Positions 1 through 64,000 of a stretch of DNA of 64,000 nt are shown here, in pieces. The stretch comes from an uncultured Actinomycetota bacterium. GTDB lineage: Bacteria > Actinomycetota > Acidimicrobiia > Spongiisociales > UBA4744. The notes under the pieces are model-generated. The model saw only the letters and a list, made by a program, of their open reading frames with translations, was not told the DNA's origin and did not search any database. Where the stretch lies: contig CAVQSB010000019.1 in the NCBI GenBank assembly GCA_963715305.1, forward strand, positions 19,072 to 83,071, written 5' to 3'. How positions within the stretch are numbered: the first letter of the stretch is position 1; every line of letters begins with the position of its first letter. Both the position numbers and the translations under genes were made by a program.

Positions 1-2
1 AA

Positions 3-365
3 TTGCATCATCTATGTCGCGTTGGACTGGAAACACTTATAAACTATCTAAACCTTAAGAATGAAGCATCCAATCCAATAAAAAGACCAAAAGTTGCATC
101 AGGTATTATTAAATCAACCCAGATAATTGAAGGAATTAAAAATCTCATTATAATTCTAATAGTAGCATCGCGTCGCATTAACAATATAAATCAAAAGACA
201 AATGTTGACAGCTACTTCAGTGCATTCGAATCCGTCCGATACAAGTTGACGGATTTCGATAAATATTGCTTGAAACAAAGAGATGTTTTTCTGCATGGCA
301 AGATTCCAGTAACTCAAGAAAATAGCAATGAACTAGATTATATCATCTATAATTTACAATACTGC
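3..365 (+). other. AT-rich (about 27% GC) partial ORF of foreign-like composition, truncated at the window edge; the ORF runs on into GC-rich DNA to position 470 with no recognisable family
   Basis: Abrupt composition switch at about 365-370 (aat/ata-rich codons, then cccgggcccgg). The translation is Lys/Ile/Asn-rich, unlike everything else in the window. The 3' end overlaps the racemase stop region. Confidence 0.3.
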
Positions 366-407
366 CGAGCTGATCGTCCCGGGCCCGGTGCGTGCTCGAA
401 CCGGCGT

Positions 408-1106
408 TCATCCGCAGTCCAGCGCAGTATCGGCAGCCGCTTCAGCATGAATCCGGGTGGTATCGAATAGCGAGGTATCCGTGTCGTCGGAGCCGATGAG
501 CAACCCGATCTCGGTGCAACCGAGAATCACGGCGCCCGCCCCCCGCTGTTCCAGTTGATGGACAATGTCGAGGTAGCGGCGGCGCGAGTCATCCCGGGTT
601 ATCCCGAGGCACAGCTCGTCGTAGATCACGTCGTGGACGAACGAACGGTCTTCCCCATCGGGAACCAGCACCCGGAGTCCGTGGTTGGTTTCGAGCCTGC
701 CCCGATAGAAATCTTGTTCCATGGTGTACCGGGTTCCGAGCAAGCCGACCGTCGTGATCCCGGCCCCGACTACGGCTCTTGCGGTGGCGTCGGCGATGTG
801 CAGCACCGGAAGGCCGGTCTGTTGTTGGATATCGTCCGCCATCCGATGCATGGTATTGGTGCAGATAACGATGAAGTCGGCCCCGCCCGCCTTCACCCGC
901 TGGGCAGCCTCGACCATCACAACGCTGGCCCGCGACCAGTCTCCCTGCTGCTGCAGTTCTTCGATCTCGGCGAAATCAACCGAGTAGAGCGCAATCCTGG
1001 CCGAATGCAATCCGCCCAACCGGTCCTTGACCCGCTCGTTGATGATCCGGTAGTACTCGGCGGTTGACTCCCAGCTCATGCCGCCGATGAGCCCGATGGT
1101 TTGCAT
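408..1106 (-). CDS. Asp/Glu/hydantoin racemase family protein (aspartate racemase-like); likely start at the internal Met (MQTIGLIGGMSWEST...)
   Basis: N-terminal MQTIGLIGGMSWESTAEYYRIIN plus the central GGADFIVICTNTMH and C-terminal ILGCTEIGLL motifs typical of this family (from memory). The ORF upstream of Met55 is translation of a DNA tandem repeat. Confidence 0.7.
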   Translation of the reverse strand: MQTIGLIGGMSWESTAEYYRIINERVKDRLGGLHSARIALYSVDFAEIEELQQQGDWSRASVVMVEAAQRVKAGGADFIVICTNTMHRMADDIQQQTGLPVLHIADATARAVVGAGITTVGLLGTRYTMEQDFYRGRLETNHGLRVLVPDGEDRSFVHDVIYDELCLGITRDDSRRRYLDIVHQLEQRGAGAVILGCTEIGLLIGSDDTDTSLFDTTRIHAEAAADTALDCG

Positions 1107-1195
1107 GACCCGAAACGGTAGCCCCCCGGCGACGACTGGTACTGCTACAGCCAGCTCAAGCCACGCACCGAACCATGCCGGCTCAATCCCTGCCA

Positions 1196-1400
1196 CACGC
1201 TGCCGGACGAGGCACTCGACCACGAGGCGCTTGACCAGGAAGCACCACTCCACGAAGCGCTCGACCACGATTTGCTACTCCACGAAGCGCCGGACCACGA
1301 GGCACTCGACCAGGAAGCACCACTCCACGAAGCGCTGCTCCACGAGGCACCGGTCTAGGTATAACCGTTCCAGTCGCCACCCGACCACGACGCACTCGCC
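1196..1400. repeat. Tandem repeat of about 21 nt with roughly 7-9 degenerate copies (cac(t/g)cgaccacga(g/a)gc(a/g)ct-like); gives heptad-like peptides in several frames
   Basis: Visible periodicity: cactccacgaagcgc recurs three times and cactcgaccacga/cactcgaccagga recur between them. The same translation (RFVEWCFLV...) appears at the C-terminus of ORF 1275..1949 and the N-terminus of ORF 408..1268. Confidence 0.6.
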
Positions 1401-2992
1401 GCGACCAAAGCCGACCACGACGCCCCGTCCCAAGCGGTTCCGAAGATGTCCTGCTCGCCTACCAGAGCAAATACCATTGTCGGCGACGTGACTACTGCCC
1501 CGAGCGGCTTCGAGGGTGCCGGTGCCCGTTGCGGGGGCGAATAGTTGGACGGTCTGGGGAGTGGCAGCGGTCATGATCTTGTCCAGGACCGGCACACCCG
1601 CTCCCTGGCACTGGGTCGAGGCTTTTCTGATGGTGAATGTCGAACCCATCAACAGGGCCTTCACTTGATCCGGCGTGGCGTTCGGCCGCTCGCTGAGGAT
1701 GAGCGCAGCCATTCCGGACACGACGGCGGCCGATTGGCTGGTACCGGAGCCGAGGAAGAGGCGATTTGCCACCCGGGCCTGCGGATAGTTGACGTCCGCG
1801 TTGGAACCAGGAGCCCGGCGGCTGACGATCGACTTACCGGGTACCACGACGTCGACCAACCGATCGGTGGTTCCACAGTTCGAAAAGTCCATCACGGACG
1901 AGATCTTGGTCCGGGTCTTGGCGCTCTCCGAAGCTCCTACGGCAATCACGTAGGGGTCTCATGCGGGATTGCGAAGTGCAAAGCCCTTCCCGTCGTTGCC
2001 GGCGGCGACCACCACCACGATCCCGGCCTTCCAGGCTTGCTCAACCGCGAAGGCTAGGGGGTCGAGCACATAGCTCTGGTTGCCGTCGGTGCCGAACGAC
2101 AGGTTGACGACCCGTATGTTCATCCCGTTGTCGGTGCGGTGCTGTCCCACCCAGTCGATGGCTGCCAGCACCTGCGAAACGTCGGTGGCGCCATTCGAGT
2201 CGGCCACTTTGATGTTCACGATTCGTGATCCGGGGGCAATTCCCATGAAGGCAGCTGTGTTGAGGTTGGTGATCGGGATATCCGTGTCGCGACCGGCGAT
2301 GATCCCGGCCATGTGGGTGCCGTGGCCGAACGTGTCCAGATACCGGAGGTTGTCGGCCTGCGACTCGAAGGAGAGATCGGGTCCGTTGATCACCTTGCCC
2401 GGCTGCGTCAAGCCTTCGACCGGAACAACTCCTGAATCGATGAGAGCGATGTCGATGCCGGCACCCGTATACCCGGCCTTCCAGTACTCGTCGGTCTTCA
2501 CGACTGATTGAGCAACCCGATACATCGAACCTTCAAACGTGTTCGGGTTGTTACTGCTGAGGCCGGTAGCATCTTCCCAACCGGCGGCTTCGAGCCGGAC
2601 GGTGACGTTGGGCGTGACGGCCGCAACATCCTGGCGGCCGGCAATCAGGTCAACGGCGGATGCAGGAACTTCGCCGCAAACCCATCGATGATCTCGTACT
2701 GCTGCGTAACGGAACCGCCCAACTGCGCCACTGCCCGCTCCGGAGCATCGCCGGTGCCCGGTACCTCTCGAACAACGACCGACACCAGCTCGCCGGTCGT
2801 CGCGGTGACGGGAGGAGCCACCACCGCCAATACGAGTAGGGCGGCCATGAGGACAACGGCCAGTCGAATATTTCGCGAAGCAAGGGTCATTTGGTATCTC
2901 CACAGCCGGCCATTGATGAGGTGATCGGCCCTGAGGCAGGAAGCCTGGGAACCAAGCCCGCCGCCCCTATGGGGACTAGTCATGAAACACAA
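1275..2992 (-). pseudogene. Subtilisin-like S8 serine peptidase with signal peptide and I9 propeptide, interrupted by a 1-nt frameshift near 2660 and an in-frame TGA at 1959..1961
   Basis: Signal plus I9-like segment (MTLASRNIRLAVVLMAALLVLAVVAPPVTA ... IIDGFAAK) in one frame. The catalytic Asp/His motifs (DSGV, HGTHMAGI, AAGNDG) are in a second frame. The Ser motif (GTSQSAAVVSGMAAL) follows the in-frame TGA in the same frame. Around 2655 the reverse strand reads ggg ttt gcg gcg aa|g ttc; the expected continuation VPASAVDL needs one extra nucleotide. Confidence 0.65.
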
Positions 2993-3040
2993 TTCAGGTG
3001 GAGCACGGAAGCAGCCCCCCGGCCCGTCGCGTACGATCCA

Positions 3041-4303
3041 ATGATGGACACCAGCACCAGTGCCGCAATGCCGGCCGCGCTATGTATTCGTCAAGCCCGT
3101 CTTCGTCAGAGCCAGGGTCTCGTCGACATCGAGATCCTCGACGGTGTGATCAACTCGATCGAACCCACCGGCAGCAGACCCTCGCACGGCCGGCCGCTCG
3201 ATGCCGGGAAGAACCTGGTGACCGAATCGTTCGTGAACCCTCACCTGCATTTAGACAAGGTCTTCACCCTCAGCAGCCTGGGCGACGCCGCCCTGGCCGA
3301 CTATCAGTCGGGAGACATGGGAAACGCCATGAGCGCCATCGAGACCGCTGCCACGGTGAAAGTCGGGCAGGACCGGGACACCATGCTGTTGGCCGGGCGG
3401 CGAGCTCTGGCCATGGCGGCTGCCTACGGCAACACCCACATCCGTGCGCTCGCTGACGTCGACTCGAAGGCCGGCACGCGTGGAGTGGAGGTACTCCTCG
3501 CTCTCAAGGAAGAGTTCGCCGGCGTCGTCGACCTCCAGGTGGTGGCCTTCGCCCAGGACGGCATCATTCGCGAGCCGGGCACGGCCGGCTTGCTGCGACA
3601 ATCCATGGAACTCGGCGCAGACGTTGTGGGCGGGATCCCGTGGATCGAGTTCACCGATGCCGACATGGCTGAGCATGTTCGCATCTGCTTCGACATTGCG
3701 GTCGACTACGACGCAGATGTTTCGATGCTGCTCGACGATGCCGGCGATCCGGGTCTGCGAACGCTGGAGATGATGGCGGTTGAGGCGATTCGCCGCGACT
3801 GGCAAGGGCGGGCACTGGCCCATCACGCCCGGGCAATGCAGCTCTATCCCGACCCGTATTTCGCCAGATTGGTTTCACTGCTGGCGGCTGCGGAGGTGGC
3901 GGTGGTGTCCGACCCGCACACCGGGCCACTGCATGCCCGGGTGAGGGACCTCCTGGAGGCCGGGATCACCGTCAGCCTCGGCCAGGACGACATCTCCGAC
4001 GCTTACTACGCCTTCGGGCGCAACAACATGCTGGAAGTTGCTTTCCTCGGCGCGCATCTCCTGTGGATGATGGCCGGACCGGACCAGGAGGTGCTGTACG
4101 ACTGTGTGACGACGTCGGCGGCTCGCTCGATCGGTTTGACCGATCACCGCCTGGAGGTGGGGGCGCCGGCCAACCTGGTTGTGGTCCGAGGCGAAAAGGT
4201 CACCGAGGCACTCCGGTTTCACGCTGCTCCCCTGGCAGTCGTGAGCCATGGACGGTTGGTCGACCAGGCTGCCATGGCCGAGCTCGCCCAGATATCCATG
4301 TAG
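3041..4303 (+). CDS. Cytosine deaminase-like amidohydrolase (CodA family metal-dependent hydrolase)
   Basis: FVNPHLHLDK metal-binding motif, LQVVAFAQDGI, GADVVGGIPW and SLGQDDISDAYY align with E. coli CodA motifs (FVEPHIHLD, LQIVAFPQEGI, GADVVGAIPH, CFGHDDVFDPWY) from memory. ATG at 3041 (MMDTSTS...) chosen over the longer ORF. Confidence 0.65.
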   Translation: MMDTSTSAAMPAALCIRQARLRQSQGLVDIEILDGVINSIEPTGSRPSHGRPLDAGKNLVTESFVNPHLHLDKVFTLSSLGDAALADYQSGDMGNAMSAIETAATVKVGQDRDTMLLAGRRALAMAAAYGNTHIRALADVDSKAGTRGVEVLLALKEEFAGVVDLQVVAFAQDGIIREPGTAGLLRQSMELGADVVGGIPWIEFTDADMAEHVRICFDIAVDYDADVSMLLDDAGDPGLRTLEMMAVEAIRRDWQGRALAHHARAMQLYPDPYFARLVSLLAAAEVAVVSDPHTGPLHARVRDLLEAGITVSLGQDDISDAYYAFGRNNMLEVAFLGAHLLWMMAGPDQEVLYDCVTTSAARSIGLTDHRLEVGAPANLVVVRGEKVTEALRFHAAPLAVVSHGRLVDQAAMAELAQISM

Positions 4304-4309
4304 AGCTTC

Positions 4310-4837
4310 CTAGGAGATGGCGATGGGACCGACGGTGCCCAGCACTTCCCATCCGGCGTCGCCAACCTCGAGTGCGTACGTCAGCCAGATGCCGCAGAGA
4401 CCACCACACCACATGCCCATGTCGATAGTCGCTTCGTTGCCGTCGATGTCGGGCGAGCCGAGCGTGAGGATTGCCGCCCCTTCGATCGTCGGGCGGAGGT
4501 CGTCGGTGATGAAGTCGTCTTGACTCGAGATGAACCGGACGTCACTGAGACTCGAAACCGCGGTGGTGAGGGCCGCGATCTGATCGGCCGTCAGCGGAGT
4601 GCCGTCCTTCAGGCGGTCGACTACCAGCACCGTAGGAAATGCGTGGCCCTGGCCGAAGGTGGTGTCGTTGCGAAGGAGGTGCACGGTCGCCTGAACCAGG
4701 ATCTCGGTCTCCCAGGCATCGCCTGGGGGGCTGCTCGGCCCCGGCGCGGTCGTGGTGGTGGCCGGATTGCCTTGACCCGCCCCGCAGGCGCTCATCAGCA
4801 TCACCAAAGCTACGAGCGAGCTAGTTATTCGTTGCAT
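4310..4837 (-). CDS. Hypothetical lipoprotein
   Basis: Internal start MQRITSSLVALVMLMSACGAG has a lipobox (LMSAC). The mature part is Thr/Pro-rich and has no recognisable domain. Confidence 0.45.
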   Translation of the reverse strand: MQRITSSLVALVMLMSACGAGQGNPATTTTAPGPSSPPGDAWETEILVQATVHLLRNDTTFGQGHAFPTVLVVDRLKDGTPLTADQIAALTTAVSSLSDVRFISSQDDFITDDLRPTIEGAAILTLGSPDIDGNEATIDMGMWCGGLCGIWLTYALEVGDAGWEVLGTVGPIAIS

Positions 4838-4889
4838 GCTGGTTGGACGGATACAGCCGACCCGTCGGTTCCCGGCGTACGATGCAGAC

Positions 4890-5484
4890 ATGGAGATCCA
4901 TGCCACTTACGACCATCACACCGCGCTGGTGGTAGTCGATGTTCAGAACGATTTCGCCGACCCGGCCGGGAGTCTGTACGTGCAGAGCGGCGAGCACATC
5001 GTGCCGCTCATCAATGCCGAGGTGGCCCGCGCCCGGGCAGCCGGAGGGTTCGTCGTTTACACCCGCGACTGGCATCCGGAGAGCACCCCCCACTTCGCGA
5101 AGGATGGCGGCGTCTGGCCCGTCCACTGCGTGATGGACTCCTGGGGAGCCGGGTTCTATCCCGAGCTGCTCGTGGACGGGCCTGAGGTGAAAAAGGGATC
5201 TCGAGGCGAAGACGGCTACTCCGGGTTCGCCATGCGAAACCCGGGAACGGACGAGGTCAGTCCCAACCGAGTTGGAGAGCCTGCTTCGTGAGCGGCACAT
5301 AAACCGTCTCGTTGTCGCCGGGCTCGCCACCGACTACTGCGTGAAGGCAACCGCTCTCGACGGCTTGTCCCGAGGCTTCGAAGTGGGATTGCTCACCCGC
5401 GCAGTGCGGCCGGTCGATCTCGAACCGGGCGACGGAATCCGTGCCATCGAAGCGGTGGTGGCCGCCGGAGGGGCCGCGTTGTAG
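4890..5484 (+). pseudogene. pncA: Nicotinamidase/pyrazinamidase (isochorismatase family, PncA-like) with a frameshift near 5265-5280
   Basis: ALVVVDVQNDFADPAGSLYV, YTRDWHPESTPHF and VHCV in frame 1. The C-terminal LVVAGLATDYCV... is in ORF 5272..5484 in another frame. The sequence gtcagtcccaaccgag is where the two frames meet. Confidence 0.6.
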
Positions 5485-6239
5485 TGACCGGAACCGTGGC
5501 GATTCGGGATCTCGAGGCGTTATCGATGCGGGCTCTGCCTGCTCTCGAGACGGAGGACTTCGACGGCTGGGTTCTGCGGGCGGCCGCCGGGTATACCGGT
5601 CGGGCTAACTCAGCCGCTCCTCTCTCCCCGGGGAGTTGGACTCAGCTGAGAAGATCGTGCACACGGAAACCTGGTTCCGGTCACGCGGTCTCACGCCGAT
5701 GGTCCGGCTGACCTTGGCCGCGCAACCCCCCGTCTGGAGTCGCTGCTCGAAGACACGGGGCTACGTGCTCCGGAGATGAAGGCGTGAGTGTTCAGGTTCG
5801 CACGCTCACAGGCACCGGGTCCCCTACGGGCAACGTACCTATTGCCGAAGGACCGCCGCCCGATCACTGGCTCGAGACCCTGGCGGGTTTTCAACCAACC
5901 GTCGGCGAGCATTTCGCAACGGTGCGCACGTTGTTGTCACGGCTCCCCACGACGAGCGCCTTTGCGCTGATCAAACTCGACGAGACTCCTGCGGCGATCG
6001 GGCGGGCAGTCTTCGAGCACGGCCACGTCGGCTTGTTCGACGTGTTCACCCGTCCAGATCTGAGAAACCGCGGCCTGGCAACCGACATCCGGAAGGCGCT
6101 GCTCGGCTGGGGAGCACGGATGGGGGCTTCCCTCGCCTATTTGCAGGTGGTTCCTGCCAACGAAGCGGCCTGCCGCTTGTACGCCGAACTGGGTTTCGAA
6201 GAGGCCTACCGGTACTGGTACCGGGTGGCACCAGCGTGA
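5484..6239 (+). pseudogene. GNAT-family N-acetyltransferase with N-terminal GNAT-like domain, interrupted by at least 3 frame changes (about 5640, 5735, 5783)
   Basis: N-terminal WVLRAAAGYTGRANSA motif, then GELDSAEKIVHTETWFRSRGLTPMVRLTLAAQPP in a second frame, LESLLEDTGLRAPEMKA-stop in a third, then the acetyltransferase core RNRGLATDI...AYLQV...NEAACRLYAELGFEE back in the first frame. Confidence 0.55.
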
Positions 6240-6289
6240 CCCGCACAGCAGAACAGGCAAGTCCGGTCACCCCGCCGCCATGGATACCC

Positions 6290-7580
6290 TTAAGGTTCAG
6301 ACCCGAATCGAAAAGCCAACCGGCGCCTGGACCCTGGCGCCGCTACGGCACCATCCGCACCATGCGCTCCAGCAGGCGATACGCCTGCTCGCCGGTGTGG
6401 CGGTCCTCGGGCTCCAGCAGATTCGACATCACTTTCAGCACCCACTCCATCAAGGGTTTCGATCGCAAGCCCAACGTGGGCCAGGGTCCACATCACTTGG
6501 GGGTAGCCGATGGCCTTCACGAAGATCCGGGCCATGCGGTAGTACAACCCGTAGGTGTCCTCGAGGTCCTGCGGATACCGCTGGAGCAGGCCGAGGTCGT
6601 CGGAAGCCAGTGCCTGATGGACATGGTCGGCAGCCATTCGTCCGGTCTCGTAGGCATAGGCGATACCTTCGCCGTTCCACGGGTTGATCGCTCCGACGGC
6701 ATCGCCAACCAGGACCCAGTTCGACCCTGCATACGGTCCTACCGAGAGCGCCATGGACAGCTTGCCGCCGCGTGGTTTGGACAGAGCTGCTGCCGGAGAC
6801 AGCTCCCAGTAGTCCGGAGCGCTGTCGACATAGGCCGCCATCATGTCGGACGTGTTGATCGACTTCCACTGGCGGAAGGTTGACAGCAACCCCACTCCGA
6901 CATTCACGGTCCCGTCACCGAGGGGAAAGACCCATCCGTAACCCGGCATCGAATCCCCGTTGGCGTCGCGGATGTCCAGTTGGCTTTCCATGTACGAGTC
7001 GTCGGAACGGGGGCTCGAGAAGTAGCCGCGAGCCGCCATCCCCATCGGGTAGTCACGACGCCGATGCGTGCCCATCGCCCTTCCGAAGCGGGTCATGGAT
7101 CCGTCTGCGACGACAACCACCCGGGGATACAGGGTCTCCTGATCGCCGTTCGTCGATAGGTTGACACCCGCCAGGTGCCCGCCTTCGATCAACGGGAGAC
7201 GCTTCGGTGTGCTGACGCAGCAGGGCGCCCTGTTTCTCGGCCAGGGTTGCCACCCGTCCGTCGAGGTCCAGGCGGCGGATGATGCCGCCCCAGTTCGGGT
7301 AGATCGAATGCTGCGGCCAGTCCAGCTCGATCATCAGGTTGTCCCCGGCGTAGGAGCGAAGGCCGGTGATCTTGTGGAACTCGCCGACGTCGAAATCGAA
7401 CCCCATCTCGCTCAGCTGATAGATGGAGCGAGGGCGTCAGCCCGTCACCGCAGGTCTTCTCGCGCGGGAAACTCTTCTTCTCGACGACGGTGACGGAGTG
7501 CCCATACCTGGCCAACCAGTACGCAGCTGCAGAACCGGCCGGACCAGCCCCAACGACAACGACATCAGGCTGAAGAAGAC
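6290..7580 (-). pseudogene. Geranylgeranyl reductase family FAD-dependent oxidoreductase, split over at least 4 frames
   Basis: MSSSA then DVVVVGAGPAGSAAAYWLARYGHSVTVVEKKSFPREKTCGDGLTP (FAD GxGxxG) near 7580-7400. GFDFDVGEFHKITGLRSYAGDNLMIELDWPQ in ORF 7053..7406. The C-terminal part is in ORF 6290..7192. All are homologous to one protein family. Confidence 0.6.
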
Positions 7581-7689
7581 ATGAGTGGGAGGATTAGTGG
7601 GAGTGGGGACATGGGCAGCGATCAGTAGCCACCAGGTAGCGACAGCTACCGGCGGTCAGAAATGCTGAACCTGGAAACCTTGCTCGGCT

Positions 7690-8103
7690 CTACGGAACGA
7701 CCGGGTACCCGTCCTCGTACCAACCCGTGATGCCGGTGGCGACGTTTTCGACCTGGGCGAATCCGAGATCTTCGAACACAGAGAGGGACTGCCCGCTGCG
7801 GTTGCCGCTGTTGCAGTAGACGACGTAGTGCGTGTCCTTGTCCAGCGCATCGAGTTGCTCGCGGAAATCGGCGTCGTAGAAAGTCGATGTTGACGGCTCC
7901 GGCAATCTTCCCGGCGGCGTATTCCTCAGGCGTGCGGATGTCGAGCAGCACAAAATCGGAGTTGTTCGTGTTCTGCTCGATGATGCCTGCCGCGTCGGCC
8001 GGTGAGACGGTCGTGATCTGCTGGTCGACGACGGTGGTCGATGAACAACCGGTCAACCCGGTGAGCACCGCCAGGGAGACGGCCAGGAGACTGGAGATGC
8101 GTT
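7690..8103 (-). pseudogene. Rhodanese-domain lipoprotein (sulfurtransferase-like), frameshift near 7870
   Basis: MKRISSLLAVSLAVLTGLTGCSS lipoprotein start followed by a rhodanese N-part (FVLLDIRTPEEYAAGKIAGAVNIDF) in ORF 7646..8428. Rhodanese active-site part (HYVVYCNSGNRSGQS) in ORF 7690..7953 in another frame. Confidence 0.55.
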
Positions 8104-8224
8104 TCATGGGTTGATCAGTCCTTTCAAGAAGCAGCCGACATGATACCCCCTGGGGTATATACCTTCGTTTTCCAGCCGGATCCTCGTTTTTGGGGTTCCG
8201 GTCGTATCGTATAACGTCCCTCTT

Positions 8225-8862
8225 GTGAAATTGACGCGTATCCCCCGAGCCACCGTTAACCGGCTCCCGCTCTATCTCCGGGCGCTCGACATCATCCCCG
8301 ATGAGCAAATCACCGTCTCGTCGAAAGAACTGGCCGAGCTGATCAAGGAGAACTCCGCCAAAGTTCGCAAGGACCTTTCCTTTCTGGGCACGTACGGTGT
8401 GCGCGGGGTTGGCTACAACGTCGAGCAACTCCGTTTCCAGATCCGCCGCGAACTCGGGTTGACGAGAATCTGGCCCGTGATCATCGTCGGAGCAGGCAAC
8501 CTCGGATCGGCGCTCGCCAAGTACGGAGGTTTCGACGACGAGCGGCTTTGAGATCGTCGGTATCTACGACAATGACCCCGAACTCATCGGCACTACCGTC
8601 GGCGATCTCACGGTCGGCCCTATGGAGGCAATCCAGCACGACGCCAAGCGAATTGCACGTCGAGATCGGAATCATCGCGACCCCGGTGCCGGCCGCCCAG
8701 CACGTCGCCGAACAACTTGCCGCGGCAGGGTTCAAATCGATCCTGAATTTCGCTCCGATGGTGCTGAGGGTGTCCCCGGAAGTCGAGATTCGCCGTGTCG
8801 ATCTATCGACCGAACTCCAGATCCTCGGGTACTACGTTCAACGAGCCCTCGCCGAGGCCTAA
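8225..8862 (+). pseudogene. rex: Redox-sensing transcriptional repressor Rex, two frame changes (about 8545 and 8660)
   Basis: N-terminal winged-helix IPRATVNRLPLYLRAL and Rossmann IIVGAGNLGSALAKYGGF in frame 1. FEIVGIYDNDPELIGTTVGDL in a second frame. The C-terminal EIGIIATPVPAAQHVAEQLAAAGFKSILNFAP...YYVQR is in ORF 8548..8862. Confidence 0.6.
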
Positions 8863-8867
8863 ACCTT

Positions 8868-9217
8868 CTCGCGCTCCTGCTCTTCCTCGAAACGGCTGAG
8901 GGCCGTGAGAAACATCGCGAACAGGATCAGCGACGCCAGCATGAACGTCAGCGGGATGATGCGAATCTCGAAGGCGTTGAGACCTTCGAAATCAGCCGGG
9001 CGGGGCCGCGCGGGGCATAGAGGACGAAGAGCAGACTGTTGATCGAGGTCCAGCCGAAGGTGGCGGCCCCGGTCAGCAGAAAGGCAAGTTTCTTGCCGAG
9101 GTTGGTCCAGTTCAACAGATAGACCGACCCGAAGAACACGACGATGGAAGCCAGCGTCAACAGGATCCCGGTCACCGCCAGGTTGGCCGAAAGAATCTCC
9201 CTGAACAGTTCCCGCAT
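8868..9217 (-). CDS. Small polytopic membrane protein (possibly cytochrome oxidase subunit IV/CtaF-like), one frame change near 9005
   Basis: ORF 8948..9217 gives two TM helices. An alternative frame continues ADFEGLNAFEIRIIPLTFMLASLILFAMFLTALSRFEEEQEREKV-stop. The function is a guess from size, topology and position next to the cytochrome genes. Confidence 0.3.
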
Positions 9218-9218
9218 A

Positions 9219-10665
9219 TCAGTCCCCCGTCAGCGTGTCGCCGCGCAGATACTGCACGATCAGTTCCAGGTCATCCAGCGACAGGACCGGCCCGAAGGCA
9301 GGCATGCGTCCTGACCCGACCCCGTTGACCCCGTACGGGACTCCGTTCTCGGAGCCTTTGGTGAGGAACGTGACCATGTCGGCAGGGTTGAGGAATTGCA
9401 CGTTGGGCCGCCCGTCCCACAGAGCAGGTCCGAGGGCTCCCGAGCCGACCGGTTGGGTCAAGGCAACACCGGCCGAATAACCGGCCGTGTGGCACCGGGC
9501 ACAGTAACCGTTGAAGAGGCCGACGGCCCGGGAAGCCCGTTCCGTGTCACCGCCGAAGGTGGCGTCTGCCACGGCCGGGATGTCAATCTCCCACTTTCTG
9601 GTCCTGCTGTGCCTGCTCGAGGAAATCCAGTCCACCGACCGCCTGGGTGAGGAGCTTCTCCTGGTTGTCGGTGGTGACCTGCAGCTTGGTGGCAGCCGAC
9701 TCGAGCGCTGTGACTGCCGTTCTGGCCAGCTCGAGATCATCCTCCCCCGGCGTCGATTGCGGGTTTTCGGCATCGAGCGTGACCGCCAGGGCCGGATTGC
9801 CGAGCACGGTCCCGGCTTCGGCGAGAATCGACTGTCAGCTCCTGTTCGACCCGATCCGGAAGGCCGTCGCCGTCGACGTCGATGCCGTCGCCGGCTGCAT
9901 CCAGGGCATCCGCGGCGCGCCCGGCCAGCGCCTTGGCCGTTCCCACCTGGGACGGCGCCGCCTCGATCGAGGCGACGAGAGCGGTTTGTCTGGCAATGTC
10001 AGTCTTCCAGGAGGGTGTCGGCCGTATCCAACCGGGATAACGCTTCGTTGACCTTCCCCTCGATCTCCAGGAGCGCTTCGTCTTGGGGGATCATGAATTC
10101 CTCGGACTGCAGGTACTCCATCAACTCTTCGATCTGCTGGTCGTTCAGGGGACCACCGCCGTCGAGACCCCAGGCGGGCATCGGCGAATTGGCCCGGCCG
10201 TACACCAGCCAGAACTTGACCTCTTCCGGCGTGTACCGATAGAAGACTGAATTGATGTCCGGAGCCGACCAGGCAACGCTGATACCGCTCCGCTTCTCAA
10301 CGTAGGCAGCAACCCCTCCGCCACCGTCGACACCGTGGCAGGTGCCGCACAGGAATTCCTCGAACAGGTGGGCGCCCCGTTCCAGCGCAACCGCGTCGAA
10401 CTCTTCGACGAACCCCTCCTGGCGGCTCTGCTCACTCACGAAGTAGATGGGCAGCGAGAGCGCCAGGATCCCGGAGAGCACGACGGCGGAAGCCAGCGTC
10501 TTGTCCAGCCGTTTCGACTCGAGCCGGTCGTCGGTTATCCCGGGAGCGAGATTGGGGGCTATCTCTTCTCGGCCGCGGCCTCGCAGGCTGTTGGTACACC
10601 AGAAAGGCCAGCCAGGCGATGGCAGCCAGCGCGGCGACCGTGATGACAATGGTGCTGCTGTCCAC
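9219..10665 (-). pseudogene. Diheme cytochrome c (QcrC-like) with long linker; N-terminal TM plus heme 1 (CGTCHG), linker with several frame changes, heme 2 (CARCHTAGY)
   Basis: CxxCH motifs in ORF 9999..10682 and ORF 9219..9773. The intervening 9580..9999 region is only readable by switching among three overlapping minus-strand ORFs. The N-terminal TM (MDSSTIVITVAALAAIAWLAFLVYQ) is in ORF 10432..10665. Confidence 0.5.
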
Positions 10666-11566
10666 CTATCCCCCGATCGCAACGCAGGAAGGACCCTGCG
10701 GATAGGGAACGGTCTTGACCGAAGCGCGAGCCGGTCTGGATCACGGCGCCGGTGTCGATGATGAGGTGCCCATCCTCGGTGACTTCGATGACGAACCGAT
10801 CGAGGTTGCGGGGGGCCGGGCCACCTTCGTACTCACCGACGAAGTTGTATTTGGAACCATGGCAAGGACATTCAAAACCTTGTGAGGTCGCACACCAGGG
10901 CACCCGGCAGCCCAGGTGCACGCATTTCTGCCATAAGGCCGTGAGCCCTCCGGCGACAACACTCTTTCCTTCGAATTGAACTCCTGCAGCCTCATCGAAG
11001 GGCATGACGTAGGCGCGCGCATCGGGGATGAAGAGGGGCTGCACCGAACCATCCGGCAGGAAGACCTGGGCGCGCACGTCCTCGACCAACCCGGCGTCGA
11101 TCTTGCCGCCAAACCCTCCCGACAGCTTGGGCCAGAAGAAGGCAAGCATCGACAACCCCATCAAGCCCAGATAGCCGCCGAAGGTCGTGAGCAGCGCCCG
11201 GTTGAAGAACTGCCGGCGCGTGACGCCGGCTTCCTCGGGCGAAACCTCGACAACCCGTTGGACCTCGGCGACCGCCACGGCGGCCGATGCGGCGGCTGCA
11301 GCGGCGGGAGCCTCGACAGGTTCTCCAGGCCCTTCGTCGATTTCGTCAAGGCCTTCTTCAACCGGCTGCGGTTCGACCACCGGCGCCGGAGTTATGACCG
11401 GAGCCGACTTCTCCGAGACATCGGCGGCCCGGGTTTCCCTGGAGAGAGCCGACCGCCAGTCCGTTTCTTTCTCCCCGCCGCGCCGGTAGGCGATGGCGAA
11501 CGCCGCCAAGGCCGCCAGAAGGCACACCGCACCAATCGACACAATGAGGATCTGCTGTGTGCTCAT
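10559..11566 (-). CDS. Rieske [2Fe-2S] iron-sulfur subunit of a quinol:cytochrome c reductase (QcrA/PetC-like)
   Basis: Box I CVHLGCRV and box II CPCHGSKY, with an N-terminal TM (MSTQQILIVSIGAVCLLAALAAFAIAY). The C-terminal boundary is uncertain because the ORF runs on without a stop into the qcrC-like start. Confidence 0.7.
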   Translation of the reverse strand: MSTQQILIVSIGAVCLLAALAAFAIAYRRGGEKETDWRSALSRETRAADVSEKSAPVITPAPVVEPQPVEEGLDEIDEGPGEPVEAPAAAAAASAAVAVAEVQRVVEVSPEEAGVTRRQFFNRALLTTFGGYLGLMGLSMLAFFWPKLSGGFGGKIDAGLVEDVRAQVFLPDGSVQPLFIPDARAYVMPFDEAAGVQFEGKSVVAGGLTALWQKCVHLGCRVPWCATSQGFECPCHGSKYNFVGEYEGGPAPRNLDRFVIEVTEDGHLIIDTGAVIQTGSRFGQDRSLSAGSFLRCDRGIGGQQHHCHHGRRAGCHRLAGLSGVPTACEAAAEKR

Positions 11567-12050
11567 TCGAAGGAAATCCAGTCTTTGAGATCGTCGAACC
11601 AAATGCCGTCCGACCATGGATAGCTGAAGTTGAAGCCCGGGCCCCGGAACAGAACCCCGATGATCGTCAGGGTTGCGGAGGCAACCAGGAAGAAGGTGAA
11701 GAACGCAATGGCGAACTTGCGGTCGGACGGTTTCGTTGACGGGTTGCGGTCTACATACGGAACTGCCATCAAGCCGATCAAACCGACCACGGTCGGAACC
11801 AGGACTCCCCCGACCTGTGGATCGAAGTAGGACAGGAGTTCCTGCAAACCAAGGAAATACCAGGGTGCCTTGGACGGGTTGGGAGTCAGGTTGAAGTTGG
11901 CGAGGTCCAGAAGGGGAGCTTGCAGGATGACGCTGAGCACGACCAGCAGTGCAGTCACGGCCAGCAAAGCAACGAATTCGATCAGGAGCAGGTGCGGCCA
12001 GACGCTCACCTTGTCGGTCGGTTCGGCTTTCACCTGTTGAATCGACTTGG
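11563..12050 (-). CDS. Cytochrome b subunit IV-like (C-terminal half of cytochrome b, PetD-like) membrane domain
   Basis: PNPSKAPWYFLGLQELL, the characteristic PEWY-type motif of cyt b C-terminal domain/subunit IV, plus 3 TM helices. Upstream it is joined in-frame (after frame corrections) to the Ala/Pro linker and motif repeats at 12047..12861. Confidence 0.6.
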
Positions 12051-12861
12051 CGCGAACCACCGTTAAGAGCCGCTGCGGGCGAACCCCTTCGGGGGTTCCG
12101 GCCGGTGGAACGACCGGCGGAGCGGTGATGGTCGTGGTGCGGCCCCCCGGAGCCTCTGAAGCAGGTTCGGCAGCTGACGCAGCCGCCGCCGCCGGCGCAA
12201 CCACCGCAGCGGCTCGCGACCGCCGCGCAGGCTGCGGAGCCGCCGGAGCAGGCTCAACAACCGCGGGAGCGGGCGCTTCCGCGGCCGGTTCCGAAACCGG
12301 AGGACTCGGCGTCCCCCGGTCATCTCCGCCAGGATGTCCTCAACCGGACGACCGGTCGCCTTGGCCTTCGCCTCCGCCGAACGGCGCAACAACGCCTCAG
12401 GAATCTTCGACGCAGCCGCAGCCGCCGCCGGCGCAACCACCGCAGCAGGCTCAACAACCACCGGAGCAGGCTCAACCGCCATCCAGCGAGCACCGGTTCC
12501 GAAACCGGAGACTCGGCGTCCCCGGTCATCTCCGCCAGGATGTCCTCAACCGGACGACCGGTCGCCTTGGCCTTCGCCTCCGCCGAACGGCGCAACAACG
12601 CCTCAGGAATCTTCGACGCAGCCGCCGCCGCCGCCGGCGCAACCACCGCAGCAGGCTCAACAACCGCCGGGGCGGGCTTCGACAACCGACAAGCGCGGGT
12701 TGTTCGACATCGGCCGCTGGTTCGGCGGGTGCCTGCTGAGGCGCAGCAGCCATCTTTCCCAGCGCGTTCTCGCGAGCTGCGGCCTCCCGAGCCTGAAGAT
12801 CTTCGGGAATCGTCGTGCCGGGCGTGTCGGCGCTCACACCGCCGGAGACTTCCTCAATCAA
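12047..12861 (-). repeat. Coding tandem repeats: a copy ending near 12290 and two near-identical 206-bp copies at 12291..12496 and 12497..12700, each encoding AAVVAPAAAAAASKIPEALLRRSAEAKAKATGRPVEDILAEMTG, preceded by a divergent copy (TTIPEDLQAREAAARENALGKM); the frame is broken between copies
   Basis: ORFs 12334.. and 12540.. (plus strand) start with 42 identical residues, so the period is 206 nt. Minus-strand ORFs 12063..12482 and 12320..12685 both contain the identical peptide. Copy A reads cgtcccccggtc and copy B reads cgtccccggtc, a homopolymer-length difference. Confidence 0.65.
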
Positions 12862-12989
12862 CGCGGACGGGCTTCGGCCCCTTCGGGGGCCAGGCCCATG
12901 TCTGCCAGGACCTGCTCGAGTGGCACGCCAAGGGCCTTGGCACGCGCTTCGGCGGACCTCCGGAGAAGATGCTCTGGGATTTCGGGCAT
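12858..12989 (-). CDS. Mini-ORF (43 aa) made of one copy of the recurring module: MPEIPEHLLRRSAEARAKALGVPLEQVLADMGLAPEGAEARPR
   Basis: ATG at 12989 is preceded by AAGGAG 7 nt upstream and sits 11 nt after the cytochrome b6 stop. The ORF is below the 60-aa track threshold and was found by manual translation. Confidence 0.4.
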   Translation of the reverse strand: MPEIPEHLLRRSAEARAKALGVPLEQVLADMGLAPEGAEARPR

Positions 12990-12999
12990 GTGGTTCTCC

Positions 13000-13773
13000 T
13001 TAGAGGGGTCCCGAGATCCCGCCGTCTTTGCGTACCCGCCAGAAGTGAACGGCCATGAAGATCACGATGATGAACGGGAGGAAGAGAACATGCAGCACGT
13101 AGAAACGGAGCAGGGTGCTGCCGGTGACTTCGACGCCTCCGAGGAGGCCGAACTTGACCTGCTCACCGAAGACCGGCACGAACCCGGCCATGTTGCTGCC
13201 CACGGTCACCGCCCACAACGCCAACTGGTCCCACGGCAACAGGTAACCGGTGAAGGACAAGAGGAGGGTCAAGAACAGCAGGACCACCCCGACAACCCAG
13301 TTGAACTCACGGGGCGGTTTGTAGGCGCCGTGATAGAACACGCGCGACATGTGGAGGAACACGGTGAGCACCATGAGGTGAGCACCCCAGCGGTGCATGT
13401 TCCTGACCAGCGACCCGAAAGCGACACTCGTCGAAAGGGCCTCGATGTCGGCATAGGCGGCCGGGACCGTTGGCCGGTAGTAGAACATCAAGAAGATGCC
13501 GGTGATCGTGAGCAAGATGAAGAGGAAGAAGCTCAGGCCACCCAGACACAGGGTGTAGGAAAGCCGCACGCCGTGGCGCTTCACCTTCACCGGGTGCAGG
13601 TGATAGAGCACGTTGTTCATGATCACGTACGAGCGGTTGCGGGGGCTGTCGGTGTAGCCCTTCTTGAACGGTGACCCGGGCCGGAAGATGCTCTCCCAGG
13701 CCTGGCTGGCGCGAACCCGTTCTCCGACCTCGCCAACCCTTTCCTTGAGGCTCGTCTTGTCTCCGTTTGCCAA
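13000..13773 (-). CDS. Cytochrome b6-like (N-terminal four-helix heme-binding half of cytochrome b)
   Basis: 257 aa with 4 TM helices. His pairs are in the typical b6 positions ([38 protein letters not shown]; [22 protein letters not shown]). Split b6/subunit-IV organisation. Confidence 0.75.
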
Positions 13774-13788
13774 CGTGTTTCCCTTCCC

Positions 13789-14242
13789 TTACCAGCGCAC
13801 GCCGTACGCGTACCCGTTCTTGAAATCTCGTTGCCCGGTGTCGACGGCCCAGGGCGCTTCGGACAAACCTGCCTCGATGGCCTCGTCGGCAACCGAACCG
13901 GCGAACTTGCCGAGGGTGATCACCCCGGTCGGGCACCGGTCGATGCACAGCTGGCACCGGGTGCACTCTGACTCAGTCCACAACGAAGAAGCCGGGGGCT
14001 TCCTGGTCATCAGCCGGATTGGCGACACCGTGGGCCTCGGCGATGGCCGAGGTCGAGAGGTAGTGGATGCACTTCCAGGGGCAGATGTCGACGCAACCTT
14101 CACAGAGGATGCACTCGGACTGATCGATGTGCAGAAACTGCTTCGGTCGAAGGCCCTGCTGCACGTATTCGGTTTCCACCAGAGCCAGTTGATAGTCGTC
14201 GCGGAACGGTGGGGTCTCGAACCAGACGTCGGTGCGGGCCAT
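13789..14242 (-). pseudogene. 2x[4Fe-4S] ferredoxin-type protein, frameshift near 13975
   Basis: CILCEGCVDICPWKC in ORF 13973..14242 and CTRCQLCIDRCPTG in the 13789..14676 frame. Together they form a classical dicluster ferredoxin. ATG at 14242 abuts the stop of the upstream membrane protein. Confidence 0.5.
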
Positions 14243-14243
14243 C

Positions 14244-14870
14244 TCAGTCGCCCTTCACGAGCGGCCGGCCGTACACAGACTGCTTCTCTTCTGCGGCCGC
14301 AGAAGATGTGGCTTTGCCCCAATCCTGAAGCTTGTAGGCGAAGACGATCGCCGCTCCGAGCATCACCAGGTTGTAGGTGCCTGAGACTGCGTCTTTGATG
14401 ACGGAGTAGCTGATGTCTACCTGATTGCCGAGGACCAACCAGGGGGGGATGGTGAACAGAATCCGTTGTGACGTGAACTCGAGTGGACCCTGGGTCAGGT
14501 TGAGCCACTCGGAAGGCACGACCCCGAATATGAGAACCAGTTCGATCCAGGCGATGAAAGAGCCAAAGGTGGCACGGGCCCAGGTGAGCTTGCGACCCAT
14601 GAACCACAAGAACAAGGAACCGACGATCATCAGTTGGGAACCGCCGAATCCGATGAGCTGGCCGAGCGTGACCCATTGCCAGCCGCGGGGAATCCAGCCC
14701 AGGTAGTCGACCTGGACAGGCACCACGACACCGTCGATGATCTCGGTCTCCGGGAAGAGGGCGTAGTGGGCGATGATCACACCAACTGCCAGTGCCAGGG
14801 TCCCGAGGAGCAGGGCGACGGCACCCAGCCGCGTCCTTTGTTTCTCTGTCAGCTCGGCCAACCGGTTCAT
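14244..14870 (-). CDS. Hypothetical 4-TM membrane protein at the head of the b6 cluster
   Basis: 208-aa intact ORF with TM helices at LGAVALLLGTLALAVGVIIAHY, LMIVGSLFLWFMG, FIAWIELVLIFGVV and LVMLGAAIVFAY. No recognised family. Confidence 0.4.
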   Translation of the reverse strand: MNRLAELTEKQRTRLGAVALLLGTLALAVGVIIAHYALFPETEIIDGVVVPVQVDYLGWIPRGWQWVTLGQLIGFGGSQLMIVGSLFLWFMGRKLTWARATFGSFIAWIELVLIFGVVPSEWLNLTQGPLEFTSQRILFTIPPWLVLGNQVDISYSVIKDAVSGTYNLVMLGAAIVFAYKLQDWGKATSSAAAEEKQSVYGRPLVKGD

Positions 14871-14977
14871 TGGTTAGGTCTCATCTCCATCGCCACCAAG
14901 GACGGCGTACTCTACCGCGCAGATACGGATGAGCAACGGTCAACGGGTCATTGGCAGTTGCGCAGCGACCGGTTCGC

Positions 14978-15700
14978 CTATTCGACCATTCTCCGCCGAA
15001 ACAGGAGCAGGGCCAGGGCGACGGTCACCACGGTGTAGGCGAGCACCCAGGAGAAATCGGATGCGATGGCCCCGAAACCCGCACCGTCCAGCATGACATC
15101 ACGGGTTGCGTCGAGAGCGTGCGCGAATGGAAGGGCGTTTCCGACGCTTTGGAAGACACCTCCGATAGCGTCCAGATCCATCCAGGCCCCTCCGAAGATC
15201 GTCAGGAGGAGGATGACGGCGTACGCGCCTGACAACGGCGTCAGCGGCAGGACCGATCCGAGGATCATTCCCGTGCCCACGTAGAAGATCGCAGTGACCA
15301 ACAAGACAAGGACGACTAGGCCGACGCTTCCGGCCACCTCCAACCCGAGGAGCGCTCCGATGCCGTAGAGCAAGAGCGCCTGGATGATGGCGACCGGCAG
15401 ATACGGCAACGAGTAGGCGGCAACGAGGTCTCTCGCCCGAACCGGCGCGGTGAGCAATCGGGCGAAGAGGGCGGTTTCGCGGTCACGGGAGAGCGTCATG
15501 GCCGCACTGAACATCAGCATGACGAACCCGAAGAGCACAATTCCCGGCGCTAACACCGTCGGCGAGAAAAACGCATCGACACTGCCAAAGGCCTGGAGCA
15601 CGAGCAAGAGCAGCACGGGCAGCCCGATGGTGATTCCCAGCGAGAGAGGATCTCGCCAGACTTCTTTGAAGTTCCGCTTGGCCAACTCGAGGGATCTCAT
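14978..15700 (-). CDS. ABC-2 family transporter permease
   Basis: 240 aa, 6 TM, ABC-2-type pattern. Its start overlaps the upstream ATPase stop in an ATGA arrangement. Confidence 0.6.
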   Translation of the reverse strand: MRSLELAKRNFKEVWRDPLSLGITIGLPVLLLLVLQAFGSVDAFFSPTVLAPGIVLFGFVMLMFSAAMTLSRDRETALFARLLTAPVRARDLVAAYSLPYLPVAIIQALLLYGIGALLGLEVAGSVGLVVLVLLVTAIFYVGTGMILGSVLPLTPLSGAYAVILLLTIFGGAWMDLDAIGGVFQSVGNALPFAHALDATRDVMLDGAGFGAIASDFSWVLAYTVVTVALALLLFRRRMVE

Positions 15701-16642
15701 TCTCGCAACTGCTTTCCCGTGAGACGCAGGAACACGTCATCCAGGGTGACCTGCTTCCTGTACGTGGACTGGATCGTCACCCCCAGGGGTCGCAGAATGT
15801 CCTGGATGTTGTAGACGCTTGCCTGTTCGCCCTCGATCTCAACCCTTCCGTTGACGGCCCGAACCGTCGGGTAGACCTGCCGGAGGGCGTCGAAGGCAGC
15901 CTCCGAGAGGTTCTCTCGCCTCAACGACCATCACCGACGTGTCGGCGATGCCGTCTTTCAGCTGAGCGGGAGGGCCAAGCGAGACGACCTTTCCTTCGTC
16001 GATGATGGCGACCCGGTCGGCCAGCGCATCTGCCTCTTCGAGGTAGTGGGTGGTGAGCAGAATCGTCTTCTCGCCCTTGAGGCCTTCAATGTGCTCCCAG
16101 ATGGCCCTTCTCGACTGGGGATCCAGGCCGAGGGTGGGTTCGTCGAGGAACAGCACCTGGGGATCCGAGACGAGCGCCATGGCGATGCTGAGTCTGCGTT
16201 TCATGCCCCCGGAATACTTCTTGACCCGCTCCTTGGCCCGGCTCATCAGACCCATCATCTCGAGGAGATCGCCGGATCGCTTCCTTGCCTCTTGCTTGTC
16301 GAGTCCGTGCAACCCCGCCATGAGGCTCAAGTTCTCCCAGGCATTGAGACGATCGGCAATCGCCGACTCCTGTGGCGAGACGTCAATGACCGCCTTCACG
16401 GCCAGAGGATCCTTCCGGACGTCGTGACCCATGACGATGGCGGTGCCTCCGGTCGGTCTCAGCAAACAACACAGCATCTTGATGGTGGTGGTTTTGCCTG
16501 CCCCGTTGGGTCCCAGCAGCGAAAAGAGCTCGCCGCGCTCGACGTTCAGATCGATACCGTCAACGGCGACGAACTTGCCGAATGTCCTGGAGAGACTCGA
16601 TGTCTGGATGGCACATGCAATGCTTTCAGCAGGTCGGCTCAA
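15697..16642 (-). pseudogene. ABC transporter ATP-binding protein, frameshift near 15920
   Basis: Walker A LLGPNGAGKTTTIKML, signature YSGGMKRRLSIAMAL and Walker B LFLDEPTLGLD in ORF 15839..16642. The C-terminal domain is in ORF 15697..15924 in another frame. Confidence 0.65.
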
Positions 16643-16703
16643 GAACGCTCCCGGACGTCGTACATCCTTCCTAAGGGCTCAGCCCAGGGTCAGATAGAGG
16701 ACG

Positions 16704-17105
16704 TTGGTCCCTTCGACTCTGAAATTGGACCCCGAATCCCCTTGGGGTCACTGCCGCCGGGTACCTTCCGCGTTTCCCGGCCGGCGGAGTTTCTGTCATC
16801 TGGTTTCTCTTGGGTCCGGTACCGACCTCGACAACCTCATCACGTTATGTGGATATCATCACCGACTCTTCCACGAGCACGGCTGGACCGTCACCGGCCA
16901 CCCGGACCGTCACATCACCTGGCACCGCCCCGACGGCTATCCCTTCCGAGCCCGACCGCCCGCCCGACCACTCCACCAATGGAAACACACGCTCGACCTC
17001 ATGCTCCCGATCCAACCACCCGACCGGGTCGCGCCACCCCCTACCCGCTTCTACATTGACGGGCCCGCGTTCGACGGCGAGAATTGCCGCCGTTCGACGG
17101 CATGA
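16704..17105 (+). mobile_element. Remnant of an HNH endonuclease gene of the actinobacterial 13E12/DUF222-HNH type (C-terminal HNH part only)
   Basis: DLDNLITLCGYHHRLFHEHGWTVTGHPDRHITWHRPDGY matches the HNH C-terminus of REP13E12-family proteins (from memory). There is no upstream DUF222 part, so the gene is truncated. Confidence 0.45.
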
Positions 17106-17144
17106 ACCCCGGGTCCTTTCGGAAGTCGCTGCGACTCGTCGGGT

Positions 17145-18650
17145 ATGCTCGTGCGCCGGGCACGAAAGATTCGATTCGAGGAGGGTGAGGGGTTGGCAAC
17201 CGCCACGACCGCAGCACGGTCATCACTCGTCGATTTTCTCGCGCCCCGGGATACGGATTCGGCAGCCCGAAGGCACCTGATCGCCGCCGTCATCTTTCTG
17301 CTGGTGGCCGGCTTCTTCACCATGCTGCTCTTCGTCAAGCTTGCCTACCCCAACTTCCTGGGCGGGCAGGCCTTCACCACGTACGGCCGTCTCCGCCCGA
17401 TTGCGATCTCCGCAACGGTGCTCGGGTTCGTGACTTTGATGCACATGGCCGCCATTTACTACCTCGTACCCAGACTGACCGGGGCTCGGCTCTGGAATGA
17501 ACGGCTCGCCAACCTCGGGCTCTGGCTGGCGGTCGGCGTGAACGTGGCCGCCATCGTGGCACTGGCGGCCGGGTATTCGGATGGCCGGGAGTGGCTCGAG
17601 ATCCCCTGGTGGCTCGACATCGCGGTCGTGTGTCATGCTGCTGGTGCCGGGTGCCGTTGTGGCTCGCACCATGAAGGACCGCACCGAAGAAGGACTGTTC
17701 GTATCGCTGTGGTACTTCCTGGCCGGCCTCTTCTGGGTGGTCGGGCTCTATGTGGTCGGCAACATCCCGAATCTGTACGGAGCGGCCTCACAGATCCAGT
17801 CGTCGTTCTTCGTGTCCGGGAGTGACCGAGTTGTGGCTGATCGGCATCGGTGTCGGCACCGCCTACTACCTGGTCCCCAAGATCACGGATAGCCCGCTCT
17901 TCAATCGCCAGCTGGCGCTCATCGGATTCTGGTCGCTCGCCTTTGCCGGAGCCTGGCTTGGGCAAAGCCGGTTCATCTACGGTCCCGGCCCGGAATGGCT
18001 GGAAACGACCGCCTCTGCCTTCGCTCTAGCACTGGTGGTTGCCGCCATGGCGGTGGTCACCAACCTGGTCGGAACGATGAGCGGGAAGTGGTCGATGCTG
18101 CGGGAATCGGCTGCCCTTCGATTCACGATGGTCGGTGCCGCCCTGTACCTGATCGTGGCCCTGCTTCGTTTCCTACCCGGGCTTCGTTCGGTTGCGGTCT
18201 TCACCGGCCTGACGAGTTTCGGGGACGGCACGATGGCACTGGTGCTGTTCGGCCTGGCCGGCCTGTGGGCGGCCGCCTTCGTCTATCACGCACTCCCCCG
18301 ACTCATCGGACGCGAGATCTACTCGGAACGGCTCACCAGGGTGCACCTGCGCGGCCACCCTGATCGGAGCAGGTTCGCTGGCACTGTTGCTGTGGATGGC
18401 CGGTCTCGTCTCCGGATACTCGTGGGCGGCCGGGGCGTTGACCGGCGCCTATGTCTCCGCAGGCGAAGGCTTCGCCAACACGGTCGATCAAGTCCGCCTC
18501 GCCTACAGCCTCACGGCCCTGGCAGCACTCGTGCTCTTCGGCGGTCAGGTCGTTTTCGCCTACAACACCTATCGCACCTTCACCTCCGGCACGCCGACAG
18601 TTCATGAAGCGCTGGTAGCCGGCAAGCCCGTCGAGGTGGCCGATGAGTAA
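17145..18650 (+). pseudogene. Heme-copper oxidase subunit I homolog of the cbb3 CcoN type, with 3 frame changes (about 17625, 17820, 18360) and, as read, no canonical histidine ligands
   Basis: CcoN-like motifs recalled from memory: YGRLRPIAISATV (vs fGRLRPLHTNAV), AAIYYLVPR, EWLEIPWWLDI (vs EWPIDI), GVGTAYYLVPK (vs WGHNAVGF..MYYFVPK) and AAFVYHALPRLIGREIYS (vs ALYHLYPRLFG). Followed by ccoO with an 8-nt overlap. Confidence 0.5.
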
Positions 18651-19430
18651 CGAGACATTGGCTGCAGCTGCAGAGATCATGGGTGTACCCGAACCGCTGG
18701 TGCAACGATCCGCCCAGGCTCGCGCCCAGGTCGGTGGAATCGGTGTCGACGAAATCCTGGGGGCGTGGAGCGGCGGTGCCGCCGTCACTCCTTCGGCCGC
18801 CCCTCCCCCGGCTGCCCCACCCCCCGAGCCGGAGCCAGTTCCGAAGTCAGCCCCGGCCGCCCAAGCTGTCGAACCCGTGCCCGCCCCCACCCCACCGGCC
18901 GAGGCGGCAACGGCGGTAGCCGTCCTCGGAAACACCCATCCAGGAAGGCTCACCGGTATTGACCGGGCGCCGGGAAAGCCCTGGCTTCCCTCCTGGCCGG
19001 AGTGGTCGGCCTGTTCCTGGTCGCCGTGCTCTTTGCGCTGGTCCTGCCGGCTCTTCGACGGAATACCGCAAACACCCCCGCCGAGCGGTTTGAGTGAGCT
19101 CGGGTTGCAGGGACGAGATGTCTACGTGACCGAAGGTTGCTGGTACTGCCATACCCAACAGGTGCGGCCGATCGTGACCGATGCCAAGCTCGGACCGGTA
19201 ACCCGGGCGGACCTGCTGGCATCCTTCGCTCCCGACACGCTGGGCATCCAGCGGATCGGACCGGACCTGGCCCATGCCGGGAGCCGGGAGCCGACCAACG
19301 ATCCGGCGTGGCTGACCAAATTCCTCACCAACCCGCGTCGGTGAACCAGGACAGCCTCCAACCCGGGTACGGCCATCTGTCGGACGCCGACCTGGCGGCG
19401 CTGGTCCAGTACCTTGTGGAGTCCCGATGA
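18643..19430 (+). CDS. CcoO-like monoheme cytochrome c subunit with an extra N-terminal cytoplasmic module and Pro/Ala linker; one frame change near 19340
   Basis: GCWYCHTQQVRP...GIQRIGPDLAHAG...FLTNPR is a CcoO/NorC signature. The N-terminus (MSNETLAAAAEIMGVPEPLVQRSAQARAQVGGIGVDEILGAWSGGAA) is absent from canonical CcoO. The C-terminus continues in ORF 19137..19430 (LSDADLAALVQYLVESR) and ends in an ATGA overlap with the next gene. Confidence 0.6.
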
Positions 19431-20445
19431 GTGAGCATCTGTCCGCTGCCGCCGAATCCATGGGAGTCCCCGAATCGCTCGTGCAACGCTCCGCCCAGGC
19501 GCGCGCTGCGGCCGGCTCCATCTCCGCTGAGGACGTGCTCGCCGCCTGGGCAGGTGGAGCAGCCGCTCCTCGTAGCTCCGCCCGCTCCTGTTCCCGAACC
19601 TCCCGCCGCCGAAACTTCCGAACAACCGGCAAAGCCGGAGCCGGAGGCCGCCCCGCCGCCCCCCACCCCCAGCGCGGCACCGGTATCCGCCCCACCCGGA
19701 GAACCCCGGGCTATCCCGGCCCGACCGGTACCCGAATCCGTCGGCATGGCAGGGGCGAATGAATGGGAGTCGGTCATCACCGTCCCAACCGCCGGGCTTC
19801 GGGAGCGAACCATGACCCGGGTGCCGTCCTGGTTGACGGTCCGTCTTCGTGATCCTTCCTCTCGTCGGACTGCTCTACCTCGTGCAGTTCTCAGGAGGGC
19901 CCGACTGCGGGAACAGCGGTCTGCTGGCCGTCGATCGTGTCTCCGGGGAGGTCGTGAACTGTGACGGATCGCCGTTCGAGGGTCGGGGCGCACCCGGCGG
20001 AGGAACCACGAACTTCCTGGCCCTCGGCCAGACTCTGTATGCAGACGCCCAGGTGGCCTGCATCGGCTGCCACGGCGCCGGCGGCGAAGGTGGCGTCGGC
20101 CCGGCCTTTGCCGGAGGAGCGGTTCTCGTCACCTTCCCGACGTGCGCCGATCATGTGCAATGGGTTCAGCTGGGATCCAGCGGTTGGCAAGCCCAGGTGG
20201 GCACCGAGTACGGAGCACAAGGGACGCTCTCCAAGGGCGGCATGCCCGGCTTCGTCGACTCGCTCAGCGACGAGGAGCTTCGGTCGGTCGTCGCCTTCGA
20301 ACGGGTGAGGTTTGGTGGGGCCAACCTCGACGAAACCCTGGTTGACTGCGGCCTGGTGATCCCGGAACTACCGGTAGACGTGACGGAGGCTCCGGCCGGC
20401 GAAGGCGGGGACGCAACCACCACCACGACCGAAGCCACCGGCTAG
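19427..20445 (+). pseudogene. CcoP-like membrane-anchored cytochrome c with the same N-terminal module; 2 frame changes (about 19570, 19850)
   Basis: N-terminal MSEHLSAAAESMGVPESLVQRSAQARAAAGSISAEDVLAAWAGGAA, then a Pro/Ala/Glu linker, a TM (ILPLVGLLYLVQF) and a heme domain CIGCHGAGGEGGVGP in ORF 19849..20445. Confidence 0.5.
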
Positions 20446-20454
20446 TAGGGCCCG

Positions 20455-21285
20455 TTGGGAGAAACAACGGCCATCCATGCCGCCGATCGACCGGCCACCG
20501 CTCGCAGCCTCGCCCGCGATCTGGTCACGCTCGGGATAGCGAAACGGATGACCGTGATCGTCCATGCATCGCTTTCCCGGCTCGGTTGGGTTGCCGGGGG
20601 CGTCCCAGGCGGTGGTCGATGCCCTCCTCGACGCCATCGGCGAAGGCGGCACGTTGGTGATGCCGACCCATTCGGGCGGCCTTTCCGATCCGGCCGTCTG
20701 GCAGAACCCCCCGGTGCCCGAATCGTGGTGGCAAACCATTCGCGATGAGACGCCTCCCTACGACAAACGTCTGACCCCCACCCGGCAGATGGGTGCGATC
20801 GTCGAGTGCTTCCGCCACTACCCGGGAGTGCAGAGAAGTGATCATCCGCAGGTCTCATTTGCTGCACTCGGTCCCAACGCCGACGGGTCACCGGCGACCA
20901 TTCGCTGGAGCACCCGCTCGGCGAAGGCTCCCCGTTGGCCCGCCTCTATGATCTCGACGCCTCGATCCTCTTGCTCGGCGTCGGTCACGAGAACAACACG
21001 GCCCTGCACCTGGCCGAATATCGGGCCGACTACCCGGGCAAGGAGTGGACGGCCCAGGGCGCCCCGGTCACCATCGACGGAGAACGCCGATGGGTGAACT
21101 TCGAGGATCTCGAAGGTGACGACTCGGACTTCGCTGAGATTGGGACGGCCTTCGCCGCCTCCGGCGCTGAGCGAGCAGGGCCGGTAGGAAGCGGAACGGC
21201 CCGTCTGATGGGGATGCGGGATCTGGTCGACTTCGGCGCAGCCTGGATGACCACCCACCGGGTCAAACCGTCGGACCATCGCTAG
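20455..21285 (+). pseudogene. AAC(3)-family aminoglycoside N-acetyltransferase-like, 2 frame changes (about 20585, 20900)
   Basis: VIVHASLSRLGWVAGG, GTLVMPTHSGG, QRSDHPQVSFAALGP and LLLGVGHENNTALHLAEYRA match the AAC(3) fold family (from memory). They are spread over ORFs 20455.., 20564.. and 20935... Confidence 0.55.
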
Positions 21286-21545
21286 CCCCAACCGGACCTG
21301 CCCTTCCCCGACCGGCTCCTCGTAAACCGGGACCGAAGAAAAGCCCTCAAGGTCTCAGCGGGGTCTCCGATACCAAAGAAGGATGTGAAAGCATCCAGCC
21401 GAAGGGCTCCAATCCTTCCGCAACGCGGGGGGCGCGGTTGGTCATTCGTCGTATTTGGCCTTAGGCACGTTCAACGACCTAAGGTTTTAAAGGTAAGCCT
21501 CCCAGCCCGCCCCAACGACGAGGACCGACGGTCCCCCACCTCTTC

Positions 21546-21580
21546 GAGAGGCCCCCACCCAGGGGGCCTCTCTCTATTGT
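21546..21580 (+). terminator. Rho-independent terminator-like hairpin: gagaggccccc-accca-gggggcctctc followed by tctattgt
   Basis: Perfect 11-bp GC-rich stem with a 5-nt loop and a T-rich tail, in a 430-bp intergenic region that also holds a second hairpin (ccttagg-N13-cctaagg-tttt at about 21459..21492). Confidence 0.45.
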
Positions 21581-21716
21581 GGTTCGCAGTACCCGGGTAA
21601 GCTTGTGCCCACCAATCGGAAGCCTCGTTGCGCCCTGCCACCACCATCGTCATCATCGTGTTGTTGCTGCTGATCGCCGTGGCCGGAATCATCTTCGTCG
21701 TGCAACTGACCTCGAT

Positions 21717-22526
21717 CTAGGTCGGAGACGCGAACGAAACTGCCGTCCCTTCGGACAGGCCGAACCACTGATCCGCTCTGCCCTCCCGAACGGCCAGCGC
21801 CAGAAGGCCGTATGAATCGACATGGAGGAGCGGCTTGCCCGGCTCAACCGCTCCGTAGGCAACCACCCAGGGCAGCGTGTGGTCCCGATTCTCGATCTTG
21901 AGAGAGACCTCCGAGCCGGGACGGAGACCGAGCACGTGCAGTTCCTCCGGGCCGATGTTGGTTTGGGCGTTGCCGAACCGATCGACCCACCAGGCTTGGC
22001 CGGTGATGACGCCTCCTTCGGTTTGCGATAGCGGAAGGATGAGCGGCATCACGGCGGCCGGGTCAACTTCGCCCCCGAGATCGGAAAGTTGCGCCTCACC
22101 GGTGGCAAGAACGCCGGCCGCCGGGCCAAACCGATCCCGGCCGTCGAAGGTCGCACCTTCACTGGGAATCAGCAGTTCGGGGTTCTCGATCGCAACGATG
22201 CGCGTGGCGCCGCCAACCATGGCGACCGCGGGAGAAAGCAACCCGTTGTCGGGGCCTACAAAGAAACCCCACGGGGTCTCCGCGGCAATGGGAATCCGGG
22301 CGGTGCCAACCCCGGGATCGACAACGGCCAGCGCAACTCCCTGCGGCAGGTACTGAATCGCCCGCATCAACGTGAGGGCCCCGGCACGGACATCCCCCGG
22401 GGTCACCCCGTGCGTAACGTCGATCACCCGGCTCTCGGGGGCAATACGGGCCAGGACTCCGTGCACAACACCGACGAACTCGTCCTGATACCCGAAATCG
22501 GAAAGAAAAGAGATGGGAAGGCTCAT
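21717..22526 (-). CDS. SAM hydroxide adenosyltransferase family protein (DUF62, fluorinase/chlorinase-like SAM hydrolase)
   Basis: N-terminal ISFLSDFGYQDEFVGVVHGVL and overall 269-aa length match the DUF62 family (from memory). Intact ORF. Confidence 0.6.
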   Translation of the reverse strand: MSLPISFLSDFGYQDEFVGVVHGVLARIAPESRVIDVTHGVTPGDVRAGALTLMRAIQYLPQGVALAVVDPGVGTARIPIAAETPWGFFVGPDNGLLSPAVAMVGGATRIVAIENPELLIPSEGATFDGRDRFGPAAGVLATGEAQLSDLGGEVDPAAVMPLILPLSQTEGGVITGQAWWVDRFGNAQTNIGPEELHVLGLRPGSEVSLKIENRDHTLPWVVAYGAVEPGKPLLHVDSYGLLALAVREGRADQWFGLSEGTAVSFASPT

Positions 22527-22557
22527 GACAGAAGAGGTTATCGGAATCGAGTCGATC

Positions 22558-22992
22558 TCACTGCGCGCAGAACTCGTTGCCCTCCGGGTCGCGGAGGACT
22601 ACCCAGTATTCCCCGCGCTGTTCCATGGGACCGACCACGGTCGCTCCGACCCCTTCCAATCTCGCCACCTCGGCATCGACGCGCGCTCTCCGCTCGTCGA
22701 CGGGCGTTCCGTACCCGCCCCCAACATTGAGATCGAGATGAACCCGGTTCTTGACCGACTTCGGCTCTGGAACCCGTTGGAAGAAGACGCGGGGACCTCC
22801 TCCCTCAGGGTCGACCACCGCTGCAGCGCTGTTCCACTCGCTTTCCGGTATCCCCATCTCAGCGAGGAATGCTTCCCAGGAGACAAAGCCATCGGGAGGT
22901 GGTTGGACGACGTACCCGAGCGCGATGGACCAAAACCCGGCCAGGCGGGCAGGATCAGCACAATCGATAACGATCTGAACCGGCGTAGCCAT
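22558..22992 (-). CDS. VOC/glyoxalase-bleomycin-resistance fold protein
   Basis: 144 aa. IVIDCADPARLAGFWSIALGY...VHLDLNV...GNEFC has the VOC beta-alpha-beta(3) pattern. Intact. Confidence 0.5.
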   Translation of the reverse strand: MATPVQIVIDCADPARLAGFWSIALGYVVQPPPDGFVSWEAFLAEMGIPESEWNSAAAVVDPEGGGPRVFFQRVPEPKSVKNRVHLDLNVGGGYGTPVDERRARVDAEVARLEGVGATVVGPMEQRGEYWVVLRDPEGNEFCAQ

Positions 22993-23119
22993 ACCTAGAA
23001 AGGCTCGATCGAAAACCGACAGGCGCCAATCGACGACGTCCCCTGCATCTCTACTCCCTCATGTTCAGGTCACCCGGCCGGATAGCCGCCCCGACTGCGC
23101 AACACCATCCGGCAGGAAG

Positions 23120-24055
23120 TTGTTCCGCGCCGACAATGTCCCACGACTCGGTACCATCGCGCTCGTGAACGATAACCCGCACGACGTACTCGTAGAACGC
23201 CTCGGCAAACACGCCGGTGTCATCATGCTCATCGGAGCTCCCGACACCGGAAAGACCACCTTGGCCCGCCAGCTGCTGAAAGCCGGCATCGAAGCCGGGT
23301 TGACCGCAGCGTATATCGATGCCGACGTGGGTCAGACAATGGTGGGACCACCGGCCTGTGTTGGTCTCAAATGGGTGAGGTCTCAGCAAGATATGGATGA
23401 CTTCAGCGAAGCCGACGATTTGCGGTTCGTCGGGTCGATCTCGCCGGAACGGTTGGTGCTCCAGGAGGTCCTGGCAACAGCGACGCTCGTTGCCGTGGCC
23501 CGCGAACAGGCAGAACTCATCATCATCGATACCACCGGGTCCGTATCGGGTGTTACGGGACAAACCCTCAAGTATCACAAGATGGAGATGTGCCGGCCGG
23601 ACGTCGTGGTCGCCCTCCAGCGTGGCAGCGAAATGGAGCCGATGGTTGGTCTCCTCAGGCGTTTCTTCTCGGCCACGGTCGAACTCACGAGCGTCCACCC
23701 GGACGTCAATCCCGTGTCACCGGAAGAACGCCGTGAGCACCGCACCAAATGGTTCGCCGATACGCTGGCACCACCCCTCAACCGGTGGCGGGTACGGCCG
23801 ACCGTCTTTGCTCCCGCGCTACCCACCGGTCTCGACCTGTCCCGGCTCGACGGCATGCTGGTTGGAGTCCACGACGGGACGGGCCGCTGTCTGGGCCTCG
23901 GCGTGCTCGAGTATGAGGACGAAACGCTGCGAGTTCTCACCAACGTCGGCGAAGGAATGAAGGGGCTACGGCTGGGATCCCTCAAGATCGACCTCGAAAC
24001 CTTCGACACAACGGGCGCCAACCTGCGCGAAATCATGTTCGGGCTCGATTTGTAG
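23120..24055 (+). CDS. Clp1/Grc3-like P-loop polynucleotide kinase family protein
   Basis: VIMLIGAPDTGKTTLARQL (Walker A) followed by AAYIDADVGQT, the Clp1_P signature GxxDxGKST...DxDxGQ from memory. 311 aa, intact. Confidence 0.5.
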   Translation: MFRADNVPRLGTIALVNDNPHDVLVERLGKHAGVIMLIGAPDTGKTTLARQLLKAGIEAGLTAAYIDADVGQTMVGPPACVGLKWVRSQQDMDDFSEADDLRFVGSISPERLVLQEVLATATLVAVAREQAELIIIDTTGSVSGVTGQTLKYHKMEMCRPDVVVALQRGSEMEPMVGLLRRFFSATVELTSVHPDVNPVSPEERREHRTKWFADTLAPPLNRWRVRPTVFAPALPTGLDLSRLDGMLVGVHDGTGRCLGLGVLEYEDETLRVLTNVGEGMKGLRLGSLKIDLETFDTTGANLREIMFGLDL

Positions 24056-24138
24056 AACTCTCCCTCAAGATCCGGCCGCCTTCCTGCCGATACTCATAGT
24101 GGGATAAATACCACTGTTAGTGAGGCAAGGAAGGGACC

Positions 24139-24729
24139 ATGATTCGTCGGACCGCCACCATCATCACCGCGATCGTGCTGGCGATCGCCACCCTCGCTTC
24201 ACCAGTCCTGGCTTCGTCCGGAGACGAAGTCGGCTTTGTCAGCCTCATCAACTCCGAACGCGCCAACCGCGGCCTCACCTCTCTCGATGTCTACTGGGAC
24301 CTCGTCGACGACGCCCGGGCCCATGCGGGCGTCATGGCGGAGGCCGACAACATCTTTCACTCTTCGAATCTGGCCAATGCCACGACCGGCTGGGCTGCGC
24401 TGGGTGAGAACGTGGGGGTTGGCCCAACGGTCGGCGAGCTCCACACTGCATTCATGAACTCGGCAGGCCACCGTGACAACATCCTGGGCGACTGGGATTC
24501 CGTCGGGGTGGGAGTTGCAGAGACCGACAAGGGCTACATGTTCGTCACCGTTGTCTTCATGAAGGCGGCGGTATCGCAACCCGCTCCGGCTCCGACTCCG
24601 ACTCCAGCCCAAGCCACGGCCGCCGTCGCCCCGGCGCCCGCAGTCACCCCTCCACCGGCAGCCACCCCGGCAGTTTCTTCCGCACCAACTCCGCCGGCCC
24701 CGGCCCCGGCCCCGGCCCCGGCACCCTGA
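24139..24729 (+). CDS. Secreted CAP/SCP/PR1-like domain protein with Pro/Ala-rich C-terminal tail
   Basis: Signal peptide (MIRRTATIITAIVLAIATLASPVLASS). CAP motifs (SLINSERANRGL; GHRDNILGDWDSVGVGV). The tail is PAPAPTPTPA...PAPAPAPAPAP, encoded partly by a (ccggcc)n microsatellite. Confidence 0.65.
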   Translation: MIRRTATIITAIVLAIATLASPVLASSGDEVGFVSLINSERANRGLTSLDVYWDLVDDARAHAGVMAEADNIFHSSNLANATTGWAALGENVGVGPTVGELHTAFMNSAGHRDNILGDWDSVGVGVAETDKGYMFVTVVFMKAAVSQPAPAPTPTPAQATAAVAPAPAVTPPPAATPAVSSAPTPPAPAPAPAPAP

Positions 24730-25029
24730 GCCGATCGTTCGCATGATCGACGAGCTTCTGTCCGGCGGCGACTTCGCCTTCTGCATCTGCTGATCGGCGC
24801 CCTCGCCCAACCGGGCGCGGAAAGGCCCAAGGAACCTCTGCGAACTGCCTCCCGCACTTCCCCGAACAGGGGGCGGTTTCGCTTCAGCACCTTGGGCTTT
24901 GCTATAGCGGACACTACGAGTGGGTCACGAGCGAGTCAAGGACCCTGTTCGAACGAAATGTGGGCACGCTCATTTGTGCCAATCGATGCTACTTATGGTT
25001 AAACGGGAGCCATCTGGAGGGTTTTGCCA

Positions 25030-25080
25030 ACGGTTGTCCACTTTTCCACAGGAATCCACAGGAAGTTGTGCACAACCGCT
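25030..25080. promoter_or_regulatory. Cluster of four DnaA-box-like 9-mers (ttgtccact, ttttccaca, gaatccaca, ttgtgcaca) in a locally low-GC convergent intergenic region
   Basis: Each is 1-2 mismatches from TTGTCCACA/TTATCCACA. There is no dnaA/dnaN nearby, so this is not called as oriC. Confidence 0.25.
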
Positions 25081-25143
25081 GTAGACAAGTATTTCAGGGG
25101 AAATTTTCGCGCTCAAAACGGATCCTACGCAGCACCGCACTGC

Positions 25144-26366
25144 TCACGGCACGGCCCGGGATATTCCGCCGTACAACTCGAGCAGCCGATCGGCCGCCAC
25201 CTTCCAGGAGAACCTCGTAGCGAATTCGACCGCCCCTCTGGACAGGCGGGAGGCCAGGTCCTCATCGAGCAGGATCTTGGTGGCAGCCGCTGCAAATGCG
25301 TCCGGTTTCCACCCGTCAATGAGAAATCCCGAAATGCCGTCCTCGATCGTATAGGCCAACCCACCGACACGCGCAGCCACCACAGGCAAACCGCAGGCCT
25401 GTGCCTCGGCGGCCACCAGCCCGAACGACTCGCTGCGTGACGGCACGAACAGCACGTCGGCCGCCCGGTAGTACGTGGCGATCTCCTGGTGCGGTCGAGA
25501 TGGAACAAACTCAACGGACCCTCCGAGACCCAGGACATCGACCCGGGTTCTGGACCCACTCCAGCTCGGCGGAGCCTTGCGCACCGCTGGGACCACCAAC
25601 GACGACGAACCGGGTACCCGGGATCTCCTTCTGAATCCGGGCGAACGCCTCGAACGCAACGTCGAGACCCTTGAGCGGCTGGATTCTCCCCACGAAGAGC
25701 ACCACCGGGCCGTCATCCCATCCGAGCTCCCGGCGGGCGACCGGTCGTGGACCCGGAGCGAACAGATCGTGATTCACCCCGGGATGGGTGACACACAATC
25801 GGGCCGGTTCGGCTTGATAACGGCCGGCCAGATCATCGGCTTCGAACGAGGTCGAGGCGATGACACAATCTGAACCCGCAATGACTTCATGTTCCGCGGC
25901 GATCCGAACCAGGCTCTCGGCGGGCTCTCCTACCCGGCGCGTGGCATCTTTGACTCGCCCCAGGGTATGAAACGAATTGACGAGGGGTATCCCGGTCGCC
26001 CGCTTGACGACAAGACCTGCCCAACCGGACAACCAGTAATGGCTGTGCACAATGTCGAATTGCTCATCCTGGATGCGCTCGATCACGCCGTCTGCAAAAG
26101 GCTGGACGGTGGCCGGCAAGTCCTTCATCGGAAGAACGGACGGGTCTCCGGCCGGCACCTGGACAACGCGGTAGCCGGGCGTCAGCGTCCACGTCGGGAG
26201 GCTGCGGGTACTCGGTGGCCCGTGTGAAGACATCGACCTGCACACCGCGTTCCACCATCGTCCTGGCCAGCTCGTCGATGTAGACGTTCATGCCCCCGGC
26301 GTCCCCGGATCCCGGCTGGATGAGCGGTGACGTATGCAGCGACAGAAAGGCGACTCGCCGGATCAT
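25144..26366 (-). pseudogene. mshA: MshA-like GT4 glycosyltransferase (D-inositol-3-phosphate glycosyltransferase type), at least 2 frame changes (about 26070, 25700)
   Basis: [52 protein letters not shown] and PSRSESFGLVAAEAQACGLPVVAA align with M. tuberculosis MshA (from memory). They are spread over ORFs 26064.., 25511.. and 25144... Confidence 0.65.
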
Positions 26367-26389
26367 GTCGTGCCTTCGAAAGCGAAGAG

Positions 26390-26786
26390 AGGCCGCGGCG
26401 TGGCTCCCAACCGGAACTTGTACGGCTCATCACCCTTGAGGAAGTCGAACGTGTGTCCGGCTCGCTCCGATCTCTCGCTCGATCAGCATGCTCAACAGGA
26501 CGATGCCGGGAGATGCCGCCGAGGCGCGGTCGTAGCCGGAGTTGTACAGGTAGAAACCGTCGGCATCTGCGTAGGAAAAGGTCGCTGCCACGGGCCGACC
26601 GTCTTCGCCAGCACAGGAGATCGACCTGCCAGCCGGGCTGGTCGGCCAGCGATGCGAAAACAAACCCTCCATCGCGGACGTCATGAACCCGCCCTTGGCC
26701 CCCGCCGAGCTGCGATGCAGTTCGACGAACTGATGGAAACCCCCACCGGATCCCCGGGCCGTGACGAGCGCGGGCGGGCCGTGCAC
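26390..26786 (-). pseudogene. C-terminal fragment of a BioF2/CelD-like GNAT acetyltransferase, frameshifted near 26460
   Basis: FSYADADGFYLYNSGYD...GIVLLSMLIEREI then, in another frame, [22 protein letters not shown], a typical C-terminal motif of Acetyltransf_6-type proteins (from memory). No N-terminal part is present. Confidence 0.3.
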
Positions 26787-27272
26787 CTCTTGGAATCGGC
26801 GCCGTTTCCGCCTGATCTCGTGACGCTCCTTCTTACCGATCTGCTGCAGATACGTCCTCGTAGTCCTCGGGGAGCAGCAGCCGCGCCGTCACTGCGTGTT
26901 GCCTCCGGCGGAACGTCACATCCGGCTCTCTGCAGCCCCCGGCCCACCACGTCGGCGGCTTCGGCCGGAAGTGAATCGAACCGGTAGCGGAGTGCCGGGA
27001 CTCGTCGCCATCACTTCCGGCTATCAGGTCGGCACCACCATCGCCGAGCGGACACCGGTAGTCCACCAGATCACGATGTCCGACCCAACCGAGAGCCCGG
27101 TCTCGTCCAGCACGAGCGGCACCAGCGCCGAGCGGGATTCGGCCAGGCGAAGCTCACCGTTCGGCGCGCAATCCCCAGATTGCCTCGAGGAACCCGCGCA
27201 GAGCGAAGGGGCCGGTGTTCGGAGCAACCGGGGCGAGATCGAATGCCGGGGTCAACCAATCGGTGTGCAGAG

Positions 27273-28218
27273 TCACCATTGCAGCTGCACGATCGGCTCG
27301 ATGGCGCCTTGTGGCTTCCCCCCGCCCAGGACAATTGGATGGGAGATGCCCTGTAAGGCCTCCCGGGCCGTCGGGGAGATGAGGCCCAACTGATCGAGAG
27401 CTGCAACCATGCCGACTCCAACGGCTCTCGGCGATCCGTCCCACACCTTGATGGCCACTCCCAGTTGATCACGAACTGCCACCCCGAGGCATGCTTCCGC
27501 CCCATGCTTGGCAGCAGCCTCGACCCAGGTGGCGATGTGAGCAGCCGGCTGACTCTGGTCGCTGGTCAGCGCCGGCATTCCATGCAGGGCCTGCCAGGCC
27601 GGCGCAAAACGGGCGTGACCGGCCAGCCGGGAAAAGGACCTCGCCATAGCGCGCACGTTGGCCCGAAAAGCCGGCACCCCGCAGCCGTCGATTCCAACGG
27701 GACCGAAGTCCGCTCCAAGCACATCGTGCATCGTCCGGGCAATGCGTTCTTGTAGCGGGTGATCAGGGTCGAGGTACGGTATCGATCGGCCATCCGGCCG
27801 CTACACAGGCCCGCAACATGGCCGCGTGCTTCCCCGAACAGTTGTGCCAGATCGCACGCGGGGCGCGGTGCCCGGCGGCAACCAGCTGGTCCTGGGCGCC
27901 CTCACCAAACGGCCAGGCCGCCGGGCACCGCAGCGCCGACTCATCAAGCCCGACTTCCTCGAGCATGACCCGCACGATGGCCACGTGCACCGGTTGGCCA
28001 CCGTGGCTGGCGCAGGCCAGAGCCATGTGCAGTGAGGACAGGTCGGCGCCCGACTCCTGGGAGACGATCGCCTGAAAGGGTTTGGCAGCAGACCGCAGGA
28101 AGAAGACCCGATCCAGGTCACCGGTTGCGGCCAGCAAACGGCCATCGAGATCGACGGCTGCCACGGCACCGTCGTGGACCGCCTCGACGAGTCCGCTGCG
28201 AACGACCCGAGCCAGCAC
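27273..28218 (-). pseudogene. Asparaginase II family protein (PF06089-like), frame change near 27770
   Basis: N-part RSAAKPFQAIV...HNCSGKHAAMLRAC in ORF 27763..28218. C-part GIDGCGVPAF...VGVAVRDQLGVAIKVWDGSPRAVGV in ORF 27273..27731. Confidence 0.55.
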
Positions 28219-28227
28219 CGGGCCGAC

Positions 28228-28764
28228 TCAGCCGACCGGGAGCTCGTCGGGGTCGACCTGCCCCTCCTTGTACCGGCGCATGATCTCAACCTGGATGGAA
28301 TCGAACACGTGCTGCACGGCCTTGCGGCCCGTCGAGATCTCTTGCTCGGTTTCAGCCAGGACCACCTGGATGTCGGAGAGTTCCTGAGTTTCGCATTCCG
28401 GCAGGCGTGAAAGGAAGTCATCCTCCAACACCCGATCGATGTGCCTGCGCCGCGACTCCGGTAGGTCGGGAGCCAGCATCTGCGGGACCCGCTGCTGCTG
28501 GCCGCCGGCGCGTTCACCGGCACCGAGGATCTCAGGAAGCGCTTCGATCAAGGACCGGGTCTCCTCACCGCTTCGGCGATTCAGCTCGAATGCCAGTAAA
28601 TCCATTCGACCGTGCAGCAACCGGCGATAGAAGGACAACTCGGTCTCGACCTCGTCGGCCATCCGGCGGCGATCACGGAGTTCGGCAACCGGGACCGTCT
28701 CGAGATCCACGAGGAACTCCGGATCGAGGAGGATGTCAATGCGCCGGCGTTGTTCCATAGTCAT
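28228..28764 (-). CDS. Conserved hypothetical acidic protein
   Basis: 178 aa, intact, helical/acidic, no family recognised. Confidence 0.35.
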   Translation of the reverse strand: MTMEQRRRIDILLDPEFLVDLETVPVAELRDRRRMADEVETELSFYRRLLHGRMDLLAFELNRRSGEETRSLIEALPEILGAGERAGGQQQRVPQMLAPDLPESRRRHIDRVLEDDFLSRLPECETQELSDIQVVLAETEQEISTGRKAVQHVFDSIQVEIMRRYKEGQVDPDELPVG

Positions 28765-28768
28765 GGTG

Positions 28769-29876
28769 TTACCCGCACGCAGCTTTGAGAGTGAAATACG
28801 GGTTCATGGGTGATCCGCCTCCCGGATGAATCTGGAAATGAACATGCGGCGCCCCTCCGTAGGCGTTGCCGGAGTTCCCGTTATAGCCGATCACGTCGCC
28901 TTTCGATACATAGGCACCCGTTGAGATGCCCGGAGCCCAGCCACTCAAGTGAGCGTAGTAGTAGCCCGTACGGTTATCGGAGGTGAGCCATACGGAGTTG
29001 CCGCCCAGCGAGTTTGTGTACGCTCGCACCGTGCCGCTCACCACCGCATACACGGGCTGGCCCATAGGTGCGAACACGTCGGTGCCCTTATGGCTCCGAC
29101 CGCCGGAGCGGGGGAAACCCCAATCGTTGATGAATTGCGTAGCACCAGGGCTCATGGGACAGATGAACCCCGAGGTCACGGACGAAGGCACACCACCGGA
29201 CGCTCCCTTGGCCCGGGCCGCCGCGGCTGCAGCTGCGGCCGCCAGCTGTGCGTCGTATTCGGACCGGAGCTTCCTACAGTCATCGCTCAGCGTTCGGTAG
29301 GCCGCCTCTTTCTTGTTCATCGAATCTTCCATGAGTTCGGCGACGTCGAGAGCTTCCTGGTTGAGAACCACCAAGCGCTCCTGATCGACCTTCAGCTCCT
29401 CTTGCCACCTCTCCATATCGTTCTTGAGAGCGGCCAGGTGGTCGAGGGAAGAAATGTCTTCTTCGGTCACAACCTGGAGAAACTCCTGACCGGTCAGTAC
29501 TTCGTCCACCGATGAAGACGACAAGACGAATTCGGCGACCTGGCTTCCGCCGTCCATGTACATCTCGACCGCTCGGCCGACCACCCGCTCGCGAATATCG
29601 GCAACATCGGTTTGCTTCTCTTCGATGCGGTCGCGTAGTTGCAAGACTCGCAGGCTCACACTCTCGAGTTCCTCGTTGACTTCGTTGTACCGGGCGAGGG
29701 CATCGGCGGCGCGGGCCGCTGCAGCATCCCATTCGTCGAGCGCCGCTTTCGAGTTCACGCAGGCGGCATCGACCTGCGCCTTGGTGACAGATGACGCAGG
29801 CAGCGCGGAACCAAACACCCACAGCAGGACGAGGGGAAAGACAAAAAGGACGCGGCGCGCCAGAAAACCAATGCAT
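28769..29876 (-). CDS. M23 family metallopeptidase with long N-terminal coiled-coil region (secreted peptidoglycan endopeptidase-like); possible 1-nt frame change at codon 2
   Basis: C-terminal HKGTDVFAPMGQPVYA...GYYYAHLSG...GNSGNAYGGAPHVHFQIHP has the M23 HxxxD/HxH motifs. ATG at 29876 followed by one extra nucleotide would give a clean signal peptide MIGFLARRVLFVFPLVLLWVFGSALPASS. Confidence 0.6.
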
Positions 29877-29931
29877 AACGCCCTTCAGCGTAGTGAGATA
29901 TCGAACTCTTGAGAAGTCACAGCCCGCCGCG

Positions 29932-30958
29932 CTACAGCAACAACGTGACGAAAGGCGGGTACATCAGTGCGGCAAGCACCGGCCCGTCGAGGGCGACGAA
30001 GGAACCCTCTACGGCATCGGTCAGGTACACCTCGCCGACTCTGATGAGACTGCCCATGGAGATCCCGGCCACCAACCCGACGGCGACGAACATCCCGACC
30101 AGGAACATGCCGACGAAGTTGAGATCCCAGACGAACGAAGCTGCAACAGCGGTCACAACGGTGGCCAGAACGGCTCCCGTTAGCGGATCAAGCGACGGCC
30201 TCCTCGCGCGAGCCAACAGGCCGGCGGTGGCCTTGCCAATGATGACCATGGCCAGGAATACCCAGATGAGGTCCTGCCCGATCACCGTCTGGATGCGCAC
30301 CAACACCAGAGATCCGACCGACAGGGCCGCGGCCAGCGCCACCGTCGCGGTCGAAACCAGTGAGACCAGGCTGCGGTGCCGCACAGAGAAGACCCCGGAG
30401 ATGAGAGTGATCATGACGGCCAGGCCGGCCGCCACTCCCAGGCCGATCCCGGAACCCGCAGGGGACAGTTCCGCCACCTCGAATCCGTACGTCGCTAAAC
30501 CACCGGCCAGCACGGCCAGCAATACGGGAACCCGGTAAGGACGCCATGGGTCATCGTCGCCGCTGATGTCCCATACCCAGAGTGCTGCGACCCCGACCAG
30601 AACAGCAACAAACCAGGCCGGCTCGGCGAAGGCGTTGGCGATCAACAGTGCCAGGGTGGCCACGGTCACCTGGATACCGGCGACCGTCAACGTGGCTGCC
30701 GCCCCACCGGACACAGGAGGTATCAGCGCCACCTCGTCGAGCGGGCCGACCGGGTCTTGGGGATCGGCTGGTTCCCCATTGAGCCAGACCCGCGGCATGG
30801 TCGAGGCTTTGCTGGAACTGGCGGCCATAACGATCGGCGGCCTGGTCGAGTACCGCACCGACGGTCTCGCCTGAGATTTCAACTGAGGACGAACCGGCCA
30901 GTTCTCTGAGATTGGCGAAGAGGCGAAGGTGTGCCATGACCACAGAGGTTAACGCCAA
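29932..30958 (-). pseudogene. MoaD/ThiS-like sulfur-carrier domain (frameshift near 30797) that ends in GG and continues, without a stop, into a ~250-aa polytopic membrane domain
   Basis: MALTSVVMAHLRLFANLRELAGSSSVEISGETVGAVLDQAADRYG in ORF 30551..30958. RVWLNGEPADPQDPVGPLDEVALIPPVSGG-AAATLTV...(about 7 TM) in ORF 29932..30882. Confidence 0.4.
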
Positions 30959-30979
30959 GATTTGCGAAGGTACATTGTG

Positions 30980-31355
30980 ATGGTGAGATTCCTCATAGAC
31001 CAGACGGCCGCCGCCGCCCCGTACGTCCAGGTGCGGGACCAGATCCAGGCGGCGATCCGGTCCGGTGAGCTACCGGTGGGAGCCCGACTTCCGGCCATCC
31101 GCAGCCTCGCAGACAACGGCGAGTGTCGCTCCCGGCACGGTCGCCCGTGCCTATCGGGAGCTCGAAACGCAGGGCCTGCTCGAAACCCGCGGGCGCCATG
31201 GAACCTTCGTGTCCGACCCGGCCGAAGCCCGCAATCTCCACCGACGGGAACTGTCGGATCTCGCCGAGTCGTACGCCAGGACCGCCGCCCGGCACGGCGT
31301 TCGACCGGCCGTTGCGCTCGATCTCATCGACCAGGCGTTGCGCAACCAGGAATGA
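30980..31355 (+). pseudogene. Small GntR-family HTH transcriptional regulator, frameshift near 31120
   Basis: VRDQIQAAIRSGELPVGARLPAIRSLA, then in a second frame VAPGTVARAYRELETQGLLETRGRHGTFV (winged-helix GntR N-domain pattern). Confidence 0.5.
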
Positions 31356-31357
31356 CC

Positions 31358-32644
31358 TCAGGCTGAAGTTTCCTCCGCGGCTTCAACAACGACCGCCGTC
31401 TCCGCCTTCTGCTTGGCTCCCAGACCGCTCAGGATGTTGATCCCCGTGGCCGTCTCAATCTGTTCGGTCAGCTTGATCACCGCCGCCGGGAGCTGGCTCA
31501 TGACCTCGGGAATCCCCTGCGATCCGTTCCCGGAGTCGATCACGGTCACCTTGTCGATGGCGACACCCTTGACCGTATCGACGATCTGACCGAGCAGGTC
31601 GGGGAGCATATTGAGCACGAAGATCTGCTGAGCGTCGTCGCCGGCTGCCTGGTACTGCTCGATGAGCCGCCTGAACACCTCGATCTGGGCGGCCCCGTCC
31701 TCGATGATCTTGGCGGCTTCGCCCTTGGCCCGCAGTTCCTTGGCTTCCTTCTCGGCCCGGGCCGGAGTGATCACGTCGGCTTCGAGACGGCGCTTCTGCA
31801 ACTCGATCCGTTCGGTTTCGAGGGACTGCTCGGCGACGGCCTTCGCCTTCTCGCCGGCTACCTCTGCCTCCCGCTCCTTGGCGATCCCCAACGCGTCGAG
31901 TTCGGCTTGTCGAACCCGCAGGGCGTTGGTCTTCTCAACAATGTCGAGGTTGGCGTTGATCTGGGCGATCTCCGCCCGACGGCGGGCCCCCGCCTCGGCT
32001 TCCTGTGCCTCGGTCTGGCGTTCCGCCTCGGCGACCCGCGCCTCCATGATGACCTGCGCCGTCCGCCTGCGACCCACCGAGTCGAGGTAATCGACTTCAT
32101 CGGTGACGTTCTGGATCTTGAGCACGTCCAGGTCGAGCCCGAGGGTGCGCATGTCGTCGTCGGCTTCATCGATCAGCGTCTGAGCGAATTTGAGGCGGTC
32201 CTCGTTGACTTCCTCCGGGGTAAGGGTGGCCAGCACGCCGCGCAAGTTGGCTTCGAGGGTCTCCTTGGCGATCTTCTGCACGTACTCGGTTGGACGGTCC
32301 AGGAACCGCTCGATGGCGTTGTCGAGCACGCCTTCACGACTGGAGATCTTGATGTTGCCGACTGCCTGGACCGACAGCGGGATGGCGCCCTTGGAGTAAG
32401 CGTTTTGCACGTTGACGTCGATGGCGATGGTGTTGAGCTCCATCCAATCGACTTTCTCCAGCAGGGGAATGCGAAGCGTCCGGCCACCGCGCAAGACGCG
32501 ATATCCGGGTTGCCCTTCCTTGCCGCGTCCGGAAATAACCGCCACCAGGTTCGGCGGACAGATCACGATGAAGGACCGAACACTGATGAGCACCAGCGCA
32601 ATGGCCAGAACAACAATCACCGCAACGGTGATAACTACGTCCAT
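31358..32644 (-). CDS. Flotillin-like SPFH/band-7 protein (FloT/YuaG-like)
   Basis: 428 aa with an N-terminal TM and an SPFH domain. The C-terminal half has a long Ala/Glu-rich coiled coil. Intact. Confidence 0.75.
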   Translation of the reverse strand: MDVVITVAVIVVLAIALVLISVRSFIVICPPNLVAVISGRGKEGQPGYRVLRGGRTLRIPLLEKVDWMELNTIAIDVNVQNAYSKGAIPLSVQAVGNIKISSREGVLDNAIERFLDRPTEYVQKIAKETLEANLRGVLATLTPEEVNEDRLKFAQTLIDEADDDMRTLGLDLDVLKIQNVTDEVDYLDSVGRRRTAQVIMEARVAEAERQTEAQEAEAGARRRAEIAQINANLDIVEKTNALRVRQAELDALGIAKEREAEVAGEKAKAVAEQSLETERIELQKRRLEADVITPARAEKEAKELRAKGEAAKIIEDGAAQIEVFRRLIEQYQAAGDDAQQIFVLNMLPDLLGQIVDTVKGVAIDKVTVIDSGNGSQGIPEVMSQLPAAVIKLTEQIETATGINILSGLGAKQKAETAVVVEAAEETSA

Positions 32645-32708
32645 GTTTCAACCTCTCTACGAAAGCTCTCGAAACGACGACACCCGGGCAGTGCCCTTCG
32701 ATTGACTT

Positions 32709-33230
32709 CTACGACCACGACCGATTCACCGACCCCGAATTCGCCGTCTTCGGAAGGGTCGAAGGGACGGCGGTCAGATTGATGGTCTGACCTTCGACCT
32801 CGCAGGTGATCCGACCTTTCGAAGTCACGGAGATCGGCACGGTCACCCGGCCGACGGCGCCACTCAGCTTGCGGTCGCTCACGTCGGTGCCGACCGACGA
32901 GGTCTTGAGGTAGCGGAACACACGGTTGTTCAGACTGGCGGCAAACAGCCCCAGGGCGATCGCCACGATCAGAGCGATTACCAAGTTCGTCGACAGAGCG
33001 GTCAGGATCAAACCCGTTGCGCCGAAGAACGCCAGGAAGAACACGATCGAACGAAAGGACAACAGCGAAAGGGCCGCAGCCGCGATCCCCCCTCCGGCAT
33101 CACCGACCGAATCGAAGTCGACGTCGATATCCGCGTCGACGTCGACCTCGCCGCCCTCTCCACCGAAGAAGACGAAGAAGAGCAGGAAAGGCCACCCGAC
33201 GATCGCAGCGAAGGCAAATACAGCCGTCAT
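32709..33230 (-). CDS. NfeD-like membrane protein (YuaF-like), partner of flotillin
   Basis: N-terminal TM helices plus a C-terminal OB-fold-like region (GRVTVPISVTSKGRITCEVEGQTINL). Lies immediately upstream of flotillin on the same strand. Confidence 0.6.
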   Translation of the reverse strand: MTAVFAFAAIVGWPFLLFFVFFGGEGGEVDVDADIDVDFDSVGDAGGGIAAAALSLLSFRSIVFFLAFFGATGLILTALSTNLVIALIVAIALGLFAASLNNRVFRYLKTSSVGTDVSDRKLSGAVGRVTVPISVTSKGRITCEVEGQTINLTAVPSTLPKTANSGSVNRSWS

Positions 33231-33407
33231 ACGTTCAACGATACTCGGTAGTCGGCACCAACCCGACCGAACAGATCCCCGTGACAGGGCAGTCCGCCAC
33301 CATCAATAGGCCATCCGGCCCTCCGTTCGAAGCAGTCCCGGGCGGTATCTTTCGACAAAGAACCCCCCGGACTGGTTGCGCGAGCACCATCGACGATCGG
33401 AGGCAGT

Positions 33408-34540
33408 ATGTCGGACAAGCAAGCCGATCTGGCCGGACCCGGAATCGGCAACTACGAGGACCTCGCCAAAGTCCTGCCCGACGACTACCTATCGTTCCTC
33501 AACCCGCAGGAGACCATGCAGGCGGTGTTCGCCGCCAAGCAGTACATCGAAGAGCACCTGGCCGAAGAGCTCAACCTGATGATGGTGCAGGTGCCGCTCA
33601 TCGTCGACGTTCACAGCGGTGTCAACGACGACCTCGATAGGGACGGTTCGCGAACCCCGATCGGATTCCACATCTCCAACGATCATGACCGACACCCGGT
33701 TGATGCGCAGATCGTCCAGGCCGCCACCAAGTGGAAGCGCGTCGCCCTCAAGCAGTTCGGCATGCAACCGGGCGAGGGTCTGCTGACCGACATGAAGGCG
33801 GTCCGCAAGGATTACTTCCTGGACCATGACCACAGCGCCTACGTGGATCAATGGGATTGGGAAAAGGCAATCACGGCCGATCAGCGCAACCTGGACTACC
33901 TGACCGAGACGGTGCGCAAGATATGGAAGAGTCATCAAAGGCGCCGAGCAGCACGTCATGGAGTTGTTCCCGGCGCTTCGCACGGACCAGTACCCGGACC
34001 TCCCCGACGAACTCGACGTTCCTTCACGCCGAGGACATACTGGGGATGTACCCGGACCTGCCCCGCAAGCAACGAGAAACCGAGGTGTTGCAGAAGTTCC
34101 CCGGTGTGTTCATCTACGGCATCGGCTGGACCCTCGAAGACGGGTACCCACACGAGATGCGCGCGGCAGACTACGACGACTGGATCACGCCGACCGTCTC
34201 GGATGACGGGTGGCCGATGCACGGTCTCAACGGTGACATCCTGGTGTGGAATCCGGTTACTAAACGGCGCCACGAGCTGACCTCGATGGGCGTGCGGGTC
34301 ACCAAAGAAACCCTCGTCAAACAGCTCGAGCTCACCGGCCAGATGGACTTCCTGAAACTGCCGTATCACCAGGCGATCATGAACGACGAGATCCCGCTCT
34401 CGATCGGGGGTGGCATCGGCCAGTCCCGGACCTACATGGCGCTGTTGAAGAAGGCCCACCTTGGTGAGGTGAGCGTCACCGTCTGGCCGCAGATCCTCAA
34501 GGATCTCTGCGCAGAGCGAAATATCTTCGTCCTCGAGTAG
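33408..34540 (+). pseudogene. asnA: Aspartate--ammonia ligase AsnA, 2 frame changes (about 33935, 34015)
   Basis: LNLMMVQVPLIVDV...SGVNDDL, KAVRKDYFLDHDHSAYVDQWDWE and, in other frames, MELFPALRTDQYPDLPDEL then FLHAEDILGMYPDLP...GDILVWNPV...IGGGIGQSR align along E. coli AsnA (from memory). Confidence 0.65.
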
Positions 34541-34603
34541 CCGGCAGGGAGGGTGGGAGCAAGGCGAGGGGAACCTCGACGGACCTGCCAACGTCGCAAC
34601 TCC

Positions 34604-35038
34604 ATGAACAGGGTTGTTCTCGCAACGTTGATCGCTGCGCTGCTGTTTGGTTGTTCGCCGTCCGCTGATCCCATCACGACGATCGCCGGCCTCAACGATG
34701 CCGCCCTGCCAGCCGGCACCTACCGGGTGGTCGGATACCTGGTTTTCCTCGACGACTGCGGTTTCTGTCCTCCCGGTGCAGCCTGTGAGCCGTGCGCCGG
34801 CCCTGCCTTCTCGGTTCTCGCCGACGACCAGGAGCGAAGCATCGAATGGTCCGGCTCAACAATGGAGAGCGCCGAGCAGTTGGGGATCGACCATCTCCTC
34901 CTGAGCATCAACCTCGACAACGAGGACAGGCTCGAACAGTCCGTGCGATATGAGATGACCATCGAGTTGACCGACAGCACTCCGTACGGGGGAAGCAACC
35001 GGCTGGCCACTCTGCTGGCGTTTTCCAAACATCGTTGA
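34604..35038 (+). CDS. Hypothetical lipoprotein
   Basis: MNRVVLATLIAALLFGCSPS lipobox. Intact 145 aa. Cys-rich (CGFCPPGAACEPCAGP). Confidence 0.4.
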   Translation: MNRVVLATLIAALLFGCSPSADPITTIAGLNDAALPAGTYRVVGYLVFLDDCGFCPPGAACEPCAGPAFSVLADDQERSIEWSGSTMESAEQLGIDHLLLSINLDNEDRLEQSVRYEMTIELTDSTPYGGSNRLATLLAFSKHR

Positions 35039-35138
35039 GAACCAGGGGCCCTGAGTTCGCGAGTCATCCAAATTTCTGTCGGCTTCGTACTACATGCACA
35101 AGCCTGCTCCGCAGGAAACGAAGCTCAACAGGAGACAT

Positions 35139-35666
35139 GACATGAAGATCCGAGTAATCGCTCTGGCATCCGTGCTGGCCATCGTGGGAGCAGCATGCTC
35201 ATCCGCTGATACCACCGAAGAAACCACCACCACAACCGTGGCTGAAGAGATGATGGAAGAGACCATCGTCGACGTGGCCGTCGGTGCAGGATTCAACACC
35301 CTGGTCACCGCCGTCCAGGCCGCCGGCCTGGTGGACACCCTCAACGGCGAAGGACCGTTCACGGTGTTTGCTCCGACCGATGAGGCCTTCGCTGCCCTCC
35401 CCGAAGGCGTGCTCGACGGTCTGCTGGCCGACCCGGCAGCCCTGGCCGAAGTCCTGAAGTACCACGTTGTGTCCGGCGAGGTGCTGGCAGCCGACGTTGT
35501 CGGGCTCGACTCTGCCACCACGGTGCAAGGTGAGAACATAGCCATTGCCGTGGTTGACGGAACCGTCGTTCTCAACGGCACGGCCAATGTCGTCACGACC
35601 GACGTGATGGCTTCGAACGGCGTCATCCACGTGATCGACGCTGTCATCCTCCCGCCGTCGTCGTAG
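35139..35666 (+). CDS. Fasciclin (FAS1) domain secreted protein, MPT70/MPB70-like
   Basis: Signal peptide [24 protein letters not shown]1 motifs [10 protein letters not shown] and [11 protein letters not shown]. Confidence 0.7.
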
Positions 35667-35770
35667 TCACCACAACCACCACAAGCGGGCGAGACCCGCT
35701 GCTCAGGGCCCCCGATCAGATTCGGGGGCCCTTCTCATGGCCGAACCAGCATCGAGGGCAAACTCTCGCT

Positions 35771-36661
35771 TCAGGACCCTCCGGCGACCCTGAGGATCGC
35801 CAGGGCGATCTCCTTGGGGACTTCTTCCTGGAGGAAGTGCCCGGCCCCGGTTCGGGTGACCCGGGCCTCGGGCAGCATCCGCGCGATGTGATTGCGAGCC
35901 CCGCCCAGGACCGGGTCGCGGTCCCCCCAGACGATTTCCGCCGGGCCGGGATAGGTGCGAACGAATTCGCCGACTCGCCGCAGAGCCTGGATGGAAGGGT
36001 GGTCCATGGAATCGGGGACCATGCGGGTCAGCGCCAGCGGCGCCTGGTTGTGGCGCCGGTCTCGCAGCGGATACCGGTACGCCCGGGCGACCGCTCCCCG
36101 GATGCTGGATCGGTCACCTTGCGCGGCCGCCAAAGCAATCTGGGGGAAACCGACCAGGCGGTAGGCCAGGTCACTGACGACCGGCCACCGCCCGAAGCGG
36201 TGGAAGGCGGTCGCCGTGAAGTCCGGTTTCGGTTCGCTCAAGGCAGTGTTGAGAACAACGAGACCGCCCAGACGATCGGGACGGGTTGCCATGGCCCCCA
36301 CTCCGATGGCGCCTCCCCAGTCCTGTACCACCAGGACCAGGTCGTCGAGGGCTAGCTCGTCGACCAAACCTCCGAACCATTCGATATGGTGCTCGAGGGT
36401 ATGAGCGGCCGCCGCGGGCTTGTCGGAGAAACCCAGGCCGACCAGGTCGGGCATGATCACCCGCACCGGTTGACCGATCAGCGCCATGGCTACCTTGCGA
36501 TACAGGAACCCCCAACTCGGGTTGCCGTGCACGCACAACACCGGCCTTCCCTCGCCGATCTCCATCACATGGTTGCGATGATCACCCACCTCGATCAAGT
36601 AGCGGCGGAAGGGCACCATCTTTTCGAGCCAGACAGGTAGCGGCGGAGCAGGCGACGTCAT
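35771..36661 (-). CDS. Alpha/beta hydrolase, haloalkane dehalogenase-like
   Basis: VHGNPSWGFLYRKV and VVQDWGG nucleophile-elbow region. 296 aa, intact. Confidence 0.6.
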   Translation of the reverse strand: MTSPAPPLPVWLEKMVPFRRYLIEVGDHRNHVMEIGEGRPVLCVHGNPSWGFLYRKVAMALIGQPVRVIMPDLVGLGFSDKPAAAAHTLEHHIEWFGGLVDELALDDLVLVVQDWGGAIGVGAMATRPDRLGGLVVLNTALSEPKPDFTATAFHRFGRWPVVSDLAYRLVGFPQIALAAAQGDRSSIRGAVARAYRYPLRDRRHNQAPLALTRMVPDSMDHPSIQALRRVGEFVRTYPGPAEIVWGDRDPVLGGARNHIARMLPEARVTRTGAGHFLQEEVPKEIALAILRVAGGS

Positions 36662-36668
36662 GAGGGTT

Positions 36669-37860
36669 CTAGATCACTCCCATGGCTTGGCCGATTCTGG
36701 TGAAGGCTGCGGTGCCGTATTCAAGATCGTCTTCGGAGTGCGCGGCGGAGATCATGACCCGGATCCGGGCGGTACCCAGTTGCACGGTCGGGAAGGCAAT
36801 CGCCTGCGCGAAGACCGCTTCTTCGTCGAACAGTCGCCGCGAGAACTCCTGAGCAACCTTCTCATCCCCCAGCATCACCGGGGTGATGGGCGTCTCGCTG
36901 TGGCCGATGTCGAAGCCGGCGGCGCTCATCGCATCCTTGAACCATCGGGCGTTCGCCCAGAGACGGTCAACGAGTTCGGTGGATTCCTCCAGGATCTCGA
37001 CCGAAGCGATACAGGCCGCCACGTCCGGTGGGGTCACCGCCGACGAGAACAGGAACGGGCGAGCCCGCTGCATCAACCAGTCGATCAGTGCCTGCGGCCC
37101 GGCCACATAGCCTCCCATCACGCCGAAAGCCTTCGACATCGTGCCGACTTCGACCTCGACCCTTCCATGCAAACCGAAGTGGTCGACAATTCCCCGGCCG
37201 CCGCGGCCGAGCACGCCCTCACCGTGGGCGTCGTCGACCATGACCATCGCCTCGAACTCATCGGCGGCGTCGACGATGCGGTCCAGCGGAGCGATGTCGC
37301 CGTCCATCGAGAAGACCCCGTCGGTGATGATGAGAATGTTGCGAGCACCTTCCGCTCGCGCCTCGCCAAGCTTGACTCGCAGATCGAAGACATCGGCGTG
37401 GGCGTAGATCTTGCGGCCCGCTTTGGCCAGTCGCACACCGTCGATGATCGACGCATGGTTGAGGGCGTCGGTGATGATGACGTCTTCCTTGTCGACCAGA
37501 GCCGGGATCACGCCGACGTTGGCGACGAAACCGGACTGGAGCGAGATCGTTGCTTCGACGCCTTTGAAAGCAGCCAGCTTGGCTTCGAGCTCATCATGGA
37601 GGGTCATCGTGCCGGCGATGGTTCGCACCGCCCCGGGACCGATCCCGTAACGATCGAGCGCGGATCTTGGCCGCTGCGACCAGACGCGGGTGATTGGCCA
37701 AGCCGAGGTAGTTGTTCGAGCAGAAGTTGAGAACCCGCTTGCCATCGACCTGCAGCCAGGATCCCTGCGGGCCTTCGATGTGCCGGATGGTGTTGTAGAG
37801 GCCACCGGCCCGCAGTACTTGGACCTGCTCGGTGAGGAATCCGGTCTTGTCCATGTTCAA
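36669..37860 (-). pseudogene. kbl: Glycine C-acetyltransferase (2-amino-3-ketobutyrate CoA ligase, Kbl), one frame change near 37650
   Basis: N-terminus ([39 protein letters not shown]) in ORF 37594..37860. The rest, including the PLP-lysine region, in ORF 36669..37805. Sits 11 nt downstream of tdh. Confidence 0.7.
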
Positions 37861-37871
37861 CTCCCCGCCCG

Positions 37872-38930
37872 TCAGCTCAACGGCCCGTCGGCGTCGGCCG
37901 CGTCCGGGAACATCACCACCTTGCCGCAGTCCCCGGTGGCCATCAATTCGAACGCTTTCTCGAAGTCATCCAGGACGAATCGGTGGGTGACCAGGGGCGC
38001 AAGATCGATCGCACCCGAGCGGAGCAAACCGCGCATCTTGTACCAGGTGTCCCACAGCTTGCGTCCGACGATCCCGTAGACGCTCGCTCCTTTGAAGATG
38101 ATGTGATCGTCGAGATTGAAGCTGAGATCGGCCGAGGTCAAACCCAGCAGCGCTGCCTCCCCGCCCGGCTTGAGACAACGGAAACCTTCGTCGATCGCAC
38201 TTGGGGCTCCCGACATCTCCAGCAGCACATCGACGCCTTCGCCCTCCGTTGCATCCATTACCGCCGAGAACACGTCCTGCTTCTTCGGGTTGATGGTGAG
38301 ATCGGCCCCCATGGTCCACGCCATCGAGAGTCGGTAGTCACTGACATCGGTCGCGTAGACCGACCTGGCTCCGAGGGCCCGGGCGGCGGCAATCGCCATG
38401 ACGCCGACGGGCCCGCAGCCGGTGACCAGCACCTTGCGACCGGCCACCAGGGGAACGGAAGCGGTATGGACGGCATTCCCGAAGTTCTCCTGCAGCGACG
38501 CGATCGAGTACGGCATATCGGGAGGGTCGGCCCAGGCGTTGATCGCAGGAACGGCTACGTATTCGGCGTACGCACCATCGCGATGCACACCCAGGATCTC
38601 CGTGTTTTCGCACAGGTGTCCCTTGCCGGTCCGGCAGAAACTGCACTTGTTGCAGACGACGTGTGACTCGACGGAGACCAGCTGGCCGACGTCCGGTCCG
38701 TCGGCGTTGGCGCCCTTCTCGACGACGACCCCGCAGAGCTCGTGGCCGACGGTGAGGGGAAGCTTGACGTGATCCTGGGCCCAGGGGTTCCACTCATAGA
38801 TGTGCAGATCGGTCCCGCAGATCGACGTCGCTTTCACCTGGATCAGGACGTCCTCGTCACCTACTTCTGGCGTCGGTAGGTCGACCATTTCGAACCCGGA
38901 GCCGGGTTTGTTCTTCTGAATGGCTCGCAT
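37872..38930 (-). CDS. tdh: L-threonine 3-dehydrogenase (zinc-dependent MDR family)
   Basis: MRAIQKNKPGSGFEMVDLPTPEVGDEDVLIQVKATSICGTDLHIYEW plus GCGPVG Rossmann motif. 352 aa, intact. Forms a tdh-kbl pair. Confidence 0.8.
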   Translation of the reverse strand: MRAIQKNKPGSGFEMVDLPTPEVGDEDVLIQVKATSICGTDLHIYEWNPWAQDHVKLPLTVGHELCGVVVEKGANADGPDVGQLVSVESHVVCNKCSFCRTGKGHLCENTEILGVHRDGAYAEYVAVPAINAWADPPDMPYSIASLQENFGNAVHTASVPLVAGRKVLVTGCGPVGVMAIAAARALGARSVYATDVSDYRLSMAWTMGADLTINPKKQDVFSAVMDATEGEGVDVLLEMSGAPSAIDEGFRCLKPGGEAALLGLTSADLSFNLDDHIIFKGASVYGIVGRKLWDTWYKMRGLLRSGAIDLAPLVTHRFVLDDFEKAFELMATGDCGKVVMFPDAADADGPLS

Positions 38931-39029
38931 GGTTGCTCAGGTTAGCGGTGCGTTCAGACCGGTTGCCTACCGGCTGGAGGGCCGGCCATGCGTACGAACC
39001 CGGGGAAGCGAACCTCGTAGACTTCCCCG

Positions 39030-40061
39030 ATGCTGCGTGTGCTGGTGATCGGGGGGACGAGGTTCATCGGGTTGCATACGATCCGGGCGCTCGTCGCAGC
39101 GGGTTGCGAAGTGGCGGTGTTCCATCGGGGGACCACCGAAACGGCCGGGCTCCCCCACGTGCAGCATCTCCATGGTGACCGTCGCGATTTGTTGTCCTCC
39201 GTTCGAGATTTCGAGCGATTCGCTCCCGACGTCGTCCTGGACATGATCCCCCTCACCCGGGCCGATGCCGTGGACACCATGTTGGCCTTCACCGGCCTCG
39301 CCGGTCGATTGGTGGCCATCTCCAGCCAGGACGTCTACCTCGCCTACGACATCCTTCGGAATCGGGCCGACGAACCACCAGTCCCCCAACCCATGACGGA
39401 GGATGCCCCCCTCCGCACTCAGTTGTACCCCTATCGGGACCTCTTCCCACCAGACAACCGGATGTTCACCTACGACAAGATCCCCGTCGAGCAGACGTAT
39501 CTCGGCGAGGTCGGGCTGCCCGGAACCATCCTCCGACTCCCGGCGGTCTACGGACCCGATGACTACCAGCACCGGTTGTTCCCCTATCTGAAACGCATGG
39601 TCGATGGACGCCGGTGGATCCTGCTGGACGAGCAGGCATCCCAGTGGCGATGGAGCCGGATCTACGTACAGAACGCCGCGGAAGCGATTGCGATGGCCGT
39701 CGTGAGCGACGCAGCCTCCGGACGGACGTACAACGTTGCGGCACCGCAGGCGCGCACGGAGACCGAATGGGTCAAAGCGATCGGAGCTTCGTTTGGATGG
39801 TCGGGGGAGGTTGTGACCCTCCCAACCGAGCAGGTCCCCGACCATCTTCGTGATGAGGACTTGAACTTCGCACAAGATCTCGTGGCGGACACAACCAGGA
39901 TTCGTGACGAACTCGGCTTCCGCGAGTCTGTGGAACCTGAAGAGGCGATGGCCAGAACCATCGCCTGGGAAGTGGCCAACCTGCCAGATGAGCTACCGCC
40001 CAACCGTTTCGATTACGACGCGGAGGACGCCGCACTTCCCGACCTGACGCTGGGGATCTAG
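39030..40061 (+). CDS. NAD-dependent epimerase/dehydratase family protein
   Basis: MLRVLVIGGTRFIGLHTIRALVAAG (GxxGxxG Rossmann). 343 aa, intact. Confidence 0.6.
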   Translation: MLRVLVIGGTRFIGLHTIRALVAAGCEVAVFHRGTTETAGLPHVQHLHGDRRDLLSSVRDFERFAPDVVLDMIPLTRADAVDTMLAFTGLAGRLVAISSQDVYLAYDILRNRADEPPVPQPMTEDAPLRTQLYPYRDLFPPDNRMFTYDKIPVEQTYLGEVGLPGTILRLPAVYGPDDYQHRLFPYLKRMVDGRRWILLDEQASQWRWSRIYVQNAAEAIAMAVVSDAASGRTYNVAAPQARTETEWVKAIGASFGWSGEVVTLPTEQVPDHLRDEDLNFAQDLVADTTRIRDELGFRESVEPEEAMARTIAWEVANLPDELPPNRFDYDAEDAALPDLTLGI

Positions 40062-40082
40062 CGCTCCCGGCAGTTCTCCTGG

Positions 40083-40328
40083 TCAGATAGCGTAGACCCC
40101 CACCATCATCCTGAGCACCTCACCGTCTGCGAGGGTGGCTTCCTCATACCGGCCTTCGAACCCGACTTCGTTGAGGATGCGGAACCACTCGTCTCGGGAG
40201 AACAGACCGCATAGATGGCGGTCGTAGAGGACCGACGTGCTGGTCCCAAGCCGCAGCAGGTAGGCGAAATCCGTGACGTAGGTCGTGTCGTCCGGATCCG
40301 GATCGTGGGTCCATTGCAGATACCGCAT
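40083..40328 (-). pseudogene. Short gene remnant (81 aa) of unknown family
   Basis: Isolated short ORF between the epimerase and the nrdJ leader. It looks like a C-terminal fragment, with no start context. Confidence 0.2.
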
Positions 40329-40543
40329 GCCCCGACCCTCACCGTCGTGTCGCGACCAACAGTGAGCTATCAGCTAGGGGTGATCTCACGTTTTCAACCG
40401 GCAGCCGGGAGCGAAGCGGTCTGGAAGCTGGGTACCTTCTTCGGTTTTCGCGCTTCCTCTCCGGCGCCTAGTCTGAGCACGCCAACTTCCCCCACTTCCC
40501 TGGGTGCGCGACAAAAAACGCGAAAAATGGTCACCGAATACCA

Positions 40544-40573
40544 TTGACGTAATTACGTCGCAGTGATTATGGT
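40544..40573 (+). promoter_or_regulatory. Putative sigma-70-type promoter of nrdJ: TTGACG-N18-TATGGT
   Basis: -35 at 40544..40549 and -10 (TANNNT) at 40568..40573. Overlapped by a perfect 14-bp palindrome gacgtaattacgtc (40546..40559) and flanked by the inverted ggtcacc/ggtgacc. Confidence 0.35.
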
Positions 40574-40582
40574 GACCAAGCT

Positions 40583-40633
40583 ACACACCAGATGTCGTGG
40601 ATGGCTTCCCCCTCGACCACAACATCTAGTGGT
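40583..40633 (+). promoter_or_regulatory. Two tandem NrdR-box-like palindromes (acacaccagatgtcgtgg and accacaacatctagtggt), centres about 33 bp apart, between promoter and nrdJ start
   Basis: Both have ccac...gtgg arms resembling the NrdR consensus acaCwAtATaTwGtgt (from memory). Tandem boxes at about 3 helical turns are the usual NrdR architecture. Confidence 0.4.
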
Positions 40634-40671
40634 ATCGACGAAAGCTTCTGGTAGGAACCGGGCTGGGTGGA

Positions 40672-43600
40672 ATGAGCCCGGAACGTGGAGGGATACGTAT
40701 GTTTGAGACAGGGACCAAGGGTCTGACGATCGACCGACGCTTCACCAAAGCCGGCGAAGACCCCTACGCATCGATCGAATGGACCCAGCGGGACTCGAAG
40801 ATCGCCAATCCGGACGGATCGGTGGTTTTTGAGATGAAAGACGCCCAGATACCGGCCGCCTGGTCGCAGGTCGCTACCGACATCATGGTTTCGAAGTACT
40901 TCCGGAAAGCCGGCATACCTCAGTACGACGAAGACGGCCGCCAACTCTTCGACGAAGACGGGGAACCCGTCCTCGGACCGGAACGCTCGGCCCGCCAGGT
41001 CTTCAACCGGCTCACCGAAACGTGGCGTTGGTGGGGTGAGCAGAACGGCTACTTCGCCTCATCGGAGGACGCCCAGGCATTCGAAGACGAACTGAAGTAC
41101 ATGCTGGCCAATCAGATGGCGGCCCCCAACAGTCCGCAGTGGTTCAACACCGGACTCAACAACGCTTACGGCTTGACCGGCCCACCCCAGGGTTTCTGGT
41201 ACGTCGATCCCGAAACGGAGGAATTGATCCCGGGACCCGACTCGTACAGTCGACCCGCTCCTCACGCTTGCTTCATCCAGGCCGTCGGCGACGACCTCGT
41301 CAATGACGGCGGCATCATGGACCTCTGGACCAAAGAAGCGCGCCTGTTCAAGTTCGGATCCGGTACCGGAACGAACTTCTCAACGATCCGGGCCGAAGGT
41401 GAGCCCCTGTCGGGAGGCGGACGATCCTCAGGTGTCATGTCGTTCCTGAAGATAGGCGACCGGGCGGCCGGCGCCATCAAGTCCGGTGGCACCACTCGCC
41501 GGGCAGCCAAGATGGTGATCCTCGACGTCGACCACCCGGACATCGAAGCGTTCATCAGCTGGAAGAAGGTCGAGGAAGAGAAGGCCAAGATCCTCATAGC
41601 CAACGGATTCCCGGCCGATTTCAACGGCGAGGCCTATCAAACCGTTTCGGGGCAGAACTCGAACAACTCCGTGCGGGTTACCCAGCAGTTCCTGCAAAGG
41701 GTCATCGAAGACGGTGACTGGGACCTGGTCGAACGCTCGACCGGAGCGGTGCGTCGGTCGGTCAAGGCTCGCCACATCTGGCGGACGATTGCCGATGCCG
41801 CCTGGGCTTGTGCCGACCCCGGCATGCAGTTCGACACAACGATCAACGAATGGCACACGTGCCCGGAGGGTGGACGGATCCGCGCCTCCAACCCGTGCTC
41901 GGAGTACATGTTCCTGGACAACACGGCCTGCAATCTGGCCAGCCTCAATCTGGTCAAGTTCTACAACGACGACACCGGGGCCTTCAATGTCGAAGCCTAC
42001 GAACACGCCATCCGCATCTGGACGATGGTCCTGGAGATCTCCGTCACCATGGCCCAGTTCCCTTCCCGGGACATTGCCCTTGGTTCCTACGAGTACCGGA
42101 CGCTCGGCCTCGGGTACGCCAACATCGGTTCGCTCTTGATGCGGTCGGGGATTCCCTACGACTCGGACGAGGGACGCGCCATCGCCGGAGCCCTCACCTC
42201 CATCCTCACCGGACGTGCCTACGCAACGTCGGCGGAGATGGCAGGTGCGATCGGTCCTTTCCCGCGTTTCTGGGAGAACCGGGACCACATGCTGCGGGTG
42301 ATCCGCAACCACCGGCGGGCGGCCCACGACGCACCCATCGAGGAGTACGAAGGCATCACCCACTACGTGATGCCCCTCGACCCCACGATGGCACCAGGAC
42401 CGCTGGTCGAAGCAGCCCGCCGCGCCTGGGATGCGGCCCTTGAGTCTGGTGAGACCAACGGCTTCCGCAATGCCCAAGCCAGCGTCCTCGCTCCGACCGG
42501 AACCATCGGCCTCCTGATGGATTGCGATACCACCGGCGTCGAACCCGACTTCGCCCTCGTGAAGTTCAAGAAACTGGCCGGGGGTGGCTATTTCAAGATC
42601 GCCAACCAGTCGATCGCCTCGGCTCTGCGTCGGCTCGGGTATGGCGAGGATCAGATCGAACGAATCGTGCGGTACGTCGTCGGGACCATGACGCTCGATG
42701 GCACGCCTCATGTGAACCGGGCAAGTTTGTCTGAGCATGGACTGCCCGACGATGCGATCGACAAGATCGAAGCGGCGCTCCCCAGCGTCTTCGACCTCCG
42801 GCACGCCTTCAACGCCTATGTGCTCGGGGAAGCGACCATGGACGCGATTGGTATTCCGCCCGATCGCTACCTGGCCTCCGGGTTTGACTTGCTGGCCTCC
42901 CTCGGTTTCTCCAGGAACCAGGTGATCGAGGCCAACGACGTGATCTGCGGCCGCCAGACCATCGAAGGCGCCCCGGAGTTGGACCCCGAACACCTCCCGG
43001 TTTTCGATACGGCCAACAAGAACGGCAAGAACGGGAAGCGGTTCATCCATCACAACGGTCACATCAAAATGATGGCGGCGACGCAACCGTTCATCTCGGG
43101 AGCCATCTCGAAGACCATCAACATGCCCCATGAGGTCACGACCGAGGAGATCGAAGGCGCCTACATGCTGTCGGCCGATCTCGGCCTGAAAGCCATGGCC
43201 CTCTACCGGGACGGCTCAAAAGCCTCCCAGCCGCTGTCGTCGACGTCCGACGAGGGCGACGATCAGGAGGAGGCCCAGGAGATCAACGCGGCCCTGATTG
43301 AGGAGAAGGCGTATGCCTGGGGTCGTATCCCCGCAGGGGTCTCACCGACGGAGGCCTACGACCGGGGCATGCAACCGCCTCGCTTCCTACTGCCTGCCCG
43401 GCGTGCCGGGTTCACGCAGGAAGCTCGCATCGGGGGCCACAAGGTGTTCCTCCGTACCGGCGAATACGAGGACGGGACGCTCGGCGAACTCTTCATCGAT
43501 CTCGCCAAAGAGGGCGCGACCTTGCGCGGGATCCTCTCCTGCTTCGCCATTGCGGTGTCCAAGGGACTCCAGTACGGCGTGCCCCTCGAGGAGTTCGTCG

Positions 43601-44094
43601 ATACGTTCACGTTCCAGACGTTCGAACCTCGCGGCATGGTCGAGGGCCATCCCAACATCAAGATGGCCAACTCGATCGTCGACTACGTGTTCCGGGCGTT
43701 GGGCGTTGAGTACCTCGAGCGCGACGAGCTGGCCCAGGTGCCTCCGGTCCGGGAGATGGAATTGCCGGAGCCGGCCAAAGGGCTCGCCGTTGAAGCCGGC
43801 GTCCAGCTCGACCTGACCGATGCGGCCATGGAAAAGGACATCGACGTCCAGGTGGCTGCTGCCAATTTCGCCGATACGCAGCATGCGCCAAATGGATCGA
43901 ACGGCGGCACCACTCGACAGCCGGCCCGGGCGGCAACGGTCACGGTCTCCGACGCGGGGACAGCCTCGGTGCAATCGGCTCTGGCGGCCATGATGGGAGA
44001 TGCTCCCCTCTGCGAGACCTGCGGCCACATCACCATCCGCTCGGGCAGCTGCTACAAGTGCCTCAACTGCGGCGGTACGACGGGATGCAGCTGA
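40672..44094 (+). CDS. nrdJ: Vitamin B12-dependent (class II) ribonucleoside-diphosphate reductase NrdJ, long form
   Basis: 1140-aa uninterrupted ORF with class II RNR hallmarks throughout, for example the active-site region NPCSEYMFLDNTACNLASLNL and the C-terminal CxxC...CxxC tail CETCGHITIRSGSCYKCLNCGG. Confidence 0.9.
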   Translation: MSPERGGIRMFETGTKGLTIDRRFTKAGEDPYASIEWTQRDSKIANPDGSVVFEMKDAQIPAAWSQVATDIMVSKYFRKAGIPQYDEDGRQLFDEDGEPVLGPERSARQVFNRLTETWRWWGEQNGYFASSEDAQAFEDELKYMLANQMAAPNSPQWFNTGLNNAYGLTGPPQGFWYVDPETEELIPGPDSYSRPAPHACFIQAVGDDLVNDGGIMDLWTKEARLFKFGSGTGTNFSTIRAEGEPLSGGGRSSGVMSFLKIGDRAAGAIKSGGTTRRAAKMVILDVDHPDIEAFISWKKVEEEKAKILIANGFPADFNGEAYQTVSGQNSNNSVRVTQQFLQRVIEDGDWDLVERSTGAVRRSVKARHIWRTIADAAWACADPGMQFDTTINEWHTCPEGGRIRASNPCSEYMFLDNTACNLASLNLVKFYNDDTGAFNVEAYEHAIRIWTMVLEISVTMAQFPSRDIALGSYEYRTLGLGYANIGSLLMRSGIPYDSDEGRAIAGALTSILTGRAYATSAEMAGAIGPFPRFWENRDHMLRVIRNHRRAAHDAPIEEYEGITHYVMPLDPTMAPGPLVEAARRAWDAALESGETNGFRNAQASVLAPTGTIGLLMDCDTTGVEPDFALVKFKKLAGGGYFKIANQSIASALRRLGYGEDQIERIVRYVVGTMTLDGTPHVNRASLSEHGLPDDAIDKIEAALPSVFDLRHAFNAYVLGEATMDAIGIPPDRYLASGFDLLASLGFSRNQVIEANDVICGRQTIEGAPELDPEHLPVFDTANKNGKNGKRFIHHNGHIKMMAATQPFISGAISKTINMPHEVTTEEIEGAYMLSADLGLKAMALYRDGSKASQPLSSTSDEGDDQEEAQEINAALIEEKAYAWGRIPAGVSPTEAYDRGMQPPRFLLPARRAGFTQEARIGGHKVFLRTGEYEDGTLGELFIDLAKEGATLRGILSCFAIAVSKGLQYGVPLEEFVDTFTFQTFEPRGMVEGHPNIKMANSIVDYVFRALGVEYLERDELAQVPPVREMELPEPAKGLAVEAGVQLDLTDAAMEKDIDVQVAAANFADTQHAPNGSNGGTTRQPARAATVTVSDAGTASVQSALAAMMGDAPLCETCGHITIRSGSCYKCLNCGGTTGCS

Positions 44095-44143
44095 GTTCGG
44101 CACCAGCAACGAGGTGAGAGGAGAGGGCCTGCGGGCCCTTTTC

Positions 44144-44497
44144 TCATCCCCGGCCGGTTGGACAGAATGAACTGGTAGCGGCGCCGGCCGCCGTCGACCA
44201 CATTCCCAGCTCGGCCCGATCGGCCTTCGAACCGGCCCACCCGGTGGCGAAAGCCTCCCGGTCGGCAGGGCTTCCGAGGTCGGCGCCACACACCTCGCGG
44301 GCGAAGGCCAGCAATTCGTCATTCGTGATGTCGTGGTTGGCCAGGGTGGCCGCCTCTCGACTGACGGCCAGGTACGAATTTCTGATGATGTTTGGTGCAC
44401 CGTCGACTCCCCACGTTGCCGGCGAAGCTGTGGCAGATGAGCAGGCGCCAACTGCCAGCGCGACGACCAGGACCAAGGCAGAGAGACGGGAATTCAT
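44144..44497 (-). CDS. Small lipoprotein (DUF732-like size and organisation)
   Basis: MNSRLSALVLVVALAVGACSS lipobox. 117 aa. Confidence 0.35.
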   Translation of the reverse strand: MNSRLSALVLVVALAVGACSSATASPATWGVDGAPNIIRNSYLAVSREAATLANHDITNDELLAFAREVCGADLGSPADREAFATGWAGSKADRAELGMWSTAAGAATSSFCPTGRG

Positions 44498-44550
44498 GTC
44501 CTCATTATCGGCCGGTTCGACCTGATGGTTGAGGGGCGGGTGGAGCGCTG

Positions 44551-45396
44551 CTAACCGAACCCGCGATCATCCTGTTTGAGAGCCGTGTCGATCGAAAGGG
44601 CTGAGGCCACAACCAGCGACAGCAACGGCTGCGCGAGGCGCCCGTGGATCTGCAGCACGTAGTTGTCGGCGGTCGTGAACATGGTCTTGGCGAGGCCTTC
44701 CCAGGTTTTGGTGATCCTGGCCACCTCGGCACCCGTCGCATCCTCGATGCGGAAGTTCCAGGCCCGCCAGTTCTCGGCTTTGATGGCGCCGAGTTCCTGC
44801 CCGCCGGATTCGAGCGCGAAGTTGATCTTCCCGATCATGTTCTTCTGGACGACCCTGCCCAGTTCGGTCCCGTTGCCGTCCTCAACAACGACCGTCGATT
44901 TGAAGATCTTGGCCGGTCGGGTCAGGCGCAGAACAACGGTCCCGGACCGATCGGTGATTTCCATCCGGTGAGTGAGGAACTGATCGACCGAGGTGAGCAA
45001 CCGGAGGGCCTTCTTGAGCGTCGATTGGCCGACCTGGTTGACTGCGCCCAACTGGTTGCCGTTCTGATCGAATACGCCGTACTGGTTCGACAATTCGATG
45101 ATCTTGGCCTTCTGATTGACCACCAGCACCGGTTCGGTGAAGAGGGTGCCGCCTCCGGAGGCGTGTGCGTCGAGTCTGGCCCCGGTCAAGCCCTCACCGG
45201 TTACCTGGTCGCGAATCTTGGCGGCATCGTTCGCCTGGTCGACAACCATGGCCGCGTCGAACTTGTCCAACGAGTCAACCGGATCGGTCGATTGCTGCCC
45301 GTCGTTGCCGACCTGTTCGGTCCAGGCCGAGCCGTCCCAATAGCGAACCTGGTGGCGGCGGTAGGGGTCGGCGTACCAGCCCGGATCGGTGTTCAT
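44551..45396 (-). CDS. DUF2510-domain protein with C-terminal LURP-one-related/scramblase-like (tubby-like) domain
   Basis: N-terminal GWYADPYRRHQVRYWDGSAWT (DUF2510 signature from memory). The remainder has the LOR/scramblase-family pattern. Intact 281 aa. Confidence 0.45.
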   Translation of the reverse strand: MNTDPGWYADPYRRHQVRYWDGSAWTEQVGNDGQQSTDPVDSLDKFDAAMVVDQANDAAKIRDQVTGEGLTGARLDAHASGGGTLFTEPVLVVNQKAKIIELSNQYGVFDQNGNQLGAVNQVGQSTLKKALRLLTSVDQFLTHRMEITDRSGTVVLRLTRPAKIFKSTVVVEDGNGTELGRVVQKNMIGKINFALESGGQELGAIKAENWRAWNFRIEDATGAEVARITKTWEGLAKTMFTTADNYVLQIHGRLAQPLLSLVVASALSIDTALKQDDRGFG

Positions 45397-46150
45397 CTAC
45401 GGACAGAGCCCCTCGGCGGTCAACCCCCGGGCGCACAGGGCGGTACTTTCGACCGTCTTGAGCGTGAAGCTCTCGCCTCCGGAGTCGGGCGTTCCGAAGA
45501 TGACCAACCGCAGCCCGAAGACCGCGTCGTCGCCGATTCCGATGACGTCGTAGGTGACCTCGCCGAGGTCGGTGACGGTTGGCGACTTGGCGACTCGGAT
45601 CCTCGATTCCGGTTCTTCTACCGATTGCGACAGCGCCACCGTCAATCCGAGATCGAGCATGGTCTCGGCTGAGGGCGTCTCACCGAGCTCCGCGACGACG
45701 GCCGCGCTCGATGTCGGTGGTTTCGCCGATCCAGGCGAGGTAGGCGCTGCTGGCCCACCCGGTTACCCCGTCGGCGGTGATCTCGTACCAGATCGTATCC
45801 GGCGTCTGGCGCTCCTCGCCGGTCGCGACCACGTCGTCGGTCAGCGGTTGGAGCCGGGCCACAACATCCTGATCCGTCCCGGGAGCCGCCCGCACGTTGA
45901 GCTCGCTGTCGAACGAGATGCCGACAACGGCCAGGATGTCACCGGGTTCCGGGAACAGGTCGATCGCTTCTCCTGGCAGGGTGGTCGTCGTCGTGGTTGC
46001 AACGGTTGTGGTTGTCGTAGAGGTAGACGTCGACGAGGTCGTCGTGATAACGGCCGCGTCGCCTGCGCAGGAAACCAGGGTCAGGCTCATCGCCATCGCC
46101 ATCATTCCCCAGAAAAGCTCCCGGTGGCGGGGAGAAAGGTTCATCGTGCA
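45397..46150 (-). pseudogene. Thr/Ser-rich lipoprotein, frame change near 45690
   Basis: MAMSLTLVSCAGDAAV lipobox in ORF 45680..46174. The C-terminal part is in ORF 45397..45660. Confidence 0.35.
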
Positions 46151-46201
46151 CGACCCTTCCGTCGATGACCCCATATTTGCAGACTGTGATGCCCTCGGCG
46201 G

Positions 46202-46963
46202 TCAACCTTCGTTTAACCGGCGCAGCACCTCTTCGAGAGCAGCTTCCAGAGCAGCGACCCGCTCCTCGAGTTCGTTCGTCTGCGGCAGCGGTTCGGGCGA
46301 AACAGACGGGGCGGCGGGTTCGGTCAACAGGCACCGGTATCTCCGCTCTTTCTGGCCGGGTTCCCGCTCCAGATGTTCGACAAGGGGTTCATCGCGTCCG
46401 ATGAGATCGTTGAGCCGCTCCTCGGCGTTCTGGACGGATCCGAACGCGACGTACCGATCGGTGCGGGTCCGTAGTTCGGCGGCCGTTTGGGGGCCGCGGA
46501 GCAACAGCACTCCGAGCAGGGCCAGTTGCTCGTTGTCGACCCGGAGGGCCTCCCCGGCGTGGTGGGCGTACTTCAACGCCCGGCCGCCCGACACCCGCGT
46601 TATCCCGATCATGCTGCGCCGGTCCAAGGACGCCAGGGCATCGGCGACAGTCGCCGCGTCGAACTCGACGACCGGCTCGCGGTTGTTCTTCTGATTGCAG
46701 GCCGCGACCAGCGCGTTGACCGTCATCGGGTAGTACTCGGGGGTGGTCATCGATTTTTCGATGAGACAGCCGAGCACCCGGGCTTCTTCGAAATGGAGCA
46801 CAGACAGATCGTAGAACTCCGGACCCGTTGGTTCTAGCTGCCTGGTCGAATCTGCAGCGTGCGGGGCATCCCCCCGGCGACGAACGGGCACCCTGGCATG
46901 CCAGAACAGGAGGTGCCGCACGAACCGCTCCGGCAGGCGACTGCGGCCGCGCCGTCGGTCCAC
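46202..46963 (-). CDS. DUF480/YceH-family protein
   Basis: PEYYPMTVNALVAACNQKNNREPVVEF matches the UPF0502/YceH signature (from memory). 253 aa, intact. Confidence 0.5.
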   Translation of the reverse strand: MDRRRGRSRLPERFVRHLLFWHARVPVRRRGDAPHAADSTRQLEPTGPEFYDLSVLHFEEARVLGCLIEKSMTTPEYYPMTVNALVAACNQKNNREPVVEFDAATVADALASLDRRSMIGITRVSGGRALKYAHHAGEALRVDNEQLALLGVLLLRGPQTAAELRTRTDRYVAFGSVQNAEERLNDLIGRDEPLVEHLEREPGQKERRYRCLLTEPAAPSVSPEPLPQTNELEERVAALEAALEEVLRRLNEG

Positions 46964-47103
46964 TCGGTGAGCAGCCCCTTGCGGACCAGCAATTCGAGCA
47001 TCGGCTCGAGGGCGGACCGCTCAACCTGGAGCCGTTTGCTCAGGTCGTCGAAGCTGACCGGTCCGTTGTTCGCCCGGATGCTCGCGAGGAGTCGTTCCAA
47101 CAT
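46834..47103 (-). CDS. feoC: FeoC-like winged-helix protein with Cys-rich tail
   Basis: MLERLLASIRANNGPVSFDDLSKRLQVERSALEPMLELLVRKGLL followed by CRSGSCGTSCSGMPGC. Starts 5 nt after the feoB stop. Confidence 0.5.
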   Translation of the reverse strand: MLERLLASIRANNGPVSFDDLSKRLQVERSALEPMLELLVRKGLLTEWTDGAAAVACRSGSCGTSCSGMPGCPFVAGGMPRTLQIRPGS

Positions 47104-47107
47104 CCGA

Positions 47108-49327
47108 CTACCCCCAACCCAGCACGAGGCCGGCTTGGAACACCAGCACCGCCATACCCCAGGCCAGCGCCGTCTGACCGAAGATGCTGACCCACATCCA
47201 CCGGGCACCCAGCTCGTGCCTTTCGGCGGCGACGGCGGCCATGCAGGGTGTGTAGAGGAGCACGAACACCATGAAGGCCAGGGCGGCCAGGGCACCGTGA
47301 CCGGCGCTGGATTCTTCAAATCCGGCCCGGACGGCCTGCAAGAGCGCCCCCTGGTCGGCTTCCCCGCCGTCGTCGAGGAGGTCGACGCCGACGATGGCCG
47401 GAATTGCCTTCACGGTGTCGACCGAGGCCCGCAGGAAGCTCGAACCGATCTCCCGCACATCCCCGGCGAAGGTGCCCGGCGAGGCCGTCTCATTGGTGCC
47501 TGCCACCCCGTACACCTGCGACATCGAGGACACCACCACTTCCTTGGCGACGAACCCGGCGATCAGGGCACCGGTGGCTTCCCAGCTTCCGAACCCGGCC
47601 GGACCCAGGGCGGGAGCGATGGCGGAGCTCACTGCGCCGAAGGCACTGTCGTCGACTTCGACGTCGGAGAAGCTTCCCCCGCCGGTGGGGATGGCCATCA
47701 GCAGCCAGACGACCAGGCTGGTGCCGAGGATGATGGTGCCTGCGTCACGAATGAACGCCGAGGTACGGCGCCACATCTGCAGCCAGACCGAGCGCAGGGT
47801 CGGGAGGCGGTAGGGCGGCAGTTCCATGAGCAGCGGGGTGGCAGCCTCGTTGCGGAACACGGTCCGGTTGATGAGGAACCCCAGTGCCAGGGCGACCACG
47901 ATGCCGAGCAGGTACATGGCAAAAACCACGGTTCCCCGCGAGCGGGGGAAGAACACTGCGGCCATCAGCACGTAGACGGGTAACCGGGCCCCGCAGCTCA
48001 TGAACGGAACCAGCAGACCGGTAAGCACCCGGTCGCGCCGCCGTTCGAGCGTCCGGGTGGCGTACATCGCCGGGACGGTGCACCCGAACCCGACCAGCAT
48101 CGGCAGGAAGCTCTTGCCCTGCAGCCCGAGTCTGCGCATCATCCGGTCCATCACGAACGCCGCCCGGGCCATGTATCCGGAGTCCTCCAGCAACCCGAGG
48201 GCCAGGTAGAGCGCCATCAGCACCGGAATGAAGACCAGGATGCCACCCACCCCGGCCACTACCCCGTCGACGACCAGGCTCTCGACCCAGGTGTTGCCCA
48301 GGCCGACGGCTTGCACGCAGGGCGGCCATCCACCGGGCGATCGGACCGCCCATCACCCCGTCGACCCAGTCGAGGAACACAGCCGAAATGTCGACGGTCA
48401 GCTTGAAGACCACCCACATCGACGCCAGGAAGATCGGCAGTCCCAGCCATCGGTGCGTGGCGATCTTGTCGATCCGGTCGGTGAGGAGTATCCGGTCGGG
48501 AGCGTCGAGCGAAACGGATGCGCGCACGAGCGTGTTGATCCAGTCGTACCGGCCGTTGGGTACGAGCACCGCGGCGGTTGCACCGAACTTCTCCTCGAGG
48601 CGGGCCCGACTCGCGTCGGCGGCGGCGAGCACCCGATCTCCGCCTGGCAGCGCAGCCAGCCTGACCCGGAGGTCGTCGCCGTCTTCGAGCAGCTCCAGGG
48701 CGAGCCAGCGGCCGGGAAACCGATCCCGGATCGGCGGATGGGCCTCGATGACCCCGGCGATGTCGCGGATCTCGGCCTCGAGATCCGCTCCGTAGTCGAT
48801 GACCAATGGCCCGCTCATGCGGCCCGCTCCCCGGCGACGGACAGCACGGCCTCGAGGAGATCGTCGACTCCCTCGCCGCGGCGAGCCACCGTCCGGATGA
48901 CCGGAATCCCCAACCGCTCTTCGAGGAGAGCATGATCGATACGCAGCCCGCGCGCTTCGGCGGTGTCGGACATGTTGAGCGCAACCACACAGGGAATCCC
49001 GAGTTCCAGGACCTGGACCGTCAGGTAGAGGTTCCGTTCCGGGTTGGCCGCGTCGACAACCAGGATCACCACGTCGGGGGTTTCGTCCAGGAGGAAGTCA
49101 CGGGCCACTGCTTCCTCGGGTGAGACGGCGGCCAGGCTGTACGTGCCGGGCAGGTCGACGACGTCGAAGCGGGCGCCCCGGGTCGTGAAGCTCCCGGACC
49201 GCTTCTCGACGGTCTTGCCCGGCCAGTTCCCCACGTGCTGGCTGGAACCCGTCAGCACGTTGAACAGGGTGGTCTTGCCCGAGTTGGGGTTCCCGGCCAG
49301 AGCCATGGAAAGGCTTCTCATGCGCGG
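47108..49327 (-). pseudogene. feoB: Ferrous iron transporter FeoB: G-domain ORF (48815..49327) ending in an ATGA overlap with the GDI/membrane part, which itself has a frame change near 48300
   Basis: G domain [19 protein letters not shown]...DLPGTYSL. Membrane domain GYMARAAFVMDRMMRRLGL...FMSCGARLPV (conserved FeoB motifs). The ...VAGERAA-stop/MSGPLVIDY junction aligns without a gap to continuous FeoB proteins. Confidence 0.75.
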
Positions 49328-49561
49328 GGTCCCGCTCCGTCGGGGGTCACCCGCATCGCGCCCGCCATCGTCTGGCCGACCGCCACCCGCGCTCCCCGCA
49401 CCGCTACCAGGATCGGCCCTTTCGAGGTCTGCAGCACGGTCACCACCACTCCGGGGGTCAGGCCCATTTCGGCCAACCGGCGGACCGTGCGGCGATCGGA
49501 ATCGACGCCGGCCAGCCGTACCGTCTCGCCTCTGCGCCACGTCGCACAGGGTCCGGTTCAT
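49327..49561 (-). pseudogene. feoA: FeoA, frame change near 49525; ATGA overlaps with dtxR upstream and feoB downstream
   Basis: [10 protein letters not shown] in frame 1, then [62 protein letters not shown] (FeoA SH3-like) in frame 2. Confidence 0.55.
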
Positions 49562-50232
49562 CGCGGGCTCACCACAATGTCCCCGGCCAACCGGCCGGCC
49601 AGGTGCACCTCGGCTGCGCCAACCTGGACCAGGCAGTCACCGTCCCCGGCCAAGGCCAGGATTTTGACGGTGGCCCCCGGGACCAGGCCCTCTTTGGTGA
49701 GAAACGACCGGGCGGCGCTCGATCCCTCCACGCCCGCCACGATTCCCTGGCCACCAACCGGGAGTTCGGACAGCAGCACCTGAACCGGAACCGGACCGGG
49801 ACGCCCGGAAGGCGGAATCGGCCTGCCCTCGGGACCGGTCACCGGGTCGCCCAGCAGATCGGCCAGGCGATCGGCCAGGTCGGGAGGGGTGATGTGTTCG
49901 AGATCACAGGCGATGGCATCGGCCCGGGCCGGCGTGAGGCCCAACTGGTCGGCCAGGAACAGCGCCCACAGCCGCCGTCTCCGCAACACCTGGTCGGCTA
50001 TCTCCCGCCCGGGCCCGGTTAGCTCGACCCCTTTGTACGGGAGGTACACCACCAGTCCGCGCCCGACCAGTTTCTTGACCATCTGGTTGACCGAGATCGG
50101 TGAGAGCGAGAGCATCTCGGCCAGCCGGGACAACCCGACCGGACCCTGCACCCCATCTTCGCCCGCCATGGCGATATGAATGAGGTACATCTCCTCGCTC
50201 TCGCTGGTGACAGGTTCCGTCTCGGCAACCAT
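49558..50232 (-). CDS. DtxR/IdeR-family metal-dependent repressor with C-terminal SH3-like domain
   Basis: N-terminal HTH ([41 protein letters not shown]), metal-site region and C-terminal SH3-like [15 protein letters not shown]...ATVKIL. 224 aa, intact. Confidence 0.7.
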
Positions 50233-50389
50233 GTTAAGTCCGACCTAGTGATTCTCGACCAGATTGTTAAGGCAAGACATAACTGTAACGACCCGGTTCC
50301 GTCCCCACTAAGGCCGAAAGACCCATATTTCCCCCTCTCGCCGGCGGGTGGGGGCGAGGGGGAGGGTGGAAGGCTATTCGTCGAGGGTC

Positions 50390-51389
50390 AGGGCGTACTG
50401 CTGCCAGCGCCAGGTGTCGGCGCACATCTCGTCGATGGTCCGCCCGGCTCGCCACCCCAGCTCTCGTTCCGCTTTCGAAACATCGGCCCAGGTCTCGGCC
50501 ACGTCGCCCGTCCGCCGGTCGACCAACCGGTACGGGATGTCCTGGCCGGTTGTCTCGCTGAAAGCGGCGATGACTTCGAGGACGCTGGTGCCGTGCCCGG
50601 TGCCGAGGTTCCAGATGTGAAGGCCCGGTTCGGTTGCCAGCCGGTTGAGGGCGGCCAGATGGCCAACGGCGAGGTCGACCACGTGGATGTAGTCGCGCAC
50701 ACCCGAGCCGTCCCGGGTCGGGTAGTCGGTTCCGTAGACCTTGACTTCGGGAAGTTTCCCGGCGGCCACCTGCGCAACGATGGGCATCAGGTTGTTGGGG
50801 ATGTCGTTGGGATCCTCCCCGATCAGGCCGCTCTGCGTGGGCCCCGACCGGGTTGAAGTAGCGGAGCAGGGCAACGTTCCAGCGCGGGTCCGAGATGTGC
50901 AGGTCGGTGAGGATCTGTTCGATGACCTGCTTGGTTCCCGCCGTAGGGATTGGTGGCCGGTTTGGTCGGCATGTCTTCGGTGACCGGGACCACATCCGGA
51001 TCGCCGTACACCGTGGCCGAAGAGCTGAAGACGACGGTTCGCACGTCGTGGCGGTCGAGTACCCGGAACAGCGTGGTCGAGCCGCCCACGTTGGCGTCCC
51101 AGTAGTCGAGCGGGCGTTCCACGCTCACCCCGACCGCTTTCAACCCGGCGAAGTGGATGACCGCCTCGAACCCGCCCCCTCCCACGATGCGGTCCAAGGC
51201 CGCCTCGTCCCGGATGTCCGCCTCGTGGAATTCGAGTGCCCTGCCTGCGATCTGCGCGACCCGATCGAGGACCGACCGTTTCGAGTTGACGAGATTGTCG
51301 ACGATCACGACATCGTGACCGGCCTCGATCAGCTCGACGACGGTGTGGCTGCCGATGAACCCGGTTCCCCCGGTGACCAGAACTCGCAT
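50390..51389 (-). pseudogene. galE: UDP-glucose 4-epimerase GalE, 2 frame changes (about 50990, 50860)
   Basis: MRVLVTGGTGFIGSHTVVELIEAGHDVVIVDNL in ORF 50823..51485. GTKQVIEQILTDLHISDPRWNVALLRYFNPVGAH in ORF 50267..50995. The C-terminal part (IHVVDLAVGHLAAL...LGTGHGTSVLEVI) is in the 50374.. frame. Confidence 0.7.
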
Positions 51390-51439
51390 GCGGCGAGAGG
51401 ATACGGCATCGGGAGAGCGGCCGCCGGTAGGCGTATCGC

Positions 51440-52220
51440 TCTCCGGCCAACCGGTGAAAGGCGATCGCCGCGGCGTGGCCGACATTCAGCGAATCGAAGC
51501 CGGCCGCAATCGGAATCCTCACCAGCCGGTCGGCCTGCGCCAGCGTGGCCGGACGCAGGCCGGCGCCTTCCGCACCCAGCAGCAAGGCTCGACGGGATTC
51601 CTCGTCGACCGGGAGATCGTTGATGGAGACCGCCTCACGATCCGGGGTGAGCGCCACGAGTTCAAACCCGGCCCGGCGCACGACTTCGAGATCTTCTGGC
51701 CAGCCGGCCAGCCGCAGGAAGGGAAGCTGGAACACCGCCCCCATCGATACCCGCACGGTCCGGCGGTAGTACGGATCGGCACAGGTCGGGTCGAGCAAGA
51801 CCGCGTCGACACCAAGCGCCCGGGCGCTCCGGAAGATGGCTCCGAGGTTCTCCGAATCGTTGAGGCCTTCCAGAACGACCAGCGTCCTGGCCGTCTTCAC
51901 GACGTCGTCCAGGGCCGGCTCGGGCAGCCGCTCCGCCGCCGCAACCACCCCGCGATGCAGTTTGAACCCGGCCACCTGGTTCATGACGGCCGGCCCGACG
52001 ACGAAGACCGGGACGTCGAGGGGCGCCAGGTCATCGGCGAGTTGCGGGTAGCGGGCCGGGGTGATGAGCACACTGCGAACCGGGTGGGAACCGGCCAGCA
52101 ATCGCCTGACCACCTCGAGACTCTCGGCAATGAAGTAGCCGCCCGCCCGTCGCAGCTCCGCATCGGTCAGGTGGAGGTAGTCGCCAACGCGCGGATCGGC
52201 CGGGTCGTGGATCTCGATCA
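51440..52220 (-). CDS. TrmH/SpoU-family RNA 2'-O-methyltransferase (stop not found in frame; the ORF runs on into the galE region)
   Basis: MIEIHDPADPRVGDYLHLTD N-terminal pattern and the SpoU motifs LVVLEGLNDSENLGAIFRSARALG and LLLGAEGAGL...LVRIPI...DSLNVGHAAAIAFH. Confidence 0.6.
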
Positions 52221-52324
52221 TGGTGGCCACGTCATCATCATGCCAGCAGGCTCCTAAGATTCCCGGCTCTCCCCAGGAACCCTCCATAACCACCGACGCT
52301 CCAACATCAACCAGCAACCGGCTC

Positions 52325-53170
52325 ATGATTGTTCTGGCGCAGCTGGCGGTCTACGTGATCTGGGGCTCCACCTACCTCGCCCTCCGCTACATGGTCGAGG
52401 GCTTTCCACCCTTCCTCGGTAACGCCATCCGGATGCTGATGGCCGGGGCCATCCTGTATGTGTGGCTGCATGTCCGGGGGAAGGCCGCCCCCACGATGCG
52501 CCAGTGGCGGAACGGGTTCTTCGTCGGTTCGCTGCTCTTTGTTGGCGGACTCGGGTTGGTCACCACGGCGGAAGGGATGGGGGTCGGGTCGGGGCTGGCC
52601 GCCACGGCCGTCGGTATGACCCCGGTCTGGGCGGCCGTCGTCTCCGGCTTCTTCGACAGGTGGCCGACCAGGATCGAATGGGTCGGTCTGATCATCGGCA
52701 TCGTCGGGGTGGTGATCCTGTCACAGGAGGGCGACTTCGATGCCCTGCCCCTCGGGCTCTTCCTCCTGATCCTGGCCCCGCTGCTGTGGGCCATTGCTTC
52801 GGTGTGGTCCAACCACATCAATCTGCCGACCGGTTCGATGTCGACCGCGGTGCAGATGCTGGGTGGTGGTCTGGCCCTTGTGCCTGGCCGGCGCAGTGGC
52901 CGGTGAAAGCATCACGGCCGCCCCCAGCGCGAGAGCCTGGTGGGCCCTCGTCTACCTGATCGGGCCAGGATCACTGATCGCTTTCAGTGCCTATGCCTAC
53001 CTGTTGCGGACGGTGCGCCCGGTGCTGGCCACCAGCTACGCCTACGTCAACCCGGTGGTAGCGGTGGCGCTGGGCGTGACGCTTGGGCAAGGAAACGCTC
53101 ACCGGCGAAACCTGGATCGCCCTCCCGCTCATCCTGGGAGCGGTAGCGCTGATCGCCCGCGGCCGCAGCT
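52325..53170 (+). pseudogene. EamA/DMT-family transporter, 2 frame changes (about 52870, 53095)
   Basis: MIVLAQLAVYVIWGSTYLALRYMV... in the first EamA domain. The second EamA domain (ALVYLIGPGSLIAFSAYAYLL...SYAYVNPVVAVALGV) is in ORF 52794.. and the C-terminus in a third frame. Confidence 0.55.
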
Positions 53171-53604
53171 GACCTGCCAGATTCTACCTTCACAAATGCC
53201 GCGGATTGCGGTAAAGTACCCACTACCAGTGGTGGCTTGGGAGGCCCGACTGAGAGCGAGCCCGCCTGATGCAGACTGCCCTGGACTCCAACCACGACCT
53301 CACCGGTTCGGCTTCTGCCATCGCCCTCCAGCGCGACCTCGGCTTGCAGATGCGTCTCTTCCCCCGTCACTCCACCGAGGGTGATCAGACCGAAGTCGAC
53401 CTCCGGGTCGCCGACGACCTGGCCGGGATGTACTACATCGGCTAGTGGTCTGTCGTTGAAATGGTGCCGCGGTGTCGGCGAGCCATTCGGCTTCCTGGCA
53501 AGGACGCAGGACGACGGCGCACCCGGTGCGGTGCGTCGAGGACGAGGACGCAGCCAGGGGCGGCGAGGGCCGTCGAGACTGTCAGCCATTTCTGCGACGG
53601 GCCG

Positions 53605-54876
53605 CTAGGCGGTCGTCTCGCCGTTCTGGGACTCGACCAGCAAACCGGACACAATCACCACCTGCGCAAACAACGCAGCCGCCCCGGCCAGCGACAGGCC
53701 GACCGTCTTGGAAATTGTGAACGCGACGGGTAGCAGGGCACCCAGTACCCAGAGCAGCTGAAAGATGGTTTCTGCCCTGGTGAAGGCCGCCCCTCGTTGT
53801 TCGCGGGTGGCGCTTTTCTGCAGCAGCGCGTCGAATCCGAACTTGGCGGTGCCCCAGGCCAGCCCGGCCGAAGCCGCCAGTACGACTGCCGCCGTCAACC
53901 CGAAGATCTGCGCGGTGATGAAAGCCGCCGCCGCTTCGATGGCCAGCGCCGCCATGACCGTCGGCTCCTCGCGCAGACGCCGGGCGAGGAACGGGGACAC
54001 GTAGGACGCCACGCCGTAGCCCAATCCGGCCGCCACCAGCAACGCGCCGAAATCGGCCAGGGGTGCGTCGATGTCCTTGAACACAAACGCCAGCAACGCC
54101 AGGAGGAACCCGTTGATGAATCGCACGACTCCCGTGGCGATCATCGGGAGCCTGGTCACCCGCGGCACCGGACGACGCCGGTACCGTCTCGAAACTTGTT
54201 GGTCCGGCACATCCGGGGACGGCACCTGTCCGGCGCACAGGGCCGCCAGGACGAAGAACATCGCGGCTACTACCAGGGCGGGCCAGGACCCGATCCAGCG
54301 CACCGAGGCAGCTCCGATCGGGATGGCCACCGCTCCGCCGACAATGCCGACCCTGGCCAGCAACCCGTTGGCGGCCACCAGCGCTTCCGGTCCGGGTACC
54401 GCCACCGGGACCAGCGAACCTTTGGCGATGGTGTGGAGCCTCGAGAAGACGAGCAGGGTGAACGCCAGCGGGTACAGCCAGAAGGTATTGACCCCGACGG
54501 CCAGGAGCAGGGCAATGGCGGCCCGACCGGCGGAGCTGCCCGCCAGGCTGGCACGGTACGAACCCGGAAAGCGAGCAAAATACCGGGGCAGCAACGGGGC
54601 GATGACCGAAAACGGAGCGAGGGTCAACAGGAGATACAGGGCAACTTTGTCCCGGGCCTCGGCGCTCGGCACCGCAAAGAACAATGTGCCGGCCAGCCCC
54701 AAAGCGATGAGCGTGTCCCCGGCGACGCTGGCCCCGAACTCGGCGGACAGCCACCGGAACGGCGTCCCGTATCCGGCAAAGATCCGCTCGTAGACCCGCC
54801 GGGGCGCCCTGAGAGCCCCCCGGTACGTGCGCTCCGAGAGGTCCTTCACCTTCCCCACGGCCCCCTCGGTCTTCAT
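53605..54876 (-). CDS. MFS-type transporter
   Basis: 423 aa with about 12 TM segments. Intact. Confidence 0.55.
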   Translation of the reverse strand: MKTEGAVGKVKDLSERTYRGALRAPRRVYERIFAGYGTPFRWLSAEFGASVAGDTLIALGLAGTLFFAVPSAEARDKVALYLLLTLAPFSVIAPLLPRYFARFPGSYRASLAGSSAGRAAIALLLAVGVNTFWLYPLAFTLLVFSRLHTIAKGSLVPVAVPGPEALVAANGLLARVGIVGGAVAIPIGAASVRWIGSWPALVVAAMFFVLAALCAGQVPSPDVPDQQVSRRYRRRPVPRVTRLPMIATGVVRFINGFLLALLAFVFKDIDAPLADFGALLVAAGLGYGVASYVSPFLARRLREEPTVMAALAIEAAAAFITAQIFGLTAAVVLAASAGLAWGTAKFGFDALLQKSATREQRGAAFTRAETIFQLLWVLGALLPVAFTISKTVGLSLAGAAALFAQVVIVSGLLVESQNGETTA

Positions 54877-54886
54877 ATCGTGGAGA

Positions 54887-55369
54887 TTACCGAGCGGTGC
54901 AACCCGGTTCGTTGATTACCCGGTTTAGGTCACAAACGACTTGTAGACGGCCCAGGTTGGATCGGTCTTGGCGATCACGTGGACCTGGTGGGTGGTCACG
55001 GAAGCCTGCATCGCCTCGTGAAAGGCCTCCGAGCCACGCACTCGAATGGCTGTACAGCACGAACTCCCGCATCCCGCCGGTCGTGATCACTCCGGCCAGA
55101 ACGCTCCGCTTGTCGGCCTTCCGCAGGACCGTCGCCTCGATCTTCCCGAGCTGTTCATCTTCGTCGGGCGTCGGGAACCCTTCCGGAGTGGGATCGTTCA
55201 GGTGGATCGCCACCCCAACCTGTATCGAGTACCGCCCAATCAGCTGCTCGGCACTGGTATCAAACCGGGCAATCAGCGGCTTCTCGTCATACGTCCCGGA
55301 AACAATCATCCAAGACCCCTCGAACGTCACCTCCCGATGCGCCCTTCTCCGAAAAAAGGCCATACCCAA
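54887..55369 (-). CDS. DUF695-like protein (C-terminal part possibly frame-changed)
   Basis: KPLIARFDTSAEQLIGRYSIQVGVAIHLNDPTPEGFPTPDEDEQLGKIE resembles DUF695 N-terminal signatures (from memory). Confidence 0.35.
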   Translation of the reverse strand: MGMAFFRRRAHREVTFEGSWMIVSGTYDEKPLIARFDTSAEQLIGRYSIQVGVAIHLNDPTPEGFPTPDEDEQLGKIEATVLRKADKRSVLAGVITTGGMREFVLYSHSSAWLGGLSRGDAGFRDHPPGPRDRQDRSNLGRLQVVCDLNRVINEPGCTAR

Positions 55370-55379
55370 AGGATAAACG

Positions 55380-56365
55380 GTCGAGCCTCAGCCTCTCCCG
55401 CCGGGCATCCTGCCTCCCCTGCTTGCGGGGGAGGCGCGACGCCGCCAAAGGCGGCGGCGCGGAGGGGGAGGAGCGAAGCGAGCAGGCGTGGCAGCCACCA
55501 CGCGACAGAGCCCTTCCACCCTCCTCCTAACCCCCCTCCCGCCAGCAGGAGGGGGAAAGGAAAAGCCCCCCATTCTTGCCTCGCCCGCTGGCGGGAGAGG
55601 CGCGGCGCCGCCAAAGGCGGCGACGCGGAGAGGGTGGAGCGAAGCGACAGGGAGGAAGCCACCGCCACGAGCAAAGCGAGCGAAGAGGCCGGGCCCAACC
55701 GCGCCAGCAGACCGATCAAGGGTCTTGAACCCGGCCGGGTCCTGCGATACGACAGTCACCATGGCAACCGACCGAGACCCCTGGCTGATCGTCCGGGCGA
55801 AGCAACTGCGCACCAACCAAACCAGTGCCGAGACCGTCTTGTGACATCAGGTGCGAGCCCGGCGCTTGGCCGGGTTTCGCTTCCGGCGGCAACACCCGAT
55901 CGGTCGCGTACGTGGTCGATTTCGTCTGCCTCGAAGCCCGCCTGGTGATCGAGGTGGACGGCCCCACCCACGAAGACCCGCAGCCGGGACGAACGACGAG
56001 ACCAGAACCTCGCCTCCCGTGGCTACGCGACCCTCCGCTTCTGGAACGAAGACGTCTACGACAACCTCGACGGAGTCATCGAAACCATCCTCAACACCCT
56101 CGTTCCACCCTCCCCCTAACCCCCTCCCGCCAGCAGGAGGGGGAAAGCAACGCACCCCGTCCCAGCCTTTCCCGCAGCCATTCTTGCCTCTCCTGCTCGC
56201 GGGGGAGGCGCGCGGCACCACCGGCGGCGGCGCGGAGGGGGAGGAGCGAAGCGAGAGGCGCGTAGCCGCCGAAGGCGGCGAAGCGGAGAGGGTGGCAGCG
56301 ACCACGGGACAGGGCCCTTCCACCCTCCCCCTAACCCCCTCCCGCCAGCAGGAGGGGGAAAAAGA
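55380..56365. repeat. GC-rich palindromic repeat cluster: three copies of ccttccaccctcc(t/c)cctaacccc(c)ctcccgccagcaggagggggaaa (about 55511-55560, 56098-56147, 56316-56365) plus two to three copies of a gcgggggaggcgcg.cgccgccaaaggcggcggcgcggagggggaggagcgaagcgag module, flanking a coding remnant
   Basis: Direct visual repeat detection. Each unit holds hairpins (ccccctcc-N8-ggaggggg; cgccgcc-aaa-ggcggcg). Spacing is irregular, so it is not CRISPR-like. Confidence 0.6.
55752..56120 (+). pseudogene. DUF559 (Vsr-like PD-(D/E)XK endonuclease-domain) gene with a TGG-to-TGA nonsense codon in the conserved LW motif and 2 frameshifts
   Basis: MATDRDPWLIVRAKQLRTNQTSAETVL-TGA-HQVRARRLAGFRFRRQHPIGR | YVVDFVCLEARLVIEVDGPTHEDPQ | RDQNLASRGYATLRFWNEDVYDNLDGVIETILNTLVPPSP-stop. 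This matches the DUF559 consensus aErlLWrhLR...FRRQhpig.yivDF.c...rLviEvDG...D..L...G..vlRf.n.dv (from memory). The stop codon lies inside a repeat unit. Confidence 0.55.
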
Positions 56366-56368
56366 CGC

Positions 56369-57904
56369 TCAACCGCCTTGCGCCTCGAACATCGCCCGTA
56401 GCGTGTCGACCGTGTCGGCCTCTTCGGCGGTCTTGTCGTCCCGGTACCCCTTGACCCGGGCGAAGCGGAGCGCCATGCCGCCCGGGTAGCGGGACGAGGC
56501 CTGGATACCGTCGAAGGCGATCTCCACCACCTGCTCGGGTCGCACGAAGACCACGTGCCCTTCCCGGTGGGTCTCCAGTTCCAGGAACCGCTCCGTCTGC
56601 CACTCGAGCACCTTGTCGGTCAGGCCCTTGAAGGTCTTGCCGAGCATCACGAACCCCCCGGTGGCAGGATCACGGGCCCCGAGGTGGAGGTTGCTCAACC
56701 AGCCCCGGCGTCGCCCGCTCCCCCACTCGACGGCCAGCACCACCAGGTCGAGGGTGTGGACGGGTTTCACCTTCAGCCATCCCGATCCCCGCCGGCCCGC
56801 CTCGTAGGGGGCGGTGAGGCTCTTGACCATCACCCCTTCGTGACCGTGCTGCCAGGGCTTCCCGGAAGAAGGCCTCGCCGGTCCCGGCATCGTCGACGAC
56901 CAGGCGCGGCACTCGCATCGACGGCGGGCACGGCCTGTCTCCAATGCGATCACCCGTTCGGTGGCGGGAAGGTCGATCAGGTCGGCACCGTCCAGGTGCA
57001 GACAATCGAAGAAGAACGGGCTCAGCGGGAGCCCGGCGGCCATCTCGGCCGGGTTCACCTTGGTCCCGAACCGGCTCATCGTCACCTGGAACGGGTGGGG
57101 TCGTCCGTCCTCTCGCAGGGCGATCACCTCGCCGTCCAGCACGATCGAGTCCACCGCGAGGTTCTCCAACTCGGCCACCACCTCGGGAAGACGATCGGTG
57201 ATGTCGGCCAGGTTGCGGGTGAAGATCCGTACCACACTCCCGTGCCGGTGCGCCTGGATGCGGGCCCCGTCGATCTTCCACTCGACGGCCGCCGGCGAGA
57301 ACGACTCCAATGCGGCCGTGACGCTTTCCGCCGTTTGCGCCAGCATGGGGAGCAGGGGCCGCAGCACCTCCAGACCGACTGCCTCAAGCGCGGCACTGCC
57401 TCCGGTCAGGGCGCGGTGCGCGACCACCCGCAGATCACCGCGGAACAACGCGGCCCGGCGCACCAGGGCGGATGGGACACCCGCTGCCCGGGCAATCGCC
57501 TCGACCATGATGCCTTCCGAGGCGCCTTGCCGGAGGTCCCCGAGGATGAGCCGAACGAGGAACTGCTGTTCGGACTCTGAAACCGCTCCGAACAGCTCGT
57601 CGAGCAGGCGGCGCCGCTCAGCTTGCGAGCCGGGCCCGGCGGTAGAACCGATCTCCGTGAGGAGCCGATCGGCGGCCAGGAGCGACAGGTCCCCCTCCGC
57701 AACCGGTGGGGCCAGTTCCCGCAGCGACGCGTACCCGACGCCGATGGTGCCCTGACGGAGCACACCGGTCAGGAAGCCGACCCCAACTTCGATCTCATCG
57801 TGGTCGAGCTTGCCGAGCAAACCTGCCAGCAGTTCGATCTTGGCCAGGCGCTTGGAGGTTGCGGCGACCTGTTCTGAGGTGATGACGACTTCTCGGAGGA
57901 GCAC
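56369..57904 (-). CDS. ATP-dependent DNA ligase (bacterial LigB/LigC-type)
   Basis: 511-aa intact ORF. KxDG adenylation motif (EWKIDGARIQAH), then OB domain and conserved C-terminal motifs. Confidence 0.8.
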   Translation of the reverse strand: MLLREVVITSEQVAATSKRLAKIELLAGLLGKLDHDEIEVGVGFLTGVLRQGTIGVGYASLRELAPPVAEGDLSLLAADRLLTEIGSTAGPGSQAERRRLLDELFGAVSESEQQFLVRLILGDLRQGASEGIMVEAIARAAGVPSALVRRAALFRGDLRVVAHRALTGGSAALEAVGLEVLRPLLPMLAQTAESVTAALESFSPAAVEWKIDGARIQAHRHGSVVRIFTRNLADITDRLPEVVAELENLAVDSIVLDGEVIALREDGRPHPFQVTMSRFGTKVNPAEMAAGLPLSPFFFDCLHLDGADLIDLPATERVIALETGRARRRCECRAWSSTMPGPARPSSGKPWQHGHEGVMVKSLTAPYEAGRRGSGWLKVKPVHTLDLVVLAVEWGSGRRRGWLSNLHLGARDPATGGFVMLGKTFKGLTDKVLEWQTERFLELETHREGHVVFVRPEQVVEIAFDGIQASSRYPGGMALRFARVKGYRDDKTAEEADTVDTLRAMFEAQGG

Positions 57905-57942
57905 GGTTGGATCTTGCCCGAATCAGGCGGGTCGAGTGTCGA

Positions 57943-58176
57943 TTACTTCTTGGCGGCGCGGACGACCCCGATGAAGCCGCCGCCGAAGCCGCCGGTGAGC
58001 AGCGACGGCCAGACCGAGATGGCCACGGCCTCACCAAGACCCACGTCGAGCATCAACCACACGGCGAGCGTGATCAGCACAAACGCAACCGGGATTCCGA
58101 TCGCGGCACCCAGGGCCACGCTGCGGCCGAACGTACTGTCATCGGTGCTTGGTTCGGTTGACACTTCTGCCGACAT
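57943..58176 (-). CDS. Small 2-TM membrane protein
   Basis: 77 aa, two hydrophobic helices, ends GGFGGGFIGVVRAAKK. Confidence 0.3.
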   Translation of the reverse strand: MSAEVSTEPSTDDSTFGRSVALGAAIGIPVAFVLITLAVWLMLDVGLGEAVAISVWPSLLTGGFGGGFIGVVRAAKK

Positions 58177-58179
58177 GTC

Positions 58180-58816
58180 TCACTTCTCCGTGGTGGAACC
58201 ATCCATTATGGGTCTATTTCGGGCCGGCGCGTCGCCCTCGACCGGTTCGGGTTTGATGCCGAGCGCCTCCAGGACCGGCATGAGCGCTTCGATCGGCAGG
58301 CCGGCCACGTTGCTCCGGGAGCCGTCGACGGCGGTGATGAACCGGCTCGCTTCTCCCTGGATTCCGTAGCCGCCGGCCTTGTCGAGCGGTTCGCCGGTGG
58401 CGCTGTAGGCGGCCGCTTCCGCCTCCGTTATCGGTCTCATCGTCACCCGGGATTCCTCGATCCCGGTGTGTTCGCTTCCCCGGCCAACCAGGGCGTATCC
58501 CGAATAGACCAGGTGGGTGCGCTCGGACAGCAGCAACAGCATCTCGACGGCCCCGGCTTCATCGGCCGGTTTGCCGAGGATCCGATCATCGACGGCGACG
58601 ACGGTATCGACGCCCAGCACCACCCGGTCCCGGCCGACCCGGCCCGCCACCTCCCGCGCTTTCTCCATGGCCAGGCGGACCGCCATCTGCCGGGGACCTT
58701 CCCCCGCCTGTTCGATCTCCTCGATGTCGGACGGGATGACCTCCAGGGCATACCCGGCGCCGGTCAGCATCTGGTCGCCGGCGGGGCGATCCGCTGGCCA
58801 GAACGAGGGTCGGGGT
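58180..58816 (-). pseudogene. maf: Maf-like nucleoside triphosphate pyrophosphatase, frame change right after the N-terminal SGSPRRR motif (about 58765)
   Basis: MTPTLVLASGSPRRR in ORF 58586..58903, then LLTGAGYALEVIPSDIEE...VVLGVDTVVAVDDRILGKP...GYGIQ in ORF 58180..58770. Confidence 0.6.
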
Positions 58817-58901
58817 CATAGTCACCGGGACATTATGGCGTTGGGTCACTACGATTCCGCCGCCGGGAAACCGGATCCAGGGACATCGAGAGGACATCAG
58901 C

Positions 58902-59792
58902 ATGAAATGGCGCGGACGCCGTCAGAGTTCCAACGTCGACGATCGCCGGCGGCAGGGTGGTGGGAGTTCGATGGCCCGGATCCCCACCAGCGGCAAGATC
59001 GGGATACCGGCCATCCTGGCGATCCTGGCCGCCGTTTTCCTCGGCGGGAACCTGGGCGGGGGGAGCGGCCTGGACGACATCCTCGGGCAGTTGAACGGCG
59101 TCCAGCCGCAGGCTCCCGTCCAGAACGATCCTGCGCTCGAGGACGCCCCCGACCCCGACGCCGACCTGGCCGCCTTCATGGGGGTCGTGCTGGCTTCGAC
59201 CGAGGACCTCTGGGCCAATATCTTCGGAAACGCCGAACGGCAGTACCGTCCCGCTCCCCTCGTGATGTTCTCCGGATCGACCCAGTCCGCCTGTGGCGGC
59301 GCCAACTCGCAAATCGGACCGCACTACTGCCCGGTCGACCAGACCATCTACATCGATCTCGACTTCTTCAGGGAGATGGCTACCCGGTTCGATGCTCCCG
59401 GCGACTTCGCCCAGGCGTACGTGGTTGCCCACGAGGTCGGCCACCACGTCCAGAACCTGTTCGGGATCAGCGACGAGGTCCGCCAGTTGCAGCAGTCCCG
59501 TCCCAACGATGCCAATGAGCTTTCCATCCGGCTCGAGCTGCAGGCCGACTGCTTCGCCGGCGTGTGGGCGTACAGCGAGTTCACCCAGGACTTCCTCGAA
59601 CAGGGCGACTTCGAAGAGGCGCTCGGGGCCGCTTCGGCGGTCGGGGACGACCGCATCCAGGAAATGTCGACCGGGATGATCAATCCCGAGACCTGGACCC
59701 ACGGTTCGTCCGAACAACGGGTCGAGTGGTTTCGGGCCGGATATCAGTCGGGCGACCCGAACGTGTGCGACACATTCGGGAACGACTTCTGA
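58902..59792 (+). CDS. Putative neutral zinc metallopeptidase (YpfJ-family), membrane-anchored
   Basis: N-terminal TM (IGIPAILAILAAVFLGG), HEVGHHVQ zinc motif and conserved Cys pairs. 296 aa, intact. Confidence 0.6.
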   Translation: MKWRGRRQSSNVDDRRRQGGGSSMARIPTSGKIGIPAILAILAAVFLGGNLGGGSGLDDILGQLNGVQPQAPVQNDPALEDAPDPDADLAAFMGVVLASTEDLWANIFGNAERQYRPAPLVMFSGSTQSACGGANSQIGPHYCPVDQTIYIDLDFFREMATRFDAPGDFAQAYVVAHEVGHHVQNLFGISDEVRQLQQSRPNDANELSIRLELQADCFAGVWAYSEFTQDFLEQGDFEEALGAASAVGDDRIQEMSTGMINPETWTHGSSEQRVEWFRAGYQSGDPNVCDTFGNDF

Positions 59793-59867
59793 GAGTCCGA
59801 CATCAAACGCCTGTTAGCCCGGCAACTACGGTTGAATCTGAGACGTGACCAATTCGGAGAAAACCCG

Positions 59868-61315
59868 GTGAAGAAGCTGACCCTCATCCTGGCCATGGCC
59901 CTGCTGGCGAGCGCCTGTTCGTTGTTCGTCGTCGAAGACGGAAGCTCGGACTTCCCGAACACCACCGAAGCTTCCACCACGACCACCACCCTGGCGCCCA
60001 CCACCACCGTGCGTGGCCGGGCTGCCGGTCGAGCTGACCGACTGCAGCAACCCGCCGGAGGGTTTCGACGCCCTGTGCGACGCCTACCGCCTGCTGGAGG
60101 ACCACTACGTCGACCCCCTCGACGATGCCGCCCTGGCCGCCGGAGCCGCCCGGGGAATGGAAGAGTTCGAGTCGGAGACCCCCGGAACGGCCGTCACCGC
60201 GATGGGGTGTCCTGTGCGCTCCCGACCGCCGCCTTTGAGGACACCTGCACGGGTCTACGCCGAGGTCCAGGCGGAGACCCCCGCCCCGCCCGTCGATCTG
60301 GTCGAAGCGGCCGTCCGGGGCATGATCCAGTACGGCCTCGAGGATCCGCACACCGTGTACCTGTCGCCCGAGGCGCTGGTCAACGTCACCGCGGACATGT
60401 CCGGTGAAGTGTCTGGCATCGGGGCCCTGGTACGGGGCGAAGACCAGACCACCGAGGACGCCGAGAACTGTTCGGTCCTGTCGGACACCTGCATCCTCAC
60501 CATCGTCGACACCCTCGCCGACAGCCCCGCCAAGGCCGCCGGCGTGCAAGCCGGCGACGGCATCGTGACGGTGGACGGACAAGACGTCGACGGCCTCACG
60601 GTCGACGAGGTGGTCGCCATCGTGCGCGGCCCCGAGGGCACCGACGTGGCGCTCGGGCTGCTCCGGGACGGCCAGGTCATCGCGGTCGTGATCACCCGGG
60701 CCGCGGTGGTGGTGCCGGTGGTGGCCTCGGAGATGATCGAACCCGGCATCGGCTACGTGGCGCTCAGCCAGTTCACCAACAACAGCGCCGAACAGGTCCA
60801 CGAAGCCCTGGTGACCCTCATCGCCGACGGAGCCGACCGCCTCATCTTCGACCTGCGCAACGACCCGGGCGGGTCGCTGACCGCCTCGGTCCGGATCGCC
60901 AGCGAGTTCCTCGCCGACGGGATGGTGCTCCGTACGCAGTCGCCCGTCCGACACCCGCGAGTATTCGGTCGAGCCGGGCGGGGCTGCCACCGATCCGAAC
61001 CTCGAGATCGTGGTGCTGGTCAACCGGGGCAGCGCCTCGGCGTCCGAACTGGTTTCGGCGGTGCTGCAGGAGCGGGGCCGGGCCACCATTATCGGCGAAC
61101 CGACCTTCGGCAAGAACACCGTGCAGCAGCGGTTCGAGATGTCCAACGGCGGAGCCCTCAACGTCTCGATCGCCCGGTGGGTCACTCCGGAAGGCCGCGA
61201 CTCGGGGACGTTCGGAGTCCAACCGGACATCGAACCCGAAATCCCCGAAGACGCAACCACCGACGTGGTCCTCGAGTTCGCGGTTGAGTTTCTGCGGGGC
61301 GGAACCGCCACCTAG
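59868..61315 (+). pseudogene. S41 C-terminal processing peptidase (CtpA-like) lipoprotein with PDZ domain, at least 3 frame changes (about 60000, 60210, 60950)
   Basis: Lipobox VKKLTLILAMALLASACS. PDZ GIGALV...GDGIVTVDGQDV. S41 catalytic region LIFDLRNDPGGSL in ORF 60013... C-terminal RGSASASELVSAVLQERGRATIIGEPTFGK in ORF 61010..61315. Confidence 0.6.
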
Positions 61316-61351
61316 CGGGAACCTTCTCCTCCGGCCGCACGTCTGATCGGG

Positions 61352-61860
61352 ATGATTCCTGATGTCGAGCGGCGCCGGACCTTCGCGACAGTCGTCGATG
61401 AGGTCTATGAGCCGCTGCAGCGCTACCTGCGCCGGCGCGCCACCATCGACGACGCCGACGAGCTGCTCGACGACGTCCTGCTGACCGTCTGGCGCCGCCT
61501 GCCGGACGTTCCCGAAGGGGCCGCCCTCCCCTGGTGTTACGGGGTGGCCCGCCGGGCGCTCGCCAACCAGCGCCGCGGTCAGCATCGGCGGCTCAATCTG
61601 GTCGCCCGCCTGGCCGCCCAGCCGCTCGCCGCCCGTTGACGAAACGGGGCCGGCGAATACCCGGAGCTGGCCGCCGCTTTGAGCCAACTGCCCGAGGCGG
61701 ACCGCGAGGTGTTGCGGTTGTGGGCGTGGGAGCAGCTGGAACCCCGCGAGATGGCGGTGGTGCTGAATTCCACCCCCAACGCCGTCAGCCTGCGCCTCTC
61801 CCGGGCGAAGAAGAAAGCTGGCGCACCATCTGCGAACGACAGGATCCGGTCGATGCCGGA
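61352..61860 (+). pseudogene. ECF-type sigma-70 family factor, frame changes near 61630 and 61815
   Basis: Region 2 (DDADELLDDVLLTVWRRL) in ORF 61352... Region 4 (EADREVLRLWAWEQLEPREMAVVLNSTPNAVSLRLSRAKKK) in ORF 61679... Confidence 0.55.
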
Positions 61861-61895
61861 CACAAGGGGAGCAGAGACACCGGAGAGCACCGATC

Positions 61896-62490
61896 ATGAA
61901 CGACGATTTGCGCACCAACCTGAGCCGACTGGACCCGATGCACTCCGGCGTCCCGACCGAATCCCCGACGACTCCGTCGTCCCGAAACAGATTGGAGCGT
62001 GTCATGTCCACCAACCTTCGTGAACAGCAGTCCCGGGAGCGGCCCCGCCGCCAGCCCTGGATCATCGCGGCTGCGTCGGTCGCCGCCGCCTCGCTGGCCA
62101 TCGTCGGTGTCCTGTCCCTGACCGGCAACCCCGGCCCTTCCGGACCTCCGCTGACCTTGTCGCTCGGCGAGGGCGACGCCATGTCGTCGTGCCTACCCTT
62201 CGAGGTCGGCATCCTCGCCGGTATGCCGATGGCGTTCGAGGGGACGGCCACGGCCGTCGACGGCGACCGGGTCACCCTGACCGTCGACCACTGGTACACG
62301 GGCGGCGACGCCGCAGAGGTTTCCCTCACCGGCCCGGCCGGTCTGGAAGCCCTGATCGGCGGCATCACCTTCGAAGCCGGGCGGCCAGTACCTGATCACC
62401 GCCGAGAGCGGCAACGTCAACTACTGCGGCTACAGCGGAGAGGCCACCGCCGACATGCGGGCCGCCTTCGACCAGGCATTCGGAGGCTGA
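61896..62490 (+). pseudogene. Anti-sigma-factor-like single-pass membrane protein, frame change near 62385
   Basis: Lies immediately downstream of the ECF sigma gene. Single TM (PWIIAAASVAAASLAIVGVL). The extracytoplasmic domain continues in another frame to QYLITAESGNVNYCGYSGEATADMRAAFDQAFGG. Confidence 0.4.
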
Positions 62491-62575
62491 AATGTGCGCC
62501 CGGCCGGGGCTGGTTGTGTGCCGACCAGCCCGGCCGGCACACAACTAGCCTCTGGTGTGTACTCGAGGAGACGCT

Positions 62576-63717
62576 ATGGACTTCGCACCTTTGCCCGAAC
62601 ACGAAGCCTTTCGCAGGGTCGTCCGGGAGTTTGCCGAAGCGGAGATAGCACCTCACGCCGCGGAGTGGGACCGGACCCGCACGTTCCCGCTCGAGGCCGT
62701 CCGCAAGATGGGCGACCTGGGCCTGTTCGGTCTGCCCTTCCCGGAGGAATTCGGGGGATCGGGCGCCGACTTCATGACCCTGTGCATCGCCATCGAGGAA
62801 CTGGCCCGGGTCGATCAGTCCGTGGCGCTCACCCTGGAGGCCGGGGTCGGCCTCGGCGCCAACCCGATCTACCAGTTCGGCACCGACGAGCAACGCCAAC
62901 GGTGGCTGCCCGATCTGGCCGCCGGACGGACCCTGGCCGGGTTCGGACTCACCGAGGCGGAGGCCGGCTCCGACGCCGGCGCGACCCGCACCAGAGCCGA
63001 ATTGGACGGGGACTCCTGGGTCATCAACGGTTCCAAGGCGTTCATCACCAACTCGGGGACGCCCATCACGTCGCTGGTCATCGTCACCGCCCGTACCGGG
63101 ACCCGACGAGATCAGCGCCATCATCGTCCCGGCCGGCACGGACGGGTTCACGGTCGAACCGGCCTACCGGAAGATGGGTTGGCACGCTTCGGACACCCAC
63201 GGGTTGGTGTTCGAGGACTGCCGGGTGCCGGCCGACCATCTCCTCGGCGAGCGCGGCCAGGGGTTCCGCCAGTTCCTGTCCATCCTCGACGACGGCCGGG
63301 TCGCGATCGCCGCCCTGGCCGTCGGGGTGGCCCAGGCGTGCCTCGACCACAGCGTGGCCTATGCGACCGAGCGGGCCACGTTCGGCCGTCCCGATCGGCA
63401 GCAACCAGGCGATCGCCTTCAAGTGCGCGGACATGGAGGTGGCCGTCAACGCGGCCCGCCTGCTCACCTACCGGGCAGCCTGGCTCAAGGACCAGGACCA
63501 GCCCTTCAAACAGGCCGCCGCCATCGCCAAGGTCTACGCCACCGAAGCCGCCGTCACCGCCACCCGCGAAGCCGTCCAGATCTTCGGCGGCGCCGGCTTC
63601 CTCGACGAGACCCCGGTGGCCCGCCACTACCGCGACGCCAAAGTCCTCGAAATCGGCGAAGGCACCTCCGAAATCCAACGCCTCGTCATCAGCCGCGGCC
63701 TGGGGTTACCGATCTAG
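62576..63717 (+). pseudogene. Acyl-CoA dehydrogenase, at least 2 frame changes (about 63095, 63400)
   Basis: N-domain MDFAPLPEHEAFRRVVREFAEAEIAPHAAEWD...GSDAG in ORF 62555... The middle and C-domain (FGGAGFLDETPVARHYRDAKVLEIGEGTSEIQRLVISR) are in ORFs 63174.. and 62494... Confidence 0.7.
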
Positions 63718-64000
63718 ACCGTTCTTGCGTGACTTTCCTGCACTATGGCCCGGTTTCTCACGCAAGTTCAGGAGAGATCCGAACCATCGAGCCAGTCGGT
63801 TGATTTCTCGAGGATGAACTCGCTCACCTGGTGACAGCGGTCCATGACTTCGCAGGGGATCTGGCCGCCCATGAACGCTTCGGCCAGGGGGACCTGGACG
63901 CCGGCGACGATCGAGAGACTGCGGCGGGGGGCGTCGGTCACGGACGCGAACGAATCAATTGCCGACACTTCCAGCGGGAGTTCTGCCCCGCCCACTCCGG

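Follow-up and report, generated by a model that had tools for sequence, protein, structure and literature searches.

Mass pseudogenisation is known from reductive genome evolution, for example in Mycobacterium leprae and in recently host-restricted symbionts. Spontaneous indels of bacteria are described as deletion-biased and slippage-prone. A technical source of broken genes has also been described: residual indels in Nanopore-only assemblies and MAGs lead to truncated and fragmented gene calls, an IDEEL-type problem (Sereika et al. 2022, PMC9262707; MFD-LR catalogue, PMC12313526). For R10.4 assemblies, a depth of about 40x is needed for freedom from frameshifting indels (PMC9262707). The Microflora Danica long-read catalogue is Nanopore-only; its assembly used metaFlye with a single round of Medaka (PMC12313526).

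Here, we analysed a 64,000-nt stretch of DNA from an Acidimicrobiia bacterium (the window), in which a sequence-only reading had reported about half of the genes, at least 25, to be broken and had favoured reductive decay, its alternative being a long-read or MAG assembly of uneven quality. The extent of the breakage was confirmed and the lower bound exceeded. Frameshift-aware protein-to-DNA alignment, with intact, gene-called orthologues from clean relatives as references, pinned 74 lesions, mostly single extra bases, in 39 of the 69 genes. The interpretation was reversed, in that private lesions, retained selection and gene-blind scatter favour the assembly alternative. The broken genes are very probably residual consensus errors of a low, uneven-depth, long-read-only MAG without short-read polishing, and the genes of the organism are most likely actually intact. 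Under this explanation, the effective sequencing depth of the source organism would have been low and uneven, in a long-read-only assembly, most probably Nanopore with Flye and Medaka and no short-read polishing. The consensus would then retain, at about 1.2 to 1.4 per kb, isolated surplus bases together with a few that are missing or wrong; every gene hit even once would read as frameshifted, and regional clustering may come from low depth, co-occurring strains or both.

Insertions account for 63 of the 74 lesions (85% of the spectrum): 57 are single extra bases and 6 are double ones. The other lesions are 8 deletions and 3 in-frame stops. A frame-aware Viterbi segmentation of the window yielded dozens of same-strand frame switches, and Pfam domains are continuous over the frame junctions of the subtilisin S8, rhodanese, geranylgeranyl reductase, Rex, qcrC, ferredoxin and ABC ATPase genes, as well as those of COX1 (3 junctions), AAC(3), GT4/mshA, asparaginase II, AsnA, kbl, galE, FeoB, EamA, S41, acyl-CoA dehydrogenase and DUF695. 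Scans of the window for tRNAs and Rfam families found nothing.

Numerous genes carry one extra base. These are isochorismatase/pncA (4890..5472, plus strand; G at 5260), rhodanese (7693..8107, minus; A at 7882), the 4Fe-4S ferredoxin (13792..14242, minus; G at 13976), the ABC-2 permease and ABC ATPase pair (14981..16642, minus), with a T at 15916 in the ATPase and, in the permease, a questionable -1 at 15612, L-asparaginase II (27276..28218, minus; C at 27777), a ThiS/MoaD-domain protein (29935..30937, minus; C at 30793), a GntR regulator (30975..31352, plus; +1 at about 31115), kbl, the 2-amino-3-ketobutyrate CoA ligase (36672..37854, minus; T at 37665), an SH3-domain protein (45400..46144, minus; C at 45709), the membrane part of FeoB (47111..48818, minus; G at 48317), FeoA (49321..49561, minus; G at 49534), a DUF695 protein (54928..55363, minus; G at 55031) and Maf (58210..58825, minus; C at 58776). 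In the Rieske subunit (10669..11566, minus), an A inserted at 10729 puts a different C-terminus on the protein, and the ORF runs on to 10559.

Two extra bases are found in the Rex redox repressor (8255..8859, plus; A at 8538 and 8646), the mshA-like GT4 glycosyltransferase (25153..26366, minus; 25551 and 26185), AsnA aspartate-ammonia ligase (33408..34537, plus; A at 33927 and G at 34015), the galE epimerase (50377..51410, minus; T at 50834 and 50935), acyl-CoA dehydrogenase (62576..63714, plus; +1 at about 63098 and about 63390) and the EamA transporter (52319..53163, plus; +1 at about 52884 and about 53084, according to the frame map and Pfam only). Geranylgeranyl reductase (6346..7569, minus) has extra bases at 6469, about 7190 and 7431; the qcrC-like dihaem cytochrome c (9222..10665, minus) at 9594, 9832, 10002 and 10595; the COX1/ccoN-like oxidase subunit I (17193..18647, plus) at 17631, 17817 and 18352; and the S41 C-terminal processing protease (59868..61309, plus) at 60011, 60196, 60200, 60250 and 60945. 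The FixO/ccoO-like and ccoP-like cytochromes (18643..20442, plus) combine extra bases at 18927, 18985, 19053, 19571 and 19840 with one missing near 19338. The densest cluster, nine events with 11 extra bases in 0.9 kb, occupies a FemAB-like Acetyltransf_6 gene (26366..27279, minus) that the frame map scored as non-coding. Neither this cluster nor the Rieske +1 figured in the gene list of the sequence-only reading.

Missing bases were located in a hypothetical 119-aa gene (8862..9217, minus; near 9001-9008), in the short hypothetical gene hyp76 (16857..17053, plus; at 17037), in a GNAT acetyltransferase (5502..6233, plus; -1 near 5625, with an extra G at 5773), whose N-terminal half aligns poorly, and near the C-terminus of an NfeD-like protein (32660..33230, minus; -1 at 32767, with extra bases at 32698 and 32701). 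For the aminoglycoside N-acetyltransferase AAC(3) (20500..21264, plus), the relatives have no orthologue, and its -1 shift was placed at about 20885 by the frame map alone. A CAP-domain protein (24139..24775, plus) contains a 7-bp insertion at 24720, near its C-terminus, which may be natural variation.

The two substitution lesions claimed earlier are real, although stops make up just 3 of the 74 lesions. One is a TCA to TGA change at 1961 in subtilisin (Peptidase_S8; 1293..2890, minus), where three relatives keep TCA. This gene also misses one base near 2671-2674; further subtilisin events at 1470, 1494 and 1778 are common to relatives or C-terminal and were left out of the count. The other is a TGG to TGA change at about 55852 in a Vsr-like DUF559 remnant (55845..56116, plus), which also has +1 shifts at about 55905 and about 55981. 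The third stop, at 61637, belongs to the ECF sigma factor and its downstream 197-aa gene (61361..62487, plus; extra bases at 61817, 61834 and 62386) and arises from an insertion at 61635 and a deletion at 61645, 10 nt apart.

Lesions are absent from 30 of the 69 genes: nrdJ (40672..44094, plus), tdh, flotillin (Band_7; 31361..32644, minus) and about 27 others. The sequence-only reading had therefore been right to call these three uninterrupted, but not the ATP-dependent DNA ligase (56369..57904, minus). The ligase ORF is open, yet two insertions that offset each other, near 56850 and 56937 and amounting to three extra bases, leave the roughly 30 codons between them (near 56850-56940) out of frame.

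The ORFs of the window have exact counterparts in a public protein collection, where all belong to one unannotated NCBI+ENA contig of 149,324 bp. The nearest relatives of the window are Microflora Danica long-read MAGs, and the closest, with ~95% nucleotide identity, is ERZ25039508 contig_16425 (MFD03551.bin.1.83, Nanopore), hereafter the sister. Nearly every protein-level +1 corresponds to a 1-bp insertion that is absent from the sister and from more distant intact relatives. The comparison with a related genome, which had been suggested as a check, thus showed the lesions to be private and not inherited, with the exception of DUF559, the only gene broken in both genomes, which is truncated in the sister too and may be a true pseudogene. 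The sister breaks other genes: the ligase (6 events), flotillin (3 private 1-bp insertions), the cytochrome b region, Maf, ABC genes, qcrC, geranylgeranyl reductase and others, and leaves COX1, asparaginase, S41, rex, rhodanese and the FemAB-like gene intact. No lesion recurs at homologous positions of the two, the residues and genes affected being different, and their lesion densities do not covary as expected under essentiality (rho 0.20, P = 0.33). Genes broken in the window are all intact in short-read relatives and in other Nanopore MAGs from the same pipeline.

Measured throughout with the same reference proteins, the event rate is 1.39 per kb in the window, 0.6 to 2.6 per kb in the sister contig and 4.1 per kb in contig_73695, a third strain from the sister's sample, compared with 0.11 and 0.17 per kb in two other Nanopore MAGs and 0 to 0.29 per kb in short-read contigs. 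The same signature in sister contigs of a Nanopore-only assembly, together with the private, indel-dominated, insertion-biased character of the lesions, their blindness to gene identity and the lack of relaxed selection, supports consensus error.

The error-rich sequences, however, are all three members of one species-level lineage (the window, contig_16425 and contig_73695), whereas contig_33718 and contig_16466, from the same sample and pipeline as the latter two, are clean, and this could point to a lineage-specific cause. Lineage-specific DNA modification or high strain microdiversity, rather than low depth alone, might have provoked spurious Nanopore insertions. Two strains with 4.3% mismatches do co-occur in one sample, both genomes share the same odd insertion signature away from homopolymers, and lesion density increases with local divergence from the sister, a weak correlation (rho 0.45, P = 0.02) that also sits uneasily with simple consensus error. 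Nevertheless, no k-mer or motif was convincingly enriched at the insertion sites, and the lesions of the two genomes do not recur at homologous positions; we consider such a trigger very improbable. The idea that the inserted base is the alternative allele of a neighbouring site, as mixed strains would suggest, found no support with the relatives at hand: this held at 2 of 44 sites vs 7.3% in controls. A hand check found the inserted base beside its transition partner in 64% of cases vs about 56% expected, which is not meaningful. In the third strain from this assembly (L161), deletions predominate, so that the pipeline does not leave one uniform error spectrum, a further point against simple consensus error.

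The signature itself departs from the classical Nanopore one, and together with the lack of an explaining motif this counts against consensus error. Of 56 inserted bases in the window, 79% have no adjacent identical base, compared with a null of 53.5%, and the sister behaves in the same way (76% of 38); a concentration of indels in homopolymers was found in neither. The extra bases could be real or biologically caused, either through an insertion-biased, non-slippage mutation process outpacing substitutions or through DNA modification of the lineage causing spurious Nanopore insertions; we regard this as very improbable. Among 246 indels between the window and the sister, 192 are of 1 bp, 30 of 2 bp and 9 of 3 bp; since about 90% of the sequence is coding, the scarcity of 3-bp indels indicates that selection filters substitutions, not indels.

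Genuine reductive decay, in which non-essential genes are lost by frameshift or nonsense and essential ones such as nrdJ are kept by selection, is very improbable. Several observations fit it: the lesions are truly present in the deposited sequence, there are three in-frame stops, two of them single-base substitutions and the third lying between an insertion and a deletion, the damage extends to all three sequences of the species-level lineage but spares other relatives, and DUF559 is broken in both sister genomes. The lesions are also over-dispersed along the window (index 2.55 in 2-kb bins, P = 5e-5), as had been argued when random indels were held unable to give the pattern. The longest lesion-free gap spans 8,044 nt, from 37665 to 45709 (P = 0.006), and encloses nrdJ; no other gene free of lesions is as large (P = 0.015 if lesions were scattered uniformly). 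Such regional clustering, with a stretch cleaner than uniform scatter would leave, counts against consensus error too. The second half of that argument did not stand: gene-blind scatter of 74 lesions is expected to leave 29.6 ± 2.8 genes untouched, and 30 were observed. Nor did the proposed check on essentiality reveal any sparing of core functions. The Rieske, qcrC, COX1, ccoO/ccoP-like, mshA-like and ligase genes are damaged, and the clean genes include many hypothetical or accessory ones. With core genes damaged, the clusters of the sister lying elsewhere and the count of intact genes equal to the random expectation, the uneven spread is not explained by essentiality.

The broken genes are still under purifying selection. 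In the comparison of window and sister, genes intact in both have a dN/dS of 0.109, those broken in the window alone 0.139 and those broken in the sister alone 0.154, with pooled values over the broken classes of 0.14 to 0.20. The marginal rise in broken genes (0.14 vs 0.11) would suit decay and speaks slightly against consensus error. However, the FemAB-like gene retains a dN/dS of 0.19 despite its nine lesions, COX1 and geranylgeranyl reductase have values of 0.07 and 0.066, and amino-acid identity to outgroup orthologues is equal for broken and intact copies. An insertion-dominated spectrum lying mostly outside homopolymers is likewise the opposite of what spontaneous indels lead one to expect, nonsense changes are few, and the Pfam hits of the window include no transposase or IS expansion. 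The decay reading favoured at first thus fails because the lesions are private, the relatives intact, purifying selection kept, the spectrum one of insertions and the number of intact genes random. Programmed frameshifting or recoding was rejected, the 74 sites having no common context, as was in-silico corruption of the window, the lesion-bearing ORFs being present in public records, e.g. the 335-aa Rieske call P0243.

As biology, this fragment of a soil Acidimicrobiia genome is ordinary, and its value lies in a caution about gene calls in long-read MAGs. If the lesions are consensus errors, more than half of the genes would be misrepresented in gene calls, pseudogene counts, completeness estimates and metabolic reconstructions, both for the MAG of the window and for MFD03551.bin.1.83, which is included in the one-genome-per-species GTDB collection, and a genome-decay story built on either would be spurious. 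The insertion-biased, non-homopolymer signature is relevant to the polishing and quality checking of long-read MAGs. As the ligase demonstrates, neither an open ORF nor a homopolymer-centred check guarantees correctness.

Compared with reductive evolution of the Mycobacterium leprae type, the window has the same many frameshifted or stop-bearing genes beside intact neighbours, but its lesions are unshared by close relatives, dN/dS is not relaxed, the bias is towards insertion rather than deletion, nonsense is almost lacking, core functions are not spared and IS elements have not proliferated. The classical homopolymer indels of Nanopore data differ in another respect, as the errors of the window, presumably itself from a long-read-only assembly, are mostly insertions and avoid homopolymers. 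With the residual indels of Nanopore-only assemblies, the window shares private single-base indels that break ORFs at about 1 per kb, the absence of its lesions from short-read relatives and from same-pipeline Nanopore MAGs, and intact signatures of selection.

Same-strand frame switches occur by the dozen in a 3-periodic Markov/Viterbi frame map of the window, and the segments could be joined, with Pfam domains running unbroken over the junctions in about twenty families. Lesions (frameshifts and in-frame stops) were located with a frameshift-aware protein-to-DNA aligner written for this analysis, with gene-called intact orthologues of clean relatives as queries. These relatives are L162 (contig_33718, from the same Nanopore assembly as the contig_16425 described below), L166, L167 and L168, which are short-read-style judging by how their records and contigs are named (an NCBI MAG scaffold, a k141 contig and a JGI contig, respectively), and L054. 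For kbl, the 2-amino-3-ketobutyrate CoA ligase gene, the aligner gave the site 37665, in agreement with nucleotide comparison. The final count, without events common to relatives or inside N- or C-terminal extensions, is 74 lesions spread over 39 of the 69 genes (57 "+1", 6 "+2", 8 "-1" and 3 in-frame stops), which confirms the sequence-only reading that about half of the recognisable genes are broken. At least two substitution lesions had been claimed, and both are real, TCA to TGA at 1961 and TGG to TGA near 55852. The DNA ligase, considered uninterrupted in the same reading, is indeed an open frame, yet compensating insertions put the ~30 codons between them out of frame; in the correct frame these codons read "...PSMRVPRLVVDDAGTGEAFFREAL...", matching homologues. 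The Rieske ORF is 352 aa long, compared with ~294 aa in all homologues, because of a +1 near the gene end, and nine events were found in a FemAB-like gene (26366-27279) that had not been listed as broken.

The window has a G+C content of 64%. Its ORFs match entries of a public protein collection exactly, and all of these belong to a single unannotated NCBI and ENA contig of 149,324 bp. Scans of the whole window for tRNAs and Rfam families returned no features; this includes the segment ahead of the B12-dependent nrdJ (40350-40700), where neither a cobalamin riboswitch nor any further Rfam family was detected. The nrdJ protein matched Acidimicrobiia MAGs only, the closest being CAVRAP010000005.1, with 94-96% nucleotide identity to the window. 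This record is ENA ERZ25039508 contig_16425, that is, MFD03551.bin.1.83, a Microflora Danica (MFD) long-read MAG; the 92-kb contig was compared via four overlapping pieces (L163, L164, L035 and L165) that together extend from 601 to 62490 of the window. The lineage is represented by a third sequence, contig_73695 (L161), which comes from the sample of this sister contig and shows 4.3% mismatches to it.

Nearly all protein-level "+1" events fall within a few bases of a 1-bp window insertion relative to the sister contig, and the extra bases are also absent from more distant intact relatives. The sister contig has lesions of its own, which affect different residues and different genes (6 in the ligase, 3 in flotillin, 2 in Maf, and others in the ABC genes, qcrC, the geranylgeranyl reductase (GGR) gene and the cytochrome b region), and is unbroken in COX1, asparaginase II, S41, rex, rhodanese and the FemAB-like gene; such non-matching breakage of the two contigs speaks against inherited decay. 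Against identical reference proteins, the event rate is 1.39 per kb for the window and 4.1 per kb for contig_73695, which is worse than the sister contig, compared with 0.11 and 0.17 per kb for two other Nanopore MAGs (L001 and L003) and 0 to 0.29 per kb, the range taken as method noise, for contigs classed as short-read or other.

Several other differences from the sister genome were observed. A gene for an aminoglycoside N-acetyltransferase of the AAC(3) type (20495-21309; Pfam Antibiotic_NAT, E = 4e-84) is missing from the sister, where only 448 nt separate the flanking genes, and is a strain-level difference in gene content. Identity to the sister genome drops to 75% in the paired genes for the ABC ATPase and the ABC-2 permease (14992-16736), versus ~94% in the flanks, and dS there is about 0.9 to 1.15 versus ~0.17 elsewhere; such divergence suggests that recombination has replaced the allele. 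An 85-bp segment of the window (16736-16821) corresponds in the sister genome to an insertion of 2.2 kb (L163 2023-3153) that includes a gene for a DUF222/HNH endonuclease. The alignment to the sister genome is interrupted at 55400-56370, where the DUF559 remnant is flanked by a GC-rich repeat unit of ~165 nt in three to four copies. A hairpin-forming 25-mer, CCCCTCCCGCCAGCAGGAGGGGGAA, is part of every unit (three exact occurrences versus 0 expected by chance), and the repeats resemble REP or MITE elements. DUF559, broken in both sister genomes and sitting among these repeats, may be the sole real pseudogene. Cytochrome b (11566-13773) is encoded by separate N-terminal (13003-13773) and C-terminal (11566-12300) genes, with ~700 nt lacking a gene call between them in both the window and the clean relative L162.

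Uniform scatter of the 74 lesions would leave 29.6 ± 2.8 of the 69 genes untouched, and 30 were observed (P = 0.52). Among those hit are core respiratory genes (Rieske, qcrC, COX1, ccoO/P-like), mshA-like, asnA, kbl, galE and the ligase, and those spared are mainly accessory or hypothetical, so the proposal that essential genes were spared does not hold. The companion claim of non-uniformity stands: regional density is non-random (dispersion index 2.55, P = 5e-5), with a lesion-free stretch of 8,044 nt from 37665 to 45709 (P = 0.006), an unbroken nrdJ (P = 0.015) and the heavily hit FemAB-like gene (P = 0.018). The clusters do not coincide between the window and the sister genome (rho 0.20, P = 0.33) and are therefore a local feature of each assembly rather than a reflection of gene dispensability. 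Regions more diverged from the sister genome tend modestly towards a higher lesion density (rho 0.45, P = 0.02), a trend that local depth or mixing of strains could produce.

In codon alignments of the window and the sister contig, pooled per gene class, dN/dS was 0.109 for genes intact in both genomes, 0.139 for those broken in the window only, 0.154 in the sister only and 0.196 in both. Genes with many lesions still have the values of functional genes (FemAB-like 0.19, COX1 0.07, GGR 0.066), and broken and intact copies are equally similar to outgroup orthologues (COX1 0.85/0.85, FemAB-like 0.73/0.71, ligase 0.79/0.78). The two genomes differ by 246 indels, 192 of them of 1 bp, 30 of 2 bp and only 9 of 3 bp; therefore, protein-level selection filtered substitutions and did not filter indels at all, as expected of non-biological indels.

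The long-read MAGs of Microflora Danica were built from Nanopore data alone, with metaFlye assembly and one Medaka round and without short reads, and their authors remarked on low coding density in those of lower coverage (PMC12313526). In work of the same group, a depth of about 40x was required for R10.4 assemblies without gene-fragmenting indels (PMC9262707). We infer that the window itself belongs to such a MAG, because its relatives are MFD MAGs, it shares its error signature with contig_16425 and the record pattern is alike (NCBI and ENA, without protein accessions or names). Given private lesions, the lack of relaxed selection and this technical context, an uneven-quality long-read MAG assembly, the fallback of the sequence-only reading, is very probably the best explanation of the broken genes.

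Insertion events number 63 in the window versus 8 deletions. Among nucleotide-resolved sites, 44 of 56 inserted bases (79%) have no identical neighbour, compared with 53.5% for random insertions, and private insertions of the sister contig are alike (29/38, 76%). The avoidance of homopolymers is thus seen in two independent assemblies, and contig_73695, which belongs to the assembly of the sister contig, is deletion-dominated. That the errors were set off by a lineage-specific biological trigger appears very unlikely. A motif search at the insertion sites found none enriched, and the inserted bases tested negative as duplicated strain alleles. Genuine genome decay, favoured initially, is also very unlikely, as lesions are private, dN/dS is not relaxed and the scatter is blind to genes. 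In bacteria, spontaneous indels are more often deletions and fall mainly in runs, and real pseudogene sets contain many nonsense mutations; here, the nonsense share is 3 of 74 lesions. The non-homopolymer insertion signature counts against the preferred assembly-error reading: the classical signature of Nanopore sequencing is homopolymer error, whereas the insertions in the window instead avoid homopolymers.

What the first reader, a model, noticed from the sequence alone, without database searches (positions are those of the whole stretch)
12047..12989. Recurring ~35-aa module forms a stand-alone mini-ORF after cytochrome b6 and a tandem array fused upstream of cytochrome b subunit IV
The peptide (S/M)-(K/P)-(I/E)-I-P-E-x-L-L-R-R-S-A-E-A-(K/R)-A-K-A-x-G-x-P-(V/L)-E-(D/Q)-(I/V)-L-A-(E/D)-M-(T/G)-G occurs five times here. 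One copy is the 43-aa mini-ORF with a perfect AAGGAG ribosome-binding site, 11 nt after the b6 stop. One divergent copy and three (two near-identical 206-nt plus an earlier one) follow. They are followed by an Ala/Pro linker that, after frame correction, reads into the subunit IV (PEWY-motif) membrane domain. Canonical split cytochrome b complexes have no such soluble repeat domain, and I do not recognise the module as a named domain. Its position predicts a cytoplasmic N-terminal extension of subunit IV.
Basis: seen in the sequence. Interest (0 to 1): 0.7.

Follow-up and report, generated by a model that had tools for sequence, protein, structure and literature searches.

The report
Repeated helical module on respiratory subunits
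A small, unnamed three-helix protein module is repeated in the cytoplasmic N-terminal tail of a cytochrome b6-type complex subunit and also heads two oxidase subunits in Acidimicrobiia; the "separate mini-gene" is only the real start of that subunit's gene, cut off by a frame error in a poor assembly.

Summary
The module is real, but the gene structure was misread. On the minus strand, 12989..11566 is one gene for cytochrome b subunit IV. It has a roughly 300-residue N-terminal extension with three full copies and one degenerate copy of a ~33-45 aa module, not five.

In the window this gene is broken by four frame changes. The 43-aa "mini-ORF" is its true start (RBS and ATG) followed by the first break. 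Of 76 related Acidimicrobiia loci, 74 read from the same start motif straight into subunit IV. Intact genes of the closest relative meet at least 16 frame breaks across about 12 kb of the window, so the assembly, not the biology, explains the split.

The module has no Pfam, NCBIfam, PDB-sequence or literature match. AlphaFold2 folds it confidently (pLDDT 86) as a three-helix mini-domain, and the copies sit between disordered, acidic Ala/Pro/Glu linkers. It always lies on the cytoplasmic side, before the first membrane helix of subunit IV, CcoO-like and CcoP-like cytochromes and a few other membrane proteins. It occurs in 420 protein clusters, with up to seven copies per protein.

My best guess, which is inferred and not shown, is a flexibly tethered, multivalent docking module. 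I rate it a new variant of a known complex, of moderate interest.

The parts
13000..13773 (-). Cytochrome b6-type gene (257 aa), immediately upstream. Context only. It carries the CLGG cysteine typical of haem ci-binding b6.
   Evidence: PF00033, 164.7 bits. 95% identical to L001 with no frame break.
12996..13001 (-). Ribosome-binding site AAGGAG, overlapping the b6 stop codon, 6 nt before the ATG at 12989. It is the RBS of the subunit IV gene.
   Evidence: Read from the sequence. The same arrangement is present in L001.
12891..12989 (-). Module copy 1 (MPEIPEHLLRRSAEARAKALGVPLEQVLADMGL). This is the true N-terminus of subunit IV, a two-helix version without the leading helix. The 'mini-ORF' 12989..12858 is this copy plus an out-of-frame tail.
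   Evidence: Profile hit E 4e-17. M1, P5 and R11 are invariant in 72 aligned subunit IV proteins.
12860..12875 (-). Frame break 1 (frame 0 to 2; about one base missing). It creates the TGA that ends the mini-ORF.
   Evidence: Relatives read GL..EG..P...IEEV.. straight through this point.
12751..12813 (-). Degenerate module copy (TIPEDLQAREAAARENALGKM), which keeps a single helix.
   Evidence: E 7.8 on its own. It is positionally conserved in L001, P0011 and L083. The equivalent stretch in P0011 is predicted as a helix with pLDDT about 91.
12682..12691 (-). Frame break 2 (frame 2 to 1).
12518..12616 (-). Module copy 2 (SKIPEALLRRSAEAKAKATGRPVEDILAEMTGD), first unit of the 206-nt tandem repeat.
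   Evidence: E 1.9e-17. Tandem repeat and direct repeat reports.
12479..12482 (-). Frame break 3 (frame 1 to 0). It lies inside the inter-module linker and explains why the repeat period (206) is not a multiple of three.
12312..12410 (-). Module copy 3, second unit of the tandem repeat. It is 98% identical in DNA to copy 2.
   Evidence: E 1.8e-17. Identity matrix.
12300..12325 (-). Frame break 4 (frame 0 to 2). Copy 3 differs from copy 2 here only by one extra G in a G-run and one extra C.
12082..12312 (-). Ala/Pro/Glu-rich linker, predicted disordered, joining the modules to the membrane domain.
   Evidence: Translation. The equivalent stretch of P0011 has pLDDT below 50 and net charge -7.
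11566..12081 (-). Conserved juxtamembrane helix (RPQRLLTVVRAKSIQQVK) and the three-helix membrane core of subunit IV, with APWY at 11868-11857.
   Evidence: PF00032. 91% identical to L001. Collinear with P0011.
18679..18777 (+). Module copy at the N-terminus of the CcoO-like (FixO) subunit. This is the oxidase-type variant, with a leading helix and W in helix 3.
   Evidence: E 1e-18. FixO, 53 bits.
19460..19558 (+). Module copy at the N-terminus of the CcoP-like membrane-anchored cytochrome c.
   Evidence: E 4e-18. In relatives the order is module, one membrane helix, then CxxCH.

Best explanation
What it is (well supported). Positions 12989..11566 on the minus strand are one gene, not a mini-ORF plus an array plus subunit IV. 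It encodes subunit IV of a split cytochrome b6-type quinol:cytochrome c reductase. The frame-corrected protein is about 472 aa. Its N-terminal ~300 residues read: module 1, degenerate module, module 2, module 3, then a linker. The module is an uncharacterised, Acidimicrobiia-centred mini-domain. Its internal and oxidase-type copies have three helices. The first copy of subunit IV has two helices, and more distant Acidimicrobiia keep only one helix, 'IPEHLLKRS..A..KA'. The copies are separated by disordered, acidic Ala/Pro/Glu linkers, like beads on a string. The four frame changes in the window are most likely sequence or assembly indels.

Where it sits (inferred from topology). The module is always N-terminal to the first membrane helix. 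In the CcoO-like and CcoP-like proteins one helix separates it from a haem c (CxxCH) domain, which must be periplasmic. In subunit IV the Qo-loop motif follows the first helix. The modules therefore face the cytoplasm.

How it works (inference only; my probability about 0.35). The modules are flexibly tethered, multivalent docking units. The conserved face of the central helix (P12, L15, R18, S19, A20, A22, R/K23, A24) would bind a common partner. That partner could be a cytoplasmic surface of the partner respiratory complex, which would hold the bc-type and cbb3-type complexes together, or it could be a shared soluble factor.

The confidence value of 0.7 refers to the identity and location statements taken together; the docking mechanism alone stands at about 0.35.
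For: One gene:
- 74 of 76 related loci have the start motif and subunit IV in one ORF.
- The closest relative, L001, has a 460-codon ORF with the same order of parts.
- L083 and P0011 are intact 408-aa proteins.
- The frame-corrected window protein is collinear with P0011.

Frame errors:
- Intact L001 ORFs meet at least 16 frame breaks in window 7.0-19.3 kb. CcoN has 3, the dihaem cytochrome c 3, Rex 2 and the ferredoxin 1. Amino-acid identity stays at 60-95% and there are no in-frame stops.

Fold:
- AlphaFold2 gives pLDDT 86 with helices at 2-10, 14-28 and 32-39.
- In full-length P0011 the modules score pLDDT 89-97, the linkers score below 50, and pTM is 0.22.

Spread and context:
- The profile finds 420 clusters at E<=1e-3, with up to 7 copies per protein.
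- Partner domains are PF00032, FixO and cytochrome c.
- The module always precedes the membrane helices.
- 30 of 39 oxidase-side ORFs read module, one membrane helix, then CxxCH.

Link to the oxidase:
- 29 of 32 loci with a full module on subunit IV have the divergent cbb3-type cluster next door, and 24 of these carry modules on it. Only 1 of 48 loci without a full module has that cluster nearby.

Conserved surface.
Against: - No partner has been identified and no multimer prediction was possible, so the docking mechanism rests on architecture and analogy.
- The co-occurrence with the cbb3 cluster follows phylogeny: the loci with full modules are also the window's closest relatives. It is not a set of independent events.
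- The module also heads a 7-helix membrane protein in a neighbourhood that is not obviously respiratory (L082). This argues against a strictly bc-cbb3 role.
- Most frame-break sites are not at homopolymer runs. The error type is therefore unclear, and real mutations cannot be excluded without reads.
- The two 206-nt units are 96-98% identical, so the copy number in this genome (2 or 3 full modules) is unverified.
Confidence: 0.7

Rival explanations
1. The 43-aa module is a genuine stand-alone small protein translated from its own RBS, and a separate tandem array is fused to subunit IV.
For: The ORF 12989..12858 exists with a strong RBS. The same 43-aa product is on public record (P0001).
Against: The stop is not conserved. 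74 of 76 related loci, L083 and P0011 read through at this point. The downstream array has no start or RBS of its own in the correct frame, and it needs three further frame changes. The window is full of frame breaks in other genes too.
Confidence: 0.04
2. The frame changes are real. The bc and cbb3 operons of this organism are decaying pseudogenes, or the gene is expressed through repeated ribosomal frameshifting.
For: Most break sites are not at homopolymers. All four breaks in this gene shift in the same direction.
Against: There is about one break per 0.75 kb across many essential genes, yet protein identity is high and the recovered frames contain no nonsense codons. That is the signature of indel error, not decay. 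The four junctions share no slippery motif. Other genes shift in the opposite direction.
Confidence: 0.1
3. The second 206-nt unit is an assembly expansion. The real gene has two full modules, as in P0011 and L083.
For: The units are 96-98% identical. Two close relatives have only one internal copy. The assembly is of low quality.
Against: The closest relative, L001, independently has two internal copies (92% identical to each other), and other lineages have 3-7 copies. The two window units differ by substitutions and by linker sequence.
Confidence: 0.15
4. The module is a topogenic or biogenesis element. A fast-folding, locally basic N-terminal domain would keep the N-terminus in the cytoplasm, or would be recognised by an insertion or assembly factor for membrane proteins whose N-terminus stays inside.
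For: The module is always N-terminal to the first membrane helix, and it occurs on unrelated membrane proteins. The central helix is basic, at +1.6.
Against: Arrays of 3-7 copies on linkers 30-60 residues long are unnecessary for topology. The whole extension is acidic.
Confidence: 0.15
5. The module is a helix-turn-helix-like domain that binds nucleic acid or anionic lipid, tethering respiratory complexes to the nucleoid or the membrane surface.
Against: The mean net charge of the module is -0.8 and the linkers are strongly acidic. The window copies match no HTH or ANTAR profile. The best structural matches are generic designed helical repeats.
Confidence: 0.05

Closest known systems
Subunit IV (PetD) of cytochrome b6f, and the subunit IV part of split cytochrome b in Firmicutes-type bc complexes
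   Same: It is encoded directly after a b6-type cytochrome b. It matches PF00032, has three membrane helices, carries a W-Y Qo-loop motif after the first helix, and has its N-terminus on the cytoplasmic (n) side.
   Different: It carries a 100-300-residue N-terminal extension with 1-3 or more helical modules on disordered linkers, which canonical PetD lacks. The motif is APWY, not PEWY. It falls far below the PetD equivalog cut-off (TIGR01156: 19 bits against 127).
Peripheral subunit-binding domain (PSBD) of 2-oxo-acid dehydrogenase E2 chains. This is an analogy recalled from knowledge, not homology.
   Same: It is a helical mini-domain of about 35-45 aa with conserved Arg residues, flanked by long flexible Ala/Pro-rich linkers. 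That architecture lets a tethered module dock partners.
   Different: There is no sequence match to E3_binding at E<=10. Here the module is repeated, sits on membrane proteins, and has no known partner.
CcoO (FixO) and CcoP (FixP) subunits of cbb3-type oxidases
   Same: The window proteins at 18643 and 19427 have the membrane anchor plus haem c domain. The protein at 18643 reaches the FixO threshold.
   Different: Canonical CcoO and CcoP start at or near the membrane helix. Here 1-5 modules precede it.
ANTAR and helix-turn-helix three-helix domains
   Different: There is no profile match, no net positive charge, and the similarity is no better than to designed helical repeats.

Membership tests
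Cytochrome b C-terminal / subunit IV (Pfam PF00032) | Profile match above the gathering score | tested here: met
   36.2 bits against a cut-off of 20.7 for window 11563-12204. P0011 scores 31.7 bits.
Cytochrome b C-terminal / subunit IV (Pfam PF00032) | Encoded immediately downstream of a split b6-type cytochrome b | tested here: met
   The b6 gene is at 13773..13000 and the start of the subunit IV gene is at 12989. The same order holds in all 76 loci that contain both genes.
Cytochrome b C-terminal / subunit IV (Pfam PF00032) | P-E-W-Y Qo-site motif after the first membrane helix | tested here: inconclusive
   The motif reads A-P-W-Y (11868-11857). W and Y are invariant in 72 relatives, but the Glu is absent.
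Cyanobacterial/plastid PetD equivalog (TIGR01156) | Score above the equivalog cut-off | tested here: not met
   P0011 scores 19.4 bits against a cut-off of 127. ExtQ (NF040970) scores 47.5 bits against 150.
Stand-alone small protein (mini-ORF) | Its own stop codon conserved in related genomes | tested here: not met
   74 of 76 loci, L083 and P0011 read through into subunit IV.
cbb3 oxidase subunit II (FixO, PF02433) | Profile match above the gathering score for the protein at 18643 | tested here: met
   53 bits against a cut-off of 29.6. The NCBIfam ccoO equivalog is not reached (45.6 bits against 200).
Peripheral subunit-binding domain (E3_binding, PF02817) | Sequence profile match | tested here: not met
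   No hit at E<=10 for the window modules and none at E<=1 for multi-copy homologues.
Peripheral subunit-binding domain (E3_binding, PF02817) | Small helical domain between flexible Ala/Pro-rich linkers | tested here: met
   Modules score pLDDT 86-97, linkers score below 50, and linkers are 76-88% Ala/Pro/Glu/Val. This is a resemblance in how it may work, not membership.
Helix-turn-helix DNA-binding domains / ANTAR | Profile match, or a specific structural match together with a basic surface | tested here: not met
Programmed ribosomal frameshift site | A shared slippery motif at the frame junctions, specific to this gene | tested here: not met
   The four junctions share no common motif, and at least 12 further breaks occur in neighbouring genes, some in the other direction.

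The most novel reading that the evidence does not exclude
The module is a previously undescribed cytoplasmic docking domain. It works by multivalent binding, with 1-7 copies per subunit on several subunits of two dimeric complexes. Through this it would either organise the b6-type reductase and the cbb3-type oxidase of Acidimicrobiia into a supercomplex or membrane patch from the cytoplasmic side, or recruit a still unknown soluble partner to both complexes.
Probability: 0.3. Interest if true: 0.7.

Novelty: new variant of a known kind. Interest (0 to 1): 0.5.

Why it matters
Respiratory supercomplexes described so far are held together mainly by contacts within the membrane or on the periplasmic side (my own knowledge, not tested here). 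Here a conserved, repeated cytoplasmic module is shared by subunits of both a quinol:cytochrome c reductase and a cbb3-type oxidase. That would point to a different way of coupling or regulating the two complexes, in a widespread but poorly studied class of Actinomycetota. It also defines a domain family that is currently annotated only as 'hypothetical protein'.

The case also has a practical lesson. The most eye-catching feature, a mini-ORF with a perfect RBS, is an artefact of a frame-broken assembly.

Tried and rejected
Searches that found nothing for the module:
- Pfam and NCBIfam scans of the modules and of multi-copy homologues gave no family.
- A few Pfam HTH, Xre or YceG hits appear among the 150 representatives. 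They involve 1-3 members each. I could not trace them to the module and did not pursue them.
- A PDB sequence profile search gave only chance matches at E>=1.
- Word-indexed protein searches returned only short fragments named 'hypothetical protein'. A first attempt failed because the query was under 40 aa.
- Literature searches for the motif strings found 0 papers, and searches on Acidimicrobiia respiratory complexes found nothing relevant.

Look-ups and jobs that failed:
- An exact look-up of the mini-ORF's contig found nothing on record.
It was rerun with a shallow 15-sequence alignment, so the membrane part of that model is only moderate in quality.

Tests with weak or negative results:
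- I looked for homopolymer runs at the frame-break sites to pin the breaks on long-read error. Most sites have none.
- I looked at the neighbourhood of a module-bearing 7-helix membrane protein for a respiratory link. None was evident.

Explanations rejected: a stand-alone small protein, programmed frameshifting, a DNA- or lipid-binding domain, and a third internal module copy.

Full report
**Anatomy of the region.**
All genes here lie on the minus strand. Their order is:
- a 208-aa membrane protein;
- a 2x[4Fe-4S] ferredoxin;
- cytochrome b6 (13773..13000; PF00033);
- the region in question;
- subunit IV (PF00032; 12204..11563);
- a Rieske protein;
- c-type cytochromes.

Three-frame translation of 13010..11560 shows the following:
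- The 43-aa ORF (12989..12858) is in frame 0.
- A degenerate copy (TIPEDLQAREAAARENALGKM, 12813-12751) is in frame 2.
- A full copy (12616-12518) is in frame 1.
- A second full copy (12410-12312) is in frame 0.
- The Ala/Pro linker and the subunit IV core are in frame 2.

Four frame changes, all in the same direction, are therefore needed to read from the ATG at 12989 to the stop at 11563.

Tandem Repeats Finder confirms a 206-nt period (1.9 copies, 96% matches) at 12285-12678. Because 206 is 3x69-1, the odd period is itself one of the frame breaks. The RBS AAGGAG (13001-12996) overlaps the b6 stop codon and lies 6 nt before the ATG.

**Is the repeat more than chance?**
A profile built from the copies, searched against the six-frame translation of all 64 kb, finds exactly five significant sites (E 1e-18 to 4e-17). 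Three are here. One is at 18679-18777, the N-terminus of a FixO/CcoO-like protein. One is at 19460-19558, the N-terminus of a CcoP-like cytochrome c. The degenerate copy scores only E 7.8. There are three full copies and one degenerate copy.

**What relatives show.**
The b6 protein retrieved 80 loci, nearly all labelled Acidimicrobiia or Actinomycetota.
- In 47 loci the full module lies directly after b6.
- Wherever subunit IV is present in the locus, the module is the N-terminus of one continuous ORF that ends as subunit IV.
- In the remaining loci the same ORF begins with a shorter, helix-only form (MTEIPEHLLKRA..A..KA), usually followed by a second one (SKIPAHLLERSK..). This includes the isolate genome Aquihabitans sp. 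G128.
- In total, 74 of 76 loci have start motif and subunit IV in one ORF. The two exceptions are visibly frame-shifted.
- In an alignment of 72 such proteins, M1, P5 and R11 are invariant.

The closest relative, L001 (b6 95% identical), has a 460-codon ORF with the same order as the window: module, degenerate module, two internal modules, linker, membrane core. The JGI contig L083 and protein P0011 are intact 408-aa versions with one internal module. The frame-corrected window protein (472 aa) is collinear with P0011 over its whole length. The mini-ORF is therefore the genuine start of the subunit IV gene, cut short by a frame break.

**Why the window is broken.**
I translated intact ORFs of L001 and compared them with the window. 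They align in consecutive pieces that jump between frames:
- CcoN, three jumps;
- the dihaem cytochrome c, three jumps (one 479-aa ORF in L001);
- Rex, two jumps;
- a neighbouring gene, two jumps;
- the ferredoxin, one jump;
- the small membrane protein, one jump;
- subunit IV, four jumps.

That makes at least 16 breaks in about 12 kb. Identity stays at 60-95% and the recovered frames contain no stop codons. This pattern fits indel errors in the deposited sequence far better than gene decay or programmed frameshifting. However, most break sites are not at homopolymer runs, so only the reads can settle the matter. Several public protein predictions from other assemblies show the same out-of-frame Arg-rich tails. 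These GC-rich, repetitive linkers seem prone to such errors.

**The module as a family.**
A profile search of 1.84 billion representative proteins found 420 clusters at E<=1e-3 and 135 at E<=1e-10, with up to seven copies in one protein.
- Among the best 150, the accompanying domains are cytochrome c/CcoP-like (18), FixO (8) and PF00032 (8). Most of the rest are short fragments.
- Some lineages put arrays on a protein related to the small membrane protein at the end of the bc operon (P0002, P0006).
- Others put a module on further membrane proteins, such as a 7-helix protein in a neighbourhood that is not obviously respiratory.
- The module always precedes the first membrane helix.
- On the oxidase side, 30 of 39 ORFs read module, one membrane helix, then CxxCH.

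A haem c domain is periplasmic, so the modules must be cytoplasmic. The same follows for subunit IV, because the Qo-loop motif comes after its first helix. This step rests on established knowledge of b6f and bc topology.

No Pfam, NCBIfam, PDB-sequence or literature match exists for the module. Public names are 'hypothetical protein'.

**Structure.**

In full-length P0011 the modules are confident (pLDDT 89-97), the linkers are disordered (below 50), and pTM is 0.22. This means independent beads on a string.

The most conserved positions are P12, L15, R18, S19, A20, A22, R/K23, A24, G28, L35, W/M38 and G40. The central helix is basic (+1.6) and the last helix is acidic (-2.3). The module is about neutral overall (-0.8) and the linkers are strongly acidic. 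This argues against binding of DNA or anionic lipid.

**Mechanism.**
Shown so far:
- one gene;
- cytoplasmic location;
- folded modules on flexible linkers;
- the same module on subunits of two respiratory complexes whose operons are adjacent and divergent.

Inferred: the modules are tethered, multivalent docking units. One supporting observation is co-occurrence. Of 32 loci with full modules on subunit IV, 29 have the cbb3-type cluster next door, and 24 of those have modules on it. Only 1 of 48 loci without full modules has that cluster nearby. This correlation follows phylogeny and is weak evidence. The module's presence on other membrane proteins suggests a shared partner or a general role rather than a strictly bc-cbb3 glue. 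I put the docking model at about 0.35, a biogenesis or topology role at about 0.15, and DNA or lipid binding at about 0.05.

**Repeat copy number.**
Copies 2 and 3 are 98% identical in the window and 92% identical in L001, but only 84-87% identical between the two genomes. This indicates either independent duplication or concerted evolution. Arrays are real in general. Whether this genome has two or three full copies cannot be decided without spanning reads.

**Verdict.**
- the cytoplasmic N-terminal extension holds;
- the unnamed domain holds;
- the stand-alone mini-ORF does not hold.

This is a new variant of a known complex, carrying an undescribed accessory domain family. Interest is moderate.

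Noticed in passing
window 7000-19350 (for example 17145-18650 CcoN; 9222-10604 cytochrome c; 8183-8856 Rex; 13792-14254 ferredoxin): There are at least 16 frame breaks relative to intact ORFs of the closest relative. Substitutions look normal and the recovered frames contain no stops. Any ORF-based reading of this window is unreliable.
   Followed up: partly
window 13792-14254 (-) and 14244-14870 (-); L001 5524-5982 and 4731-5531; L083 11384-11836: A 150-aa 2x[4Fe-4S] ferredoxin (Fer4, E 3e-12) and a roughly 210-270-aa membrane protein with no Pfam match sit directly upstream of b6 in the same orientation. The arrangement is conserved in relatives. They could be extra subunits of this bc-type complex.
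   Followed up: partly
window 13000-13773 (-): The b6 protein contains YTLCLGG, the cysteine context that binds haem ci in b6f and Firmicutes-type complexes. I recognise this from knowledge and did not test it.
   Followed up: no
window 11857-11868 (-): The Qo-site motif is APWY rather than PEWY. In the 72 aligned Acidimicrobiia subunit IV proteins, P, W and Y are invariant and the motif's Glu is absent.
   Followed up: partly
window 8183-8856 (+); L001 10789-11484 (-): A Rex-type redox-sensing repressor (Put_DNA-bind_N plus CoA_binding) lies just beyond the end of the bc operon. It has two frame breaks in the window.
   Followed up: partly
window 9222-10604 (-); L001 8962-10398: The two c-type cytochrome ORFs of the window are a single 479-aa ORF in L001. 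This suggests one fused dihaem cytochrome c, as in actinobacterial QcrC-like proteins.
   Followed up: partly
80 related loci: Full three-helix modules on subunit IV co-occur with an adjacent, divergently oriented cbb3-type oxidase cluster (29 of 32 loci). Lineages with only the helix-only motif almost never have that cluster nearby (1 of 48 loci).
   Followed up: partly
L082 3825-4994 (P0189) and neighbouring genes at 1680-3813: The oxidase-type module also heads a 7-helix membrane protein that some sources call an 'MFS permease'. It lies next to a lipoprotein, a 450-aa membrane protein and a 57-aa protein. Neither the lipoprotein nor the 450-aa protein has a Pfam match; the 57-aa protein was not scanned, and the precomputed record lists no Pfam hit for any of the three.
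   Followed up: partly
window 16704-17105 (+): This ORF contains the stretch LCGYHHRLFHEHGW, which looks like a fragment of an HNH endonuclease of the actinobacterial 13E12-repeat type. It gives no Pfam hit at E<=1e-3.
   Followed up: partly
window 14978-16642 (-): An ABC transporter pair (ATPase and permease) lies between the bc operon and the cbb3-type operon.
   Followed up: no

What the first reader, a model, noticed from the sequence alone, without database searches (positions are those of the whole stretch)
18643..19570. The same module sits at the N-terminus of both c-type cytochrome subunits of the cbb3-like oxidase (CcoO-like and CcoP-like)
CcoO-like begins MSNETLAAAAEIMGVPEPLVQRSAQARAQVGGIGVDEILGAWSGGAA. 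CcoP-like begins MSEHLSAAAESMGVPESLVQRSAQARAAAGSISAEDVLAAWAGGAA. Each is followed by a Pro/Ala-rich linker, a TM helix and the heme domain. This is the same motif family as the b6-cluster repeats (P-E-x-L-[LV]-[RQ]-R-S-A-[EQ]-A-[RK]-A ... [IV]-L-[AG]-x-[MW]-x-G-G). Canonical CcoO and CcoP start directly with their membrane anchor. One shared cytoplasmic tag on subunits of two different respiratory complexes suggests a common docking, assembly or regulatory partner, for example supercomplex tethering. That role is speculation.
Basis: partly seen in the sequence, partly recalled or inferred. Interest (0 to 1): 0.7.

Follow-up and report, generated by a model that had tools for sequence, protein, structure and literature searches.

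The report
Shared cytoplasmic tag on respiratory subunits
A small, previously undescribed three-helix domain on a long floppy tether is attached to the cytoplasmic ends of several different respiratory-chain membrane proteins in Acidimicrobiia, and the "cbb3 oxidase" that carries two of the copies has lost every metal-binding histidine of its catalytic subunit, so it cannot be an ordinary oxidase.

Summary
A ~45-residue module occurs five times in the window: at the N-termini of the CcoO-like and the downstream cytochrome c genes, and three times in the cytochrome b subunit-IV-like gene. It is as conserved as the haem domain in more than 100 Acidimicrobiia homologues. AlphaFold2 predicts a confident three-helix bundle, followed by a 43-74 residue disordered acidic Pro/Ala/Glu linker and an N-in membrane anchor. 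It matches no Pfam, NCBIfam or PDB entry.

An exhaustive profile search found only 454 cluster representatives. Proteins carry 1-7 copies, in five carrier families, all respiratory or next to respiratory operons. A Trp variant sits on CcoO, the cytochrome c and a caa3-adjacent membrane protein. A mostly Met/Leu variant sits on the bc-complex subunits.

Three corrections apply:
- Both genes are broken by frameshifts in this noisy assembly.
- The "CcoP-like" protein has one haem, not two.
- The CcoN partner lacks all six haem/CuB histidines in 28 of 28 module-bearing loci, against 6/6 in 47 of 48 module-free loci.

Function is inferred, not shown. The most likely role is a multivalent protein-docking tether that holds these complexes together or recruits a common partner. 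DNA binding is unlikely because the module is acidic.

The parts
18643..18777 (+). W-type module at the N-terminus of the CcoO-like gene (MSNETLAAAAEIMGVPEPLVQRSAQARAQVGGIGVDEILGAWSGG)
   Evidence: The module HMM scores E = 1.5e-23. The region is conserved in CcoO homologues, with R22, A24, A26, R27, G32 and W42 invariant. AlphaFold2 predicts a three-helix bundle. The start overlaps the CcoN stop.
18778..18979 (+). CcoO-like Pro/Ala/Glu-rich linker and juxtamembrane GRRES. A frameshift from frame 1 to frame 2 lies near 18928.
   Evidence: Three-frame translation and peptide mapping. In homologues the linker is 43-74 aa, P 27% A 25% E 12%, with pLDDT about 50-68 and no secondary structure.
18978..19055 (+). 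CcoO-like membrane anchor (ALASLLAGVVGLFLVAVLFALVLPAL), read in frame 0
   Evidence: The equivalent helix 119-143 in homologue P0002 has pLDDT 78-96. Arg residues precede the helix and Asp follows it, which indicates an N-in orientation.
19075..19430 (+). CcoO-like haem c domain (FixO), with CWYCH at 19138-19152. A frameshift lies near 19338. The MPxY motif reads QPGY here.
   Evidence: Pfam FixO PF02433, E = 3.2e-21. CXXCH is invariant. The axial-Met position is Q 30, H 29, M 6 of 65 homologues, against M in 36 of 36 canonical CcoO.
19427..19558 (+). W-type module at the N-terminus of the downstream mono-haem cytochrome c ('CcoP-like')
   Evidence: The module HMM scores E = 3.4e-23. The ATGA start overlaps the CcoO stop. 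The same arrangement recurs downstream of CcoO in the module-bearing Acidimicrobiia loci, with 1-4 copies.
19559..20445 (+). Rest of the CcoP-like gene: acidic Pro/Ala linker (frame 0, 19578-19742), TM helix (frame 1, 19840-19890), and a single-haem cytochrome c domain (CIGCH at 20059-20073)
   Evidence: Pfam Cytochrom_C E = 7.6e-8 and Cytochrome_CBB3 E = 1.1e-7. Only one CXXCH is present.
17145..18650 (+). CcoN-like gene (COX1 fold, four frame pieces) that lacks all six haem/CuB histidine ligands
   Evidence: Intact homologues match Pfam COX1 at E = 1e-17 to 1e-21. The ligand columns are non-His in the window and in eight further loci. The result is 0/6 in 27 of 28 module-positive loci and 1/6 in L017, against 6/6 in 47 of 48 module-negative loci.
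12894..12989 (-). M-type module copy 1, at the N-terminus of the cytochrome b subunit-IV-like gene (MPEIPEHLLRRSAEARAKALGVPLEQVLADMG)
   Evidence: The module HMM scores E = 1.3e-16. The same N-terminal copy is present in the subunit-IV-like ORFs of 22 other loci.
12521..12634 (-). M-type module copy 2 of the subunit-IV-like gene
   Evidence: HMM E = 3e-17. It is part of a 206-bp tandem duplication.
12315..12428 (-). M-type module copy 3 of the subunit-IV-like gene, nearly identical to copy 2
   Evidence: HMM E = 7.7e-18. The tandem repeat spans 12285-12678, period 206, 96% matches.
11566..12087 (-). Membrane core of the subunit-IV-like protein (PetD / cytochrome b C-terminal domain)
   Evidence: Peptide mapping. 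The L043 homologue matches Pfam Cytochrom_B_C at E = 2.7e-7. Six of 82 module carriers match this family.

Best explanation
The module is a lineage-specific (class Acidimicrobiia) three-helix protein-interaction domain of about 45 residues. It is displayed in the cytoplasm on a long, disordered, acidic Pro/Ala/Glu tether. It is fused to the N-in ends of membrane subunits of the respiratory chain:
- the CcoO-like subunit and the neighbouring mono-haem cytochrome c of a ligand-less CcoN complex;
- subunit IV of the b6-type bc complex, and in some lineages that operon's small membrane protein;
- a polytopic membrane protein encoded beside the caa3 oxidase operon.

I think it most likely acts as a multivalent docking tether. 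Modules on different complexes would bind one another, with the acidic W-type on the oxidase-side proteins pairing with the near-neutral M-type on the bc side, or by self-association. That would keep the complexes together in one respiratory assembly.

Shown: the domain is real, folded, conserved, cytoplasmic, restricted to this class, variable in copy number, and shared by these carriers.

Inferred: that it binds protein, and what it binds.
For: 1. Constraint: module column identity is 0.69, linker 0.43 and haem domain 0.67. R22, A24, A26, R27, G32 and W42 are invariant.
2. Fold: three helices, pLDDT 89 for the module alone and 90-95 inside the full-length protein. The linker has pLDDT about 50-68 and no secondary structure.
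3. Carriers: the exhaustive profile search gives 454 cluster representatives, with up to 7 copies per protein. Carriers are FixO, cytochrome c, Cytochrom_B_C, the small bc-operon membrane protein, and a ~400-aa membrane protein lying next to COX2-COX1-COX3-COX4-CtaG in three contigs.
4. Variant split: position 42 is Trp in 123/123 CcoO, 68/68 cytochrome c and 85/85 family-5 modules. It is Met/Leu in 17 of 32 subunit-IV modules and 7 of 10 small-TM modules. Net charge is about -3 against about 0.
5. Synteny: the divergent b6 and CcoNOP-like operons are linked in the module-bearing loci that extend far enough to show both.
6. Homogenisation: CcoO and cytochrome c modules of one genome are 80% identical on average. 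Between genomes they are 55-74% identical, and the two do not separate into orthologous groups.
7. Copy number changes by recent tandem duplication. That is expected where valency matters.
Against: - No binding was tested. Only single-chain prediction was available.
- W-type and M-type share the same invariant motif (R-S-A-x-A-R/K-A...G). That fits a common third partner or self-association better than complementary pairing.
- Nine of 32 subunit-IV modules are W-type.
- Tethers of 43-74 residues or more reach far beyond what neighbouring membrane complexes need.
- The link between family 5 and caa3 rests on adjacency in three contigs, two of them closely related, with the genes convergent.
- Fold searches gave no informative relative.
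Confidence: 0.4

Rival explanations
1. The modules do not bind each other. All of them recruit one soluble cytoplasmic partner to the respiratory complexes by 'fly-casting' on the long tethers. Candidates are an assembly or quality-control factor, a regulator, or the 2x[4Fe-4S] ferredoxin-like protein that heads the b6 operon.
For: - Both module variants keep the same invariant surface motif.
- The tethers are long, disordered and acidic, and the modules occur in tandem arrays of up to 7. From established knowledge, this resembles the peripheral-subunit-binding domains of 2-oxoacid dehydrogenase E2 and the ribosomal L7/L12 stalk.
- The window and the examined locus L043 both carry a soluble Fer4 dicluster gene at the head of the b6 operon. 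That gives a cytoplasmic candidate in the same locus.
Against: - No partner was identified. Within +/-10 kb only the carriers themselves contain the module.
- No natural fusion of the module to a soluble protein appeared among the 82 long hits.
- The clean W/M split by carrier is not needed if all modules bind the same ligand.
Confidence: 0.3
2. The module is a helix-turn-helix nucleic-acid-binding domain that anchors the respiratory complexes to the nucleoid or to mRNA.
For: - One carrier, P0245, matches Pfam Xre-like-HTH above its cut-off (39.5 bits against 25.8). It also matches HTH_23 above its cut-off (26.2 against 24.6) and matches Sigma70_r4_2 and HTH_31 weakly, below their cut-offs.
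- Three of 82 carriers hit Xre-like-HTH at E < 1e-3.
- The fold is tri-helical with Gly at both turns.
Against: - The window's own modules hit no HTH family, even at E <= 10.
- W-type modules are acidic, with a mean net charge of -2.5 to -3.2, and they sit on linkers of net charge about -8.
Confidence: 0.07
3. The module has no specific ligand. Module plus acidic linker would act as a passive element: a topogenic or solubility cap that fixes the N-in orientation of the signal anchor, or an entropic spacer on the cytoplasmic face.
For: - It is always N-terminal to an N-in first TM helix.
- Linker length and sequence are free to vary.
- Copy number varies widely with no obvious pattern.
Against: - Passive elements do not keep six invariant residues, including two arginines, across sequences that are 40% identical overall.
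- Canonical CcoO and subunit IV reach the same topology without it.
- Tandem arrays of a precisely conserved fold point to valency, not bulk.
Confidence: 0.1
4. Artefact: an untranslated leader or a chance Ala-rich low-complexity match.
For: The region is Ala-rich. The window assembly is full of frameshifts, so its ORF calls are unreliable.
Against: - The module is conserved at the protein level in intact ORFs of more than 100 homologues, and 454 representatives were found in a 1.84-billion-protein library.
- Identical residues are maintained through synonymous codon changes.
- The start codons show translational coupling.
- The fold is predicted with confidence.
Confidence: 0.01

Closest known systems
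Canonical cbb3-type cytochrome c oxidase (CcoN-CcoO-CcoP, C-family haem-copper oxidase)
   Same: Gene order N-O-P with overlapping stops and starts. CcoN has the COX1 fold (PF00115). CcoO has the FixO domain with CXXCH. The third subunit is a membrane-anchored cytochrome c of the Cytochrome_CBB3 family.
   Different: - All six haem b, haem b3 and CuB histidines of CcoN are replaced.
- The CcoO MPxY methionine is Gln or His in 59 of 65 homologues.
- The third subunit has one haem, not two.
- CcoO and the third subunit carry the cytoplasmic module and linker. None of the module-free loci carries it, and 47 of 48 of those have a fully liganded CcoN.
Peripheral-subunit-binding domain (E3_binding, PF02817) and the Ala/Pro-rich linkers of 2-oxoacid dehydrogenase E2 chains
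   Same: The comparison rests on established knowledge, not on a test here. Both are small helical domains of about 35-45 residues, flanked by long flexible Ala/Pro-rich linkers. In both, the number of tethered domains varies, and the E2 domain docks partner proteins.
   Different: There is no sequence match in Pfam. The module has three helices rather than two. It is attached to membrane proteins, and its partner is unknown.
Tri-helical helix-turn-helix domains (for example Xre-like-HTH PF20432, HTH_23)
   Same: A three-helix bundle with glycine turns. One carrier lineage (P0245) scores above the Pfam cut-offs for Xre-like-HTH and HTH_23.
   Different: The window's modules and 79 of 82 carriers do not match. 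The domain is acidic rather than basic. It occurs in tandem arrays on respiratory membrane proteins.
Obligate cytochrome bcc-aa3 supercomplex of Actinomycetota (Mycobacterium, Corynebacterium)
   Same: The comparison rests on established knowledge. It is the same phylum, the respiratory chain lacks a soluble cytochrome c, and the bc complex is physically coupled to its oxidase.
   Different: There the coupling is through integral membrane contacts and the di-haem QcrC. No shared cytoplasmic tag is known. Here cytochrome b is split in the b6 manner (PMC4122944 reports split cytochrome b in an Acidimicrobidae strain), and physical association is only inferred.

Membership tests
cbb3-type cytochrome c oxidase (C-family haem-copper oxidase) | Subunit I (CcoN) with the COX1 fold | tested here: met
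   Pfam COX1 matches at E = 3.8e-17 (L043) and 1.9e-21 (L004) over nearly the full profile. The sequences align well with canonical CcoN.
cbb3-type cytochrome c oxidase (C-family haem-copper oxidase) | Six invariant histidines that ligate haem b, haem b3 and CuB | tested here: not met
   None of the six is His in the window or in 27 of 28 module-positive loci, and L017 has one of the six. By contrast, 47 of 48 module-negative loci have all six.
cbb3-type cytochrome c oxidase (C-family haem-copper oxidase) | CcoO: FixO domain with CXXCH | tested here: met
   PF02433 matches at E = 3.2e-21. C, C and H are invariant in 65 homologues.
cbb3-type cytochrome c oxidase (C-family haem-copper oxidase) | CcoO methionine of the MPxY motif. 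I assign it as the sixth haem ligand from memory of the P. stutzeri structure. | tested here: not met
   The position is Q 30, H 29 and M 6 of 65 homologues, and Q in the window. Canonical CcoO has M in 36 of 36.
cbb3-type cytochrome c oxidase (C-family haem-copper oxidase) | CcoP: di-haem cytochrome c with the FixP_N anchor | tested here: not met
   There is one CXXCH (CIGCH at 20059-20073) and one cytochrome c domain. FixP_N matched 1 of 82 carriers, weakly.
Helix-turn-helix DNA-binding domains (Pfam HTH clan) | Profile match above the family cut-off | tested here: not met
   The window's modules match no HTH family at E <= 10. Only P0245 passes the Xre-like-HTH and HTH_23 cut-offs. Three of 82 carriers match at E < 1e-3.
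Helix-turn-helix DNA-binding domains (Pfam HTH clan) | Tri-helical fold with a sharp turn | tested here: inconclusive
Helix-turn-helix DNA-binding domains (Pfam HTH clan) | Basic surface that binds nucleic acid | tested here: not met
   Mean net charge is -2.5 to -3.2 for W-type modules and -0.6 to 0.1 for M-type. Binding itself cannot be tested with these tools.
Peripheral-subunit-binding domain (E3_binding) | Profile match to PF02817 | tested here: not met
   There is no match in Pfam scans of the modules or of the carriers.
Cytochrome b6f subunit IV / cytochrome b C-terminal domain (the carrier of the M-type copies) | Match to the Cytochrom_B_C domain, encoded directly after a split cytochrome b6 gene | tested here: met
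   PF00032 matches at E = 2.7e-7 for the L043 homologue, whose upstream gene matches PF00033 at E = 5.5e-47. The window has the same order: b6 at 13620-13003, then subunit IV at 12989-11566.
The module family itself (undescribed) | Motif G-x-P-E-x-L-[VL]-x-R-S-A-x-A-[RK]-A-x-A-x-G-x(5)-[VI]-L-x-x-[WM]-x-G in a three-helix fold, N-terminal to an N-in anchor via a Pro/Ala/Glu linker | tested here: met
   All five window copies score E <= 1e-16 against the profile. The architecture is confirmed in homologues.

The most novel reading that the evidence does not exclude
Acidimicrobiia build a previously unknown respiratory assembly. In it, a catalytically dead C-family oxidase (ligand-less CcoN with CcoO-like and mono-haem cytochrome c subunits) has been repurposed as a cytochrome-c-bearing adaptor between the b6-type bc complex and the caa3 oxidase. 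The W-type and M-type cytoplasmic modules are the multivalent fasteners that hold the parts together.
Probability: 0.2. Interest if true: 0.85.

Novelty: new variant of a known kind. Interest (0 to 1): 0.66.

Why it matters
1. The module is a conserved protein domain with no entry in Pfam, NCBIfam or the PDB. It marks a defined set of respiratory membrane proteins in a whole bacterial class that is abundant in oceans, soils and sediments. It gives a direct handle for pull-downs and cryo-EM aimed at how that respiratory chain is organised.

2. The complex that carries it is routinely annotated as a cbb3 oxidase. NCBI names the homologues 'cbb3-type cytochrome c oxidase subunit II'. Metagenome papers credit Actinobacteriota MAGs with cbb3 oxidases, for example PMC8357290, although I did not check whether those MAGs carry this form. 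Its catalytic subunit has no metal ligands. Inferences of high-affinity, micro-oxic respiration in Acidimicrobiia drawn from these genes may therefore be wrong.

3. A dead haem-copper oxidase retained under selection together with its cytochrome c subunits would be a clear case of an enzyme turned into a scaffold or electron-transfer adaptor.

Tried and rejected
- Pfam and NCBIfam scans of the modules found no family.
- A sequence search of PDB chains with the module profile found nothing below E = 0.25.
- The word-indexed profile search returned only short fragments and said nothing about carriers. The exhaustive search replaced it.
- All-against-all clustering of stop-to-stop ORFs, meant to find conserved neighbours, was swamped by antisense and low-complexity ORFs of these GC-rich loci. 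I used a GC3-based gene call on two loci instead.
- A search for the family-5 membrane protein in the window and in the 80 CcoO loci found nothing. It is encoded elsewhere, next to caa3.
- Literature searches found no description of the module or of a ligand-less CcoN.
- A recent intragenomic duplication as the source of the CcoO/CcoP similarity is rejected. Nucleotide identity is 67% with many synonymous differences.
- An untranslated leader or low-complexity artefact is rejected (see the rival explanations).
Full report
**What is in the window**

The window is about 64% G+C. Its closest relatives are all metagenome-assembled Acidimicrobiia.

Around the finding, the plus strand encodes three genes:
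- a CcoN-like gene, 17145-18650;
- a CcoO-like gene, 18643-19430;
- a membrane-anchored cytochrome c, 19427-20445.

Their stops and starts overlap (GATGAGTAA at 18643-18650, ATGA at 19427-19430), and each start is preceded by a purine-rich site.

The minus strand carries a b6-type bc operon:
- a 2x[4Fe-4S] ferredoxin-like gene, 14242-13792;
- cytochrome b6, 13620-13003;
- a subunit-IV-like gene, 12989-11566;
- a Rieske protein, starting at 11566;
- a di-haem cytochrome c, with CXXCH at 10349-10335 and 9503-9489;
- a small membrane protein, 9217-8862.

Almost every one of these genes is broken by frameshifts:
- CcoN is in four frame pieces.
- CcoO reads through frames 1/2/0/1/0.
- The cytochrome c reads through frames 2/0/1.
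- Subunit IV has at least three pieces.
- An unrelated ABC ATPase is also split.

One shift maps to a G-run length difference between two otherwise identical repeat copies. The public protein P0004 (233 aa, from a 149-kb NCBI/ENA contig) equals the frameshifted ORF. I read these as assembly errors, but that is an inference.

**Check of the observation**

Both quoted N-termini are present.
- They share 30 of 44 residues. Sixteen of those are encoded by different synonymous codons, and nucleotide identity is 67%.
- BLASTP gives E = 7e-6.
- A profile of the module finds five copies in the six-frame translation at E <= 1e-16 and nothing else below 0.0075.
- Two of the five are the copies in the finding. 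The other three lie in the N-terminal extension of the subunit-IV-like gene.
- Copies 2 and 3 of that gene belong to a 206-bp tandem duplication with 96% matches.

**Is it translated and conserved?**

Yes.
- A search with the stitched CcoO protein returned 171 relatives. Most are 250-280 residues long and cover the whole query.
- In alignments of 31 and 65 of them, the first 46 positions are as conserved as the haem domain. Mean column identity is 0.69 for the module and 0.67 for the haem domain.
- The following 43-74 residues are conserved only in composition, at 0.43. They are P 27%, A 25% and E 12%, with a net charge of about -8.
- R22, A24, A26, R27, G32 and W42 are invariant in the 31-sequence alignment. 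In the 65-sequence alignment A26, R27, G32 and W42 stay invariant, and R22 and A24 are at 90% or more.
- AlphaFold2 on the module alignment gives a three-helix bundle (helices 3-13, 17-31 and 35-42) at mean pLDDT 89.
- In the intact homologue P0002, the module scores 90-95. Residues 45-110 score about 50-68 with no secondary structure. A TM helix follows at 119-143, then the haem domain.
- GRRES precedes the helix and LPALD follows it. This agrees with the known N-in topology of CcoO, so the module faces the cytoplasm.

**How far does it extend?**

The module matches nothing in the reference libraries:
- Pfam and NCBIfam gave no match.
- The PDB chain-sequence search gave no match.
- Fold searches were uninformative.

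An exhaustive profile search of 1.84 billion cluster representatives found 454 proteins at E <= 0.001, with up to seven copies in one protein. Every source name that gives a lineage points to Acidimicrobiia or Actinomycetota, with three kinds of exception:
- three MAGs labelled Acidobacteriota, whose loci are collinear with the Acidimicrobiia ones;
- one protein from a MAG labelled Candidatus Sulfomarinibacteraceae;
- a few labelled only 'bacterium'.

The carriers fall into five families:
1. CcoO-like proteins.
2. The mono-haem cytochrome c that follows CcoO, with 1-5 copies.
3. Subunit IV, with 1-5 copies.
4. The small membrane protein of the bc operon. P0241 has seven copies. The window's homologue at 9217-8862 has none.
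5. A ~400-residue polytopic membrane protein with no Pfam match. One member, P0340, ends in a plastocyanin-like domain, with only weak NCBIfam matches well below cut-off.

The fifth family is not in the window. In three independent contigs it lies directly beside a caa3 operon, COX2-COX1-COX3-COX4_pro-CtaG.

In 80 genome loci fetched around CcoO, the module was found in 30, all of the Acidimicrobiia type. Where the locus extends far enough, it sits on CcoO, on the next gene, and on the subunit-IV-like gene of the divergent operon about 3.5 kb upstream. Loci from other phyla have none.

**Two variants**

| Carrier | Residue at profile position 42 | Mean net charge |
|---|---|---|
| CcoO-like | Trp in 123 of 123 | -3.2 |
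| Mono-haem cytochrome c | Trp in 68 of 68 | -2.5 |
| Family 5 | Trp in 85 of 85 | -3.0 |
| Subunit IV | Met 15, Trp 9, Leu 2, gap 6 (of 32) | -0.6 |
| Small bc membrane protein | Leu 4, Met 3, Tyr 1, Trp 1, gap 1 (of 10) | 0.1 |

Within one genome, the CcoO and cytochrome c modules average 80% identity. Across genomes, CcoO-to-CcoO and CcoO-to-cytochrome-c identities are the same, at 55-74%. The two copies are therefore being homogenised or are co-evolving, rather than diverging as independent orthologues.

**The carrier complex is not an ordinary oxidase**

The CcoN-like protein is a full-length COX1-family member (E = 1e-17 to 1e-21) and aligns block by block with canonical CcoN. Every metal ligand is nevertheless replaced:
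- RPIHTN becomes RIETAAN or RPIAIS.
- YMHNAV becomes FLAGFV.
- GSHHFL becomes GAAQLL.
- GHSHL becomes AVEYV.

Across all loci, none of the six ligand positions is histidine in 27 of 28 module-positive loci, and L017 has one. In contrast, 47 of 48 module-negative loci have all six.

CcoO keeps CXXCH. The methionine of its MPxY motif is present in 36 of 36 canonical sequences. In the 65 module-bearing homologues the position is Gln in 30, His in 29 and Met in 6.

The third subunit has one haem. The locus therefore fails the defining features of a cbb3 oxidase, while clearly descending from one. I found no description of this in the searchable literature.

**How it most likely works**

Five things are shown:
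- A folded, strongly constrained, acidic-to-neutral three-helix domain is held in the cytoplasm on a long disordered acidic tether.
- It is fused to several membrane proteins that are respiratory or encoded beside respiratory operons.
- It occurs in tandem arrays whose number changes quickly.
- It is restricted to one class.
- It is perfectly associated with the ligand-less CcoN clade.

From established knowledge, this anatomy is that of a docking domain, as in the peripheral-subunit-binding domains of E2 chains or the L7/L12 stalk. I therefore favour a protein-protein docking role.

Two versions remain open:
- Module-to-module association would tie the bc complex, the CcoNOP-like unit and the caa3-adjacent protein into one assembly (confidence 0.4). 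The W/M split by complex and the charge difference favour this version.
- Recruitment of a common soluble partner (confidence 0.3). The shared invariant motif and the very long tethers favour this version.

A nucleic-acid-binding HTH is a weak rival. One lineage passes Pfam HTH cut-offs, but the window's copies do not, and the domain and linker are acidic. A purely passive role does not fit the invariant arginines. An artefact is excluded.

**Comparison and novelty**

The module is a new domain family. The architecture of a tethered small docking domain is a known kind, but its use as a common cytoplasmic tag on respiratory membrane subunits is not described. Nor is the ligand-less CcoN complex that carries it. 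I rate the finding a new variant of a known kind, with moderately high interest. Mechanism and partner remain to be found.

Noticed in passing
window 17145-18650 (+); L043 8506-10005, L004 8455-10002 and 26 further loci: The CcoN-like subunit keeps the COX1 fold but has lost all six haem b, haem b3 and CuB histidine ligands. The loss coincides perfectly with presence of the module: 28 of 28 module-positive loci, against 6/6 His in 47 of 48 module-free loci.
   Followed up: yes
window 19338-19427 (+) (…SLQPGYGHLS…); alignment A5: The methionine of the CcoO MPxY motif is present in 36 of 36 canonical sequences. It is Gln (30), His (29) or Met (6) in the 65 module-bearing CcoO homologues, which suggests altered ligation of the haem c.
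   Followed up: partly
window-wide, e.g. 17145-20445 (+), 14242-8862 (-), 16642-15697 (-): Coding regions are riddled with single-base frameshifts, roughly one per 200-400 bp, in unrelated genes as well. One maps to a G-run length difference. This looks like an unpolished long-read assembly. Public ORF calls such as P0004 and P0192 are truncated accordingly.
   Followed up: partly
window 12285-12678 (-): A 206-bp tandem duplication (1.9 copies, 96% matches) created module copies 2 and 3 of the subunit-IV-like gene. Copy number of the module ranges from 1 to 7 across homologues.
   Followed up: yes
window 14242-13792 (-); L043 7304-7753 (-): A soluble 2x[4Fe-4S] ferredoxin-like gene (Pfam Fer4, E = 3.6e-12) heads the b6-type bc operon, directly upstream of cytochrome b6. 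A cytoplasmic iron-sulfur partner for a bc complex is unusual and is unexplained.
   Followed up: partly
L083 10001-11227, L084 10001-11227, JGI contig of P0340: A fifth carrier of the module is a ~400-aa polytopic membrane protein with no Pfam family. JGI sometimes calls it 'MFS family permease'. One member has a C-terminal plastocyanin-like domain. It is encoded immediately beside the caa3 oxidase operon.
   Followed up: partly
window 9217-8862 (-); P0241: The small membrane protein that ends the bc operon has no module in the window. Its homologue P0241 (618 aa) carries seven tandem copies.
   Followed up: partly
window 14978-17105 and 20455-21285: Compared with collinear loci (L043, L026), the window has extra genes in two places. 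An ABC transporter pair and an HNH-endonuclease-like fragment lie between the divergent operons. An aminoglycoside-acetyltransferase-like ORF follows the cytochrome c. The identities are read from the sequences and were not tested.
   Followed up: no
L011, L014, L027 (records titled 'uncultured Acidobacteriota bacterium'); P0482 ('Candidatus Sulfomarinibacteraceae'): These records carry loci or proteins of the Acidimicrobiia type, with the same gene order and module. The taxonomic labels are probably wrong.
   Followed up: no
P0006, P0234, P0166: Source annotations of module-bearing proteins include 'ribosomal protein L12E/L44/L45/RPP1/RPP2', 'energy transducer TonB' and 'HpaF protein'. These are apparently triggered by the Pro/Ala/Glu-rich linker and are misleading.
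   Followed up: no

Follow-up and report, generated by a model that had tools for sequence, protein, structure and literature searches.

Gene content of the locus

The window analysed here, a stretch of DNA of 64,000 nucleotides, carries an oxidase-like operon on its forward strand and genes for a Rieske/cytochrome b complex on the opposite strand. The operon begins with three reading-frame pieces (17145-18650, +) that join into one CcoN-like protein. The ATG at 17145 opens the longest ORF, and the TTG at 17196, with GAGGAGG just 5' of it, is the likely start; from this codon the gene (17196-18650, +) encodes 484 aa once three inserted bases are removed, and its product is 97% identical to an intact ortholog, P0001. 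After frame correction the joined protein matches Pfam COX1 (PF00115; E=2.2e-43, 149.2 bits against a cutoff of 34.8) over profile positions 3-433 of 436, which supplies the superfamily similarity on which an earlier note on this DNA had made its assignment depend. A phmmer comparison aligns it with Pseudomonas stutzeri CcoN (3mk7_A, E=1e-34), and its identity to CcoN proteins is 23-32%. The CcoN landmarks read from the sequence in that note (GRLRP, YYLVPR/YYLVPK, EWLEIPWWLDI and YHALPRLIGREIYS) are all found, and the motifs YGRxRP, YYxxPR, GFWSLA, PxW and LPR are shared with the P. stutzeri protein. The product is thus a full-length homolog of subunit I of C-family haem-copper oxidases. These proteins are named 'cbb3-type cytochrome c oxidase subunit I' by the annotation pipeline; in the NCBIfam ccoN equivalog model TIGR00780, however, the frame-corrected window protein scores 196.3 bits, one third of the cutoff of 583, and its ortholog at locus L002 reaches 113 bits.

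An AlphaFold2 model of the protein (pLDDT 88.1, pTM 0.89) has CcoN 3mk7_A as its top Foldseek match (TM 0.88/0.91, rmsd 2.6 Å), with bc1-cbb3 supercomplex structures among the best fold matches. NorB comes second (TM 0.77-0.85) and the A and B types are weaker still, at about 0.75. The predicted structure accordingly retains the 12-transmembrane-helix fold of the C family, as seen in P. stutzeri CcoN (3MK7/5DJQ).

Much as ccoN is encoded with ccoO (a monohaem cytochrome c with His/Met ligation) and ccoP, the window gene is followed downstream by genes for CcoO-like and CcoP-like cytochromes c, with overlapping stop and start codons. The CcoO/FixO-like monohaem cytochrome c gene (18643-19430, +) has a start that overlaps the stop of the CcoN-like gene, to which it is translationally coupled, and a CWYCH motif at 19138-19152. 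It is joined through an ATGA overlap to a gene for a membrane-anchored, CcoP-like monohaem cytochrome c (19427-20445, +), with CIGCH at 20059-20073 and GGMPGF at 20236-20253. Both were described in the earlier note as intact, CxxCH-containing genes with ATGA coupling; the CxxCH motifs and the overlapping codons are there, but both genes are frame-broken and the axial Met of the CcoO-like protein has been lost, its column holding Gln in SLQPGYGH (19353-19376). The N-terminus of the CcoO-like protein is a cytoplasmic domain of ~45 aa, which recurs at the N-terminus of the CcoP-like protein.

The Rieske/cytochrome b6 cluster on the reverse strand, absent from the earlier note, is the main functional clue at this locus. 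In most relatives the first gene of this divergent half encodes a conserved four-helix membrane protein of 208 aa (14244-14870, -), which has no match in Pfam, NCBIfam or the PDB and whose AlphaFold2 model is poor (pLDDT 68.8). There follow a gene for a 149-aa 2x[4Fe-4S] ferredoxin-like protein (13789-14242, -; cluster motifs at 14078-14113 and 13930-13965, one frame break near 13975), in which an export signal is not obvious by eye, and the N-terminal half of a b6-type cytochrome b (13000-13788, -). The latter contains YTLCLGG at 13537-13557, which holds the Cys that in b6f is the ligand of haem ci. The frame-broken gene for a subunit IV-like protein (cytochrome b C-terminal/PetD-like; 11569-12989, -) encodes the ~45-aa N-terminal domain three times (12897-12989, 12497-12613 and 12315-12407), and blastp shows that this protein has the domain in common with the CcoO-like and CcoP-like cytochromes (E 1e-9 to 3e-21). 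The cluster continues with a Rieske [2Fe-2S] protein (10694-11566, -; CVH...CPCH motif at 10859-10924) and a membrane-anchored dihaem cytochrome c, whose gene is frame-broken (9225-10604, -; CGTCH at 10335-10349, CARCH at 9489-9503), and its final gene, with one frame break, encodes a conserved membrane protein of ~119 aa (8871-9217, -).

Ligand columns of the former active site

CcoN carries six invariant His residues: His60 and His347 bind haem b, His345 binds haem b3, and His207, His257 and His258 bind CuB. The corresponding columns, in P. stutzeri numbering, were scored by phmmer alignment to 3mk7_A and in a 120-sequence MAFFT alignment, and both gave the same reading for the window protein: A, S, S, R, T, A. 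The low-spin haem b column (His60) is occupied by Ala in YGRLRPIAIS (codon 17403-17405, +), as had been proposed from inspection of RPIAIS. The CuB His207 column holds Ser in FFVSGVTE, the His257/His258 columns hold Ser-Arg in GQSRFIY (17966-17971, +), and the His345/His347 columns have Thr and Ala within D-G-T-M-A (18224-18238, +). At the remaining three motifs the register suggested in the earlier note was displaced, by 7 residues for the CuB His (LIGIGVG), by about 6 for the HH pair (GPGPEW) and by 3 for HVH (FGDGTMALV), and the helices concerned are nonetheless free of His. The profile and alignment check that it had recommended therefore bears out its central claim of a CcoN-like subunit I homolog without the six ligands, with none of the six columns carrying His in either alignment. 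Its further statement that the substitutions lie within continuous frames, not only at the frame changes, needs qualification for one column, as that of His207 falls right at the second frame-change site; the intact P0001 has Ser there as well.

The ligand-less state is genuine and family-wide. None of the six His is present in any of 52 close family proteins, against all six in each of 68 canonical CcoN sequences, and the same 0/6 count was obtained at 82 of 85 related loci. The column of the cross-link Tyr251 in helix VII, Tyr in 99% of canonical sequences, is Gly or Ala in the His-less family, and apolar residues fill the columns of T215, S240 and Y317, which we take to be KC proton channel residues of CcoN. 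Mean His content falls to 4.4 in the family from 12.5 in canonical CcoN, and mean Met content to 8.5 from 19.8. Residues newly conserved in the family lie on the cytoplasmic face, apart from an acidic residue, D/E344 (the D of D-G-T-M-A in the window), two positions before the former haem b3 ligand, which is D or E in 95% of members. One of the new residues, His28 (17274-17276, +), stands at the start of TM1 on the cytoplasmic side, is family-specific and 94% conserved, and matches no canonical ligand position. Neither former haem site has a conserved pair of His, Met or Cys residues in its vicinity. Because the six His and the cross-linked Tyr are lost, the subunit should be unable to reduce O2 or NO by known chemistry, and it would presumably lack haems and copper altogether.

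Frame breaks, selection and conservation

Global DNA alignment with the intact ortholog L001 located a single-base insertion at 17631 (+) for the first frame change, and alignment with an intact ortholog placed the second at 17816 (+), in FFVSG|VTE at the former CuB His207 column, and the third at 18352 (+). Across the whole window, same-strand frame switches number 9.7 per 10 kb, compared with 3.7-6.1 in clean loci, a count in which only the excess over these control loci is meaningful because it includes true gene boundaries; the median coding run is 294 nt, compared with 520-840 nt. Unrelated genes of the window are split too, for instance an AAC(3) gene and one for an ABC ATPase. In the closest relative, a MAG (contig_16425) taken to be a long-read assembly from its Flye-style contig names, the CcoN-like gene is intact and breaks occur in genes that are whole in the window. 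As breaks occur throughout the window and hit unrelated genes, and those in the CcoN-like gene are 1-nt insertions relative to an intact ortholog, the three frameshifts are most likely assembly indel errors with no biological meaning, although a very recent real inactivation may have occurred in the window's strain alone. Programmed frameshifting was ruled out, since it would require three separate +1 events and every ortholog is in frame.

Intact CcoN-like orthologs of 480-500 aa are up to 97% identical to the window protein and share the His-less state down to about 34% identity. The frame-corrected window gene has a dN/dS of 0.075 against L001, with non-synonymous divergence of only about 1%; other ortholog pairs gave 0.11-0.16 and the L007-L011 pair 0.089, comparisons of L007 and L011 with other loci being left out for a codon-mapping fault that produced values >1. 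The gene thus shows neither relaxed selection nor a lack of intact orthologs with the same substitutions, the features expected of a pseudogene, and is a genuine C-family member maintained by selection.

His-less CcoN-like genes are spread, deeply diverged, across the class Acidimicrobiia. Wherever a His-less locus had sufficient flanking sequence (about 65-70 full-length cases), it showed the same divergent cluster of 10 genes, and gene order is kept over about 80 species-level genomes. A FixO-like CxxCH gene and a cytochrome c gene lie directly downstream at 74 of 79 loci, the third subunit being monohaem, and genes of the operon overlap by 4-8 nt at the inspected loci. In most lineages the CcoO-like axial Met has been replaced, by His in 52 sequences and by Gln in 9, the latter being the window's clade. 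In addition, a ligand-less CcoN is fused to CcoO in ~30 representative proteins, which carry CxxCH at the C-terminal end, and one such fusion was found in the same Rieske/cytochrome b cluster. With canonical CcoN and an approximate bovine COX1 sequence as tblastn queries (the latter without a positive control), no further haem-copper oxidase gene was detected, either in the 64 kb of the window or within 10 kb on each side of 88 loci; neither ccoQ nor ccoGHIS was seen near the CcoN-like gene, and no ctaB was called in the flanks of the inspected His-less loci.

A putative scaffold in a Rieske/cytochrome b assembly

The earlier note offered two options for a retained pseudo-oxidase, a non-catalytic scaffold and a decayed gene. 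The idea of a pseudo-oxidase is supported by the absence of ligands across family proteins and loci. We consider it somewhat probable that the ligand-less CcoN-like protein is a cofactor-less scaffold that anchors c-type cytochromes in a Rieske/cytochrome b supercomplex. A former oxidase subunit would act as a membrane pseudo-enzyme, holding the CcoO-like and CcoP-like haem domains beside the Rieske/cytochrome b complex in an arrangement resembling bc1-cbb3 supercomplexes with the oxidase core switched off. Quinol electrons could then leave through the Rieske protein, the dihaem cytochrome c and the CcoO-like and CcoP-like cytochromes towards another acceptor, for example a separate A-type oxidase. 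Gene order and shared domains are what point to a physical association of the module with the Rieske/cytochrome b complex, and the direction of electron flow through it is likewise what we infer. The replacement of the axial Met by His or Gln probably lowers the potential of the CcoO-like haem, which sits uneasily with electrons simply running downhill from the Rieske centre.

Decay of a former ccoN, with His substitutions and frameshifts as two signs of the same loss, would explain three frame changes within 1.5 kb, the broken state of the neighbouring ccoO-like and cytochrome c genes and a frameshift density from the ccoN-like to the cytochrome c genes that exceeds the window average. It is contradicted by the intact yet equally His-less orthologs, the low dN/dS (0.075-0.16 across comparisons), the kept gene order and the occurrence of breaks throughout the window, unrelated genes included, while the nearest relative has this gene whole and others broken; we regard it as very unlikely here, and for the family as a whole it is largely refuted. 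The chance that His ligands are present but shifted, in an ordinary cbb3 oxidase, is negligible: the three misplaced motifs of the manual alignment had left room for such an artefact, but phmmer to 3mk7_A, MAFFT alignments of 120-270 sequences and hmmscan, three independent alignments, agree and rule out a mis-registration, P0001 has no His at all in the start of TM2, TM6, the end of TM7 or the start of TM10, and the TIGR00780 score is far below its cutoff.

Strong purifying selection across the entire 12-helix core, an acidic residue so well conserved at the former binuclear site, the conservation of His28 and the retention of c-type haem partners would also suit a redox enzyme or ion translocator of non-canonical chemistry, in which a cofactor or cation held by D/E344, His28 or a Tyr at the His347 column would link electron transfer in the c-haems with the movement of ions or with a novel substrate. 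We consider this unlikely, given that both former haem sites lack a nearby conserved pair of His, Met or Cys, that His28 sits at the cytoplasmic end of TM1, distant from the haem sites in the CcoN topology, and that the presumed KC-channel residues have become apolar; D/E344 and His28 could nevertheless serve a function beyond scaffolding. The module might instead be independent of the Rieske/cytochrome b cluster, its adjacency historical, and act by itself as a cytochrome c carrier anchored in the membrane, passing electrons for instance to an aa3 oxidase or to an acceptor outside the cell. In the window's clade the halves of the cluster do lie apart, with 4-5 kb of unrelated genes between them (an ABC transporter and an HNH remnant), yet the operon is still conserved, and coupling is strong within the operon while the link across the cluster is genomic only. 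The head-to-head order of the halves at essentially all loci outside this clade (34-97% identity) and the presence of the same N-terminal domain on subunit IV and both operon cytochromes make such independence rather improbable. We also tentatively suggest, at less than even odds, that an ancestral cbb3 oxidase became a cofactor-less but indispensable subunit of an undescribed respiratory assembly in Acidimicrobiia and the lineages with the fused form. This assembly would comprise a b6-type Rieske/cytochrome b, a cytoplasmic 2x[4Fe-4S] ferredoxin and a dihaem cytochrome c together with a 'dead' CcoN/CcoO/CcoP module, all tied to one another by the shared N-terminal domain. In the strongest form of the proposal the former oxidase core would do more than scaffold, for example by conducting or gating ions or protons through the buried D/E344.

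Oxidases of the cbb3 type are commonly taken as markers of high-affinity, low-oxygen respiration. Metagenome studies have credited Acidimicrobiia with them (e.g. PMC8357290), and the 'cbb3 oxidase' annotated in this class is, judging from its sequence, almost certainly not an oxidase. If there is indeed no metal site, inferences of cbb3-based respiration would be wrong for a class widespread in soil, freshwater and marine habitats. A catalytic core turned pseudo-enzyme and kept for very long under strong selection would also make non-catalytic roles of haem-copper oxidase parts testable.

Neither a ligand-less CcoN nor such a gene cluster was found described in the literature searched, where the sole precedent was an A-family protein of Acetobacter. 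This 'deranged' COX1-like protein has lost all metal ligands, is encoded in a conserved gene cluster and has been proposed to play a structural role; its gene adjoins ctaB and occurs in acetic acid bacteria only (PMC10715153). The two cases are alike in that a subunit I homolog is conserved without any metal ligand, whereas the window protein belongs to the C family, has a haem-c CcoO as its coupled or fused partner, is linked to Rieske/cytochrome b6 genes and occurs class-wide in Acidimicrobiia. With NorB of cNOR it shares the superfamily and the second-best fold match, but NorB keeps all six His and has a Glu cluster for FeB, and both sequence and fold place the window protein clearly nearer to CcoN, from which it differs by the missing ligands, the missing cross-link Tyr and the low equivalog score.

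The bc1-cbb3 supercomplexes join a Rieske/cytochrome b complex, a CcoN/O/P module and membrane-anchored c-type cytochromes, with a working cbb3 and a long cytochrome b of the bc1 type. The head-to-head arrangement of the two gene sets recalls those of Rhodobacter capsulatus (6XKW) and Pseudomonas aeruginosa (8SMR, 9G83); unlike them, the locus combines a ligand-free oxidase core, a split, b6-like cytochrome b in which the haem-ci Cys is present, and a ferredoxin-like subunit. A split cytochrome b and the conserved haem-ci Cys are likewise features of b6f, Firmicute-type b6c and ExtP/ExtQ-type complexes, which differ from the cluster described here in its dihaem cytochrome c, 149-aa 2x[4Fe-4S] protein, two membrane proteins and ligand-less CcoN module. 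We did not find this subunit set described in the literature searched, and the locus suggests that Actinomycetota possess a highly conserved but so far uncharacterised Rieske/cytochrome b6 assembly that has its own ferredoxin-like subunit. The closest solved relatives of its cytochrome b are b6 proteins of b6f (E=7e-48), and the L002 ortholog scores 307.9 bits against the NCBIfam model ExtP (cutoff 290).

Family assignment and loss of the metal ligands

The CcoN-like gene (17145-18650, +) is broken into four coding segments (frames 0, 1, 2 and 0), which once joined give a protein of 484-502 aa; the longer ORF runs from ATG 17145, and TTG 17196, with GAGGAGG just 5', is the likely start. The joined protein covers the whole Pfam COX1 profile (149 bits, cutoff 34.8; E=2.2e-43), which bears out the superfamily similarity proposed in the earlier note, and scores 196 bits against NCBIfam ccoN TIGR00780 (cutoff 583). 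It is therefore a member of the haem-copper oxidoreductase superfamily nearest to CcoN, but its score falls well short of what a true CcoN reaches. An AlphaFold2 model, built for the intact, 97% identical ortholog P0001, was confident (pLDDT 88.1, pTM 0.89, twelve long helices). Its top structural matches were CcoN chains (TM 0.88-0.91, rmsd 2.3-2.7 Å), the fold match being weaker to NorB (TM 0.77-0.85) and about TM 0.75 to A/B-type subunit I.

In the phmmer alignment with Pseudomonas stutzeri CcoN (3mk7_A, E=1e-34), His60 is replaced by Ala, His207 by Ser, His257/258 by Ser-Arg, and His345 and His347 by Thr and Ala. Aligned with MAFFT, the 120 best database hits split cleanly: 52 intact proteins (439-600 aa, 34-97% identity to the query) carry none of the six ligand histidines, and the other 68, canonical CcoN mostly with Acidobacteriota-type taxon names, carry all six. 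The absence of every ligand, claimed from a manual alignment, thus stands, even though the register of that alignment was wrong at the CuB His, the HH pair and the HVH motif. The His-less family has also lost the cross-linked Tyr251 and the polar residues T215, S240 and Y317, which we take to be KC-channel residues, and has retained structural residues including R55, Y79, R83, W162, Y223/Y224, W245 and W267. Among 85 loci, 82 encode no ligand His, two (L060 and L073) keep His257 as the sole one, and one, from a Nitrospinota MAG, encodes a canonical CcoN. In a representative library (P0121-P0268, L087/L088), many further CcoN-like proteins outside this family have zero to three of the six histidines; they include ligand-less CcoN-CcoO fusions, which form a clade, and lineages scattered among canonical CcoN. 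C-family oxidases may have lost their ligands on more than one occasion.

Several residues conserved in the His-less family differ from canonical CcoN: His28 (94%), Glu165 (93%), Arg238 (91%), Arg373 (97%) and a C-terminal TSG...E motif. An acidic residue, D/E344, precedes the former haem b3 ligand by two positions and is 95% conserved. CcoN topology and the model helices place all of these features except D/E344 on the cytoplasmic face, which suggests a new interaction surface there.

Frame breaks and selection

Compared with its intact ortholog (P0001, locus L001), the window gene differs in frame by exactly three 1-base insertions, at 17631, 17816 and 18352. With these removed, dN/dS against L001 is 0.075 (dN 0.010, dS 0.136), and other ortholog pairs give 0.11-0.16; such low values point to strong purifying selection, the window's own lineage included. 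Frame switches, counted on the same strand by a self-trained codon model, number 62 in the 64 kb of the window (9.7 per 10 kb, median coding run 294 nt), about twice the rate of clean related loci (3.7-6.1 per 10 kb, runs 520-840 nt). They are dense at 5-20 kb and at 25-29 kb but sparse at 35-45 kb, and their density at the CcoN-like gene exceeds the window average. Unrelated genes are likewise split, namely the AAC(3) acetyltransferase (20564-21285, +; two ORFs matching Pfam profile positions 12-108 and 127-232), the ABC ATPase (15697-16642, -) and the ferredoxin gene (13789-14242, -). The closest relative is a MAG (contig_16425, a Flye-style name that we take to denote a long-read assembly) in which other genes, unbroken in the window, are broken. 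Taken together, these patterns make assembly errors the most likely source of the three frameshifts. Gene decay, one of two explanations offered in the earlier note, would account for the broken frame itself but fits poorly with the purifying selection, the intact ortholog and the window-wide breaks. The longest unbroken gene of the window encodes a class II (B12-dependent) ribonucleotide reductase (40714-44083, +; 1123 aa, with a TSCPD domain).

A conserved ten-gene cluster

Searching one genome per species yielded 234 relatives; of the best 80, nearly all are Acidimicrobiia MAGs, some under other phylum labels. Gene order was tested by gene calls and by tblastn searches whose ten query proteins came from L002, a clean contig of 2.56 Mb, and every His-less locus with enough flank had the identical ten genes in identical order. 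One strand encodes the CcoN-like protein, a FixO/CcoO-like protein and a monohaem cytochrome c of ~320 aa. Head-to-head on the other lie genes for a ~210-aa membrane protein without known family, a 149-aa 2x[4Fe-4S] ferredoxin-like protein, a b6-type cytochrome b, a subunit IV-like protein, a Rieske protein, a dihaem cytochrome c (480-590 aa) and a ~119-aa membrane protein. In the window's clade only, an ABC-2 transporter (permease, 14978-15700; ATPase, 15697-16642, -) and an HNH-like-motif fragment (16704-17105; no Pfam match) are inserted between the halves; L001 has a full DUF222/HNH gene at that place, which the window lacks. A ~800-bp stretch with the AAC(3)-type acetyltransferase gene (window 20455-21309) is missing from the otherwise syntenic L001. 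In some relatives (L003, L005) the cluster adjoins the nuo (complex I) operon, and a Rex-like regulator, a glutaredoxin-like gene and a SAM hydroxide adenosyltransferase (window 21717-22526, -) recur nearby.

For the cytochrome b, the nearest match is b6 of b6f (E=7e-48), with which it shares the haem-ci-binding Cys (YTLCLGG, 13537-13557); its L002 ortholog scores above the NCBIfam ExtP cutoff. The cytochrome b gene lies directly beside the ferredoxin-like gene (together 13000-14242, -), a pairing kept in all related loci. No export signal was seen on reading the ferredoxin-like sequence, and with the pairing this suggests a Rieske/cytochrome b complex that has a dedicated iron-sulfur subunit on the n side.

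In 74 of 79 loci the CcoO-like protein retains both EGCxxCHTQ and R.GPDL. Of its distinct sequences, 52 have His in the axial-Met column, nine have Gln and eight have Met, as does the canonical control. Gln marks the window's clade (SLQPGY, within 19353-19376, +), His most other clades (loci L001-L085), and a few lineages still have Met, among them L060 and L073, which also keep one CuB His. Met-containing motifs are retained in the CcoP-like and dihaem cytochromes.

Links between the operons and a possible role

Several features indicate that the CcoN-like protein acts together with the products of neighbouring genes. In clean assemblies, adjacent genes of the CcoN-like operon share 4-8 nt at their stop and start codons, and in the window these codons overlap too. 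When 1.84 billion representatives were searched with a profile, many further ligand-less relatives came up, about 30 of them CcoN-CcoO fusions of 613-753 aa with a single C-terminal CxxCH; one fused gene sits within the same ten-gene cluster. In a crude NJ tree, fused and unfused ligand-less proteins form one clade of 81 non-redundant sequences, each with at most one of the six histidines. The subunit IV-like, CcoO-like and CcoP-like proteins share a ~45-aa N-terminal domain (E 1e-9 to 3e-21; no Pfam match), with a consensus like PE.LVQRSAEARA...V.VEE.LAAW, and a Pro/Ala-rich linker comes after it. This domain links one operon to the other. It lies at 18649-18777 (+) in the CcoO-like gene, 19427-19570 (+) in the CcoP-like gene and 12315-12989 (-) in the subunit IV-like gene. 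The last appears to hold three tandem copies (12897-12989, 12497-12613 and 12315-12407, -), a triplication that may be genuine or may stem from the assembly.

Sequence, fold and gene context best support the reading that the protein descends from CcoN, lacks cofactors and is maintained by selection. It would act as a membrane scaffold for c-type cytochromes in, or beside, a b6-type Rieske/cytochrome b complex, an arrangement like the bc1-cbb3 supercomplex but with the oxidase core switched off. No working oxidase was found in the window or in the flanks of any locus, and the literature searched does not describe a ligand-less CcoN in a Rieske/cytochrome b cluster. The nearest precedent is an Acetobacter COX1-like protein, also missing all ligands and thought to be structural (PMC10715153), which belongs to the A-family, whereas the present protein is closest to CcoN. 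MAG studies list cbb3 oxidases for Acidimicrobiia, by annotation (PMC8357290).
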